64,000 bases of DNA. It comes from Malacoraja senta. Taxonomy: Eukaryota. The position numbers and the translations under genes are program-made. Under the pieces are notes generated by a model. It was not told the DNA's origin. It did no database searches and was given only the letters and a program-made list of their open reading frames with translations. Positions 1-64,000 of this stretch are shown here, one piece after another; within the stretch, counting starts at the first letter, position 1, and each line of letters opens with the position of its first letter. Location: positions 179,924,001 to 179,988,000 of the forward strand of contig CM075978.1 of assembly GCA_038087875.1 (NCBI GenBank). Direction: 5' to 3'.

Positions 1-386
1 TTGAATATCGATGACAGTTCAAACGATGCAAAAAATTGGTATTAACGAACTACATTGTGGACATAAATGGGGCATGTCTGCTTGAAATCTTGCCAATTTT
101 CTGTGTCGTCATTTCTATGTCTTATATGATCGAGAATGAAATTTAAGATTGAGAGTAGGAGTAAAGCACGCACTAAGAAGAATAAAATTTAAATGATAAT
201 TTCCACTACTTTGCTACGTGCGGCCGATTTGATTTTAGAAGACGTTCGAAATCCAACCAGTCAAATTATATTTGCAACCTTCGGTTACAGGATATGAATC
301 ATCCTTCATCGGCTGTAAATGACGCCTCACTTTACATTTGCCAACGCTGCTTTCTGCAGACAAACTAGTTGTAGCTGGTGGCCGGA

Positions 387-441
387 ATGGAAACCAGTAT
401 GATATTTCACTTACTGCCAGTCGTTGGGAATATTTGCAGAG
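387..441 (+). CDS. Gene A leader (signal peptide) exon METSMIFHLLPVVGNICR(G)
   Basis: ATG at 387, hydrophobic core, phase-1 donor AG|GTACGA, 157-bp intron to the V exon; paralogous to 32610-32664. Confidence 0.8.
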
Positions 442-598
442 GTACGACTTTGATCGTTGTTCCATCTGCTTTGGTTGTAAAATAATTACAGACACGTTGA
501 CACCTTAATGTAGCTACTTGTAAGGTTGTCCCTTTTATTCTACCGTCCGTATGCCGTCATCAACATAATCACCTTTCCGTGACTGTGTTTCCTAACAG

Positions 599-893
599 GT
601 GGGGAACAGATTTCAAACAACTTACAGCAAATGCCCAAAGAAGTGATTTTACACAAAGGAGGGAACACCACATTCTACTGCATATTCCCTATTTCTCGAG
701 ACCAATCTCGGGTAATAGTCAAATGGTGGAAACAAGGCGAGAATGAATGCCAACGTGCAAGTACCGACGACAGGAAAAGTTTTGGCGTGAGTGGTCGAGC
801 AAGCGGGTACTTTGAGTTGAAGAATGCAAAGATCCAAGATTCGTATAGGAATGGCTCCAAGAAATTCAACCGGATCACGTCTAATAGTATATG
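599..893 (+). pseudogene. Gene A V-set (VJ-type) exon with 26-bp deletion
   Basis: Acceptor TTTCCTAACAG|, TTFYC (B-strand Cys), VKWWKQG (C-strand Trp), donor ATG|GTAAGC. The GVYQCSVI codons present in the paralog are missing (295 vs 321 nt). Confidence 0.92.
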
Positions 894-1482
894 GTAAGCG
901 AAAAATAATTGGAGAAGGGAGAATTCATTGTGGAATATAATGGTTTGGTAAACCGAATCACTGTGAAGATGTCCTTTAATGCCTTTTGTGTATGTTATGT
1001 TCAGTATATCTGTTCTATCGCTCTATCTACATTCTGCGAACAAGAGGGTTGAAACTCCGCATGCCTATCCTCCTTTATGAAATTCGGCTCCACTTCACTC
1101 ATCTCGCCAAAATTGGAAACGCGACGTGCGATTTTATAAAATCAAATTAATATTTTTAAAATTCCTTCAAAGTTCATCATGGATCTCTAACCTATGAAAG
1201 TCCAATAAGTGCAAGAAAATATTTCCTTGAATGTTCATTGAGTTGCAGTCGGTTGAATTGTGCAGTTTTGCCCAAACCAGGATGCAATCGCTCCAGTGTT
1301 GTCAGCATTAACTGAAAGTGAACAAATGCCCATGTTCTACTTCTTTAGTTGGAGAATGTTACTCAGATCACATATTTTAAATGACCTTGGCCAATTCACT
1401 CTGGCATCACCTAATTAATCTCCCTAAATTTTATAATTCTGACGTGAAGCGCAATGGAACTTAATATACAAAGTTCGTAAAT

Positions 1483-2205
1483 TCATTTCGTTGCCTGCAG
1501 TCATACATATAATAATAAATGACAAAACACACAATAAACACAAATTAACATCCACCACAGTGAGTTCACCAGGTACCTCCTCACTGTGATGGAGGCAAAA
1601 GTCTTAAAGTCTCTGTCTCTTCCCGCTTTCTTCTCCCTCTGCGCTGAGGCGATCCAGGCTTCTGATGCTGTGGCCCCGCCGGGCGACGGTAAGCCAGTCC
1701 AGCGGCCGAATCCGTGCTCCGCGACGGGCCGGCTCAAACTCCGCGGCCCGGGGTGGTCGAAGCTGCCGAAGCTACCGCCCTCCAGTCCAGCGGACGCAGC
1801 TGTAGTTGCGGGAGCCCCAGAAAAACAGGTCACCAACCTGTGACCTGCGCGCTCCCGACGATGTCGTCGGGCCGAGCCTCCGGATTCAGGTCGCCACCAG
1901 TGTCCTCGGTCGCCACCGCCGGAACGCCACCGCAGCCCCGAAGTTGGCCAGCCTCGCGCTCCCGAAGATGCCGTCCACTGGGCCAGCTGCGGCCGAGCCT
2001 CCGGATTCAGGTCGCCACCGCCGGAACGCCACCGCAGCTCCGAAGCCGGCCAGCCTCGCGCTCCCGAAGATGTCGTCCACTGGGCCAGCTGCGGCCGAGC
2101 CTCCGGATTCAGGTCGCCACCAGTGTCCTCGGTCGCCACCGCCGGAACGCCACCGCCACCGCCGGAACGCCACCACAGCCCCGAAGTTGGCCAGCCTCGC
2201 GCTGG
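1483..2205. mobile_element. GC-rich repeat insertion with internal ~102-141 bp tandem repeats, gene A intron 2 only
   Basis: Absent at the paralogous position (~33700-33720). Unit CCTCGCGCTCCCGAAGATG...CCGGATTCAGGTCGCCACC restarts at 1952, 2054 and 2195. Confidence 0.7.
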
Positions 2206-2760
2206 TAAGCATAGTCATAGGAGCAGACTAAGACAATTCGACCCATCGAGGCTACTGGGCCTTTCAATCATGGCTGGTCAATATTTCCATTTCAACCTCA
2301 TTTTCCTGTATTCGACTGATAACCTTTCACATACATACTAAATCAATAATCAATACATACAAATACTGTCCACATCCATTCTATCCAGGTCTTTCACTAT
2401 TTGGTAAGTTTCAATAAGGTCCCCCCCATATACCTCTAAACTACAGATTGTATAGGCCCAGAACCGTCAATCGCTCAATATACGTTTACCCAATCGTCCC
2501 CTGGATAATTCTCGTAAATATCCTCTGAACTCTTTTCAACGCCAGAACACCCCTCCTCAGATATGAGGGCCCAAAACTGTTTACAATACTCAAACGCGGT
2601 CTGACGATTGCCTTATGAAGCCTCAGCATTACATCACTGTTTTTGTTTATATTCCATTCCTCTCACAATAAATGCTAACGTTTTTAGTTACCATATATTC
2701 GATTTTAAAGAGGTTGATAAACATCTGCTATTGTATTGGGAAATTATGATAAATCAATGT

Positions 2761-3245
2761 CAATAGACAATAGACAATAGGTGGAGGAGTAGGACATTCG
2801 GCCCCCTTCGAGTCAGCACCGCCATTCTCTGTGATCATGGTTGATCTTACACAATCAGTACCCTGTTCCTGCCATCTCCCCATATCCCTTGACTCCACTA
2901 TCTTTAATAGCTATATCTAACTCTCTCTTGAAAGCATCCAGAAAATCGGCCTCCACTGTCTTCTGAGGTAGAGAATTCCACAGATTCACTACTCTGGGTG
3001 AAAAAGGTTTTCCTCATCTCGGTTCTAAATGGCCAACGCCTTATTCTTAAACTGCGGCCCCTGGTACTGGACTCCACCAACATCGGCAAAATGTTTCCTG
3101 TCTATAACATGTCCAATCCATTAATAATCTTCTATGTTTCAATAAGATCCACCCTCATCCTTCTACATTTCAGTGTATACAAGTCGCAGTATACAGTCAC
3201 TCCATTCTTTCAACATAGGACTGTCCCGCCATCCCGGGAGTTAAC
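2761..3245 (-). mobile_element. CR1 LINE 3' fragment (shared with paralog 34363-34838)
   Basis: (CAATAGA)n tail; ORF2 C-terminal remnant RGRSLRIRRWPFRTEMRKTFFTQ. Confidence 0.85.
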
Positions 3246-4807
3246 CTTCGTCACAAAAATAGTGTCGAAATATTAGCAGAGTAAAACACAAATCCTGCCA
3301 CCTATTCACATTACAATAGTAGAAGAAAAGGAAACGTACGTCTCAAGAACATTCACTTGAAAACGTTTCTCATCATAAACACGGTCTGAACATATTGCTA
3401 CTACGGAGTCTCAGAGTTGCACAGCACAGGAACAGCCTTCCGGTCCGCCACGTCCATCCGACCTATTTTTCCATCTAGACGAATTCAATTTTTAGGCCCT
3501 TAGCTACTACGAGTTGCCTATTAGAATGTCTGTGAATTCCTATTAACCTGGTGATTTTATCTGACTACAGCACCTACGCTGGATGCCAATTGCAGATAGC
3601 AACCTCTCTGTGTAAAAATCGTCCTTTCAGATTCCCTTTGAAAACCCCTGTCCTTTAATTTTGGCATAAGCCTTCTACGATGGAAAAAAAACGTTCCATG
3701 TATCGTCCATTTATGCTTCTTGTAACTTGATATACGTCCACCAGATCACACCACGGTTGTGTTCGCACCAGGGAAACAAACCGGGCTCAATCCCGGCAAA
3801 TTCAAAATTCATACGGAATCTCTTCTGTACCTCCCCCCCTTCCCCTCCAAGGACAACCACGACGGGGACAATCACGACTTTCGTACAATGTGGAATCCAG
3901 AACTGCCGCGAAAACTCTAAATGTTAATTTAACGCTTTTGGTAAAGTTCTTACATAAGGTCCCAACATTTATATTTTATGTCCTCGCCTATGAAGGTATG
4001 TCGTCTGCACCATCTTGCCTATCCCTGTTGCCATATTCGCGGAACCTTGGAGTTGAATCCAAAGGTCTCTCCATTGATCAACATTCCTTAGCGCTCTAAT
4101 ATATACTGAATATTTCCACCATATTCGACTTCACAATGCGCATCACCAGGCAGTTTTCGGGTGTACATTGCATTTGACTACGCTCAACCACTTCCCAGCT
4201 GATCTCTGACAGGCTACATTTCTGTTTAAAATTCTTGATGAGAAATACAGCTGGTGTGAGGGGTTAAAAAGCCAGCAAGCTATTCACTGCTTGTCAACTG
4301 ATTAGCGTAGAGAGCTGATGTGTGCAAAAACTCAAACACCAACCGCACTCTCCTGAAAGAGTTGATATAGTTCGCAGGATGTAATGTGTTGGTGAAAGAA
4401 CATATTCTCCTCACCATTTTCTGTGCTCCTGCTCTGCTTCTTCTGCAAAACCGACTCGCTTTCTCACTTGATCAATAATGATGTGCAGAAAACTCATCGT
4501 TATCTTTGAGTAAAAAACTCAGAGAATCCCATCGTGGTAACATATGTCGAGTTGTATTTGATTTATTATTCAAACTCTAATAAGATAAACCTACATAAAT
4601 ATTTGAAGAAAGCGTCATTAGCACTGAATTGGCAAGACTCGTGAAACACCGGCCTGGAAGAGAGATTTGGATCAGGTATGAGCACCTGGTCTAGGTAATA
4701 TCAAATACATTTTCCAATGCGTCATTATAACAACGCACTCGAGGTTAATAATAGCAACCCGTCAACGGCGTAATGTGATTTAATTGTGTTCATGTTCTGT
4801 TCCGCAG

Positions 4808-5152
4808 CACTTCCAACTCCACTGAAAATTTTCACCAAGACTCGTGTAATGAATCCAGCCGCGAGTTGTATTCATGTGTGTGAAACAGCTGCATTCTATC
4901 CCGAGAATTTCACGCTTAATTGGTATACAAATGGGGTCGAAACAACATCGGAAATACAGATCGAAACAAAGAAGAACGCCGAAGGACTGTATACGGTTTC
5001 TAGCTCTTTGATCGCGTTGCCGCCATTTCAGAGCGACAACAAATATACCTGTTTAATATCTCACGTCTTCCGCAATACATCAGCCCAGGCTGTCATCGCT
5101 GGTTCCGAATGTACCCAAGCTACGCTGCCAACAAAGCTATCTCGTACCCAAG
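4808..5152 (+). CDS. Gene A C1-set Ig exon
   Basis: Acceptor TTCTGTTCCGCAG|; VCETAAFYPENFTLNWYTNG, GLYTVSSSL, YTCLISH (C1-set signatures); donor CAAG|GTACGA; phase 1/1. Confidence 0.92.
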
Positions 5153-5320
5153 GTACGATGCCAACAAAGCCATTACTTAAATGTAAACTACTATTTCTAT
5201 TTTTTCCTGTCCGCGAGGAAAATTCACCTTAGTTCAATTAAAAGTTGCAGTTCTCTTTAATTAAAACAATGAAACCCAATCTCTTGCAACACCGGATACA
5301 ACAAACCTATTATCAATTAC

Positions 5321-5497
5321 GTTTAAGAAAGAACTGCAAATGCTGGAAAATCGGAGGTAGACAAAAATGCTGGAGAAACTCAGCGGGTGAGGCAGCATCT
5401 ATGGAGCGAAGGAATGGGTGTCGTTTCGGGTCGAGACCCTTCTTCAGACTGATGTGAAGAAGGGTCTCGTCTGAGGAAGGGTCTCGACCGGAAACTT
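5321..5497. mobile_element. Penelope-like terminal mini-insertion with inverted arms and 14-bp TSD
   Basis: TSD CTATTATCAAT(T/C)AC at 5307-5320 and 5498-5511; single copy of this motif (empty site) in the paralog near 38072-38086; 15-bp perfect inverted repeat at 5432-5446/5455-5469. Confidence 0.8.
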
Positions 5498-5944
5498 CTA
5501 TTATCAATCACATTCGTTTTCAATGAAAATGTCTTATTTGTTCTCCAAAATAGAAAAACAAATTTAAACATTTTGCCTTTCTACTGGGTAGTGTTGATGT
5601 TTCTTTCATGTTGCTTTAAAAAAGGTTTCCTAATGCACCGTTGATTCCACACTTGGCGGCGCAACTGATTTCAGGTGCTTAGGTTTTCCCTCACGCTTCC
5701 TCGGTTTTTATCCTGATGCAGAATCTTTGCTTCACCGTGCTCACCCTCGTTAAAATCGAACTACCCATCCTCCCTAAATTCCTTGGTACGTCATCCACTC
5801 CCACTGCCACCGTGACAAATTCAAGTACGGACCTAAAAGTAACGCCTTTCTAAACTGAAAGGACACCTTTAGCAGATTAAAACCGACAATTATGTTGTGT
5901 TATAATTGAAGAGAGGCTTCGATTGAGGCGTCCAACACTGCATT

Positions 5945-6125
5945 TCCCCCCAGCCTTTACTGACCACCAGCTTCTAATCAAACCACCTTCACCTGTATCC
6001 GCTTAGGTCTTTTCCAGCTTTCTCCCTCTACAACAACACATTTGAAGAAGGGTCTCAACTCAAATTGTCACCTATCCATTTTTCCGTAGATGCCAGTTGG
6101 CCTGTTGAGTTACTCCAGCATTTGG
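5945..6125 (+). mobile_element. Decayed Penelope-like terminal repeat fragment
   Basis: Degenerate TGAAGAAGGGTCTC...GAGTTACTCCAGCATT motif shared with other PLE tails in the window. Confidence 0.6.
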
Positions 6126-6609
6126 GTTGTTCTCAAGATCCGTTTATGCAGTTCCTTATATCTGCGTTGTTTTTGTTTGCATGTGTGTAGCTTGACAAAA
6201 ATCTTAGTTCTACCACGGCGTGCCGACTTCCATATTGATTCACTAGCATTCTCATTAGAACAAGCGCACCGTTGAGCAAATGGAATTCGGCGATTGTCAC
6301 TATTTTTTTTGCCATTCACTGCTTTGCACTGAAAAACGCGAACCACCTGTGACTTTCCCTGAGGAAAGACCATAAGGTAAGTTGCGTATACCGTCCTGTA
6401 TTGGGTTCAGCAAAGCAACTATTTCATTGTCCACAGCTGCTAATTATTCGAAGCTCGATTAAGAATCTCCCCGTTCACTCCGGTGAAGAATAATCTCCTC
6501 AGAATAGTTTCCCAAGCAGACATCGTTTCTATACTCAGAAATAATTAGCACAAGTTTCACCAATACACACACACACACTGGAATTAATCTGCTCCTATTA
6601 TTTCTGCAG

Positions 6610-6715
6610 TTAATGCTTTCGCCTTCCACATTAGACATGCTCTGGCCTCTCTGGTGCCCCTGATCCTGATTGGTGTCGTTATTGGGACGCACTGTCAGTT
6701 GCCGTTTTATAAAAG
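6610..6715 (+). CDS. Gene A transmembrane exon (V)NAFAFHIRHALASLVPLILIGVVIGTHCQLPFYK(R)
   Basis: Acceptor TATTTCTGCAG|, phase 1 in; hydrophobic stretch ALASLVPLILIGVVI; donor AAAG|GTACGT, phase 2 out. Confidence 0.8.
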
Positions 6716-7726
6716 GTACGTTATATATGAAAAAAATATGCTCGTACAATATCTCATGGAATTAGGAAAGATATTTGCGAGAGTTTATGTATTGCGCAGA
6801 GGATCATAAATATAATTATAATTTAAACCTGAAGGACGTGGACTGGGACTGTTAATTCTTTGAAATGCCAATGTATTCTTGGCAACTTAGCACGAAGAAG
6901 TAAGAAGATCTGGATGCAAGTAAATTAATAATAAGCATCCGTGAATGCTCAAGTTGTTAATTCTCGTTAAATCCAATGAGCTGGCAAGGAATCCAAGAGC
7001 CGGTAAGATCACGCTCCCTCTCGTGCAACCTTTTTCTTCAATCATTCGTCGCCGGTAATATTCAATATTGAAGAGTGTTGAAGCGCAGATATTTTATCAA
7101 ACGCAAATGTTTCTCTAAAGTCTGCATCCAGACTGCTGAAACATGCAAGTCATGCCAAGATGCATATTTTCCAGGAGAAGATGCGAATATCCGTCGTCTT
7201 TTCACTTTCAATTTGAAATTATTTCCCGAAGAATAGGCGAATATAGTGTAAAATTACCTGTAAAATCATTATCATTTGTTTCTATGTTCCGCAATTGTAT
7301 TTAAACCTAAAATGCAGAGATAAAAAACCGGCATAAATAAAATAAAACTTGAAAGAAATTCAGTGGTTCAGCCACCAGACCCAGATTCCCCCTCCCCCCT
7401 TCCCTCCCTCTTGCTCCCTCTCAATCCGGGTTTTCAACCAGCAATGTAAACTGATGACTTCAGTCTCTACACATTTTACTTCACTCTTTTTTTAAACTTA
7501 AAATACTTACGGGTTTCAATCCCTTTGGAGTAAATGGGATAAAAGTAAACTTATGTCTTTACTGAAATTGTACCCATTTATAAATGTGATGTTATTTCTA
7601 ACTGTTGAATATATTTTATCCGCCTGAGAAAGCATCCTTAAATTATCTTCTATAGAACAAATGTTTGCATAATTAAATTGTACCTATAGTTAGCAAGGGT
7701 TTCTCCACCCTCTCTTGTTTGTGCAG

Positions 7727-7751
7727 GGTCTATGAAAAAGCCATAAAGTAG
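7727..7751 (+). CDS. Gene A putative last coding exon (R)VYEKAIK*
   Basis: Strong polypyrimidine acceptor CCCTCTCTTGTTTGTGCAG|; phase-2 frame stops at TAG 7749-7751, and the other two frames also stop within a few codons. Confidence 0.55.
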
Positions 7752-9789
7752 AGAGTGCTGGAAATCTCAAGCAGGATCAACCAAGCGACACCCAATGAAC
7801 CTGACCACCATTGAAGCACCAGCCTTCCAGCGAATACTGTATGGCTACCCAAGATGATTGTAATTGTAAGATGTGCCTACCACAGCAGCCTACAAAAAGT
7901 AAACGTTAATATTTTGAAGTTCATCCTACAGACGAATTAGATATAGGCACTGAAATTCAGGAAAAATAATATGTTCAGTATCGTTCGACGTACTCACGGC
8001 TACATTATTGACTGTGAGTTACTTGTGGGATTAATGATTACATATTTGACGCCTTGCTTTACTACTATGAAAATTAATGCATATTTTGAAATATGTGTTG
8101 TGTTTAACTGATAAAGTAACTTTCCAAACGCTTTGAATTACGTTATTATTATTAGTTACATAACTAAAATAGACGTTTTATGGTTACTTCTGATCGCTCG
8201 GTGATTTTCAATGTATTTGTTATTTCCGAAAGAAAAACTGTGAGGCGAGGGATTTAGGCACTATATTGTTCTGTCGCATCTCATTGTGACCTAAATACAA
8301 ACAGTTTTCAGCATACCAAAGACTATAGACACTTTATTTTTCACAACAACCACCACAACGTTTTGTCGAGAGTTTGATCAATTTCCATTGAAATCTATTC
8401 TGACAAAAATATATTTTTAACGCATTTATACTATAACCATTGTACTACCGAGGTATTTTCTAAGATGGTAGAGCGTATATAATTCCGAGGCAATAAACAA
8501 TAGTTTAATTATTAGAAATTACCTTAAAAAGAACCAAATGCATGGTAGTGCAGGAGGTGGTCCGTAGTGTTCTGCTGTTAAGGTAGGATCATTAGTTTCC
8601 AAGCACTTTCAGGAACCTGATCGTTGTAGGAGAATAGCGAATTGAATCTGGCAATGTGCGCTTCAGTACCCCATGCCTAATAGTTGCAGTGAAACGCGGG
8701 AATGGCGCGGTTAATAGGGGTTCAGATCCAAAGCACTATATTCATATGATTTGTTAACATGTACAGTATGTAACGAAATGTCTTCTGATCACCGCGGTGT
8801 ATATATTACCGATCGCGTTGAGGCCACTTATTCTCCACGTCACAACAAGGGGTCGTTGAGCTCCTTATCTACTCTGTTCAGTCGCTTTATATGCATTTAG
8901 ACTCAACATTGATGAAGTAATTTGCAACAATCAAAATCACCTTTTTTTGCAATGTGTTAATAAAACCATTGGTCTGTCATTTTCTTCATACGCCTTGAGA
9001 CCATTTCCCCCATTAATCTTTGGTTCCACCTACAGTTAAATGCAAGTTGATGTCAGGTTTATATTTTCGCTACCATTACATTTTATTCGTCAAATGTAAT
9101 GAAGGCCCGTGGAGCAAGATGGCAATGATTGTATCATTGCATTAGTCAGTGAGCAGAATATTGTAAATGACTCTTCACAGCAGTGCTGTTGATATTCGAC
9201 CACATCATCAAATGTTCCGACGGCAATTACCCATATAGGATGTGTCCAATCTTTGCAAACATGGGTAATATAGTTAATTAACGAGAAAACGGCTGCCACA
9301 CAATAATTTGATCCAGCGTCATGAAATTCCTGCATATCCCATTTCCGCCCAACCAGCATGCAAAGATCAAATTAATACATTTACCTGGAAAAAAAACACC
9401 CTTGACAGTATTAAAAATAAACCTGCCGGTACTTCTAGAAGGCTTTTCCATGAAATTCGCCAGAATGTCTTGCTCCAGTGTTCATTTGACTCCAGCTCCA
9501 CCATTTTCAACACAGTAAAGAGGTGGAGAAGTAGACCATTTGGTATGTTTCGCTGCTCTTTCATCCAGCATAACGCCGAATAATCAGTGCCAACTTCCTG
9601 CATTATTCTTATTTAATTCGAATACATTCATGCATAACGTATTGTTCCTGNNNNNNNNNNNNNNNNNNNNNNNNNNNNNNNNNNNNNNNNNNNNNNNNNN
9701 NNNNNNNNNNNNNNNNNNNNNNNNNNNNNNNNNNNNNNNNNNNNNNNNNNNNNNNNNNNNNNNNNNNNNNNNNNNNNNNNNNTATTCAC

Positions 9790-10995
9790 ATACAATGAAT
9801 TTCCCTTGGTGCTCCGCCCACAAGTAACAACATGACATACAGTGACAGTTACGAATGACTCAGAAAACACTAAACATTAATAATAATAAAACATTAATGA
9901 TAAAACACCATCGATCAAGCATGTGAACCAACAAAATGCCAGATCAAAGGGAGGCTACAGAGTTTTGGCTGTTGAGTAGAGCAACTACTCGTGGATAAAA
10001 AGTGTTTTTATGTCTGACTGTGGCAGCTTTGACAGTCCGGAGTCGCCTTTCAGAGGGAAGTGATTCAAAGAGTTTGTGGCCAGGGTGAGAGGGGTTAGTG
10101 ATGATCTTGCCCACTCGCTTCCTGGCCTTTGCAGTGTACAGCTCATCAATGGAGGGAAGGTTGCAGCCAATAACCTTCTCAGCTGATCGGACGATTCGCT
10201 GCAGCTTCTAGGTGTCGTGCTTGGTGGCTGAGCCAAACCAGACCATGATGGAGAAAGTGAGAACAGACTCTATGATGGCCGTGTAGAATTGGACCATCAT
10301 TGCTCGTGGCAGATTGTGTTTCCTCAGCTGCCATAGGAAGTACATCCTCTGTTGTGCCTTTTTGACTGTGGAGTCGATAGTAGCCCCCCACTTAAGGTCC
10401 TTGGAGATGATGGTTCCCAGGAACTTAAAAGACTCCACAGATTTGACTCTGGTGTTTTTGATAGTGAGTGGGGTGAGGGGAGGGGGAGCTCTCCTAAAGT
10501 CTACAATCAATTCCACTGTCTTAAGAGCATTGAGTTCTAGGTTGTTGCGATGGCACCAGTATGCCAGCTGTGACACTTCCTGTCTGTAGGCAGATTCCTC
10601 CCCATCCTGGATCATTCCAATCAGGGTTGTGTCATCCGCAAACTTGAGAAGCTTGACAGAGGTGTCTGTGGAGGTGCAGTCATTGGTGTAGAGGAGAGGA
10701 GAGAGTATGCAGCCTTGCGGTGCTCCTATGCTGAGTGTTTGCGGGTCCGAGATGTGCTTTCCCAGCCTAACATGCTGCTTCCTGTCTGTCAGGAAGCTGG
10801 TGATCCACTAACAGAGGGGTTCAGGCACAGTCAACTCGGAAAGTTTGGAGTGTAGTAGTTCTGGCACAATGGTGTTGAATGCAGAGTTAAAATCAACAAA
10901 CAGGGTCCTCGCATAGGTCCCCTGGTGCTGTAGGATGAAGTGTAGGCCCACGTTGACTGCATCATTCACAGATCTATTGGCCCGATATGCACTGT
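9790..10995 (-). mobile_element. Rex1/Babar-type LINE, 3' part, decayed
   Basis: ORF remnants YARTLFVDFNSAFNTI and NNLELNALKTVELIVDFRR...FKFLGTIISKDLKW...KKAQQRMYFL. Confidence 0.85.
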
Positions 10996-11202
10996 GTACA
11001 CTAAGATTTCGAAGTCCACATGAACAGAGAATTTCCAATATTATTGATCTTTTGTTCCGCTTCTCTCCAACAGGCTTTTACAAAAATGTTTCAAATTATT
11101 TGGCCTCAGATCTTCTACAAATCATAAACACGTCCCCTCTCTCAGGTGTCTTCCCAAAGGCTTCAACAGCCACTTAAAGACAATTACAAAATTATCTATC
11201 TA

Positions 11203-12667
11203 CTAGACTAAGTGGGACCTGTTGGGCCCCAGTTTCACATGGGAGGGCTGGTCCCCCAATGCAATATTTCACTTCTCCACCAATTCCAATATTGCTGGCC
11301 AGTGGGGGGGGGGGGGGCGACGGAGGGGCTTTCTGGAGCGCTAGCATGGATGTTGTGGACCGAAGGGACTGTTTTCCAGAGGGCTAGTAAGGATATTGTG
11401 GGCCGANNNNNNNNNNNNNNNNNNNNNNNNNNNNNNNNNNNNNNNNNNNNNNNNNNNNNNNNNNNNNNNNNNNNNNNNNNNNNNNNNNNNNNNNNNNNNN
11501 NNNNNNNNNNNNNNNNNNNNNNNNNNNNNNNNNNNNNNNNNNNNNNNNNNNNNNNNNNNNNNNNNNNNNNNNNNNNNNNNNNNNNNNNNNNNNNNNNNNN
11601 NNNNNNNNNNNNNNNNNNNNNNNNNNNNNNNNNNNNNNNNNNNNNNNNNNNNNNNNNNNNNNNNNNNNNNNNNNNNNNNNNNNNNNNNNNNNNNNNNNNN
11701 NNNNNNNNNNNNNNNNNNNNNNNNNNNNNNNNNNNNNNNNNNNNNNNNNNNNNNNNNNNNNNAAATATGACAGTAAACTTCCTTGAATCTACTCACACGG
11801 CTGAGCGCGGCCGCTCCACTATGGGGCTTCCGCAGTCAGCGGCACTTCCACAATCAGTGTGACCTCTGCACTTACCGGAAATTATGTAATCAGTGCGACT
11901 CTGAACTCACCAGAAATTACGCAATCAGCGCGATCGGTCCACTTAGCGGAAGTCACGAAATGAGCGGACTTTTGGACTAAACACAGTCGGACCTAATAAA
12001 GCATTTATTCCTTCCAAATACAGTCAGACCTAATAAAGCATTTATTCCTTCCAAACACAGTCGGACCTAATAAAGCATTGCATTTTCAAGCACAGGCAGG
12101 GCAGCAGGCCAAACAACTCATGGCATTGTCATTTCATTTCATTTCATTTCCAATTTAGCATTGCACGTTCAAGCACAGGCAGGGCGGCAGGCCTAACAAC
12201 TCATGGCATTGTCATTTCATTTCATTTCATTTCATTTCATTTCATTTCATTTCGTTTCCATTTAAGTATTGCACATTCAAGCACAGGCAGAGCAGCAGGC
12301 CAAACAACTCATGACATTGTCATTAAGGGCGAACAAATCATTTATTGGAACTACATTGCAGACTCACAGTTCAGTTGATTCACAGCTTAGAATGACAGTC
12401 GTGGCCTCTCCCTCGTGATCTTGCAGAGTGACTGACTCACGTCCAGACACCAGGGGTTTTATAGTCCTGCCCCCCCCGGAAGGGGAGTTACCTTCATCGC
12501 AGTGATTGACAGGTGACAGAACCAATCAGCTGTTCTCAAGGTTTTTTAAACACTCATAACTTTTTTATTTTTCATCGATGGGAAAAATCACAGCGATACA
12601 GTGTAGCGTTTTTTCTAAAATAAATATAGAGCGCAAGTGGTCAAGATGAGTCTTTTAATTATATAGA
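11203..12667 (-). mobile_element. Non-autonomous Helitron
   Basis: On the minus strand: 5' A|TCTATATAATTAAAAG, and 3' imperfect GC hairpin (plus 11214-11230) followed 7 nt later by CTAG|T. Inserted between A and T with no TSD. Contains an N gap and internal repeats. Confidence 0.7.
11985..12320. repeat. Internal tandem repeats of the Helitron: 3x GGACCTAATAAAGCATT unit, 3x CAAGCACAGGCAG...CAACTCATG unit, (ATTTC)n
   Basis: Direct inspection. Confidence 0.85.
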
Positions 12668-13320
12668 TATCACCAGGGGACTATGCTCCAATACATATAC
12701 TGAGTAACATAGAAACATAGAAAATAGGTGCAGGAGGAGGCCATTCGGCCCTTCGAGCCAGTACCACCATTCATTGTGATCATGGCTGATTGTCCCCTAT
12801 CAATAACCCGTGCCTGCCTTCTCCCCATATCCCTTGACTCCATTAGCCCCTTGAGCTCTATCTAACTCTCTCTAAAATTCATCCAGTGACTTGGCCTCCA
12901 TTGCCCTCTGTGACAGGGAATTCCATAAATTCACAACTCTCTGGGTGAAAAAGTTTTTTCTCACCTCAGTCTTAAATGACCCCTTTATTCTAAGACTGTG
13001 GCCCCTGGTTCTGGACTCCCCTAACATTGGGAAACTTTTTCCTGCATCTAGCTTGTCCAGTCCTTTTATAATTTTATATGTTTCGATAAGATCCCCCCTG
13101 ATCCTTCTAAACTCCAGTAAATACAAGCCTAGTCTTTTCAATCTTTCCTCATATGACAGTCCCGCCATCCCAGGGATCAATCTCATGAACCTACACTGCA
13201 CTGCCTCAATCACAAGGATGTCCTTCCTCAAATTAGGAGACCAAAACTGAACACAATACTCCAGATGTGGTCTCACCAGAGCCCTATCCAACTGCAGAAG
13301 AACCTCTTTACTCGTATACT

Positions 13321-13949
13321 CCGAAAAGATCATCCACACATTCATCTCCTCCCGCCTAGCTTACTGCAACTCCCTTTACACTGGCATCAGCCAATCTTCC
13401 CTGTTCCGCCTGCAACTGGTCCAAAACGCCGCAGCGAGACTCCTGACGGGCACCCGAAAAAGGGACCACATCACCCCGATTCTGGCCTCTCTACACTGGC
13501 TCCCTGTGCGGTTCCGTATAAACTTCAAGATCCTCCCCCATGTCTACAAAGCCCTCAATGGGCTTGCCCCCACTTACATAAAAAGTCTTCTCACCCACCA
13601 CTCCACCTCCAGGCCCCTCAGATCGTCCGACTTGGGGTTGCTGAATATCCCACGGTCTAGGCATAAGCTCAGGGGCGACCGCGCCTTTGCGGTTGCAGCC
13701 CCTAGACTGTGAAAGAGCATCCCCTTTCCCATCAGAACTGCCCCCTCCATCGACTCTTTTAAGTCAAGACTAAAGACTTATCTATACTCCCAAGCCTTTC
13801 CTGATGTCCTCTGAGTGAGGGCTACATGTATTCATGTATGTAGTTTGTTTTGTTTGTGCTATTCTTATAACAAATGTAAAGCACTTTGGCCAACGAGAGT
13901 TGTTTTTTAAATGTGCTATATAAATAAATGTGACTTGACTTGACTTGAC
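13321..13949 (+). mobile_element. L2-type LINE 3' fragment inserted in CR1
   Basis: HWLPVRFRINFKILPHVYKALNGLAPTYI remnant, (TTGAC)n tail, candidate TSD TATACT at 13315-13320 and 13950-13955. Confidence 0.8.
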
Positions 13950-14774
13950 TATACTGAAATCCTCTTGTTATGAAGGCCAACATTCCATTAGCTTTCTTCA
14001 CTGCCTGCTGTACCTGTAAGCCAGCTTTCAGTGACCGGTGTACAAGGACGCCCAGATCTCGCTGCACCTCCCCCTTACCTAACCTAACCCCATTGAGATA
14101 ATAATCTGCCCCCTTGCCTTTGCCACCAAAGTGGATAACCTCACATTTATCTATATTATACTGCATCTGCCACGCATCTGCCCACTCACTCAACCCGTCC
14201 AGGTCACCCTGCAACCTCCTAAATTCCTCTTCACAGTTCACACTGCCACCCAGCTTTGTGTCATCTGCAAACTTGCTAGTGTTGCTCCTAATTCCCTCTT
14301 CCAAATCATTAATATATATGGTAAACAGTTGCGGCTCCAACACCGAGCCTTGCGGCACTCCACTCGCCACTGCCTGCCATTCTGAAAAGGACCCGTTCAC
14401 TCCTACTCTTTGCTTCCGGTCTGCCAACCAATCTTCTATCCATGTCAACACCCTACCCCCAATACCATGTGCTCTAATTTTAGTCACAAGTCTCCCATGC
14501 GGGACCTTATCAAAGGCTTTCTGAAAGTCTAGATACACTACATCCACTGGCAACCCTTCATCCATTTTACTTGTCACATCCTCAAAAAATTCCAGAAGAT
14601 TAGTCAAGCATGATTTCCCTTTCCGTTAATTTAAGCAAGACGGCTCTTAGCGAGCGGCAGTGAGTGAGCGGCCTTGTGAGGGAAGTGTGAGTCTTTGGCT
14701 CGAGAGTCTTCGGCGAGGAGGCTGAGGAGAGGAGACCACGCAATACGCTTGAGAGGTAGAGACGAAAGAAGGAG

Positions 14775-15700
14775 ATGTCAGGCAAGCTGATTCAGTGCGA
14801 TGCTTGCAGTATGTGGGAGGTCAAGGCACCGCTGGTGCCTCTGGCTGCTACAAATGCGAGAAGTGCATCCAGGTAGAGCTCCTGAAGGGCCGTGTTGGGG
14901 AACTGGAGAAGCAAGTGGATGACCTCCGGTTCGTCCGAGAAACGGAGTCGTTCCTCGACAAGCCCTACAGTACGATTGTTACACCTAAGGTACTGGAAGA
15001 GAGAAGGTGGGAGACAGTGAGAAAGGGAGGGAAGCATGGAATGCCAACGTCCCCGGGTGTTGTACCACTTGTGAACAGGTTCACCCGCTTAGAAGCTGTT
15101 GGGACAGAAGACGTGTTTACACTGAGCGGCGGACTGGCTTGCGATCCGAATAGGGCTGTTGAGCCAAAACCAAAAAGGCCTAAGGCAGGCAACGCCATTG
15201 TAGTGGGAGACTCCATTGTAAGAGGTACGGACAGGGGTTTCTGCGGCAACAGACGGGATGCGAGGATGGTGTGCTGCCTTCCTGGTGCCAGGATCCAGGA
15301 TGTCACGGACAGAGTGCAGAAAATCCTCAAGGGCGAAGGTGAACATCCGGAAGTGGTAGTGCATGTCGGCACAAACGATGTCGGAAAGAAGGGGATGAAT
15401 ATTCTGCAGCGTGACTTTAGAGAGCTCGGAAAAATGCTGAAAAGCAGGACCTCCAGGGTTATTATCTCCGGTTTGCTTCCAGTTCCTCGTGCTGGCGAGA
15501 GCAGGAACAGGGAGATACGGGACCTGAACGTGTGGCTGAGGAACTGGTGCACGGGGAAGGGATTTAGATTCTTAGATCACTGGGATCTGTTTTGGGGTAA
15601 GGGGGAACTGTACAAAAGGGACGGATTGCATCTTAACAGGTGTGGGACCAGCATTCTGGCAGGCAGGTTTGCCACTGCTACACGGGTGGTTTTAAACTGA
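14775..15700 (+). pseudogene. CR1 ORF1: Cys zinc finger, coiled coil, SGNH/GDSL esterase; one frameshift near the N-terminus
   Basis: MSGKLIQCDAC then, in the shifted frame, CYKCEKC; VVGDSIVRG and VHVGTNDV esterase blocks. Confidence 0.85.
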
Positions 15701-15795
15701 ATAAGGGGAGTGGGGTGTCGAATGGGATAGAGGAGGATGGAGTTAAAGGGAAAGGGTTTCTTAAATGTGTGAGCGTAGAGACAGAGGGGTGTAAA

Positions 15796-18728
15796 ATGAG
15801 GGTAGAAGCAATAGGTAGCAAGGTGAAAAGTAAAAGTGGCAGGCAGACAAAACCAGGGCAAAAATCAAAAAGGGCAACTTTTCAACATAATTGTATAAGG
15901 GGTAAGAGTGTTGTAAAAACAAGCCTGAAGGCTTTGTGTCTCAATGCAAGGAGCATTCGTAATAAGGTGGATGAGTTGAATGTGCAGATAGCTATTAATG
16001 ACTATGATATGGTTGGGATCACGGAGACATGGCTCCAGGGTGACCAAGGCTGGGAGCTGAACATCCAGGGATATTCAATATTCAGGAGGGATAGAGAGAA
16101 AGGAAAAGGAGGTGGGCTAGCGTTGCTGATTAGAGAGGAGATTAACGCAATGGAAAGGAAAGACATTAGTTTCGAGGATGTGGAATCGGTATGGGTAGAA
16201 CTGCAACACTAAGGGGCAGAAAACGCTGGTGGGTGTTGTGTACAGGCCACCTAACAGTAGTAGTGAAGTTGGAGATGGTATCAAAGAGGAAATTAGAAAT
16301 GCGTGCGACAAAGGCAAAACAGTTATAATGGGTGACTTCAATCTACATATAGATTGGGTGAATCAAATTGGCAGGGGTGCTGAGGAAGAGGATTTCTTGG
16401 AATGTATGCGGGATAGTTATCTAAATCAACATGTAGAGGAACCAACGAGAGAGCAGGCTATTTTAGACTGGGTATTGAGTAATGAAGAAGGGTTAGTTAG
16501 CAGTCTTGTTGTACGTGCCCCCTTGGGCAAGAGTGACCATAATATGGTTGAGTTCTTCATTAGGATGGAGAGTGACATTGTTAATTCAGAAACAATGGTT
16601 CTGAACTTAAAGAAAGGTAACTTTGAGGGTATGAGACGTGAATTGGCCAAGATTGACTGGCAATTAATTCTAAAAGGGTTGACGGTGGATATGCAATGGA
16701 AGACATTTAAAGACTGCATGGATGAACTACAAAAATTGTTCATCCCAGTTTGACAAAAGAATAAATCAGGGAAGGTAGTGCATCCGTGGATAACAAGGGA
16801 AATCAGGGATGGTATCAAAGCGAAGGATGATGCGTACAAATTAGCCAGAAAAAGCAGCATACCGGAGGACGGAGAAATTCAGAGACCAGCAGAGGAGGAC
16901 AAAGGGCTTAATTAGGAAAGGAAAAGTAGATTATGAAAGAAAACTGGCAGGGAACATAAAAACTGACTGCAAAAGTTTTTATAGATATGTGAAAAGAAAG
17001 AGATTAGTTAAAACAAATGTAGGTCCCTTGCAGTCAGAAACAGGTGAGTTGATCTTGGGGAACAAGGATATGGCGGACCAATTGAATAACTACTTTGGTT
17101 CCGTCTTCACTAAGGAAGACATAAATAATCTGCCGGAAATAGCAGGGGACCGCGGGTCAAAGGAGTTGGAGGAATTGAGTGAAATCCAGGTTAGTCGGGG
17201 AGTGGTGTTGGGTAAATTGAATGGATTAAAGGCCGATAAATTCCCAGGGCCAGATAGGCTGCATCCCAGAGTACTTAAGGAAGTAGCTCCAGAAATAGTG
17301 GATGCATTAGTAATAATCTTTCAAAACTCTTTAGATTCTGGAATAGTTCCTGAGGATTGGCGGGTAGCAAACGTAACCCCACTTTTCAACAAGGGAGGGA
17401 GAGAGAAAACGGGGAATTACAGACCAGTTAGTCTAACATCGGTAGTGGGGAAACTGCTAGAGTCACTTATTAAAGATGGGATAGCAGCACATTTGGAAAG
17501 TGGCGAAATGATTGGACAAAGTCAGCATGGATTTACAAAAGGTAAATCATGTCTGACGAATCTTATAGAATTTTTCGAGGATGTAACTAGTAGCGTGGAT
17601 AGGTGAGAACCAGTGGATGTGGTGTATCTGGACTTCCAGAAGGCTTTTGACAAGGTCCCACATAAGAGATTAGTGTACAAACTTAAAGCACATGGCATTG
17701 GGGGTTCAGTATTGATGTGGATAGAGAACTGGCTGGCAAACAGGAAGCAAAGAGTAGGAGTAAACGGGTCCTTTTCACAATGGCAGGCAGTGACTAGTGG
17801 GGTACCGCAAGGCTCAGTGCTGGGACCCCAGCTATTTACAATATATATTAATGAACTGGATGAGGGAATTGAAGGCAATATCTCCAAGTTTGCAGATGAC
17901 ACTAAGCTGGGGGGCAGTGCTAGCTGTGAGGAGGATGCTAGGAGACTGCAAGGTGACTTGGATAGGCTGGGTGAGTGGGCAAATGTTTGGCAGATGCAGT
18001 ATAATGTGGATAAATGTGAGGTTATCCATTTTGGTGGCAAAAACAGGAAAGCAGACTATTATCTAAATGGTGGCCGACTAGGAAAAGGGGAGATGCAGCG
18101 AGACCTGGGTGTCATGGTACACCAGTCATTGAAAGTAGGCATGCAGGTGCAGCAGGCAGTGAAGAAAGCGAATGGTATGTTAGCTTTCATAGCAAAAGGA
18201 TTTGAGTATAGGAGCAGGGAGGTTCTACTGCAGTTGTACAGGGTCTTGGTGAGACCACACCTGGAGTATTGCGTACAGTTTTGGTCTCCAAATCTGAGGA
18301 AGGACATTATTGCCATAGAGGGAGTGCAGAGAAGGTTTACCAGACTGATTCCTGGGATGTCAGGACTGTCTTATGAAGAAAGACTGGATAGACTTGGTTT
18401 ATACTCTCTAGAATTTAGGAGATTGAGAGGGGATCTTATAGAAACTTACAAAATTCTTAAGGGGTTGGACAGGCTAGATGCAGGAAGATTGCTCCCGATG
18501 TTGGGGAAGTCCAGGACAAGGGGTCACAGCTTAAGGATAAGGGGGAAATCCTTTAAAACCGAGATGAGAAGAACCTTTTTCACACAGAGAGTGGTGAATC
18601 TCTGGAACTCTCTGCCACAGAAGGTAGTCGAGGGCAGTTCATTGGCTATATTTAAGAGGGAGTTAGATGTGGCCCTTGTGGCTAAAGGGATCAGAGGATA
18701 TGGAGAGAAGGCAGGTACGGGATACTGA
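15796..18728 (+). pseudogene. CR1 ORF2: APE endonuclease + reverse transcriptase, several stops and frameshifts
   Basis: CLNARSI, GITETWL, MGDFN, SDHN (endonuclease); [32 protein letters not shown] (RT); broken near 16205, 16751, 16870 and 17604. Confidence 0.9.
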
Positions 18729-20309
18729 GTTGGATGATCAGCCATGATCATATTGAATGGCGGTGCAGGCTCGAAGGGCCGAATGGCCTACTCCTGCACC
18801 TAATTTCTATGTTTCAATGTTTCTATAAATCCATATTGACTTGGACTAATCCTTTTACTGCTATGCAAATGCCCCATTACTACCTCTTTAATAATTGAGC
18901 AGCATCTTTCCCACCACCGAAGTCAGGCTAACTGGTCTGTAATTCCCCGTTTTCTCTCTCGCTTCTTTCTTGAAAAGTGGGATAACATTTGCTATCCTCC
19001 AATCCACAGGAACTGATCCTGAATCTATTGAACATTGAAAAATGATCACCAATGCGTCCACTATTTCTAGAGCCACCTCCCTGAGGACCCTGTGATGCAG
19101 ACCATCAGGTCCAGGGGATTTATCATCCTTCAGTCGCATTAGCCTACCCAATACTATTTCTCGCCTAATGAAAATTTCTTTCAGTTCCACTACCCCCTTA
19201 GATCCTCTGTCCTCCAGTACATCTGGGGGATTGTTTGTGTCTTCCCTAGTGAAAACAGATCCGAAGTACCTATTCAACTGTTCTGCCATTTCCTTGTTGC
19301 CCATAATAATTTCACCCCTGTCTGCCTTCAAGGGACCCACATTTGACTTTGCTAATCTTTTTCCCTTAACATATCTAAAAGTACTGTCCTTCTTTATATT
19401 CCTGGCCAGCTTCCCTTCGTACTTCATCTTTTCAGCCCATATTGCCAATTTGTTTCCTTCTGTTGTCCTATGAAAGTTTCCCAATCCTCTGGCTTCCGGC
19501 TACTCTTTGCTGTGTTATACATCCCTAACTTCCCTTTATTCTATCCCTAACTTCTCTTGTTAGCCACGGTTGCCTCCTACTCCCCTTAGAGTCTTTCTTC
19601 ATTTTTGGAATTAAATGATCCTGCGTCTTCCGGATTATGCCCAGAGTAGGTGCATGGAACAAATCAAAGATTGGATGTGCCAAAACTTTCTTCAAAAAAC
19701 TTGTTGTTTTTGGAGCCAAAGAGGAACGATTAAAAGTCAGTGTTCAGATTCAACCGGCAATGTTAAAAACCACGAACAAAGCCAGAACTCTTGGTGTAGT
19801 CAAGGACTCAGACCTGAACTTCAACAGCCACTTTAAGACAATTACAAAGTCAGCCTTCTATCACCTTAAGTATATATCAAGGGTTAAAGGACTTATGGTT
19901 CAGCAGGATTTGGAAAAACTTGTCCATGCATTTATCTTCAGTGGACTTGACTATTGTAATGCTGTCTTCACAGGTCTCCCCAAAAAATTGATTAGACAGC
20001 TGCAGCAGATTCAGAACGCTGTTGCTCGAGCCCTCTCTAAAACCAAGAAAGTGGATCACATCACTCCAGTTTTTAGGTCTTTACTGTCAAAGAATTGATT
20101 TCAAAATATTACTGTTGGTTTATAAAGCACTGAATGGTCTGGGCCAAAATGCATTTCTGATCTTCTGCTACATTATGAACCATCCAGACCTCTGAGATCG
20201 TCAGGGACATGTCTGCTTTCTGTCCCCAGAGTCAGAACTAAATTTGGAGAAGCAGCGTTTAGTTTTTATGCACCACATATATGGAACAAACTTCCAGAAA
20301 ATTGCAGTT

Positions 20310-23300
20310 CCTCGACCACTGCTACACCACCATCAAGGATGTCTATCGCTCTATCCCTCGCCCTCACTTTGGTAAATCTGAGCATTCCACAGTGCTGCTT
20401 CTTCCTGCCTACAGGCAGCAATTAAAGAGCGCACCCCCAGAGGTGAGGACTGTTCAGAGCTGGTCGGGAGGGGCAGAGGAACAACTCCAGGACTGTTTGG
20501 AGTCTGTAGACTGGGCAATGTTCAGGGACTCGGCAGCGGACCTGAACGAATATGCCACAGTCATTAGAGACGTCATAAAGAAGTGTGTAGAGGACTGCAT
20601 CCCAACAAAAACCTTCCAAGTGTTTCCCAACCAGAAGCCTTGGATGAACTATGAGATCCGCACTCTTCTGAAGTCCAGACACCGGACATTCATGTCTGAA
20701 GGTACCGAGGACTACAGGCCACCTAACAGTAGTAGTGGAGTTGGGGATGGCATCAAACAGGAAATTAGAAATGCGTGCAACAAAGGTAAAACAGTTATAA
20801 TGGGTGACTTCAATCTACATATAGATTGGGTGAATCAAAATGGCAGGGGTGCTGAGGAAGAGGATTTCTTGGAATGTATGCGGGATAGTTTTCAAAACCA
20901 ACATGTAGAGGAACCAACGAGAGAACAGGCTATTCTAGACTGGGTATTGAGTAATGAGAAAGGGTTGGTTAGCAGATTTGTTGTGCGTGGCCCCTTGGGC
21001 AAGAGTGACCATAATATGGTTGAGTTCTTCATTAGGATGGAGAATGACATTGTTAATTCAGAAACAAGGGTTCTGAACTTAAAGAAGGGTAACTTTGAGG
21101 GTATGAGACGTGAATTGGCCAAGATAGACTGGCAAGTGATTCTTAAAGGGTTGACGGTGGATATGCAATGGAAGGCATTTAAAGACTGCATGGATGAACT
21201 ACAACAATTGTTCATCCCAGTTTGGCAAAAGAATAAATCAGGGAAGGTAGCGCATCCGTGGATAACAAGGGAAATCAGGGATAGTATCAAAACAAAAGAT
21301 GAAGCATACAAATTAGCCAGAAAAAGCAGCCTACCAGAGGACTGGGAGAAATTCAGAGTCCAGCAGAGGAGGACAAAGGGCTTAATTAGGAAAGGAAAAA
21401 TAGATTATGAAAGAAACCTGGCAGGGAACATAAAAACTGACTGCAAAAGTCTTTATAGATATGTGAAGAGAAAAAGATTAGTTAAAACAAATGTAGGTCC
21501 CTTGCAGTCAGAAACTGGTGAATTGATCATGGGGAACAAGGACATGGCAGACCAATTGAATAACTACTTTGGTTCTGTCTTCACTAAGGAAGACATAAAG
21601 AATCTGCCGGAAATAGCAGGGGACCGGGGGTCAAATGAGATGGAGGAACTGAGTGGAATCCCGGTTAGCCGGGAAGTGGTGTTAGGTAAATTGAATGGAT
21701 TAAAGGCCGATAAATCCCCAGGGCCAGACAGGCTGCATCCCAGAGTACTTAAGGAAGTAGCCCCAGAAATAGTGGATGCATTAGTGATAATTTTTCAAAA
21801 CTCTTTTGATTCTGGAGTAGTTCCTGAGGATTGGAGGGTAGCTAATGTAATCCCACTTTTTAAAAAGGGAGGGAGAGAGAAATCGGGGAATTACAGACCA
21901 GTTAGCCTAACATCGGTAGTGGGGAAAATGCTAGAGTCAGTTATTAAAGATGGGATAGCAGCACATTTGGAAAGTGGTAAAATCGTTGGACAAAGTCAGC
22001 ATGGATTTATGAAAGGTAAATCATGTCTGACGAATCTTATAGAATTTTTCGAGGATGTAACTAGTAGAGTGGATAAGGGAGAACCAGTGGATGTGTTATA
22101 TCTGGACTTTCAGAAGGCATTCGACAAGATCCCACATTAGAGATTAGTATGCAAACTTAAAGCACACGGTATTGGGGGTTCAGTATTGATGTGGATAGAG
22201 AACTGGCTGGCAGACAGGAAGCAAAGAGTAGGAGTAAACGGGTCCTTTTCAGAATGGCAGGCAGTGACTAGTGGGGTACCGCAAGGCTCAGTGCTGGGAC
22301 CCCAGCTATTTACAATATATATTAATGATCTGGATGAGGGAATTGAATGCAACATCTCCAAATTTGCGGATGACACGAAGCTGGGGGGCAGCATTAGCTG
22401 TGAGGAGGATGCTAGGAGGCTGCAAGGTGACTAGGATAGGTTGGGTGAGTGGGCAAATGCATGGCAGATGCAGTATAATGTGGATAAATGTGAGGTTATC
22501 CACTTTGGTGGCAAAAACAGGAAAGTAGACTATTATCTGAATGGTGGCTGATTAGGAAAAGAGGAGATGCAAGGAGATATGGGTGTCATGGTACACCAGT
22601 CATTGAAAGTAGGCATGCAGGTGCAGCGGGCAGTGAAGAAAGCAAATGGTATGTTAGCATTCATAGCAAAAGGATTGAGTATAAGAGCAGGGAGGTTCAA
22701 CTGCAGTTGTACAGGGTCTTGGTGGGGCCACACCTGGAGTATTGCGTACAGTTTTGGTCACCAAATCTGAGGAAAGACATTCTTGCCATAGAGGGAGTAC
22801 AGAGAAGGTTCACCAGACTGATTCCTGGGATGGCAGGACTTTCATATGAAGAAAGACTGGATAGACTCGGCTTGTACTCGCTAGAATTTAGAAGATTGAG
22901 GGGGGATCTTATAGAAACTTACAAGATTCTTAAGGGGTTGGACAGGCTAGATGCAGGAAGATTGTTCCCGATGTTGGGGAAGTCCCGACCAAGGGGTCAC
23001 AGTTTAAGGATAAGGGGGAACTCTTTTAGGACCGAGATGAGAAAATCATTTTTCACACAGAGAGTGGTGAATCTGTGGAATTCTCTGCCACAGAAGGTAG
23101 TTGAGGCCAGTTCATTGGCTATATTTAAGAGGGAGTTAGATGTGGCCCTTGTGGCTAAAGGGATCAGGGGGTGTGGAGAGAAGGCAGGTACAGGATACTG
23201 AGTTGGATGATCAGCCATGATCATATTGAATGGCGGTGCAGGTTCGAAGGGCCGAATGACCTACTCCTGCACCTATTTTCTATGTTTCTATGTTTCTACC

Positions 23301-25125
23301 AGATACGACCTTAGTAAGGCTATCAAAAAGGACAAAACGGACCTGCTCCAAGCTAGAGGATGAGACAGATGTTCGGCAGCCGTGGCGGGGCCTGAATGCA
23401 ATCACCTCCTACAAGGCAAAATCAGGAGGCAGCACACAGTCCCTTCACTCCCTGACGAGCTCAATGCGTTTGATGCACGCATTGATAGGGAGAACACTGA
23501 TGTGCCTTCTCGGGCCTCCATTCGCTGTGATGGTATTTCGGTCATGGTCACTGAGGTCGACGTCAGGAAATCCTTCAGAGGGGTGAACCCTCGGAAAGCG
23601 CCTGGACCTGATGGCATACCCGGTCGTGTTCTAAAAACCTGTGCGGACCAACTGACTGGAGTTTTTACGGACATTTTCAACCTCTCACTTCTGAGGTCTG
23701 AGGTTCCCACCTGCTTTAAAAGGGCATCAATTATACCAGTGCCCAAGAAGAGCAAGGTGACGTGCCTCAATGACCATCGACCAGTGGCACTAACATCGGA
23801 AGTGATGAAGTGCTTTGAGAGGTTGATCATGGCGCAAATCAACTCCTACCTCGACAAAAACATGGACCCACTGCAGTTCGCTTACCGCCACAACAGATCA
23901 ACGGTGGATGCGATCTCGCTGGCTCTCCACTCCGCTCTGGACCACTTGGACAACAAAAACTCATGTCAGGCTGTTATTCATTGACTGCAGCTCGGCTTTA
24001 ATACTATCATCCCCTCCAAGCTGGTTACCAAACTCTCAAAACTGGGTCTCTGCGCATCCCTCTGCAATTGGATCCTCGACTTCCTCATTCACAGACCACA
24101 GTCTGTCCGTATTGGTGGAAATGTGTCAGACTCGATAACAATCATCACGGGAGCACCACAAGGCTGCATGCTCAGCCCCCTGCTGTACTCACTCTATACT
24201 CATGACTGTGTAGCCGGTCATAGTGCGAACTCCATCATCAAGTTCGCTGATGACACCACTGTTGTGGGACGTATCACTGATGGAGATAAGTCAGAGTATA
24301 GAAGTGAGATCGACCGTTTGACCAAATGGTGCCAGCACAATAACCTGGGTCTCAACACCAGCAAAACCAAGGAACTGATTGTGGAGTTTGGAAGGGGTAG
24401 GATGGGGACCCATAGTCCCGTTTATATCAACGGGTCGATGGTGGAAAGGGTCAAGAGCCTCAAATTCCTGGGCGTGCATATCTCTCCTGCTCCGAGAACA
24501 CGGATGCAATTATAAAGAAAGCACATCAGCGCCTCTACTTCCTCTACTTATGGAGAGTCGGTATGTCAAGGAGGACTCTCTCGAACTTCTACAGGTGCAC
24601 AGTAGAGAGCATGCTGACCGGTTGCATCGTGGCTTGGTTCGGCAACTTGAGCGCCCAGGAGCAGAAAAGACTGCAAAAAGTTGTAAGCACTGCCCAGTCC
24701 ATCATCAGTTCTGACCTCCCTACCTTCGCGGGGATGTATTGCAGTCGCTGCTTAAAAAAGGCTGCAACATCATCAAGGACCCACACCATCCTGGCCACTC
24801 ACTCATCTACCCGCTGCCTAAAGGTAGAAGGTACAGGAGTCTGAAATCTGCAACATCCAGGTTCAGGAATAGCTACTTCCCCACAGCCATCGGGCTATTA
24901 AACACAACTCAAACAAAACTCTGATCATTAATAGCCCATTGCACGTTATCAGTTTATTTATGTGTGTATATATATGTTCATTGGTATACGGTCACACTGA
25001 TCAGTTCTGTTCTGTATTTATTTATGCCTATTATATTCTGTTATGCTGAAGCAAAGGAAGAATTTCATTGTCCTATCTGGGACATATAACAATAAACTCT
25101 CTTGAATCTTGAATCTTGAACCTTG
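20310..25125 (+). mobile_element. Rex1/Babar LINE split by CR1 (pieces 20310-20712 and 23298-25125)
   Basis: PRPHFGKSEH endonuclease end, [33 protein letters not shown]; (TTGAATC)n tail. Confidence 0.85.
20713..23297 (+). mobile_element. 5'-truncated CR1 inserted in Rex1
   Basis: Close to the 14625-18826 element; (TTTCTATG)n tail at 23276-23297. Confidence 0.9.
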
Positions 25126-25772
25126 AACTCTCAGTTCTTTTAAATCGGGGCTGAAGACTTTTCTGTTTGATGCTGCCTTTAATTAAATTAAATAATTATT
25201 CATTTCTTACATTGTGCTGTAACTTTTATTCTTGTATTTTATACTCGTCTTATTTTATTTTAGCTTGTTTGTATTTTCTGTTCTTTTTAATGACTGTTTT
25301 GTATTATTTTGATTGCTCTTTAATACTTTGTTGTAAAGCACTTTGAATTGCCTCGTTGCTGAAATGTGCTATATAAATAAACTTGTTTGCTTGCTCTGAA
25401 CACTACATGGAAGTCAAAATAAACAATGTCCAATATTAGCTGTTATGTACATCCTGAATAATACTCTCAATGGCAAAATTATTTTCTTTCACAAATTCAC
25501 ATTCAGATGCTGACCATGTGGAGAATGCATGTTCTCCCTGCGAGTATGTCTACTTCCCATAGACTAGTTGGTTATCTCATCGATCCTAAGCACGTCCTGA
25601 CTGGAAGGTAAATTGTTTCCTGTAAAATTGCACTGTGGGACATCACAGGAGAATCGCGATGGAGTTAATCGTCACGGGAAGGAAAAGTGGTACAAAAATA
25701 AAGGAAAGAATTGGATTTATGTGAACTGGCATAGAATCAATGACCGAAGATTTTTCTTCTGTTTCGTAGGAT

Positions 25773-27481
25773 CATAGAAACATAGAAACATAGAAAATAG
25801 TTGCAGGAGGAGGTCATTTGGCCCTGCATGTCAGCACCGCCATTCATTGTGATCATGGCTGATCATTCACAATTAGTAACCTGTACCTGCCTTCTCCCCA
25901 TATCCCTTGATTCCGCTAGCTTAGAACTATATCTCTCTTTTAAATTCATCCAGTGAATAGGCCTCTCATGCCTTCTGTGGCAGAGAATTCCACAAATTCA
26001 CAACTCTCTGGGTGAAAACGTTTTTCTCATCTCAGTCTTAAATGGCCTCCCCTTTATTCTTGGACTGTGGCCCCTGGTTCTGGACTCCCTCAACAATGGG
26101 AACATTTTTCCTGCATCTAGCTTGTCCAGTCTTTTTATAATTGTATACGTTTCTATAAGATACCCTCTCATCCTTCTAAATTCCAGTGAATACCAGCCCA
26201 GTCTTTCAAATCTTTGCTCATATGACAGTCCCGCCATCCCAGGGATTAACCTTGTGAACCGAACTCAATAGCAAGGATGTCGTTCCTCAAATTATGAGAC
26301 CAAAACTGCACACAATACTCCAGATGTGGTCTCACCAGGGCTCTGTATAACTGCAGAAGGACCCTTTTACTCAAATAAATCCTTTACCTCCTCACTCAAA
26401 AGTCACCCTGCAACCTAGCATCCTTTTCACAGTTCACATTGCCACCCAGCTTTGTGTCATCTGCAAATTTTCTAGTGTTACTTTTAATCTCATCATCTAA
26501 ATCATTAATGTATATTGTAACTAGTTGCGGCACTCCACTCGCCACTGCCTGTTATTCTTACAGGAATCTGTTTATTCCTATTCTTTGTTTCCTGTCTGCC
26601 AATCAATTCTCTATCCATGTCAATATCCTACCCCCAATACCATGTGCTCTAATTTTCCCCACTCATCTCCTGTGTGGGATCTTAGTGAAGACAGAACTAA
26701 TGTTCAACTCTTCTGTCATTTCCTTGTTCCCCATAAAAATTTCACCTGTTTCTGCCTTTAAGGGACCCACATTTGTCTTTACTGATCTTTTTCTCTTAAC
26801 ATACCTAAGTAAGCTTTTACTATCCTTCTTTATATTCTTGGCCAGCTTACCCTCGTACTTCAACTTTTCACCCCGTAATGCCCTATTTGTTACCTTCAGT
26901 TGTCCTTTGAAAGTGTTCCAATCCTCTGGCTTCTCGCTACTCTTTGCTATGTTATAACCTTTTCCTTTAGTTTTATTCCATCCCTAACTTCCTTGTCAGC
27001 CACGGTTGCCTCTTATTCCCCTTAGAATCTTTCTTTCTCTTTGGAATGAAATGATCCTGCATCTTCTGGATTATGCCCAGAAATTCCAATCATTCCTGTT
27101 CCACCGTCATTCCTGCTAGGATCCTTTTCCAGTTGACCTTGGCCAGCTCTTCTCTCATGCCTTCATAGTCCCATTTGTTTAACTGCAACACTGACACTTC
27201 TGATTTAACCTTCTCACTCTCAAATTGCAGATTAAAACATATATTATGGTCAGTACCTCCTTTACCTTGAGTTCCCTTATTAAATCTGGTTCATTGGACA
27301 ACACTAAATCCAGAATTGCCTTCTCTCTGGTAGGCTCCAGTACAAGCTGCTCTAAGAATCCATCTTGGAGGCCCTCTACAAACTCCGTTTCTTGGGGTCC
27401 AGAACCTACTTGATTTTCCCAGTCTACCTGCATATTGAAATCTCCCATAACCACAGTGGCATTACCTTTGTTACATGCCAA
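25773..27481 (-). mobile_element. CR1 LINE with several internal deletions
   Basis: (CATAGAAA)n tail; discontinuous ORF2 remnants from the C-terminus back to the endonuclease (VVMGDFN). Confidence 0.8.
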
Positions 27482-28685
27482 CAGGGCCGGATTTAGATGA
27501 AGAGAGGCCATAGGCTATTCCACTTGTGAGGCTCCTCCAAATCCCCCACCCGCATGACGAGAGGAAGATGGAAGAGTCCACCAGATTGACACCGATGTGC
27601 AGCCGAGCGTGGCCAATGAGATAAGGGCTGGAAAGCTGCGCTTTTTATTTATTGCCAGTGCTAATGTCGAGTTATCGGCTTAAAACACTATTATTTTGAA
27701 ATGGAGGGCAAGGAAAATTAGTGGTGTTGTTTAGAGACTACAGTTCGTTGTGACAGCGTATGTAAGAAAGGCCTATGACAGTCAAAAATATTATACACCA
27801 GGCCCGTACGAAGTTTTTCAAAAAGGGGGGTGGCATGGCAAGATTACAAAAGTTTAATGTGAAATAAGTGCATGCAGCGCATATCACAAGCGCGAAGCTC
27901 AAAGACCCTTGCGGCCGTGGTCCAGGGCCACTTAAGGGCCCTGGAAGATCTGGGGTTTTAGATGCTCTCTGGTGCATTCTGAGCCTTATTTTGGAGCATT
28001 TTTGCACAAAATGTATGACCAATATTTCAGAAATAATTTTGGTTGAGTCAAGAGTAATGAGTGGTTGGAATGGGATGATTGGGATCATTGTTCTATACAT
28101 TTTTTTAAATCAAGAATTGAAGCTGTCCTTGTTTTAATCATCAAGTTGTACTGTAAAATGTTATGTAAAATGTTATAAAGGAGCATGCAAACACTGCAAA
28201 TAAAATACTGTAAGTTTTTGCAGTAAATAAAACCTTTTATTAGAAAATGTTTTGTTTGTTCATTTCATTGCCTGTTACTGTTTGACTGTGTTAGTGTGTG
28301 CACATTAAAAATATGATGCAAAATGAAAGTCGCAAACTATGGAATACATGTTTTTCAGTATTGTTCTCAAGGAAAAGAAAGCGATTCCAATTGTTTGATA
28401 TTATTCATACGGAGGAGAAAATATAATTGCTCTAAAACCTACCTTAATTTTGCAATCTCACTAAAGATAATCCCCCTTTCCCTCTCCCCCTCCTCTTTCC
28501 CCCTCCCTCTCCCTCCCCCTCCACCTCTCTCTCCCTCCCCATGTCTCTCTCCCCCTCCCCTTCCCCTCTCTCCCCCCTCTCTCTCTCCCCCTCCCCTCCT
28601 CTCCCCCCTCTGTCTCAACCCCCCCTTTCCCCCTCTCACACCCCCCTCTCTCTCTCTCCCTCCCTTCCCCTCTCTCTCCCTCCCA
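27482..28685. mobile_element. Putative non-autonomous DNA transposon pieces (CAGGGCCGGATTTAG and CAGGCCCGTACGAAG starts) with CT-rich tract
   Basis: hAT-like CAGGG/CAGGC termini; 28300-28470 is homologous in inverted orientation to 48730-48890. Partner TIRs not found. Confidence 0.45.
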
Positions 28686-29153
28686 CGCAGTGAGCCTTAC
28701 AGCTTCACGGAGTTTGTACTTTCTCCCCGTGACCCGCGTGTATTTTCTCCAAGATCTTCGTTCCTCTCACGCTCCAAAGACATAGAGGTTTGAAGGTTAA
28801 TTGGCTTGGAATAAATGTAGACAGTGTCACCAGTATGTGCAGGATACTGCAGAATTCTCTGCCACAGAGGGCGGTGGAGGCAGGTTCTCTGGATGCTTTC
28901 AAGAGAGATCTAGATAGGGTCTTAAAAATAGCAGTCAGGGGATATGGGGAGAAGGCAGGAACGGGGTACTGATAGGGGATGATCACCCATGATCACATTA
29001 AATGACGGTGCTAGCTCGAAGGGCCGAATGGCCTACTCCTGCACCTATTGTCTTTTGTCCATTGTCTATTGATAGTGTCAATGTGCGGTCGTAGGTCGGC
29101 GTGGACTCGGTGGGCCAAAGAACGCTGTATCTCCAAACTAAACTGCACTAAAC
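28686..29153 (+). mobile_element. HE1-like V-SINE interrupted by a CR1 3' fragment (~28850-29070)
   Basis: V-domain-like CTCCCCGTGACCCGCGTG...CTCCAAAGAC and (CTAAA)n tail; GATA on both sides of the CR1 piece. Confidence 0.7.
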
Positions 29154-29234
29154 ATTGAGGAGGCCAAGGCTGCAGAAAGGCATTTGATACTGTTTTGCAT
29201 GGTGTCTGCTCTGGAAGGTTTGATCGCACGGCAT

Positions 29235-30680
29235 CTAGGGAGAACTAGCCGACTGGATGGAGAATGGTTTCATGGCTGTTAGACGAGGATGACGGTAGAA
29301 GTTTGTTTTTCGGACTGGAGGCCTGTGACAAATGGTGTGCCTCAGGTTTCGGAGCTTGAGGTTCATATCTATTTGTGGTTCATATCAACCATTTGGATGA
29401 GAACGTGCAAGGCATGATTAGTAGGTTTGCAGATAACACTAAAGTGAGTGGTATTGTAGATAGCGAAGACGGTTATCATACAGTAAATTGCAGTAAGATC
29501 TTGATCAGCTAATCAAGTGGGCTGAGAAATGGGTACTGGAGTTTGATGCAGATAAGTAGCAGGTGATGCATTTTGGGAAGTCAAACCAGGACAGAACATT
29601 AACAGTGAATGTGAAGACGTATGGCGCATTGGCTTTCATTAGTCAGTCCATTCAATATAGAAGTTGGGGTGTTATGTTACAATTGTACAGTGCAGTAGGG
29701 AGGCCCCATTTTGAGTATTGTGTTATGTTTTGTCACACTGATATAGGAACAATGCCGTGAAGTTGGAAGATTTACAAGTATGTTGCCCGGACTTGAGAGC
29801 CTGAGCTATAGCGCGATGTTGGGCAGTCAAAGAAGTTATTCCTTGGAGCGCAAGAGGCTGAGGGGCGATCTAGTTGAGGCGTATACGACCACGAATGGAG
29901 CAGATAGGTGAACACACAGTCATTTACCCAGGGTAGGGGTATTCAGTACCAGACCACATAGGTTTAAGGTGAGAGGAGAATTATTTACTAGAAAATTAAG
30001 TGAAACGTTTTCAGCCTTGCTTTCGTGTCAGCATTTACCAATGGCGCGCTTTAGTCTCCTAATGCGAACCTCCTATATCTCTCACTCCCCCCCCCCCTTT
30101 ATTATACCTATGCTCTCGTATTCTACACGTGATAAATTCTAGATCAGCAAGTAATAACTTGAGGATGTTGGACCACATAGCCGCTGGATCCCAACAATAT
30201 ATATACGACTTCCATGCGTAGGCAATACTATTGATCATGTTCATGAAGAGTACGTATAGCATGCTTGTTAACATTGAACAGAACATTGACTGCAACATTC
30301 GGATAGTCATATTCCAGCTGTACAAGCCGTGCTGAGTTGCAGCTGGAGAATTGCGTCCATGTCTGGTGGCCCGTTAAAGGGAGGATATCACAAGGATGAA
30401 TATGAAGATGACGGAGGATATGACGATAATGCGGAAATGTTTCACAAGGATGTTACTGGAACTGGAGGCCTTGAGATACGAGAGGCTAGCTAAGATATGC
30501 ACCTCCTCCCTTCCCTGGAGTGGGGGTCTGAGAGGGATCTTATGGAGATCTATAAAATAATGAGCATAGATAAAATGGACGGCCACCTTATTTTTTGCCA
30601 GCAGAGGGGAGTCTGAAACCAGAAGATGAGTGGAAAGTGATCCTGAGGAGCAAGGTTTCACATAGCGGATGACAGACATA
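29235..30680 (+). mobile_element. Old, decayed CR1 fragments
   Basis: Degenerate FADNTKV, GRPHFEYCV and LRGDL motifs. Confidence 0.6.
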
Positions 30681-31589
30681 AGTCAAACAAGGCTTGAAAT
30701 GATCGTCATTCGGTTGCGGGCCGATGTACCGCATATTTGCAGCATTTTTGTTGTTTTCCCTTTAGATTTCCAACATCTGCTGGTGTTTTCCTTTTCTCGA
30801 AATCGTGCAGTGTGTCTGTGAAATAATAAATATCTTATGTCCCTTGCCCTCCTGCTCTTGTCGCGTATGCATATTGCTTAGAGTTAACCCATAATTAATT
30901 AAAAGCTGAGAAAAATGTATTGTGTGGATATCCATCATCATGGACGAGTCGCACCCTGGCCAATAAAAAAGGGGAGAATGCGGAGTCAAATATTTTATTG
31001 ATAAACATTATTCCAGATGCGTAAAGTTAATAAAAGTGGAATGTTCTGGCTCCGTTTTGCGCAAACTGTTCACGACACTGAAATACATCGTTCAACCTTT
31101 TTCAAGAGAGAAATAAAAATCGTAGTTTAACATGTGTTTCAATTACAGATTAAAGTGAAAGAAAATTGCCATATCATTCCCCTAATCCAATAAAACTGAA
31201 ATTGCCAGAGTGTGGAACAACCAAAGAACACATATATATTTCACACCGAGCAGACGAAATTCTTGATCACCATTTTCATATTAGATAATATGTAATCAGC
31301 AGAACGAATATTAGGCTTATGCACGTGATAATGATAGGTATTCACTCTTACAGTTTTCAAAATTATGCTTAACTCATGAATACCGCGCATTAGAAACTGA
31401 CCAGTTAATAGTTATACGAGCACAACAACCAATCAGTACTGTTTCCATAAACGATGTTTTGCACGCATACACTATTTATTCTCGTTGTTCAACCCGCCGT
31501 TAGATGATTACGTTGGTCGGTCGTTAGAGAACCGAAGATGTTCTAACGGCTGGGAATGGTTGTCTGAGCTGTGTGAAGTTGAAGGATGC

Positions 31590-32010
31590 AATGAGTCTTT
31601 CGGCGATCGTTTCGCTGAACACCTCCGCTTAGTCCGCCTTAACCTACCTGATCTCCCGGTTGCTCAGCACTTTAACTTCCCCTCCAATTCCCAATCTGAC
31701 CTTTCTGTCCTGGACCTCCTCTATTGTCAGTGAGGCTCAGCGCAAATTGGAGGAACTGCACCTCATACTTCTATAACTTCAAATAACCCTTGTTTCCCCC
31801 CTCTCTCCATTTCCTCCCCGTTCCCAGGTCTCCCACCAGTCTTACTGTCTCCGACTACATTCTATCTCTGTCCCGCCCATTCCCCTGACATCGGTCTGAA
31901 GAAAGGTCTCGACCCGTCACCCATCCCTCCTCTCCAGAGATGCTACCTGTCCCGCTGAGTTACTCCAGCACCTTCGAATTATCCCAGCATCTGCAGTTCT
32001 TTCCTACACG
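31590..32010 (+). mobile_element. Penelope-like element 3' fragment (GIY-YIG C-terminus + terminal repeat)
   Basis: GDRFAEHLRLVRLNLPDLPVAQHFN matches the PLE at 60705-61891. Confidence 0.8.
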
Positions 32011-32609
32011 ATGCAACGAGAATCCGGCTTGATCAACGCTCGGTCCCAGTGCCTCTGCCCAACCGCCCACTGAATCGCGACCGGGAACACAAGTGATCAC
32101 GGACTGACATATAAGCAGATGCTGATCGATGGAGCACACGTTCGAGTCAACAACCAGAGTATCGTGCATTTATTTTATGCAGTCTGCGAAAAAATCCTAC
32201 TTACTATTGATAAATTGATTTTGAATATCGATGACAGTCCACACGGTGCAAAAAAAATTGGTATTAACGAACTACATTGTGGACATAAATGGGGCATGTC
32301 TGCTTGAAATCTTGCCAATTTTCTGTGTCGTCATTTCTATGTCTTATATGATCGACAATTAAATTTAAGATTGAGAGTAGGAGTAAAGCACGCACTAAGA
32401 AGAATACAATTTAAATGATAATTTCCACTACTTTGCTACGTGCGGCCGATTTGATTTTAGAAGACGTTCGAAATCCAACCAGTCAAATGATATTTGCAAC
32501 CTTCGGTTACAGGATATGAATCATCCTTCATCGGCTGTAAACCACGCCCTCACTTTAAACTTTCCAACGCTGCTTTCTGCAGACAAACTAGTTGTAGCTG
32601 GTGGCCGGA

Positions 32610-32664
32610 ATGGAAACCAGTATGATATTTCACTTACTGGCAGTCGTTGGGAATATTTGCATAG
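32610..32664 (+). CDS. Gene B leader exon METSMIFHLLAVVGNICI(G)
   Basis: Signal-peptide-like, phase-1 donor AG|GTACGA, 158-bp intron. Confidence 0.85.
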
Positions 32665-35600
32665 GTACGACTTTGTTCGTTGTTCCATCTGCTTTAGCTT
32701 ATAAAATAATTTCCAACACGTTTACACCTTAATATAGCTACATGTAAGGTCGTCCCTTTTATTCTACCGTCCGTATGGCGTCATCAACATAATTACCTTT
32801 TCGTGACTGTGTTTCCTAACAGGTGGGAAACAGATTTCATACAACGTAGAGCTAGCGCCCAAAGAAGCGATTTTAATCAAAGGAGGGAACGCCACATTCT
32901 ACTGCATATTCCCCATTTCTAAAGACCAATCTCGGGTAAGAGTCAAATGGTGGAAACAGGGCGAGAACGAATACCAACGTGCAGGTACCGACGACAGGAA
33001 ACGTTTTGGCGTGAGAGTTCGAGCAAGCGGGTACTTTGAGTTGAAGAATGCAAAGATCCAAGATTCTGGAGTGTATCAGTGTTCAGTGATTCGTACAGGA
33101 ATGGCTCCAAGAAATTCAACCGGATCACGTCTAATAGTATATGGTAAGCGAAAAATAATTGGAGAAGGAAGAATTTATCATGGAATATAATGGTTTGCAA
33201 ACCGAATCACTGTGAAGATCTCCTTTAATGCCTTTTTGTGTATGTTATGTTCAGTATATCTGTTCTATCGTTCTATCTACATTCTGCTCTGCATGCCTAT
33301 CCTCCTTTATGAAATCCGGTTCCACTTCACTGATCTCGCCAAAATTGGAAACGCGATGTCCGATTATATAAAACAAATTAATATTTTTTTAATTCCTTCA
33401 AAGTTCATCATGGATCTTTAACCTATGGAAATCCAATAAGAAAATATTTCCTTGAATGTTCATTGAATTGCAGTCGGTTGAATTGTGCAACTTTGTCCAA
33501 ACCAGGATGCAATCGCTCCAGTGTTATCAGCATTAACTGAAAGTGAACAAATGCTCATGTTCTACTTCTTTAGTTGGAGAATGTTACTCAAATCATATTT
33601 TTTAAATGGCCTCGGCCAATTCACTCTGGCATCACCTAATTAATCTCCCTAAATGTTATAATTCTGACGTGAAGCGCAATGGAACTTAATACACAAAGTT
33701 CATAAATGCATGTTCATAAGTCATAGGAGCAGACTAAGACAATCCGACCCGTCGAGGCTAATGGGCCATTCAGTCATGGCTGATCAATATTTCCCTTTCA
33801 ACCTCATTTTCCTGTCTTCGCCTCATAACCTTTCACATACATACTAATCAAAACCCCGTCAATTTCAGCTTTAAAAATACAGAAGTCTTGCAAGCCACGG
33901 CCATCTGAGGTAATTAATTCCACAGTTTCATCACCCTCTGACTAAAGAAATTCCTCATTGTCTCCTTTCTAAACGAATGTCCTTTTGTTATGAGACTGTG
34001 CCCACTGGTAAGTTTCAATAAGGTCCCCTCCATATACTTCTAAACTACAGATTGTATAGGCCTAGAACCGTCAATCGCACAATGTACGTTAACCCAATCG
34101 CCCCCCTGGATAATTCTCGTAAATCTCATCTAAACTATTTTCAACGCCAGAATATCCCTCCTCAGATATGGGGGCCCAAAACTGTTTACAATACTCCAAC
34201 GCGGTCTGACCATTGCCTTATGAAGCCTCAGCATTACATCCCTGTTTTTTATTTTTTAATATTCCAGTCCTCTCTCAATAAATGCTAACGTTTTTAGTTA
34301 CCTTATGTTGGAGGTAGGTAAACATCTGTTATTGTATTGGGAAATTATGATAAAGCAATGTAAATAGACAAAAGACAATAGGTACAGGAATAGGCCATTC
34401 GGTCCTTCGGGCCAACACCACCATTCGCTGTGATCATGGCTGATCATACACCATCAGTACCCCGTTCCTGCCATCTCCCCATATCTCTTGACTCCGCTAT
34501 CTTTAATAGCTGTATCTAACTTTCTCTTGAAAGCATCCAGAAAACCGGCCTCCACTGTCTTCTGAGGCAGAGAATTCCACAGACTCACAACGCTGGGTGA
34601 AAACGTTTTTCCTCATCTCCGTTCTAAATGACCTATGCCTTATTCTTAAACTGTGGCCCCTGGTACTGGACTCCCCCAACATCGGGAACATGTTTCCTGC
34701 CTCTAACATCTCCAATCCCTTAATAGTCTTTTATGTTTCAATAAGATCCACTCTCATCCTTCTAAATTTCAGTGTATACAAACCCAGTCACTCCATTCTT
34801 TCAACATATGACTGTCCAGCCAGCCCGGGAATTAACCTTCGTCACAAAAATAGTGTCGAAATATTACCAGAGTGAAACATAAATGCTGCCACCTATTCAC
34901 ATTACAATAGCAGACGAAAAGGAAATGTATGTCTCAAGAACATTCACTTGAAAACGTTTCTAATCATAAACATGGTGGAACACATTGCTACTTGGAGTCT
35001 CAGAGTTGCACAGCACAGGAACAGCCTTCCGGTCCGCCACGTCCATCCGACCTATTTCTCCATCTATTCAAATTCAATTTACCAGCGTTAGGTCCTTATC
35101 TACTACGACTTGCCTCTTGGAATGTCTGTGAATCCCCAGGGCCTGATGGTCTGCATCCCAGGGTACTTAAGGAAATGGCTCTAGAAATCGTGGATGCATT
35201 GGTGATAATTTCCCAATGTTCTATAGACTCATGATCAGTTCCTGTGGATTGGAGGGTAGCTAATGTTATACCACTTTTTAAGAAAGGCGGGAGACAGAAA
35301 ACGGGGAATTATAGACCAGATAGCATGACATCGGTGGTGGGGAAGATGCCGGAGTCAATTATAAAAGATGATATAGCCGCACATTTGGATAGCAGTAGCA
35401 GGATCGGTCCGAGTCAGCATGGATTTACAAGGGGAAATCATGCTTGATTAATCTTCTGGAATTTTTTGAAGATGTAATTACGAAAATGGACAAGGGAGAG
35501 CCAGTGGATGTAGTGTACCTGGACTTTCAGAAAGCATTTGATAAGGTCCCACATAAGAGATTAGTGTGCAAAATTAGGGCACATGGTATTGGGCATAGAG

Positions 35601-38600
35601 TGCTGACATGGATAGAGAAGTGGTTGGCAGACAGGAAACAAAGAGTAGGGATTAACGGGTCCCTTTCAGAATGGCAAGCAGTAACTAGTGGGGTACCGCA
35701 AGGCTCGGTGCTGGGACTGCAGCTATTTACAATATACATCAATGATTTGGATGAAGGGATTCAAAGTAACATTAGCAAATTTGAAGATTGCACAAAGCTG
35801 GGTGGCAGTGTGATCTGTGAGGAGGATGCTATAAGAATGCAGGGTGAATTGGACAGGTTCGGGGAGTGGGCAGATGTATGGCAGATTAAGTTTAATGCGG
35901 ATAAATGTGAGGTTATCCACTTTGGTAGCAAAAACAGGAAGGTAGATTACTATCTAAATTGCGTCAAGTTGTGAAAAGGGAAGTACAACGGGATCTGGGG
36001 GTCCTTGTACATCAGTATGAAAGTAAGCATGCAGGTACAACAGGCAGTGAAGAAAGCGAATGGCATGTTGGCCTTTATAACAAGAGGAATCGAATATAGG
36101 AGCAAAGAGGTCCTTCTACAGTTATACAGAGCCCTAGTGAGACCACACCTGGAGTATTGTGTGCAGTTTTGGTCCCCTAATTTGAGGAAGGACATTCTTG
36201 CTATTGAGGGAGTGCAGCGTAGGTTTACAAGGTTAATTCCCGGGATGGCGGGACTGTCATATGCTGAGAGAATGGAGCAGCTGGGCTTGTACACTCTGGA
36301 GTTTAGAAGGATGAGAGGGTGTTCATTGAAACATATAAGATTGTTTAAGGCTTGGACACACTAGAGGCAGGAAACATGTTCCCGATGTTGGGGGAGTCCA
36401 GAACCAGGGGCTACAGTTTAAGAATAAGGAGTAAGCCATTTAGAACGGAGACGAGGAAACACATTTTCTCACAGAGAGTAGCGAGTCTGTGGAATTCTCT
36501 GCCTCAGGTTATCTGGATGCTTTCAAGAGAGAGCTAGATAGGGCTCTTAAAAAAGCGGAGTCAGGGGATATGGGGAGAAGGCAGGAACGGGGTACTGATT
36601 GGGGATGATCAGCCATGATCACATTGAATGGCGGTGCTGGCTCGAAGGGCCAAATGGCCTACTCCTGCACCTATTGTCTATTGAATTCCTATTAACTTGT
36701 TGATTTTATCTGACTACAGCACCTACGCTGGATGCCAATTGCAGTTAGCAACCTCTCTGTGTAAAAATCGTCCATTCAGAATCCCTTTGAAAACCCCTCT
36801 CCTTTAATTTTAACATAAGCCTTCAACGATGGGAAAAAAACGTTCCATGTAACGTCTATTTATGCCTCTTGTAACTTGATATACATCCACCAGATCACAC
36901 CACGGCTGCGTTCGCACCAGGGAAACAAACCGGGCTCAATCCCGGCAAATTCAAAAATCGTACCGAATCTCTTCTGTATCCCCCCCCCCCCCCCTCCAAG
37001 GACAACCACGACGGGGACAATCATGACATTCGTCCAATGTGGAATCCAGAACTGCCGCGAATACTCTAAATGTTGATTTACGCTTTTGGTAAAGTTCTTA
37101 CATAAGGTCCTAACATTTATGTTGTCTGTCCTCGCCTACGAAGGTACACCTGAAAGAGTTGATATAGTTCGCAGGATATAATGTGTTGGTAAAACAACAT
37201 ATTCTCCTCACCATTTTCTGTGCCCCTGCTCTGCTTCTTCTGCAAAACCGACTCGCTTTCCCACTTGATCATTAATGATGTGCAGAAAACACATCGTATC
37301 TTTGAGTAAAAAACTCAGAGAATCCCATCGTGGTAACATATGTCGAGTTGTATTTGATTTATTATTCAAACTCTAATAAGATAAACCTACATAAATATTT
37401 GAAGGAAGCGTCATTATCACTGAATCGGCAAGACTCAGGAAACATCGGCCTGGAAGAGAGATTTGGATCAGGCATGAGCACCTAGTCTAGGTAATATCAA
37501 ATACATTTTCCAATGCGTCATTATTACAGCGTACTCGAGGTTAATTATAGCAACCCTTCAACGGCGTAATGTGATTTAATTGTGTTCATGTTCTGTTCCA
37601 CAGCACTTCCAACTCCACTGAAAATGTTCACCAAGACTGGTGAAATGAATCCAGCCGCGAGTTGTATTCATGTGTGTGAAACAGCTGCATTCTATCCCGA
37701 GAATTTCACGCTTAATTGGTATAAAAATGGGGTCGAAATAACATCGGAAATACAGATCGAAACAAAGAAGAACGCCGAAGGACTGTATATGGTTTCCAGC
37801 TCTTTGATCGCGAGACCGCCATTTCAGAGCGACAACAAATATACCTGTTTAATATCTCACGTCTCCCTCAATACTTCAGCCCAGGCTGTCATCGCTGGTT
37901 CCGAATGTAGCCAAGGTATGATGCCAATAACGCCATCTTCTTTTCAATTCGTAAAAGTAAACTATTTGTTCCAGTCCGCGAGGAAAATTCGCCTTAGTTC
38001 AATTGAAAGTTGCAGTTCTTTTTCATTAAAAAATATGAAACCCACTTTATTACAAGAATGGATGCAACAAACCTATTATCAATTACACTCGTTGTCAATG
38101 AAAATTTCTTATTTGTTCTCCAAAATAGAAAAACAAATGTAAACATTTTGCCTCTCTACTGGGTATTGTTGATGTTTCTTTCATGTTGTTTTCAAAAATG
38201 TTTCCCAATGCACCGTTGATTCCACACTTGGCGGCACAACTGATTTCAGGTGCTTAGGTTTTCCCTCACGCTTCCTCGGTTTTTATCCTGATGCCGAATC
38301 CTTTGCTTCGCCGTGCTCACCTTCGCTAAAATCCAACCACCCCTCCTCCCGAAATTCCTCGGTGCGGCATCTACTCCCACGGCCACCGTGACAAATTCAA
38401 GTACGGAATTCTAAAAGTATCGCCTCTCTAAACTGAAAGGACATCTTTAGCAGATTAAAACCGACAATTATTTTGTTTTATAATTGAAGGGAGGCTTCAA
38501 TTGAGGTGTCAATACTGTCGCCAACGGACACGGTATAATTTAGTAAATTGACAGAATAGGGGGGATGTCTCGCTGCGAAGATCAATTCAGCATAAGAAAT

Positions 38601-40763
38601 TTGTCCGATATTTTAATTACTTCAGGGTATATATTGTAAGACTTACTTACATTGTAAGTCGTCCTGCGTATACAGTTTGTTATCTTTTGCTGTCCTGTAT
38701 TTGCGGTGTTTCCTGTAGAGTTGCCAATCCTGTCTCACTTTCACCACGAGCATTAAGCATCACCCTACCCACAACCGCCCCACACACCCTCGTCCATGAA
38801 GAATAGCTGGCAACCACCATAACATGTATTCCTACAAACCCTACAGGTTCTGCCGGCAAACTACTTTCGGCCGTGGCACCTGGTGGATTGTTTATTTTAG
38901 TGCTAATTATCGTTATTTGGTTGCGGTGCCGAAAACAGAAAAATAAGGGTAAGTTCTAGCGATAATAATGAACTGTAATATTAGTAATTGGGGTCAAAGA
39001 TAGTGACTGTTTCAGCAACATCTCAGTTCAGTCAATGCCTTTATCGGAAGTAATACCCGAACAGCCAGTCCATTGAGAGTGCACAATGGAGAAAGGCCAA
39101 TCAAGGACACAGTTAGGTCACCAATGACGAGGTAACAGAGATTCATGGTCTGCTTTAAACTTTCACAGTATACATTGCCTCTTACAGGCAGATCAAAGTA
39201 CTGTACACGTAACACAAGCACCCAACGCCCACAAGATCGTCCGAATCCACGAGCAGGATAAAGAAAATACAAACATATACAAATCAGGAGAGGCATGGGT
39301 AGGGTAGACTGTCAGAACGATTTCCCCGGGAATAAAATATCAAATTCAAGAGGGTATAGCTTTAGGTGTGAGGGGTAACGTTTGGAGATGTGGGTGGTGA
39401 GTGCCTGACACGCGCTGCCTGGGGGGGGGGGGGGTTGAGGCAGATAGGACAGTGGTATTTACTCGATTTGGATGGGCACTTGGAATAGAGGAATGCGATT
39501 ACGTGCAGGTTGTGTGAGCGTTTGTCTTGGCATCGTGTCCAGCACAAACATTGCGGGCCGAAGGGTGTTTTCTTCTATCGTCTCACTCTCCCACGTATTT
39601 CCCTGTAATCTATTAAGTCCGTCATTTTTTCCTGCCTATCGCCTACTCTGAGTTAAGAAGAGAGTGTTCATTTGACCTAACCAGTGTTCAGTGCAATGTG
39701 GCAGAATCTGGAGCATATGCGATCAAAAGATTCCACAGTGGAAGCTGCTAACTTCGCAATTGAACCATGGATGCTGAATCCACGAGACAATTAGATTAAC
39801 TACTGCAGCGTAGTAACGCTTCTGGCTTCGTGCTGAGTATACGTAGATTTGTAATTACTGCCTTAAATGATTCTACCTTTTTTAGACTATTTTTTGCAGG
39901 TAAAGAGGAAAGTTTTGGTGAACCAAATCGTCACGAGCAGCTGGTATGTTTATGTTTTTATTGCAGCATGGCATTTACAGGGGCAATGCTATAAAATAAG
40001 CGATCGGACAATCATATTCGAACCGTTTATTTATGTATAGTGAACATACTTGGCCATTTCAATGGCCAAGTGTTTAAAACCAATAGCTTATTCGTAAAAC
40101 GTACACCAGTAAAACACTGCCATTACGTTCCTTTATTCATTGTATTTGAAAAAAGACATTTTGGCTTTTGAATCTACAGTTCTTGTAAAGCCATTCATAA
40201 TACCCCCAATTTACCCATTTGAACATCAAATCGGCGGCCATTTTATGTACATAAATGCATACGTTAATGCACCTCATCTTTATTTTGGTTAAATCCATTT
40301 ACAATGCGACAGAAGGACACGAAAGCGTCGAGTCATATAATAAGAACCCTTCTTTCCGAATGATGCAGGGAGCAGAAGCTGCGACCGGTTATATCGCCGC
40401 CATGCATTTGAGCAAACCCAATTGCATTCCAAAACGAAAACTGGATGGTATGCAAACCACGTATGATCAGGTGAGGCTGTTTGATTAGCAAAATAGCTAA
40501 CAATCAAAGCAAGTGAAGGCTGACGATTTCACATGCGACTTGAGAAGCAATATCAAAAGCTAGTAAAACAATTAATTAACTGTGTTTTTAAAAACTGCTT
40601 ACAGACAGTGCGGGAGAATTCAAGTGACGAGCTGTCGTATGCGACCTTAGCATTCACTGGCAAAAGGAATGTGAGAAAATGTACAGAAAAGGCAGAGTAC
40701 GCCGAGCTACAGATAAACAAACACAGCGGAGTAGCAGAGGTTGTCTATTCAAGAGTAAGATGA
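32610..40763 (+). CDS. IgSF receptor gene B (leader-VJ-C1-TM-ITIM tail), inhibitory type; one frameshift in TM exon as assembled
   Basis: Exons 32610-32664, 32823-33143, 37604-37915, 38847-38949, 39900-39943, 40369-40470, 40605-40763, all GT/AG. Removing one T from 38891-38894 gives 1095 nt = 364 aa + stop. Confidence 0.85.
32823..33143 (+). CDS. Gene B intact VJ-type V exon
   Basis: GKQISYNVELAPKEAILIKGGNATFYCIFPISKDQSRVRVKWWKQGENEYQRAGTDDRKRFGVRVRASGYFELKNAKIQDSGVYQCSVIRTGMAPRNSTGSRLIVY; 321 nt, phase 1/1; both Cys, the Trp, DxGxYxC and a J-like G-strand present. Confidence 0.95.
35134..36682 (+). mobile_element. 5'-truncated CR1 in gene B intron 2, absent from gene A
   Basis: TSD GAAT at 35130-35133 and 36683-36686; empty site TCTGTGAATTCCTATT at 3529-3544. 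Confidence 0.88.
37604..37915 (+). CDS. Gene B C1-set Ig exon
   Basis: VCETAAFYPENFTLNWYKNG...GLYMVSSSL...YTCLISH...AGSECSQ(G); 312 nt; donor CAAG|GTATGA. Confidence 0.93.
38847..38949 (+). CDS. Gene B transmembrane exon (with +1 T); possible longer stalk version starting at 38721
   Basis: Corrected reading GSAGKLLSAVAPGGLFILVLIIVIWLRCRKQKNK(G): hydrophobic stretch followed by a basic stop-transfer; donor AAGG|GTAAGT. Confidence 0.75.
39900..39943 (+). CDS. Gene B cytoplasmic exon 1 (G)KEESFGEPNRHEQL
   Basis: Acceptor TATTTTTTGCAG|, donor CTG|GTATGT; phase 1 to 0. Confidence 0.7.
40369..40470 (+). CDS. Gene B cytoplasmic exon 2 GAEAATGYIAAMHLSKPNCIPKRKLDGMQTTYDQ
   Basis: Acceptor ...GATGCAG|, donor CAG|GTGAGG; 102 nt, phase 0/0. 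Confidence 0.6.
40605..40763 (+). CDS. Gene B last exon with ITIMs: TVRENSSDELSYATL...AEYAEL...VVYSRVR*
   Basis: Acceptor CTGCTTACAG|; ITIM consensus (I/V/L/S)xYxx(L/V) met at 40632-40649 and 40740-40757; TGA at 40761-40763. Confidence 0.85.
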   Translation, partial: TVRENSSDELSYATLAFTGKRNVRKCTEKAEYAELQINKHSGVAEVVYSRVR

Positions 40764-42348
40764 AGTTAGCAGCAGAACTATGGTTGCAGAAGACACTTTC
40801 TTGCTATGTCAGGTCAACCGAGAAACATAAGAAATAGAAACAGGAACAGGTCCTTTGTTTTCTCTCGCTTGGCCAATCAATACCGTTACTTTTGTTTCAA
40901 CGCCAAGTTTCGACAGAAACATAAATTCATTGATTGCTCCAAGACCTAAAACTCTTCGCCCTCTGTTTTAGATGCATTAAATGACTCAGCATGCTGCGGT
41001 AACTCCCGAGGTGAATTCAGTGTTTTCCAGATGAAATTAAAATTCTTCTTATTTCTGTTTGAATGACTGCCTCCATAATTTCGAACTGTGCTATCCCTTT
41101 CTACGCATCAAACTCATGGGAGGTATTAACTCCATTCCACCATGGACACCCTCCAGAGAACACTGCAGATTTCAATGAGATCGGTTTTAATTATTTTAAA
41201 CTCCAGAGACTACCGGCCCTGTCTGTTTAATTTCACGTCATAACATAAACCTGCCATCCCAGTGTGCTGATGAATATTCATTGAATTCCTTGTAGGCAAG
41301 TATATCTTCATTGGAGGAAAACATAAGAATTCAACGCACTTTACCAGATATATTCAATTCAGCGCCTCACATCACCGGAACAAACTGTATCAAAGCCGTG
41401 TATAAATCATCTTGCATTAACGTCCAGCAGACATTTCCCTTCTTATTTACCAACTGAATCTGCATATTATCATATTTGTGATATACGTATACGGGCAATA
41501 GACCGGTCCGAACCCCAACATGCTTTTTTCAACCATCCATCATTTTAAAATGCCACCTTCCTATTTTTAATCCAAAGTAGATGAGCTCACGTGCATCGCG
41601 ATATTTGTTAGCCTTGCATATACTTGCTTATTCTATATCCCATACAAAATCTGCAATTCCCTCACATTCCATGGTTCCTTCTAGTTTAATATTTATTGTT
41701 AGTAATCTTAAATGGTTTGCACCTGATCCCCTTATCCAAATCAATGATATACGTTGCAAAAAACATGGCATCGGCACGGAACGCTGCAGGACCCATTCAT
41801 CACGTTTTCCCATCCCCGAAATGTGCTCTTCCATCACAATATTTGACTCCAGTCTGATAACCAATCATTGTTTCATTGCAGATTCATAATCAAAATACTG
41901 GCCGTGCTAATTGTAATTAACAATCTCTTTAATGGAATACATTGAAAGTCCACCGTCAGTCCAAATTCAGCACATCAGCAGATTTCAGTTTATCGATTCT
42001 ACCAAGAAAGATATTAAGTCCAGAAGTGATTTTTTTAATTCCAAGTTGTCTTTCATGTTGACTCTGCCCAATTTATTTAATACAATCATTATTTTAGTAT
42101 TTCACCTTAATATATGCTTTGCAATATCTTACATGGAGAAGTGTTATATCCGGGGTGTTACCGACAATGCTGTCATTTTGGCTTTTTATTGAAGCAGTTT
42201 TAAATACGTTACCATAATGTGAATTTCATAATCTATTATGCAAATCTCTCGGTGTGTTACGTTAATAACCACGCAGTCGCCCAATATCTACTTAACTAAA
42301 CATGAAAGTACATAAAATACTTAAAATACATTAAAAAAACAAAGTTCA

Positions 42349-42440
42349 CTGAAGAAGGGTCTCGACCCGAAACGTCGCCCATTCCTTCTCTCCAGAGATG
42401 CTGCCTGCCCCGCTGAGTTACTCCAGCATTTTGTGTCTAC
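42349..42440 (+). mobile_element. Penelope terminal fragment beginning at a hammerhead-like motif
   Basis: CTGAAGAAGGGTCTCGACCCGAAACGTC followed by the common PLE tail. Confidence 0.75.
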
Positions 42441-43252
42441 CATAAAAATACATTATTTACAATGCTATGCAGATCGTTGATTCGTCTTCATTTTTAACCT
42501 GTGGAACTGCAACTTCGGTCCATTGACAGAGAAAGAGAACCATACCGCAGGGAAGCAAGCCCTGAGATCCATCTCGCCGATATCAACAATGATGCCCCAT
42601 TTAATATATCTCAATTTACGCGTTTGCCACATAACCTCGAAACCCTTCCTATTCATCTGTGCCTGTGTTTATACAAATGAATGACTTGCGCTCATGAATT
42701 CTGACCTCCTACCATGGAATGGGTTATCGCCAATTGGTGGATTAGACCACTATAACTAAATCCTGCAGTTTTAGGTTCTCTCATTTTTCTACCTATGAGA
42801 AGGATGTGGTCCATTCACAAAGTCTACAGATCTGCCATACACAGGTTTAGCACTGCCATTGTAAAAGGCTAAAAATATTGTAGCGTTAAATACCAGTGAC
42901 TTCAGTAGATGCACGTTTAAAAGTATTTATAACAAAGCCTAAACTTCACACGCAACGGAGAAATCTAGTTCAGGCTTCGTGCTGTCGTCTGCTATGGACA
43001 CAAATGTAAATGCTTGCATGAAAATATTCATTCTTCCATTTTTAAATATTGCCCCCAGTGTTTCCCAAAATATATTGGTTTTGTTTACATCTTTTTGCGT
43101 GTTATTGTCGTCAAATTTCCTTCACACGGCAAGATAGCTTCATGTCAGAATCACTTTTCTTATCGGTTATGGCTTTTCAAATGTTAATCTTGGCTCATTT
43201 TCAATGGGATGAAGGGTTCTGTCCACGCCACCCATTAGAGGGAATTGTATAG

Positions 43253-44290
43253 ACACAAAATGCTGGATTAAGACAGGGTGAGGCAGCATCTATGGAGAGA
43301 GAGAATGGGTGACGTTTCGGATCGAGACCCCTCTTCAGACTGATGTCGGGGGGGGGGGGGGGGCAGGATAAAGATAGAAAGTAGACGGAGGCAGTAGGAG
43401 TAGTAGGATAGCTGGGAAGGGGAGGGGAAGGAGGGAGAAACCAAGGGTTATCTGAAATTAGAGAAGTCAACGTTCATACCGCTGGGTTGTAAACTACCCA
43501 AGCGAAATATGAGGTGCTCTTCCTCCGACTTGCGCTGCGCCTCACTCTGACATTGGAGGAGGCCCAGGAGAAAAAGATCAGATTGGGAATGGGAGGGGGA
43601 GTTGAAGTGCTGAGCAACTGGGAGATCAGGTAGGATTACGACGGACTGATCGGAGGTGTTCAGCGAAACGATCGCCGAGCCTGCGCTTGGTCTCGCCGAT
43701 TTAAAGAAGTTGACACATGGAACAGCGGATGCAGCAGACGAGGTTGGAGGAGGTGCAAGTGAACCTCTGCCTCACCTGGAAAGATTGATTGGGTCCTTGG
43801 ATGGAGTGGAGGGGGAGGTATAGGGACTTCTTCTGCAGTTGCAAGAGAAGTACCCGGGGAGGGGGTTGTTTGGGTGGGAAGGGACGAATTGACCAGGGAG
43901 TTACGGAGGGAAAGATCTGTGCGGAAAGCAGAAGGGGGTGGAGATTGGAAGATGTGGCCAGTGGTGGGATCCCGTTGGAGGTTGCGAAAATGTCAGAAGA
44001 TTATATGCTGATGGAGTGAAAGGTGAGGACAACGGGGACTCTGTAGGGGGAGGGGGTGTAAGAGCGTAGCTGCGGGATACAGAGGGAAACCCTAGTGAGA
44101 GCCTCATCTATAATGGAAGAGGGGAACCCCGTTCCAGAATGAATGAGGATGTCCTAGTATGGAACACCTCATCCTGGGCGCAGATGCGGCGTAGACGGAG
44201 GAATTGGGAGTAGGAGATAGAGTCTTTACAGGAAGCAGGGTGGGAAGAAGTGTAGTCAAGATAGCTATGGGAGTGTTCGACGTGGGTTTC
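43253..44290 (-). mobile_element. Penelope-like element, 3' part
   Basis: Collinear with 60705-61891; terminal repeat with hammerhead-like motif at 43311-43338. Confidence 0.8.
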
Positions 44291-44794
44291 AGAGAATGGG
44301 TCCGAGCCGAATCGTCACATGTACACTCCCTCCACAGTTTCTGCCTGACCGATGAGTTACTCGAGCACATTGTGTTTTGCCAAGATTCAAACATATGGAG
44401 CATGTGTCACAATGTTACTGCTGGTGGAACTCAACAGGCCAGGCAGCATCTGTGGATAGACAACGATTCAAGTCCACATTCTTCAAGACTGGAGCAGAGT
44501 AGAGATGCATCATCCGTCTACTTCCCTCCACATATGCTGCCCGATCCACTGCATTCCTCTTGCGGTTTGTATTTTTGCCCAAGTTACCAGGAACTGTCGT
44601 CTCTTGTCTCTCTGTAAAATAACATTAATTCGGGGTTACCTAGTTAATTGTAAAAGCCAATTAATTTCCAGGCCACGGAGAAAGAAGAGTGATGAATTTA
44701 TTTACCGGAACACTAGGTATAGATCTCGGTTAAAAAAAGCCCAGATGTGTTCCTTTCCTGATAGGCAACGGTAGAATATAAAGCATTCAGGTGA

Positions 44795-45110
44795 TGCACG
44801 CACTTAGCTTGCCTCTCTCATCATCCCTCCCCATCCTAGCTCTCCGACTAGTTTGACTGTCCTCCTGATAATTTTTACTTTGTATGCCTCATTGTCACCT
44901 TTCCCTAGTTATTAAAGATCTATTCTACATGTTCCTTGATCTAAGTCCCCTTTGATCTTTCCTTTTCACACCTTGCCCTTCCATATCTCTAATTTCCCTC
45001 TCCCCTGACTCCCAGTCCGAAGAAGGGTCTCGACCCGAAACGTCACCCATTTCTTCTATCCAGAGATGCTGCCTGTCCCGCTGAGTTACTCCAGGATTTT
45101 GTGTATATCT
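44795..45110 (+). mobile_element. Penelope terminal fragment
   Basis: CCGAAGAAGGGTCTCGACCCGAAACGTC...CTGAGTTACTCCAG. Confidence 0.75.
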
Positions 45111-46279
45111 TCGTTTTCTTCTATTGTTGCTTCATCAAAATTCTTATGCTCAAACATCAGATGGCGCTCTGCAGCGTCAATAAACAGCAGGAATCGTGCA
45201 ATGAATCTAGCAGGTTTCTTGTCCCGAGGAATTGACCTGCCCCCATCAATTCCTCATTCTCCCCTCATTATCCTGCCCTTCTGTTGTGCTTTTTGTTAGC
45301 CGAGTTCTCTGTAATCCTTGTCGTTCAATTCCAAGTGCTTGGCTAATAAGATTTTCTTAGGTATGCCCTTCAATATCTGGAAAAATCGTTTTATTTATGA
45401 ACTGACGTTTTGAGTTCCAGCATAAGTTAAATAATTTCATTGACATGTCCTGTACAAGTTATTTTATCATATTATTGCCGTCAGACCATGCCACAGGCTT
45501 CTCGTTGTAAAATAACGAATTACGGGAAAGATGCAGCGTTGTTAAATATTTTATTTCAGTGCATCATGTACATCCAGCAGCCTGTGCAAACCACTTCAAA
45601 TATGTATTCACAGCGTACATCTGTGCAGCAGAAACAAGTAATAGGCAAGCTGCAAGTCTATCCCACCTCGCGTTTATTGGGCTCTTGTCCACAGAAGTTT
45701 TCACTAGAAATCCACAATGTATTCAATCATGCATATCCAACCCAGAAGGGAAAACACCGAAAGAGCACTGTCCTGCCACGCTCTCATTAAATATAAAGTA
45801 TCTAGCATTATACGATAGCCAGGATGTGAGTAATTGACTGCATTTTTAAAGTATGTGGAGAGAGCTGCCAAATGAAGCTGCAGAGGTCGGCACACATATA
45901 AAGTAAAAATAAAACAGTTAGTCAAGTATATGGGTGGAAATTTTTACAGCGGTACGGGCCAAACGCAGGCAAATTGGACTAGCTCAGAGACACAGCTAGC
46001 TCGCAATGCATGTGGTTGGCTCCAAAATTACGTGGCAGTGCATTTTATATCACGTGCCTATGAAAGGTGTCTTTAAATATCTAAATCTAATCGATGGTGG
46101 TTGACTAAGGTTGCATTACGTGCGTCTGGCTATGAAGTAGAAACTTAATGAATAGCAGATTTAAGGAAACTGGTGGAAAATACTCACAAGATCGGAGCGA
46201 GAAAGTCAGGCTTTGCCAACAGATTTATGAGATGACTCTGAACTCTGAGCAAAGTGATAAATATGTTCTGCTACGAACA

Positions 46280-46986
46280 GAATCCTGATAATACAAAACT
46301 GGTGAAAACTGGTAACTGCGATTCTGCGCAGCTTTCCGATGTTCAAATAGGACATGCGTGCTTCATGCACAAAATGGCGGACCACACAGCCAACCCAAGA
46401 GAGATGATAAGAGGATGGTGATTTCCAGAGGTCTGTCTCCCACAAGCAAGATTTCAACACTCAAACAAATCATCACTATTGTAACAGCACTGCAATATTA
46501 CAAAAACAAATAAAGCCTGTCATTCTACAAATAGAGGTGGGACCCTATATCAAAATGGGAGACCAATCGCCTCAAAACCTCTAACACCAGACGAAACAAG
46601 ATACCCCAATATCGAAGGGAAATACCTGGCTGTGGTCCACGGATGTGAAAGGTTTCACTCCTATTTTTATGTAAGCAAGTTCGAAGTTGAGAGGGGCCTT
46701 CGTCCGCCAGAACAAATCAAGAAAAATAATCTCTGTTCAGCATCAGCCAAGCTTCAAAGACTGCTCAAGAGGCTTCAGAGCTACTATTTCACCCTGAGGT
46801 ACAAACCAGGTCGGGAAGTGATGGTTGCCAAAGGTCTATCTTGCATCTCACCATGTGAGAAGCACAAGATGGAAGACCTTGATGTAAACATCCATCACAT
46901 AGTAAATTAAATACCTAAAGAGATCCATGAAAGCCACGTGGGAATGGAAAAATGCAAGTTGAGAGCTATAATCGCCTGACTTGATG
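46280..46986 (+). mobile_element. Old Gypsy pol remnant, part 1 (RNase H, start of integrase Zn domain)
   Basis: KPLTPDETRYPNIEGKYLAVVHGCERFHSY, LQRLLKRLQSYYFTLRYKPG, KEIHESHVGMEKCKLRA. Confidence 0.75.
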
Positions 46987-47959
46987 AACATAGAAACATA
47001 GAAATAGGTGCAGGAGTAGGCCATTCGGCCCTTCGAGCCTGCACCGCCATTCAATATGCTCATGGCTGATCATCCAACTCAGTATCCTGTACCTGCTTTC
47101 TCTCCATACCCCCTGATCCCTTTAGCCACAAGGGCCACATCTAACTCCCTCTTAAATATAGTCAATGAACTGGCCTCAACTACATTATGTGGCAGAGAAT
47201 TCCAGAGATTCACCACTCTCTGTGTAAAAAATGTTTTTCTCATCTCAGTCCTAAAAGATTTCCCCTTTATCCTTAAACTGTGACCCCTTGTTCTGGACTT
47301 CCCCAACATCGGGAACAATCTTCCTGCATCTAGCCTGTCCAACCTCTTAAGAATTTTGTAAGTTTCTATAAGATCCTCCCTCAATCTTCTAAATTCTAGC
47401 GAGTACAAGCCGAGTCTATCCAGTCTTTCTTCATAAGAAAGTCCTGACATCCCAGGAATCAGTCTGGTGAACCTTCTCTGTACTCCCTCTATGGCAAGAA
47501 TGTCCTTCCTCAGATTAGGAGACCAAAACTGTATGCAATACTCCAGGCGTGGTCTCACCAAGACCCTGTACAACTGCAGTAGAACCTCCCTGCTCCTATA
47601 CTCAAATCCTTTTCCTATGAATGCTAACATACCATTCGCTTTCTTCACTGCTTGCTGCACCTGCATGCCTACTTTCAATGACTGGTGTACCATGACACCC
47701 AGGTCTCGTTGCATCTCCCCTTTTCCTAATCGGCCACCATTCAGGTAATAGTCTTCTTTCCTGTTTTTGCCACCAAAGTGGATAACCTCACATTTATCCA
47801 CATTCTACTGCATCTGCATGGTCGTCCGAAGGGGGGGGGGTGCGCGGGGTGCGACCGCACCCACCTTATTTTCCCCAGAGTAAGAAAAAATCCCTAGAAT
47901 TTTTTTTAAAAATGGGAGCACAATCAGCATTTCCACTTTGTGGAAAATCGCCCGAAATT

Positions 47960-48133
47960 CTGGTTCCGGCCACTAGGGGAGAAAGAAATGCGCCCATCCG
48001 CGCCTGCGCAGTTGGGGAAGCCACGCAAAATGACGCCGTCTCTCCGCGCGTGCGCAGTGGGCCCGGGCGGGATCAGACTGCCATTTGTGCTTCACCCGTT
48101 GAGCTCGATGCGTCGCGTCTACTCCAGGTAAGT
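47960..48133 (+). promoter_or_regulatory. Housekeeping-type CpG promoter signature ending in a consensus splice donor
   Basis: ETS core TTCCGG 47964-47969; NRF1-like CGCGCCTGCGCA 47999-48010 and CGCGCGTGCGCA 48045-48056; TGACG half-CRE; donor CAG|GTAAGT at 48125-48133. Confidence 0.5.
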
Positions 48134-48417
48134 AGTTGGGGGGTGGTGCGCGTGGTGCGGTGTCTGCCCGCCCGGTCCAGCGTTTCCATCCGCGGCGTCC
48201 GGGGGGGGGGGGTGCGGGGTGCGGTGTCTGCCCGCCGTCTGCCCGCCCGCCCGCCCGGTCCAACGGCCAGTCAGGCGACCAGGAGACCGTCCTCCCGTCG
48301 CCGGGTGGGAGCGGCTGTAACCCCAACACCAGACGCCGCTGCGGCGGGGCCCGCTGCCCTCGCCTCCCCCCGCCGCCGGGGCCCAAGCCATCTTCCGCCC
48401 ATGCCACCCCCACGACC

Positions 48418-48635
48418 CGATGGCCCACGCCACCTTCATCTCTCCCCCCCCCCGCTGGGCCCACGCCATCTTCATCTCCCCCCCCCCCCCCCGCTGGGCC
48501 CACGCCACCTTCATCTCCCCCTCCTCCGCTGGGCCCACGCCACCTTCATCTCCCCCCCCCCCCCCCGCTGGGCCCACGCCACCTTCATCTCTCCCCCCCC
48601 CCCCCGCTGGGCCCACGCCACCTTCGTCTCCCCCC
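48418..48635. repeat. Minisatellite, 6 copies of ~35-39 bp GCTGGGCCCACGCCACCTTCATCTC(C)n
   Basis: Direct inspection; variable poly-C spacer. Confidence 0.9.
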
Positions 48636-49370
48636 GTCCAGGAAGAGGGGGGGATGTGAGAGGGGGAGGGGGAGAGAGAGAGGGGAAGGGAAGGGAAGGG
48701 GGAGAGAGATGGGGGAGGGGAGAAGGAAAGGGGGAATATCTTTGAGGTAGGTTTTAGAGCTATTATATTTTTTCCTCATGAATAATATCAAATAATATCA
48801 AACAATTGGAACTGCTTTCTTTGCCTTGATAACAATACTGAAAAATATGAATTCCAAAGTCTGTGACTCTTTTTGCAGCATATTTTTAATATAATTTGAT
48901 GATGTTGCTGCTGTGGAAGCTAGGCAGAAGATGGAGTTCGAAGATGGAGTTGGTGCAGTAAAAAACAAACCTTTTATGATTCTATATCATGAGTTCTTAC
49001 AAGAATTGTGAAAACTTCACATATATGCAGCCTATCAGTAAAATATATTTTGAATACATGTCATGTCTTAAATCCTGTTATTGATAATATTGGCCAAATA
49101 AAATATGTCACAAAATGGAGAATCTCTGTATTTGCAAAGCCTGTTTGTCCACTTTCTGTGGAAGGTTGCAAGCTGAGTCACGCTCCAAGGAGTCTGGACC
49201 CTAGATGGAAGTTGAGGATAAGGCGTGTTTATATGTATGAGGGTTTTGTAGAAGAGCTAAGAGGTGTTGCATATGCATGATTAGGTCAGATAGGGGGGTG
49301 TTGTAAAGTTCTGTTAATTATGTTGCAGTGTTTGTGCTGTTATCTTGTGAAGTGTGAAGCCTAGTTCAAA

Positions 49371-49454
49371 TTTCGTTGTCTCTGTACTGTACACTGCATT
49401 TCGTTGTCTCTGTACTGTACACTGCATTTCGTTGTCTCTGTACTGTACACTGCA
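49371..49454. repeat. Three exact copies of 28-bp TTTCGTTGTCTCTGTACTGTACACTGCA, followed by an (AATCTG)n LINE-type tail
   Basis: Direct inspection. Confidence 0.9.
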
Positions 49455-50144
49455 CAATGACAATGAAGTTGAATCTGAATCTGAATCTGAAATTGTTTAT
49501 ACTACCTGGAGAAATGTTTCTATTATTTTGTAAACTAGCTTCCTGCTAGAACTTTCTGTAGAAACAATGTAATGGTGAATTTTGTGATTGGGTTCAAGAG
49601 AGTTTATTGTCATGTGTCCCAGATAGGACAATGAAATTCTTGCTCGAACTTCTCTTGAGCATGAAGGAGAGTTACATAGACCTCCTAGGACCATGTGTTG
49701 ACCATGCTGCAAGTTTGAGTCGAGTGCAAACGCTTTTAAACTCGCAAATTAGGTCCCCGCAGTGGGACAGGCCCTTTAGTTGATCCAGTGCTGGACTCGG
49801 TGTTTTACTGACCCACATGCCCACCAATCGAGGCCCACCTGGCTCCTGGCCCCGCCCCGCCCCCCGCTCAAGTACGCTCGCGCAATGCCTCCCGCAGTTG
49901 GAATCCCACGTCCGCCCGCTCCAACCCCCCCACCCCCCGTACAAATGCGCAGAAAGAACGAGCGTTCTGCAGATCGGGAGGTCACAGCAGGTTACAGCTA
50001 GTCACTGGAGGGCACCGGCTTCTGAATCCTTTCCGTATACCCCGCCCGATGGTAGAACATGGCTGCCCCTCCCTCCCTCCCGCTGCAAACCCAACGCTCT
50101 GCCAATCTCGCCACTCGCAAGTCTTTTGATAAAAACCTTGTGAC

Positions 50145-50262
50145 CCCCCTCTCTCTCTCTCTCCCCCTCCTCTCTCTCCCTCCCCACCTCTCTCTCTCTC
50201 TCCCCCACCTCTCTCTCTCTCTCCCCCACCTCTCTCTCTCTCTCTCCCCCACCTCTCTCTCT
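50145..50262. repeat. (TC)n-rich microsatellite with periodic CCCCCACC interruptions
   Basis: Direct inspection; abuts the poly(A) tail of the Tx1 element. Confidence 0.9.
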
Positions 50263-53200
50263 CTTTTTTTTTCTTTTTTTTTTAAACTTTTCAAAAACTT
50301 TATTCGACACACTCTATGATACATCACATCAATACATAATCAAAAGATACATTATATCAAAACACATCATTATAGTACAACAGTACATTCATTATGTATT
50401 ATACTCTCCACCCCACGTGGTGACCATCGCCCACGGAAGGCCTCCAGAGTCCCCATGGACACCGCATATTCCCGCTCCAGGGACACCCGTGCACAGACGT
50501 ACGCCCGGAAGAGGGGCAGGCAGCCAACTCTCGCCTCACCATCGACCCCCAGCTGCCTGGACCCACGAATGGCCATTTTAACCAGGCCCAGGAGCAAACC
50601 GACAGGGACGTCCCACCCCCCCACTTGGCTCTCCCCGCACCCTACCTTATGCCCACACACTAGAATCGTGGGACTAAAATGCAACCAGAACTTAAGGAAC
50701 AACCCCTTCAGATATTGGTACAGGGGCAGTAACCTCTCACACTCCATGTATACGTGGAACACGGTTTCTTCCTTGCCACAGAAAATACATGCGGCGGACG
50801 AACCCGTGAACCGACTCAAAAGTTTATTACAAACCACCGCTCCATGCAACAGTCTCCACCCCAGGTCCCCAATGTAAAGGGGGACAACTCCCGTATAGAA
50901 GGACCCCCACCAGGGACCCCCCCCCCACCATCAGGTGGTAACACCGTCCGCCAAGGTGTGTCAGGACGGGAAACAAAGGCAAGGAGGTGCAGAATGTGCA
51001 GGAACATCCTATACAATGTGCGTCTCTTCGCATCACGAAACGGTATGCTGATCATCTCAGAAAGGCGGCTCAAGTTGTGTGGAGCCGGTGCCCGAGATAT
51101 ATCCCGGAGCCTAGGCCCGATGAGCAGATCTGACGGAGCAATTGAAAGCTCAGCCAGAACCACTCTAGGCGCTCGCCTCTCCTCGACACCGCCATAACTG
51201 GGCGAGGACCGGCCACTCCCGCAGCCGCACCATCCCCCTCCGCCTGGTAGAACAACACGCTGGCTGAAAACAACCAAATTCCTCACTCTGATCACATCCC
51301 GGTAGAAAACAGGCAAACCCCTTAGGGCGGGTCGACTGATGCCCGCCACCGGGAGCCGCGAGACCCCCCCTAGGCAACGACCACGACGAAAAAAATACGT
51401 GGCCAGAGCGTGCCATCTGGGGGGGTTCTCTACATACATATACTGCCGCAGAGTCCTGAGACGGAGAGCCGCCACCTGGGTACGCATGCATACCAAGGAC
51501 TGGCCGCCCTCCTCTAACGGGAGACTCAGGACCGCTGCAGAGACCCAGTGTTTCCTATTTCCCCAGAAGAAATCTACCAGCTTCTTCTGAAGAGCATTTA
51601 CAAATATGGAAGGTGGGACAAGAGTAGCCAGCCGGTACCATAACATAGAGGCAACCAGCTGATTTATGACCATCACCCTCCCCCGAAAAGAAAGAACTCC
51701 AAGCAAGCCCGACCAGCGCCCCAGCCGGGCAACCACCTTTGTCTCCAACTCCTGCCAGTTCGCCGGCCAAGCATCCTCAGTGGGACTCAGGTAAACCCCC
51801 AGATAGAGGAGATGTGTGGTGCTCCACATATACCTTTCCATCTCCTCCGGCAGGGAATCCACCTGCCACTGACCCACTAAAAGACCAGAACACTTACTCC
51901 AGTTAATCCTGGCAGCAGATGCAGCTGAGAAAATCTCCTGGCAGTCACGCATCCTCCACAGGTCACCAGGATCAGTGAACATAAGGAGGACATCATCTGC
52001 ATACGCTGAAAGAACCACCTCCAACCCCGGCCCAGGTAGGGCCAGGCCTGTCAACCTCCTCCGAAGAAGACACAGGAACGGCTCCACACAGACCGAGTAC
52101 AACTGACCCGACATGGGGCACCCCTGACGGACCCCCCTCCCAAACTGAAAGGGAGCCAACAACGCACCATTAACCTTCACCAGGCACTCCGCTGCAGCGT
52201 ACAGAAGCCGGACCCGGGCCACAAAATGTGGTCCAAATCCAAACGCTTGCAACGTTCCGAATAGGTAATCATGCTCTACCCTATCAAAAGCCTTCTCTTG
52301 ATCAAGAGACAGAAAAGCAGCTGACTGACCAGTACCCTGAACTAGATGAATCAGGTCCCTAACCAGGTGGATGTTATCCTGAATGGACCTGCCAGGCACT
52401 GTATAGGACTGGTCAGGATGAATCATTTGAGACAGCACAGGGCCCAGGCGATTTGCCATTGCCCGTGCAAATACTTTATACTCTGTACATAGGAGAGATA
52501 CCGGCCTCCAGTTCTTCAACAAGCGGAGTTCACCCTTCTTAGGCAGCAAGACAACAACTGCCCTATGCCATGAGAGGGGCATCGCCCCGGCCGCCTGACT
52601 CTCCCCCAGCACCAACATGTAATCACCCCCCAGGATATCCCAGAAAGCTCTAACAAACTCTACCGTCAACCCATCCATCCCGGGTAACTTACCCTTCCTG
52701 AGCTGAAACAATGCACAAGTCAACTCCTCCAAAGATAAGGGGCCATCAAGAAGATCGGCCACCTCCCTTTCAACAGTCGGTAGACCCTTCCACAAGTCCT
52801 GCTGAGCCTCCCCGTTATTTCCCCCCGCGGAGAACAGGGACCCATAAAAGGACCTGACCTCCTCACTGATCCTCTCTGGATCAGTGACAGAGGAGCCATC
52901 ATCTGCGAGCAGCTCTACGAGCTGCTTGCAGGCTCCCCTCCCTTTCTCCAAAGAGAAAAAGAAAGGCGAAGCTCGGTCCAGATCTTGCATCATCTGGACC
53001 CGCGCCCTCACGAAAGCGCCTCGGGACCACTCAAGCAGCAGATTCCTCAAGGCTTCCTTCTTCTCCTGAAACTCCCCATTCCCAGGAGTCCTCACCATCC
53101 CGACCCAGGCGAGACTCTGCACCCAGTAGCTCCCTCTCAAGCCTCGCGACCGCTGAGTCCCTCCGTCCGGTTGACCCCCACGTATACTCCTTACAAAAGA

Positions 53201-54904
53201 GACAAATGTGAGCCTTCCCCACATCCCACCACTGCCTAATGGAAGAGAAGCACCTCTGCCCCTCTCCACTTCCCCCAAAACCGACTGAATGACTCCCGGA
53301 AACACCGATCCTCCAGCAGCCGGTTGTTAAAGTGCCAGTACGCGGACCCAGCCCTAGTGCGCGCCGGATTGAAGTCCACACGCACCAAACAGTGATCCGA
53401 ACATGGCACCACCCGCATTGAAGCCTCTGAGACACGGGCAACAAACGCTCGGGAAATATATATTCTGTCACTACGGGAACCACCACCCTCATACCTCCGC
53501 GAAAAAGCAGTTGAATCCGGGTGGAGGTTCCGCCATGCATCAACCAACTCAAAGGATTCAATCATCCCTCTCAACTTCTTCGCTACAGCAGGGGCACACT
53601 GAGTACCAGAACGATCTCACGCCTCAAGTGTGCAATTAAAGTCCCCACCAAGGAAAACACACTCTCCCCTATCAATAGTGCTCAACAGAGCAGTCACCTC
53701 CTGAATTAGGCCGGCCTGCATCGTACCGGAGCTAGGGGCATACACGTTAATGAAATGCAACGGCATGCCATCCAAGCTCACTGCCAGATGGAGCAACCAT
53801 CCTGGCACAACTTCGTTCACTTTTAAAATCGTTGGCAGGAAATTCTGGGCCAACAGAAAGGCCACCCCACTCGAATTTGAGCTGAGATGGCTCATGTAAA
53901 CCCCCCCCTTCCCACTCCAGTCTCCAGGTAGGTTCATCACTAACAACTGTGTGCATCTCCTGCAAAAACACACTGCAAATCTCCCCTCTTTAAGGACTGA
54001 TAAAAGCTGAAATCTACGAAAACTCGCTCTACTCCCGTTTAAGTTTAATGTTGCGACGGTGAATGTAAAGGCCCACTATATTAAACCCCACCACTCCCTG
54101 TAGACACAACAACTTTCTGTCTGAGGAACACCAAAAAGTCCCCAAACTGCCTCTCCTCTAAGTCAGGAAGATCACTCTCCCTGTTGCCAAGAATAGCCTC
54201 GAGAGTCTGAATCAAACCTGGCAGATCATCCCACCGCCTTTTAGCAGCCTCCAATCTTGTTCTGATGGAGCGGTTTGTTCTGAGAAATTCTCGAACCGCC
54301 TGTATATCACATTCAAGAGACTCGGCCTTGGACCCTGGGCACTCAGCCAACGCACTTGCACCTGCACCATCAGGCTCCACATCACAACGTTCAAGGTCTC
54401 TTTCAGTAATTGAACGACCAGAGCTCTCCAAAAGCTCTCCACCCCCACTACCCAAACTTTCCTGTTCACCCTCCCCCTCCTCCAGCAAGAAACCACCCCC
54501 AGGATCAATGTCAGGTAAGGGCCCCGAAACCCGCGACTGCAACATGCAGCCCCCCGACTGGCTTGGCACCTCCACGCTACCATCACCCTCCACGCCTGGG
54601 CCTGGGGAAGCAAAACCACTAGGCACCCCCAGGGCCTGGGATACACTGTCACCCCCAGAAACTAAAGGGAAATCACCACCCGAACTATCCCCAACCTCCA
54701 CAGCACCTATAGCATCCCCACCACTAGCAACTCCCAGAGGCTCTCCTCTTTCTTTTAGCCACTCCCCTTCCACCTCATCCGGCGATGCAGCACCCCTCGC
54801 ATTACCACCACTGGCTCTCATGTGCAACACGGACTGGAACACCACAGCCCCAGAACCACCCCCCCTCAGGCTGACTCTGCTCATCCCCCATCTCAGGGGC
54901 CCCA
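50263..54904 (-). mobile_element. Tx1-clade (L1 group) non-LTR retrotransposon: ORF1 remnant, ORF2 (APE-RT-CCHC), AATAAA, poly(A)
   Basis: VATLNLNG/FLQEMH/LGGDFNC/SDHC endonuclease; NWRPVSLLC, LDQEKAFDRV, GVRQGCPMS, SAYADDV RT; CIFCGKEETVFHVYMEC knuckle; poly-T on plus at 50263-50283; several frameshifts; 5' end lost in the N gap. Confidence 0.92.
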
Positions 54905-55104
54905 NNNNNNNNNNNNNNNNNNNNNNNNNNNNNNNNNNNNNNNNNNNNNNNNNNNNNNNNNNNNNNNNNNNNNNNNNNNNNNNNNNNNNNNNNNNNNNNN
55001 NNNNNNNNNNNNNNNNNNNNNNNNNNNNNNNNNNNNNNNNNNNNNNNNNNNNNNNNNNNNNNNNNNNNNNNNNNNNNNNNNNNNNNNNNNNNNNNNNNNN
55101 NNNN

Positions 55105-58100
55105 GAGATTCTTACTCCTGTGGGCAAGGCCACGCTACGCTGTAAGATACTAGAGACCTCTCGGCCCCTCACCTTCTATCTCCTCAATCGAAAATGCATT
55201 CCCCTGCTGGGGATCCAGGCATGCCAGGAAATGGGACTGGTGTACTTCCACCGGGACATCCACCAGGTGCAGACTCTTATGGACCCGCTGGCCGATTATC
55301 CCGACCGCTTTGATGATAAGCTAGGCAAACTACCCTGCAGCTACAAGATTGTAGTGGACCATAAGATCGTTCCTGTGGTCCATGCTCCTCACCGTGTCTC
55401 CTTCGCCATGAGGGACAGAGTGGAGGCGACCCTACACAGTATGGTACAAATGGGCGTCCTAAAGGCGGTCGTCGAGCCCACCAGCTGGGTCTCTTCCATG
55501 GTTGTTGCTGCTAAAAAGGACATGAGCGAGATACGCATCTGCATCAACCCCAAAGACCTCAACCTGGCCATTCGACGCCCTCACTACCCTATGAGAACGG
55601 TGGAAGACGTCGCTGCACAGGTTGGTCCAGCAACGGTTTTTTCTGTCCTCGATGCCAAAAGCTCCTTCTGGCAGATACCACTGGACGAGCGGTCGTCCAT
55701 TTTGACAACTTTCGCCACCCCCTACGGAAGGTTTCGGTTCCTCCGAATGCCATTCGGGATCAACTCTGCCAGCGAGGTATTTCAGCGGACAATGGAGCAG
55801 TTGTTTTTAGGTCTACCTTGCGCCATAATTGTTGACGACATCCTCGTTTACGGTAAGGACGTTGCCGAACACGATGTCAACCTCCGCCAGGTCCTGGACC
55901 GGGCCCGGCAAATCAACTTGAAACTGAACCCCAAGAAGTGCCGATTCCGCGTCTCGGAGGTAACCTATGTTGGACATGTATTCACCGCTGAGGGATTAAA
56001 GCCAGACCCGCAGAAAACGGCTGCCATCTCAGGGATGCCCCCTCCTACCAATGTGGCAGGCCTGCAACGCTTCCTCGGCTTGGTAAACTACCTGGGGAAG
56101 TTCATCCCCGACCTCAGCGAGCTCAGCGCTCCCCTGAGGGATCTGATCAAAAAGGACACGTCCTGGCTTTGGTTACCCAACCATCAGAAGGCATTTGACA
56201 TTCTTAAGTCTAAGCTGATCAGCACCCCCACGCTCAAGTTCTTTGACCTGCAGCGTCCCATTGTCCTCACCTGCGACGCCTCTCAGTTCGGACTCGGTGC
56301 CGCCTGTCTCCAGGTCCATGACGGCCTGCAGCTGCCTGTCTCCTTCGCGTCCCGCACCATGACCGCCACCGAACAGCACTACGCGCAGATTGAGAAGGAG
56401 CTACTGGCCGTGGTGTTTGCCTGCTCCAAATTCCGGGACAACATCGTGGGCAACACTTTCACCGTTGAAACTGACCATCAGCCACTTGTCACCATCCTCA
56501 ACAAGTCGATCCATGTGGCCTCATCACGCCTGCAGCGCATGATGCTGCAGCTCCAGCGCTTCACGTTCACGGTGGTTTATCGTAAGGGCAAGGACATGTT
56601 CGTGGCCGACACGTTGTCTCGCGCCCCGCTGACGTCCACTGCTCGCCACCAATATGAAATGTCTGAGCTATTGGTGCTACGATTGAACATCGCCCCTCAC
56701 AGCAGATGAAGTCCCTGGTTGAACACACTACCAATGACCCTGCCCTGCAACAGCTGTCTGCCGTCATCCGGCAGGGCTGGCCTGACCGTCGTTCGGACTG
56801 CCGGCTGGTGCCGTGCCCTACTTCCTGATTCGGGACGAGCTCGTACTGCACGACGGCGTGGTGGTGAAGGGTCACAAAGTGGTCGTGCCCGCGGCGCTGC
56901 ACGACCACTATTTTCAAGTCGCTCACCGCGGTCATCCTGGGGCCCGAAGCCACCTTGTCTCTCGCCAGGAGCCAGTTCTATTGGCCGGATATGGCCAAAT
57001 ACATCCGGGAGAGGGTCTCCTCGTGTTCCACCTGCAACAGCCTTGCCCCCCAATCAGCAGCGTCAGCCGGCTTCTACAGCAGCCCGCGCCCGAACTGCCC
57101 TGGATGGCGCTTGCCGCTGACATTTTCGAGTGGCAGGGCAAACATTTCCTGGTTCTCGTTGACTCCTACTCCAGCTGGTTTGTGGTCGACCGGCTGCATT
57201 CCATGACCTCTTCGGCCATCATCGATAGGTTGTACCCTCATTTTGGCACTTTTGGCCCCCCGGCAAGCCTGCAGTCGGACAATGGCAGCCAGTTCACGAG
57301 CTCCGAGTTTAAAGCGTTCGCTTCCAGATGGAACTTCGCCATTTCACCAGCAGCCCGGAGTACCCGCAAAGCAACGGTTTGGCCGAGCGCGCAGTCCGCA
57401 GCGCGAAGCACCTGTTGGAACAGTGTGGTGGCATTAACTCCGACTTCCATCTGGCCCTCCTCAACCTTCGGAACATTTCCGCGACTCTGCCATGGGTTCA
57501 CCTGCTCGGCGGCTCATGTCTCGCGCTACCAGACTCCCGCTCCCTGTGGCCCAGCGCTCCCTCAACCCTCCATCCTCCCACTTGCGGCGGTTCAGAAACG
57601 CATTGCCTTCAGGCACGACGTCCAACAGCGTTCCCATGACAGGTCTGCCACCCGCTGCCGTGCCTCTTTCCCCGGTCAAGTTGTCCGTATGCAGACCGCT
57701 CCCGGTCACTCCAAGCTTCGCTACTGTCGTCGGCTCTGCGGGGTCGCCCAGGTCCTATCTCGTCGACCACGCTGGAGCCATTTACCGACGGTCCCGCCAC
57801 ACCTTCGGCTCGTCAACGAGCCGCGTCCTCCTGCCGCGGATCCCTTTGCTCCCCCACTGCCTGTTTCGCGTCAGGGCGTTGCTCTGCCCGTCCTCCTGAC
57901 ATGCAACGTTCTGCTCCTCCTCAGCCCCTTCCGTTCCACCCCACTCCGACTAGTCCTCGCTCGCCTGCCTGCGCTCTTCCCGGTCCCGACCTCGCATCCC
58001 CTCCGGGTTCGGTGCCGCGGTCTCCTCCCGTCTCCTCCCGTTCTCCCTTTCAGGTTCATCTTTCCCCGCCGGTGCCTCTTCCTCCTGCAGGAAGGGTGGA

Positions 58101-58440
58101 TGGCGAGACGCGAACCCGGCGGGACGTCTTGTCAAAACCGCCTGACCGCTATGGCGATTTTGTTTAACTATCCTAGCGCATGAGCCATGGTCGCCATGTC
58201 ACCATTGTATTTGCCTGTCGTTTCGAAGAGGAAAGATGTAGATGAGATATGCATGTGCCTTTAACATAGTGACCTCATACCTACTAACCACTCCCCATCT
58301 CACAAGTATATCTACAACCTCCCCACCCACAGATCGCTCTCTAGTTCCTGTGACAGACCACGTACAGCTAGTGCAACGTGTAATGCTCCAGTATGAATAA
58401 AGATAGTAAAGTAACGATGCCTCGTTATGAATTCTTTACA
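55105..58440 (+). mobile_element. Ty3/Gypsy LTR retrotransposon (RT-RNaseH-integrase, PPT, 3' LTR), younger copy
   Basis: IRICINPKDLN, FSVLDAKSSFWQ, IIVDDILV, TCDASQFGLGA, YAQIEKELLA, SDNGSQFTS; stop at 56707-56709 and frameshifts in the integrase. Confidence 0.93.
58237..58440 (+). repeat. Gypsy 3' LTR (204 bp, TGTA...TACA)
   Basis: Preceded by polypurine tract GAAGAGGAAAGA (58225-58236); AATAAA at 58396-58401. Confidence 0.85.
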
Positions 58441-59689
58441 CTCCTACTCTTTGCTTCCTGTCTGCCAGCCAGTTCTCTATCCACATCAATACTGTACCCC
58501 CAATACCGTGTGCTTTAAGTTTGTATATTAATCTCTTATGTGGGACCCTGTCGAAATCCTTCTGAAAGTCCAGATATAACACATCCACTGGTTCTCCCTT
58601 ATCCACTCTACTAGTTACATCCTTGAAAAATTCTATAAGATTCGTCAGACATGATTTACCTTTCATAAACCCACGCTGACTTTGTCCAATGATTTCACCA
58701 TTTTCCAAATGTGCTGCTATCCCACCTTTAATAACTGACTCTAGCAGTTTCCCCACTACCGATGTTAGACTAACTGGTCTGTAATTCCCCGTTTTCTCTC
58801 TTCCTCCCTTATTAAAAAGTGGGGTTACATTAGCTACCCTCCAATCCTCAGGAACTACTCCAGAATCTAAAGAGTTTTGAAAAATTATCACTAATGCATC
58901 CACTATTTCTGGGGCTACTTCCTAAAGTACTCTGGGGATGCAGCCTATCTGGCCCTGGGGATTTATCGGCCTTTAATCCATTCAATTTACCAAACACCAC
59001 TTCCCGGCTAACCTGGATTTCACTCAATTCCTCCCTCTTATTTGACCTCACGGTCCCCTGCTATTTCCGGCAGATTAATTAAGTCTTCCTTAGTGAAGAC
59101 AGAACCAAAGTAGTTATTCAATTGGTCTGCCATTACCTTGTTCCCCATGATCAATTCACCAGTTTCTGACTGCAAGGGACCTACATTTGTTTTAACTAAT
59201 CTTTTTTCTCTTCACATATCTATAAAAACTTTTGCAGTCAATTTTTATGTTCCCTGCCAGTTTTCTTTCATAATCTATTTTTCCCTTTCTTAATTAAACC
59301 CTTTGTCCTCCTCTGCTGGACTCTGAATTTCTCCCATTCCTCTGGTAGGCTGCATTTTCTGGATAATTTGTATGCTTCATCTTTTGTTTTGATACTATCC
59401 CTGGTTTCCTTTGTTATCCACGGATGCACTACCTTCCCTGATTAATTATTTTGCCAACTGGGATGAACAATTGTTGTAGTTCATCCATGCAGCCTTTAAA
59501 TGCCTCCATTGAATATCCACTGTTCAACCTTTAAGAATCAATTGCCAGTCTACCTTGGCCATATTGACGTCTCATTACCCTCAAAGTACCTTTCTTTAAG
59601 TTCAGAACTCAACCTATTATGGTCACTCTTCCCCAAGGAGCCACGCACAACAAGAACTGCTAACTACCCTTCCTCATTACTCAGAACGT

Positions 59690-60704
59690 ATCCAAATAAA
59701 TAGAAAATATGGTAAATGTGGTGTATGCCAAAATGCAGAAACAGACGCAGAAAGAATATGTGATACCCTCTGAGCTGCCATGCAACAACGCATGACACGC
59801 CTTGTTTTGTTCATCTATAAGCAGCAATGATACTGATCGCAGCCTGCTACTGTTTAACATTTCTATTCATCAGGAGGATGAAACACCTGAGGGCATCAAT
59901 GATTTATACAGCAGTACATACTCAAACTGATTCAAACTGATACAAGCTGCAGTACATATCCTTTTGTTGTGCATTGAATACCTCAGAAGTTCATTTTGAT
60001 AATGGAATCCAGTTCACCTCCAAGAGTTCAAGGCGTTTGCAGTAGATTACAGGTCCATCAGCACCACCTCCTCCCGCACCATCCGAGGGGATGCATTTCA
60101 TAGAAAGGTCCAGACAGTCAAGAAGATGCCCATCAAGTGCCAAGAGACTAAGGTAGACCCAACCTTGGCTTGATCTCAGCAACCCCATCTCAGAATCATT
60201 GAGAACTGACGTTAAATCACCAGCCACAGAATGGCAGAAAGTAAAAATCAACCCTGCCCAGCAAAATACATCCTCCACATGACCAGGAGGAAGTGAAACA
60301 GCAACTGACCATTGCTCAAACTGAAGGAAACCAGTACTTCAACGAAATGCCAAAACATTGCAGAACTGTTGAGGTGACAGCATGTTCATGTCCAGGATCT
60401 AGTCCTGAAAATATGGACACCTGCAATTTTTTTTGGAAAAGCAGAGACTCCCAGAGCAAACAGCATTGAGAGAGAGCCTGGAACAAAGGCCAAACCCGAC
60501 CAACACGTGATCTATTAAACCAGAAAAGTGTGCCAACAATAGCAACAACACTTACAACCACATTCATAACAACACGACAAACGTACAATCTGTTATATCA
60601 CCAGATGTCAGGAAAAAGCAGTTGAAAAATGCTGAACACAGAGTTGCCATGAATGCTAGGTCTACAAGAATGAAAATAAGCATAAAACCACCAGCCAAAT
60701 ACTA
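59690..60704 (+). mobile_element. Old Gypsy pol remnant, part 2 (integrase)
   Basis: IENMV..CGVCQ, DNGIQFTS(K)EFKAFA, SSPHHPRG, VQTVKKM remnants. Confidence 0.7.
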
Positions 60705-61891
60705 TGTAGACAAAAATACTGGAGAAACTCAGTGGGTGCAGCAGCATCTAGGAGCGAAGGAAATAGGTAACGTTTCAGGCCAAAACCCTTCTTCAGAATG
60801 ATGTGAGTGTGTGTGTGTGTGTGTGGGGGGGGGGGGGGCGGGAAGAAGAAAGGAAGAGGAGGAGCCAGAGGGCTGAGGGAGAGCTGAGAAGGGGAGGAGA
60901 CAGTGAGGACTACCTGAAATTAGAGAAGTCAATGTTCATGCCGCTGGGGTACAAACTGCCTAAGCGAAATATGAGGTGCTGCTCCTCCAATTCCGTTGTT
61001 CCTCACTCTGGCCCTGGAGGAGGCCCAGGACAGAAAGGTCGGATTCGGAATGGGAGGGGGTTGAAGTGCTGAGCCACCGGGAGATCAGGTTGGTTATTGC
61101 GAACCTAGCGGAGGTGTTCGGCGAAGCGATCGCCAAGCCTACGCTTGGTCTCACCGATGTAGATCAGCTGACAACTAGAGCAGCGGATGCAATAGATGAG
61201 ATTGGAGGAGGTGAAGGTGAACCTCAGTCGCACTGGAACGAACTGCTTGGGTCCTTGAATGGAGTCAAGGGGGAGGTGAAGCGACAAGTGTAGCATTTCT
61301 TGCAGTTGCGAGGGAAAGTGCCTGGAGAGGGGGTGGTTGCGGGTGGGAAGGAACGAATTGACAAAGGAGTACGGAGGGAGCGGTCTCTGCGGAAAGCAGA
61401 CAGGGGAGGAGATGGGAAGATGTGGCAAGTGGTGGGGTCACGTTGGAGGTGGCGAAAATGACGGAGGATTATTTGTTGTATGAGACGGCTGGTAGGGTGG
61501 AAGGTGAGGAATAGGGGGAATCTGCCCTTGTTACGAGTGGTGGGATGGGGAGAGAGAGCAGTGTCACGGGGTATCGAAGAAACCCTGGTGAGAGCCTCAT
61601 CTATGGTAGGAGAGGGGAACCCCCATTCCCTGAAGAATGAGGACATCTCCATGCCCTGGTGTGGAACACCTCATCCTGGGAGCATATGCGGCATAGACGG
61701 AGGAATTGGGAGGAGGGGATGGAGTCCTTACAGGAAGCATGGTGGGAAGAAGTGTAGTCCATATAGCCGTGGTAGTCAGTGGGTTTATACTGGATGTCGG
61801 TAAGAAGTCTATCACCTGCGATGGAGATAGTGATGTCTAGAAATGGTAGGGAAGTGTCCGAAATGGTCCAGGTGTATTTGAGTGCCTGATT
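60705..61891 (-). mobile_element. Penelope-like element (RT C-terminus + GIY-YIG endonuclease + terminal repeat) with 12-bp TSD
   Basis: LPFLDITI, YKPTD, LIYCIRCSSCQLIYIGETKRRLGDRFAEH; TSD AGCCAAATACTA at 60693-60704 and 61892-61903. Confidence 0.92.
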
Positions 61892-62079
61892 AGCCAAATA
61901 CTACGATATAGATTACAAACAAAGACAGGGTTGAGAAATCAGAAATGCACTCATAGAACTGGACGGCAGAACAGGATGTACAGAAATCAGCATTATGCCC
62001 AATCTGACGATGACGAAAGAGATTTTGGCGTAAAAGCAATAATTCCACAAACATTGTTTAATGTTGTGAACACAAATTA

Positions 62080-62310
62080 TAGTTTAGTTTAGATATACAG
62101 CGGGGAAACAGGCCCTTCGGCCCACCGGGTCCGCGCCGACCAGCGATCCCCGCATATTAACACTATCCTACACCCACTTGGAACAATTTTTACATTTACT
62201 AAGCCAATTAACCTACAAACATTTACGTGTTTGGAGTGTGGGAGGAAACCGAGGATCTCGGAGAAACCCCACACAGGTCACGGGGACAACGTACAATCTC
62301 CGTACAGAGT
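62080..62310 (-). mobile_element. HE1-like V-SINE, 3' part
   Basis: (TTTAG)n tail, V-domain complement GGGAGGAAACCG...GGAGAAACCCCAC...GTCACGGGG. Confidence 0.8.
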
Positions 62311-62569
62311 TTGTAACTTTACATTTGTGTCCTGCTCAGATTACTTTAACGGAAATGTAAACGTTTAAGAGAGGAGGATGTTGTATTATAATATTTTGCA
62401 TAATTGTTGTTGTGGCATACAATTTAAGCACCACGCACTTGGCGGCTGGGCACTGACGTCATGTGAGCAGAGAGTGCAGAAGCCATTCAATGTGAACCAC
62501 GACCACAAAATGCCGTTTCGATTCCTTTTCTTTCGTCTTCGCAACCACAACTCATAATATGGATAGGCG

Positions 62570-62960
62570 ACTGGTTGGGTCAGGACCATTCTTCAGACTG
62601 ATAATAGTAGGGAAGAAACCTTGAAGAGAGGTGGGGGCGGGACAAAACCAGGCAAATGATATGTGGATACGGGTGAAGGAGTCAGTGTATGTGTTATCTC
62701 CTTACCTCACTACCTTTTCTCTATTGATGTGTGGCATTTATCCAGTCATCTGCCAATTACCTCCCACTCTCTTCATCTGTATCCAACTACCACGTGCCTC
62801 CCCAATCCTTCTTCCAGCTCCACCGCACCACCACCGCTACTATCAATCTGAAGATAGGTCCCGACCCGCAACATCGCATACCCACGTTCTGCTGAGATGC
62901 TCCCTGGTCCACTGAGTTACTCAAGCACCATATGTCTCTCTTTGTAAACCAGCATCTGCA
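62570..62960. mobile_element. Decayed inverted pair of Penelope terminal fragments
   Basis: TTCTTCAGACTGAT (minus) and CTGAAGATAGGTCCCGACCC...CTGAGTTACTC (plus). Confidence 0.55.
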
Positions 62961-63405
62961 GTCCCATGTATCTACAACGTTTTAACAGTCTCTGAAATAT
63001 AAGCCTTTGCGTTCTGATGTAAATATGAGCAATATGCGGCAAGTGCGGAGAATGTTGATTATCTTGTCGCGTTGAATATAAAACGTTACACAGACCAATA
63101 CTCTAGTTTGTACCAAATTCATTCTGCTGACAAAAGCTGTGAATCACTTTTATTTGGGAAATTGATTCATTTGAATGTGATTCTGCAGGGTCGGGGATAT
63201 CGATATTCAGAAGCTCGATTCATAGGTTTTCATTCCCAGCATCAATACGTTTTCTGCCGCTTCAACTGTTCTTTTAAAAAAACTAAAGTTCAATCATTCA
63301 ATGTTGACATCTGATGCGTCTGAACTGGAACATGTGCAATTGAAAATTACATTTTCAACAACAAATTAGTTGGTACGTTTAGGGAGATGTTGAAATAGCT
63401 GACGT

Positions 63406-63470
63406 AGTGGTGGCGTAGCTGGAAGAGTTGCTTCCTCACAGCGTTAGAGACTCGGGTTCGATCCGAACCC
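63406..63470 (+). mobile_element. tRNA-derived SINE head
   Basis: A-box-like TGGCGTAGCTGG and B-box GGTTCGATCC; lacks the stems needed for a tRNA cloverleaf. Confidence 0.6.
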
Positions 63471-63739
63471 AGCACAGATAAATGTTCCACTGATTGGTGC
63501 AACACGCTTGAGGCGACTAATTGTGTTTTGGGAAGCCAGGGTGTGGAGTGTGGAGAAGGTTACAAATATATCAAGAAGCAACGGTTAGTGGTAGAAACAA
63601 ATATTTTAATATTTTCATTATTATTTTAGGAGTATTCTCAATACCATCTCGAAACATACGTTAATTCAGGTAGCAAAATAATTATGGAGACCCAAGGAAC
63701 TGTGGCTGCTGGAATCTTGAGCGAAACGCAAAGTGCTAG

Positions 63740-64000
63740 AGTATCTCAGCAAGCAGTTAGCATCAGTGGAGGGAATAGATAGCGACGTTTTGGATGGGGA
63801 CATTTCTCACTCACTCCTTCCCACCTAACTCACCCCTCTCAAACCACTTTCCCCGGCAACTGTTGGAGTTACTGCAACTCCTCAATCACTTGCAACAAGG
63901 AACTCAGCAGCCATTACAGGCGAGAAAGCCTTTTGCATTTGTTGTACGAGATGTGGCCTCTTTAACATCGGTGACACCAAGCGTAGGTAATAGTTTCGCC
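63740..64000. mobile_element. Decayed Penelope fragments
   Basis: Terminal repeat remnant and degenerate GIY-YIG segment (CIxCxxCGLxxIGxTKR-like). Confidence 0.5.

Follow-up and report, generated by a model that had tools for sequence, protein, structure and literature searches.

Does a locus of the skate Malacoraja senta, in which two tandem genes combine similar ectodomain exons with different transmembrane (TM) and tail exons, encode a pair of activating and inhibitory immune receptors? Paired receptors of this kind recur in vertebrate innate immunity, as in KIR, LILR, SIRP and NITR, and to our knowledge cartilaginous fish, which are the oldest jawed vertebrates, are poorly charted in this respect. 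The window analyzed was a stretch of 64,000 nucleotides (contig CM075978.1 of assembly GCA_038087875.1, positions 179,924,001 to 179,988,000, forward strand). Gene A (387–7751) and gene B (32610–40763) were the only cellular genes within it, the others being retroelements, and an Rfam scan of the window gave zero matches. The explanation that we consider probable is that A and B are tandem members of a chondrichthyan multigene family, B being an intact inhibitory gene and A a decaying copy of the activating type.

The duplicated block and gene B

The two copies of the duplicated block (Table 1) were found to share 89–95% DNA identity by blastn over five collinear blocks, introns included. The tandem segmental duplication is real and, in line with the initial annotation, a leader, a V and a C1 exon are present in both copies. 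The paralogy breaks off inside the C1–TM intron, and at its other end copy A may extend past the start of the window. Two runs of N interrupt the spacer between the last predicted exon of A and the leader of B, and neither is crossed by an exon or a real ORF. A reverse transcriptase fragment on the minus strand (9968–10990) is collinear with 23880–24906 and stops short of the second gap. Because repeat collinearity did not establish continuity across the gaps, the distance between A and B is uncertain. A homology search for family exons 3' of A or in the spacer found none, and an extra exon of A could be hidden in the gaps.

Table 1. Positions of the duplicated block, gene exons and assembly gaps in the window.
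Feature	Position	Strand	Basis
Copy A of block: upstream region, leader, V exon, V–C1 intron, C1 exon, first 0.8 kb of C1–TM intron	1–5940	+	blastn against 32221–38517
Gene A leader exon with donor in phase 1	387–441	+	ATG and donor as in B
Gene A V exon, 26-bp deletion after position 837	599–893	+	Alignment with B
Gene A C1-set exon, including 33-bp tandem duplication (about 5120–5152)	4808–5152	+	Pfam C1-set, E 7.6e-9
Gene A predicted TM exon, Arg in outer third (ninth residue), phase 1 in and 2 out	6610–6715	+	In-phase pyrimidine-rich acceptor, consensus donor
Gene A predicted terminal coding exon, 25 nt, 8 residues then TAG	7727–7751	+	Pyrimidine tract and AG in the right phase
Assembly gap, A–B spacer	9651–9782	.	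N run; no exon nearby
Assembly gap, A–B spacer, adjoining minus-strand LINE reverse transcriptase fragment	11407–11762	.	N run
Copy B of block	32221–38517	+	blastn match to 1–5940
Gene B leader exon	32610–32664	+	ATG at 32610; 158-bp leader–V intron follows
Gene B V exon, both canonical Cys, J-like end NSTGSRLIV	32823–33143	+	Pfam V-set/Ig_3; family alignment
Gene B C1-set exon, 104 codons, phase 1 to 1, membrane-proximal Cys (SEC) at end	37604–37915	+	Pfam C1-set, E 2.3e-10; tblastn of 13 family proteins
Gene B TM exon, span without charge	38847–38948	+	Match to family TM profile (E 1e-9) and, at 56% identity, to Hypanus TM exon (E 6e-8)
Gene B cytoplasmic exon 1 (GKEESFGEPNRHEQL), phase 1 to 0	39900–39943	+	Hypanus counterparts GNEECFTEANRSE and, in a paralogue, GKEECLTEANQRE
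Gene B cytoplasmic exon 2, containing two Tyr	40369–40470	+	Alignment to the corresponding part of Mobula, Hemitrygon and Heptranchias proteins
Gene B last coding exon: ITIM LSYATL, AEYAEL, ITIM VVYSRV, stop	40605–40763	+	Homology to Hemitrygon P0176

Gene B comprises 7 exons, all joined at GT-AG sites, that give a 1095-nt ORF of 364 aa. Encoded in order are a leader, a V domain whose J-like end is joined in the germline, a single C1-set domain, an uncharged TM span and a tail. The three cytoplasmic exons contain exactly five tyrosines and two canonical ITIMs (LSYATL and VVYSRV). The uncharged TM, five-tyrosine tail and two ITIMs proposed in the initial annotation were borne out when the exons were read, and a homologue match was found for each exon of the gene. 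The V exon is 61% identical to Hypanus XP_059849417, and the TM and tail are 52% identical to Hemitrygon P0176 over their full length (E 6e-37). The protein as a whole aligned with Mobula P0167 (51% over 364 aa, B residues 3–362) and Heptranchias P0171 (48% over 372 aa, B residues 1–364), colinear throughout in both cases, and the tail is kept in rays and sharks. As judged from its sequence, gene B is an intact inhibitory-type receptor gene.

Two other ways of reading the tail of B were set aside. An alternative frame for the exon at 40369–40470, with a stop at its end and a tail resembling that of Narcine (RHAFEQ), was rejected as the frame initially annotated fits a family repeat in several species and is in phase 0 on both sides. 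Splicing of the TM exon straight to the last exon via a second AG is phase-compatible, and became unneeded once homology had given the first two cytoplasmic exons.

Probable decay of gene A

The leader, V and C1 exons of the two genes had been described as nearly identical, which proved too strong: the V + C1 ectodomains share 87% amino-acid identity and the exons of A differ by a 26-bp deletion in V and a 33-bp duplication in C1. The deletion takes out the second canonical Cys (YxC) and shifts the frame, leading to a stop 24 codons into C1. As a result of the frameshift and the lost Cys, gene A as assembled is unable to encode a receptor. In the C1 exon the original donor GT is mutated to CT and the duplication supplies a new in-frame donor. 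The leader of A differs from that of B and of the ray orthologue by Ala>Pro and Ile>Arg, and changes at sites conserved in the family were observed in leader, V and C1 (WYKNG, SHVSL, ENEY and RKRF). Nucleotides unique to one copy of C1, polarized with L001, numbered 9 in A and 4 in B, the branch leading to A in the ectodomain tree was roughly three times longer than that leading to B (0.10 vs 0.033), and dN/dS between A and B was 1.34, compared to 0.45–0.55 to the outgroup copy. The A-specific changes at conserved sites, the longer branch and the dN/dS show gene A to be under what appears to be relaxed constraint, while a dN/dS above 1 could alternatively reflect diversifying selection on a live gene.

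No BLASTP similarity was detected between the TM exons of A and B, in agreement with the initial annotation that the two are unrelated. The Arg-bearing TM exon and 8-residue terminal exon that had been assigned to A stood up in part: the sequences exist with in-phase AG/GT sites, but the family TM profile was not significant on the TM exon (E 0.5–1.2, fourth in the window, vs 1e-9 for B) and a homologue search with the terminal exon gave none. Both are good splice-phase predictions, at homology scores short of significance.

These scores leave room for an explanation in which A was never activating, and is instead a dead-on-arrival partial duplicate of the 5' half of B, from the promoter into the C1–TM intron, that came to lie in unrelated DNA, the Arg-TM and 8-residue exons being chance frames whose edges resemble splice sites. 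It would account for the end of the paralogy at 5940, ahead of any TM exon, for the lack of a family cytoplasmic exon 3' of A and for the dissimilarity of the two TM exons. We nevertheless consider it unlikely on account of the position and content of the TM candidate. The downstream 4.5 kb contains only three hydrophobic 19-mers, of which the candidate comes first and nearest to C1, in the required phase and with good splice sites. It lies 1.46 kb from C1, the distance being 0.93 kb for B and 1.0 kb for Hypanus, and is weakly similar to a Hypanus Arg-TM exon (37% identity over 32 aa, local E 0.011). Moreover, its nearest relatives, Hypanus P0003 and P0169, have Arg-TM exons with which it shares R-x-A-[LM] and an IGTxC ending.

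A second explanation, that both genes are functional and constitute a working activating/inhibitory pair, requires the deletion in A to be an assembly error or a null allele of the sequenced haplotype. The deletion is known from one assembly, which has gaps, and may represent an allele or, with lower probability, an assembly error; an exact look-up of the V-exon ORF of A in public assemblies gave no match. All other exons of A have open frames and consensus splice sites, the in-frame duplication that replaces the C1 donor might indicate continued selection, and high dN/dS is common in live paired receptors. Set against this, the deletion lies in unique sequence and is flanked by 5-bp direct repeats (GATTC), as are real slippage deletions, and A combines its changes at conserved sites in leader, V and C1 with a three-fold longer branch. 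A working pair is for these reasons regarded as quite improbable, and an intact activating gene with a charged TM and a short tail, as expected of a paired receptor, was not what was found in A.

The favored course of events, the decay of an activating-type copy, would be as follows. The block from promoter to C1 is common to A and B, by duplication or by gene conversion ending in the C1–TM intron. Past this point A would run on into a different, Arg-bearing TM exon and a near-absent tail, the usual activating design of the family, and slippage would have removed 26 bp of the V exon and inactivated the gene.

A chondrichthyan V-C1-TM family and systems that resemble it

Members of the V-C1-TM family, which appears to be large, occur in sharks, rays and chimaeras, and NCBI has automatically named many of their RefSeq models SIRP-alpha-like, SIRP-beta-1-like, tapasin-related-like or lambda light chain-like. 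In the ectodomain tree A and B are sisters (support 100) within a batoid clade (99) that in turn falls within a 13-row clade with shark orthologues (99), which agrees with the cartilaginous-fish origin initially deduced for the DNA. No skate proteins of the A/B clade were present in the protein collections searched. Transcripts of A or B were not found; the sole public contigs found for the C1 exon, SRR090301 and SRR17051963 of Logan, consist of unspliced genomic DNA of about 90% identity, equidistant from A and B. Literature was searched by word for paired or SIRP-like receptors of sharks, with no match, and no paper on the V-C1-TM family was found.

Repeated ITIM and TxYxx[LIV] motifs alternate across the family with short-tailed versions that carry an Arg in the TM. 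An ITIM was absent from 15/17 members with a TM Arg and from 16/37 members without (15/2 vs 16/21, Fisher p 0.0026). As P0042 and P0093 have both Arg and ITIM, the TM Arg is an imperfect marker of the ITIM-less form. The ectodomain tree required no fewer than 12 changes of the Arg state, and Arg was paired with short tails in about 6/8 phylogenetically independent pairs, the reverse never being observed (median p 0.03). In one example Hypanus P0003, with an Arg TM and a short tail, is 83% identical to Mobula P0167, with an uncharged TM and an ITIM tail. These patterns support the view that, taken as a whole, the family has the design of paired receptors, with activating-type and inhibitory-type signaling ends that would have been swapped many times on closely related ectodomains. 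The activating/inhibitory pairing proposed for the locus thus holds across the family on the basis of the Arg and ITIM counts, and falls short at the locus itself, where A is frameshifted and its TM and tail are predicted only.

The initial annotation of an antigen-receptor-like VJ-C1 ectodomain was upheld. The V segment and J-like G strand lie in one germline exon with an open frame through to the splice donor, and Pfam assigned the V exon to V-set/Ig_3 and the C1 exon to C1-set. An AF2 model of the closest relative (mean pLDDT 84) has a V domain, a C1 domain and a TM helix. The best PDB fold matches were Ig light chains, which covered the whole ectodomain at E ~1e-15 and ~20% identity. Matches in a protein atlas were to unnamed V-C1 clusters and SIRP-like clusters. 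Foldseek against Swiss-Prot models placed PD-L1, B7-H6 and CD276 first (E ~1e-16 to 1e-15), with TCR-beta, TAPBPR and SIRP-alpha scoring alike, and judging from these models the search does not discriminate the nearest family. The leading hits, together with the NCBI names NCR3LG1-like and CD276 homolog given to some members and a weaker CD80-like C2-set Pfam match of the C exon, might suggest that family members are not receptors and are instead B7-like ligands of the B7-H6, CD276 or PD-L1 type, presented to other cells and with tail tyrosines for trafficking or reverse signaling, but this is very improbable given the equal scores of TCR-beta, TAPBPR and SIRP-alpha, the better C1-set match (E 2e-10 vs 2e-5), the J-like strand ending V and the alternation of ITIM or TxYxx[LIV] tails with Arg-TM short tails that is a hallmark of paired receptors.

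Several known systems resemble the family in part. NKp30 (NCR3), which has multigene versions in lower vertebrates, couples to CD3-zeta/FcR-gamma through an Arg situated at the outer boundary of its TM. Its V domain is of the VJ type, and some family members (P0005 and P0015) likewise consist of V and TM only, but NKp30 has no C1 whereas a C1-set exon is present in both A and B; NKp30 was moreover absent from the top 60 PDB matches of the V exon. PRARP, attributed to Fu and colleagues in 2019, is reportedly a bony-vertebrate gene with a non-rearranging VJ exon, C1 in non-avian species, TM and ITIM. By description it is alike in having VJ, C1, TM and ITIM, and differs in that no large paired family of such genes is known to us. 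NITR, KIR, LILR and CD300 form multigene clusters whose ITIM members and short-tailed, charged-TM members have ectodomains in common and repeatedly interconvert; their membrane-proximal domain is however I-type, C2-type or absent, in contrast to C1 here, and we know of NITRs from bony fish alone.

The arrangement of leader, short intron, V, J-like strand and single C1 is that of Ig light and TCR chains, and the membrane-proximal Cys (SEC) of the skate copies is placed as the interchain Cys of light chains. Unlike those chains, V and J-like strand form a single germline exon in A and B that needs no rearrangement, the GxG bulge has Ser for the first Gly, and the family chain has its own TM and ITIM tail.

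The ectodomain of SIRP consists of one V-set domain plus a further two of the C1 set, and inhibitory SIRPs recruit SHP-1/2 through several ITIM-type tyrosines, while partners with near-identical ectodomains combine a basic residue in the TM with a minimal tail (PMC12975943). A and B are similarly type I membrane proteins with an N-terminal V followed by C1-set Ig, yet A, B and the ray orthologue have one C1 exon between V and TM rather than two. The basic residue, in A and 17 family members, is Arg at the outer third of the TM, in contrast to the DAP12-binding Lys of SIRP. The family profile matched SIRP-alpha 2wng over V + C1 (E 1e-31), with IgA heavy chain (2e-39) and UrIg2 (2e-37) scoring higher, and so does not single out SIRP as an orthologue.

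A relation to the UrIg-type genes had also been raised as a possibility, as UrIg and UrIg2 are non-rearranging VJ + C1 genes of cartilaginous fish. UrIg2, which dimerizes in the manner of IgG-Fc, has a V and between three and nine C domains (PMC12227049, PDB 9dmx), whereas A and B have a single C1 and then a TM, and no paired ITIM/Arg forms are described for UrIg2. Membership was rejected since UrIg2 tops the single-sequence PDB list of the C1 exon through the sum of three weak domain matches (E 1e-3 to 6e-2 each) in another architecture. The term "MgVC1" had 0 occurrences in PMC10751288.

Proposed signaling and implications for cartilaginous fish

Family members would be type I receptors with a light-chain-like ectodomain made up of a non-rearranging V with J-like strand and a single C1. 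By analogy with other receptor families, binding of a ligand by the V domain would result in phosphorylation of the tail tyrosines of B by Src-family kinases. The ITIMs would then serve as docking sites for SH2 phosphatases of the SHP-1/SHP-2 type, which would damp activation as they do for SIRP-alpha. The Arg of the predicted A TM would, by the same analogy, pair with an Asp of an ITAM adaptor, e.g. FcR-gamma, CD3-zeta or DAP12.

A further idea is put forward as speculation that is more likely wrong than right by a wide measure: the family could represent, surviving in cartilaginous fish, the type of gene that the RAG transposon invaded, namely a membrane-bound, non-rearranging, light-chain-like VJ-C1 chain. 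Such a chain would dimerize, the skate copies having kept a light-chain-like membrane-proximal Cys, and signal through its own ITIMs or through a TCR-like TM Arg and an Asp-bearing ITAM adaptor. The repeated exchange of signaling ends on one ectodomain would then mark an innate system under pathogen pressure that is older than and parallel to Ig/TCR.

From this window the family gains an inhibitory gene that is intact and had no annotation, together with a broken partner. If upheld, these results would offer a tractable system for the birth of activating receptors from inhibitory ones and their subsequent death, of which A may be a dying example. They would also add a further non-rearranging VJ-C1 lineage, beside UrIg, SIRP and PRARP, to trees of antigen-receptor origin, and provide candidate checkpoint-like receptors for the immunology of sharks and skates.

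Gene B and its broken duplicate

Gene B was modelled by reading the sequence and mapping homologues. It comprises seven exons whose borders are all AG/GT and whose phases are compatible, and its ORF of 1095 nt encodes 364 aa. The V exon is open through a J-like strand, NSTGSRLIV, up to the donor (family consensus NGTGSxLxV). The tail contains five Tyr, with two canonical ITIMs (LSYATL and VVYSRV) and one further Tyr in AEYAEL, a form of the family motif TEYAE[LIV]. The uncharged transmembrane (TM) segment, five-Tyr tail and two ITIMs of the initial annotation were matched exactly, and further support comes from RefSeq models that are colinear with gene B along its full length, namely Mobula hypostoma P0167 (51% over 364 aa) and Heptranchias perlo P0171 (48% over 372 aa). 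Similarity to Hemitrygon akajei P0176 was 52% across the entire TM and tail (E 6e-37). No skate protein of the clade containing A and B was found in the protein collections searched and gene B appears to be unannotated. Judged on its sequence, it is an intact inhibitory receptor gene.

Predicted exons, sequence gaps and repeat features of the locus
Feature	Position	Strand	Remarks
Gene A leader exon	387-441	+	copy of gene B leader
Gene A V exon	599-893	+	copy of gene B V, 26-bp deletion
Gene A C1 exon	4808-5152	+	copy of gene B C1
Gene A candidate TM exon	6610-6715	+	pyrimidine-rich acceptor phase 1, consensus donor
Gene A candidate last exon	7727-7751	+	8 residues
Gene B leader exon	32610-32664	+
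Gene B V exon	32823-33143	+	Pfam V-set/Ig_3
Gene B C1 exon	37604-37915	+	Pfam C1-set, E 2.3e-10
Gene B TM exon	38847-38948	+	no charge inside membrane span
Gene B cytoplasmic exon 1	39900-39943	+
Gene B cytoplasmic exon 2	40369-40470	+
Gene B cytoplasmic exon 3	40605-40763	+
N run	9651-9782		A-B spacer, 7751 to 32610
N run	11407-11762		A-B spacer, 7751 to 32610
N run	54905-55104		interrupts gypsy-like pol
RT fragment	9968-10990	-	collinear with plus-strand copy 23880-24906
LINE copies with long RT ORFs	14795-18728, 20281-23201	+	A-B spacer
LINE in V-C1 introns	2760-3250 (A), 34360-36680 (B)		same family as in spacer
LINE RT ORF	50816-53305	-	829 aa
Gypsy-like LTR pol	54265-58183	+	protease, RT, RNase H, integrase; broken by N run
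GC-rich insertion	1490-2210		gene A V-C1 intron
102-bp tandem repeat	1908-2121		inside the insertion; 2.1 copies, 96% match
Tandem arrays, GC-rich and CT-rich	48422-48635, 28479-28680		periods 36-39 bp

Self-comparison of the window showed 1-5940 to be collinear with 32221-38517 at 89-95% identity, with the similarity of the two copies stopping abruptly at 5940/38517. The leader, V and C1 exons had been described as nearly identical between the genes, which is refuted by a deletion in the V exon of gene A and by changes at conserved sites. In the A-B DNA alignment this 26-bp deletion falls between two GATTC repeats, removes the segment encoding DSGVYQCSV together with the second canonical Cys, and causes a frameshift; the CDS as assembled reaches a stop 24 codons into C1. 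Compared with gene B and the family consensus, conserved sites of gene A are altered in the leader (Ala>Pro, Ile>Arg), in V (ENEY>ENEC, RKRF>RKSF) and in C1 (WYKNG>WYTNG, SHVSL>SHVFR). The C1 exon ends in a 33-bp tandem duplication (5120-5152) in which the donor GT of the first unit reads CT, while the second unit provides a new in-frame donor of the same phase that adds 11 residues. Polarising the nucleotide changes in C1 with the outgroup copy L001 (a Logan contig, SRR090301) gave 9 A-specific against 4 B-specific changes. The terminal branch in the protein tree was 0.10 for A and 0.033 for B, and dN/dS over V and C1 was 1.34 between A and B against 0.45-0.55 for each copy versus L001. Together, the changes at conserved sites, the excess of C1 changes, the long branch and the dN/dS values point to gene A being a copy released from constraint. 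The deletion might yet be allele-specific or have its origin in the assembly. Skipping of the V exon would preserve the frame, since phase 1 is shared by leader and C1; no sign of skipping was seen.

An Arg-containing TM exon and an 8-residue last exon had also been proposed for gene A. Their splice sites and phase are present, whereas homology of the TM exon is weak and no homologue of the last exon was found. The 4.5 kb downstream contain only three hydrophobic 19-mers, of which the TM candidate lies closest to C1; it has a hydrophobic core of 17-19 residues with a His-flanked Arg as the ninth residue of the exon. It has R-x-A-[LM] and an IGTxC ending in common with the Arg-TM exons of the Hypanus proteins P0003 and P0169, the closest relatives. 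Local tblastn support was statistically weak (E 0.011 among about 90 queries), and a profile built from 59 TM segments of the family gave E 0.5-1.2, versus 1e-9 for the TM exon of gene B. Family cytoplasmic exons were not found downstream of gene A. Overall, we regard the TM exon as probably genuine. Its product shows no similarity to that of the gene B exon, in keeping with the unrelated TM exons originally noted. The locus is described as one unannotated intact inhibitory gene and a broken activating-type duplicate.

Two N runs interrupt the 24.9-kb spacer between the last predicted exon of gene A and the gene B leader. No predicted exon touches them, homologue mapping found no homologue-supported exon near them, and ORFs running through them are strings of X. 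The RT fragment at 9968-10990 ends before the second gap, and repeat comparison within the window revealed no other feature matching across either gap. As no match bridges them, continuity is unproven and the distance from A to B uncertain; an extra exon of gene A could be hidden. The window is vertebrate DNA dense in LINE and LTR debris. One LINE family fills most of the spacer in several copies, with RT ORFs of up to 619 aa and many fragments elsewhere, and it also occurs within both V-C1 introns. The GC-rich insertion in the gene A intron is missing at the matching place in copy B. The array at 48422-48635 is situated in an island of 53-60% GC (48-58 kb) that consists mostly of retroelement sequence.

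A receptor family of cartilaginous fishes

A full HMMER scan with the gene B V exon as query matched 56 proteins at E<=1e-10. Giant multi-Ig proteins were among them; apart from these, the best matches were V-C1-TM proteins of 220-400 aa. Such members were found in Hypanus, Hemitrygon, Mobula, Narcine and Leucoraja as well as in Scyliorhinus, Mustelus, Heterodontus, Chiloscyllium, Hemiscyllium, Stegostoma, Carcharodon, Cetorhinus, Heptranchias and Callorhinchus. Their NCBI names are inconsistent (tapasin-related-like, SIRP-alpha-like, SIRP-beta-1-like, lambda light chain-like, NCR3LG1-like, CD276 homolog and class II beta-like). Wherever several members of a species were looked up they lay on one chromosome, and runs of adjacent LOC numbers among those of Callorhinchus point to clusters. 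The Hypanus sabinus locus (CM057990.1) has the exon plan of the skate genes. At 4700-4993 of the Hypanus stretch L003, 9 kb upstream of the orthologue, lies another C1 exon of the family with 46% identity, which shows a tandem array in Hypanus too. All matches in a family profile search were chondrichthyan, a result limited by word matching that says nothing on absence elsewhere. No paper describing the family was found in literature that leaves out most subscription journals; the family is seemingly undescribed, its novelty unproven.

Two unspliced genomic Logan contigs, L001 and L002 (SRR17051963), carry the C1 exon and its flanks in a third copy. This copy shares about 90% identity with A and with B, lies at equal distance from both (35, 22 and 37 unique changes), and is either another paralogue or an orthologue in another skate. 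Members or isoforms without C1 were also observed (P0005 of Narcine, P0015 of Callorhinchus, P0115 and P0199 of Mobula), and their V-TM-tail architecture resembles that of NKp30 inside the same family.

Single-sequence searches with the V and C1 exons found no close relative in the PDB. The best matches were amphioxus IgVJ-C2 and PD-L1 for V (E about 1e-5), and UrIg2, IgM and SIRP-gamma for C1. The family profile aligned V-J-C1 without a break to Ig heavy chains (2e-39), UrIg2 (2e-37) and SIRP-alpha (1e-31, across V and C1). The nearest relative has an AlphaFold model with a mean pLDDT of 84, for which Ig light chains were the best match among solved structures, while PD-L1, B7-H6, TCR-beta, TAPBPR, CD276 and SIRP-alpha matched about equally among Swiss-Prot models. 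A rearranging Ig or TCR gene was rejected, since the V exon is already continuous through the J-like strand. The UrIg-type membership mooted earlier was not borne out and is ruled out, as UrIg2 has a multi-C, IgG-like form (PMC12227049). NKp30 and NITR both lack the C1 domain present in the family. SIRP works alike, but its definition (PMC12975943) requires a second C1 domain and, in activating members, a TM Lys; the family has neither. In bony vertebrates, PRARP may be the nearest described family.

Paired design and proposed mechanism

In one TM column of the family alignment most members have Gly, and a subset has Arg. Among 54 rows with a scorable TM, A and B included, an ITIM-type motif was present in 2 of the 17 with TM Arg (absent in 15) and in 21 of the 37 without it (absent in 16; Fisher p 0.0026, not corrected for kinship). 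TM Arg is associated with short tails across the family, the tails of most Arg members being 1-35 residues. An IQ-TREE tree built from 64 ectodomains requires at least 12 changes of the Arg state. In eight phylogenetically independent pairs Arg went with the short tail in about six and the reverse was never seen (median sign-test p 0.03). Identity is 83% between Hypanus P0003, which has an Arg TM and a short tail, and Mobula P0167, which has an uncharged TM and an ITIM tail. The association and the repeated changes of state indicate that the paired design is a property of the family, with the two forms converting often. Frequent conversion between activating and inhibitory forms is known in KIR and Ly49. 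Seven shark members (P0032, P0037, P0078, P0093, P0104, P0148 and P0180) combine an Arg near the outer TM end with an Asp/Glu-His pair at the inner end (IVDH, IFDH, IVEH or IMDH), for which we have no explanation.

By analogy with SIRP, KIR and NKp30, the ITIMs of gene B would be phosphorylated and recruit SHP, the Arg of Arg-TM members would pair with an Asp of an ITAM adaptor and the V domain would recognise a ligand. An Arg in the outer third of the TM is seen more typically with FcR-gamma/CD3-zeta partners than with DAP12. At the C1 end, the skate copies (37900-37915 and 5100-5120) and L001 have a membrane-proximal Cys in GSEC-S/T/N-Q, where ray orthologues have SKSNQ. The position of this Cys recalls the C-terminal interchain Cys of Ig light chains and hints that the skate copies could form disulphide-linked dimers.

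The observation in the initial annotation was confirmed in part and its interpretation supported in part: the paired-receptor reading holds for the family, with its Arg/ITIM split and repeated changes, whereas at this locus the activating-type copy is broken. Genes A and B belong to a family that spans the cartilaginous fishes and has a light-chain-like ectodomain and a paired-receptor design, and the A-B pair is one more instance of that pairing, in which the activating-type copy is apparently dying.
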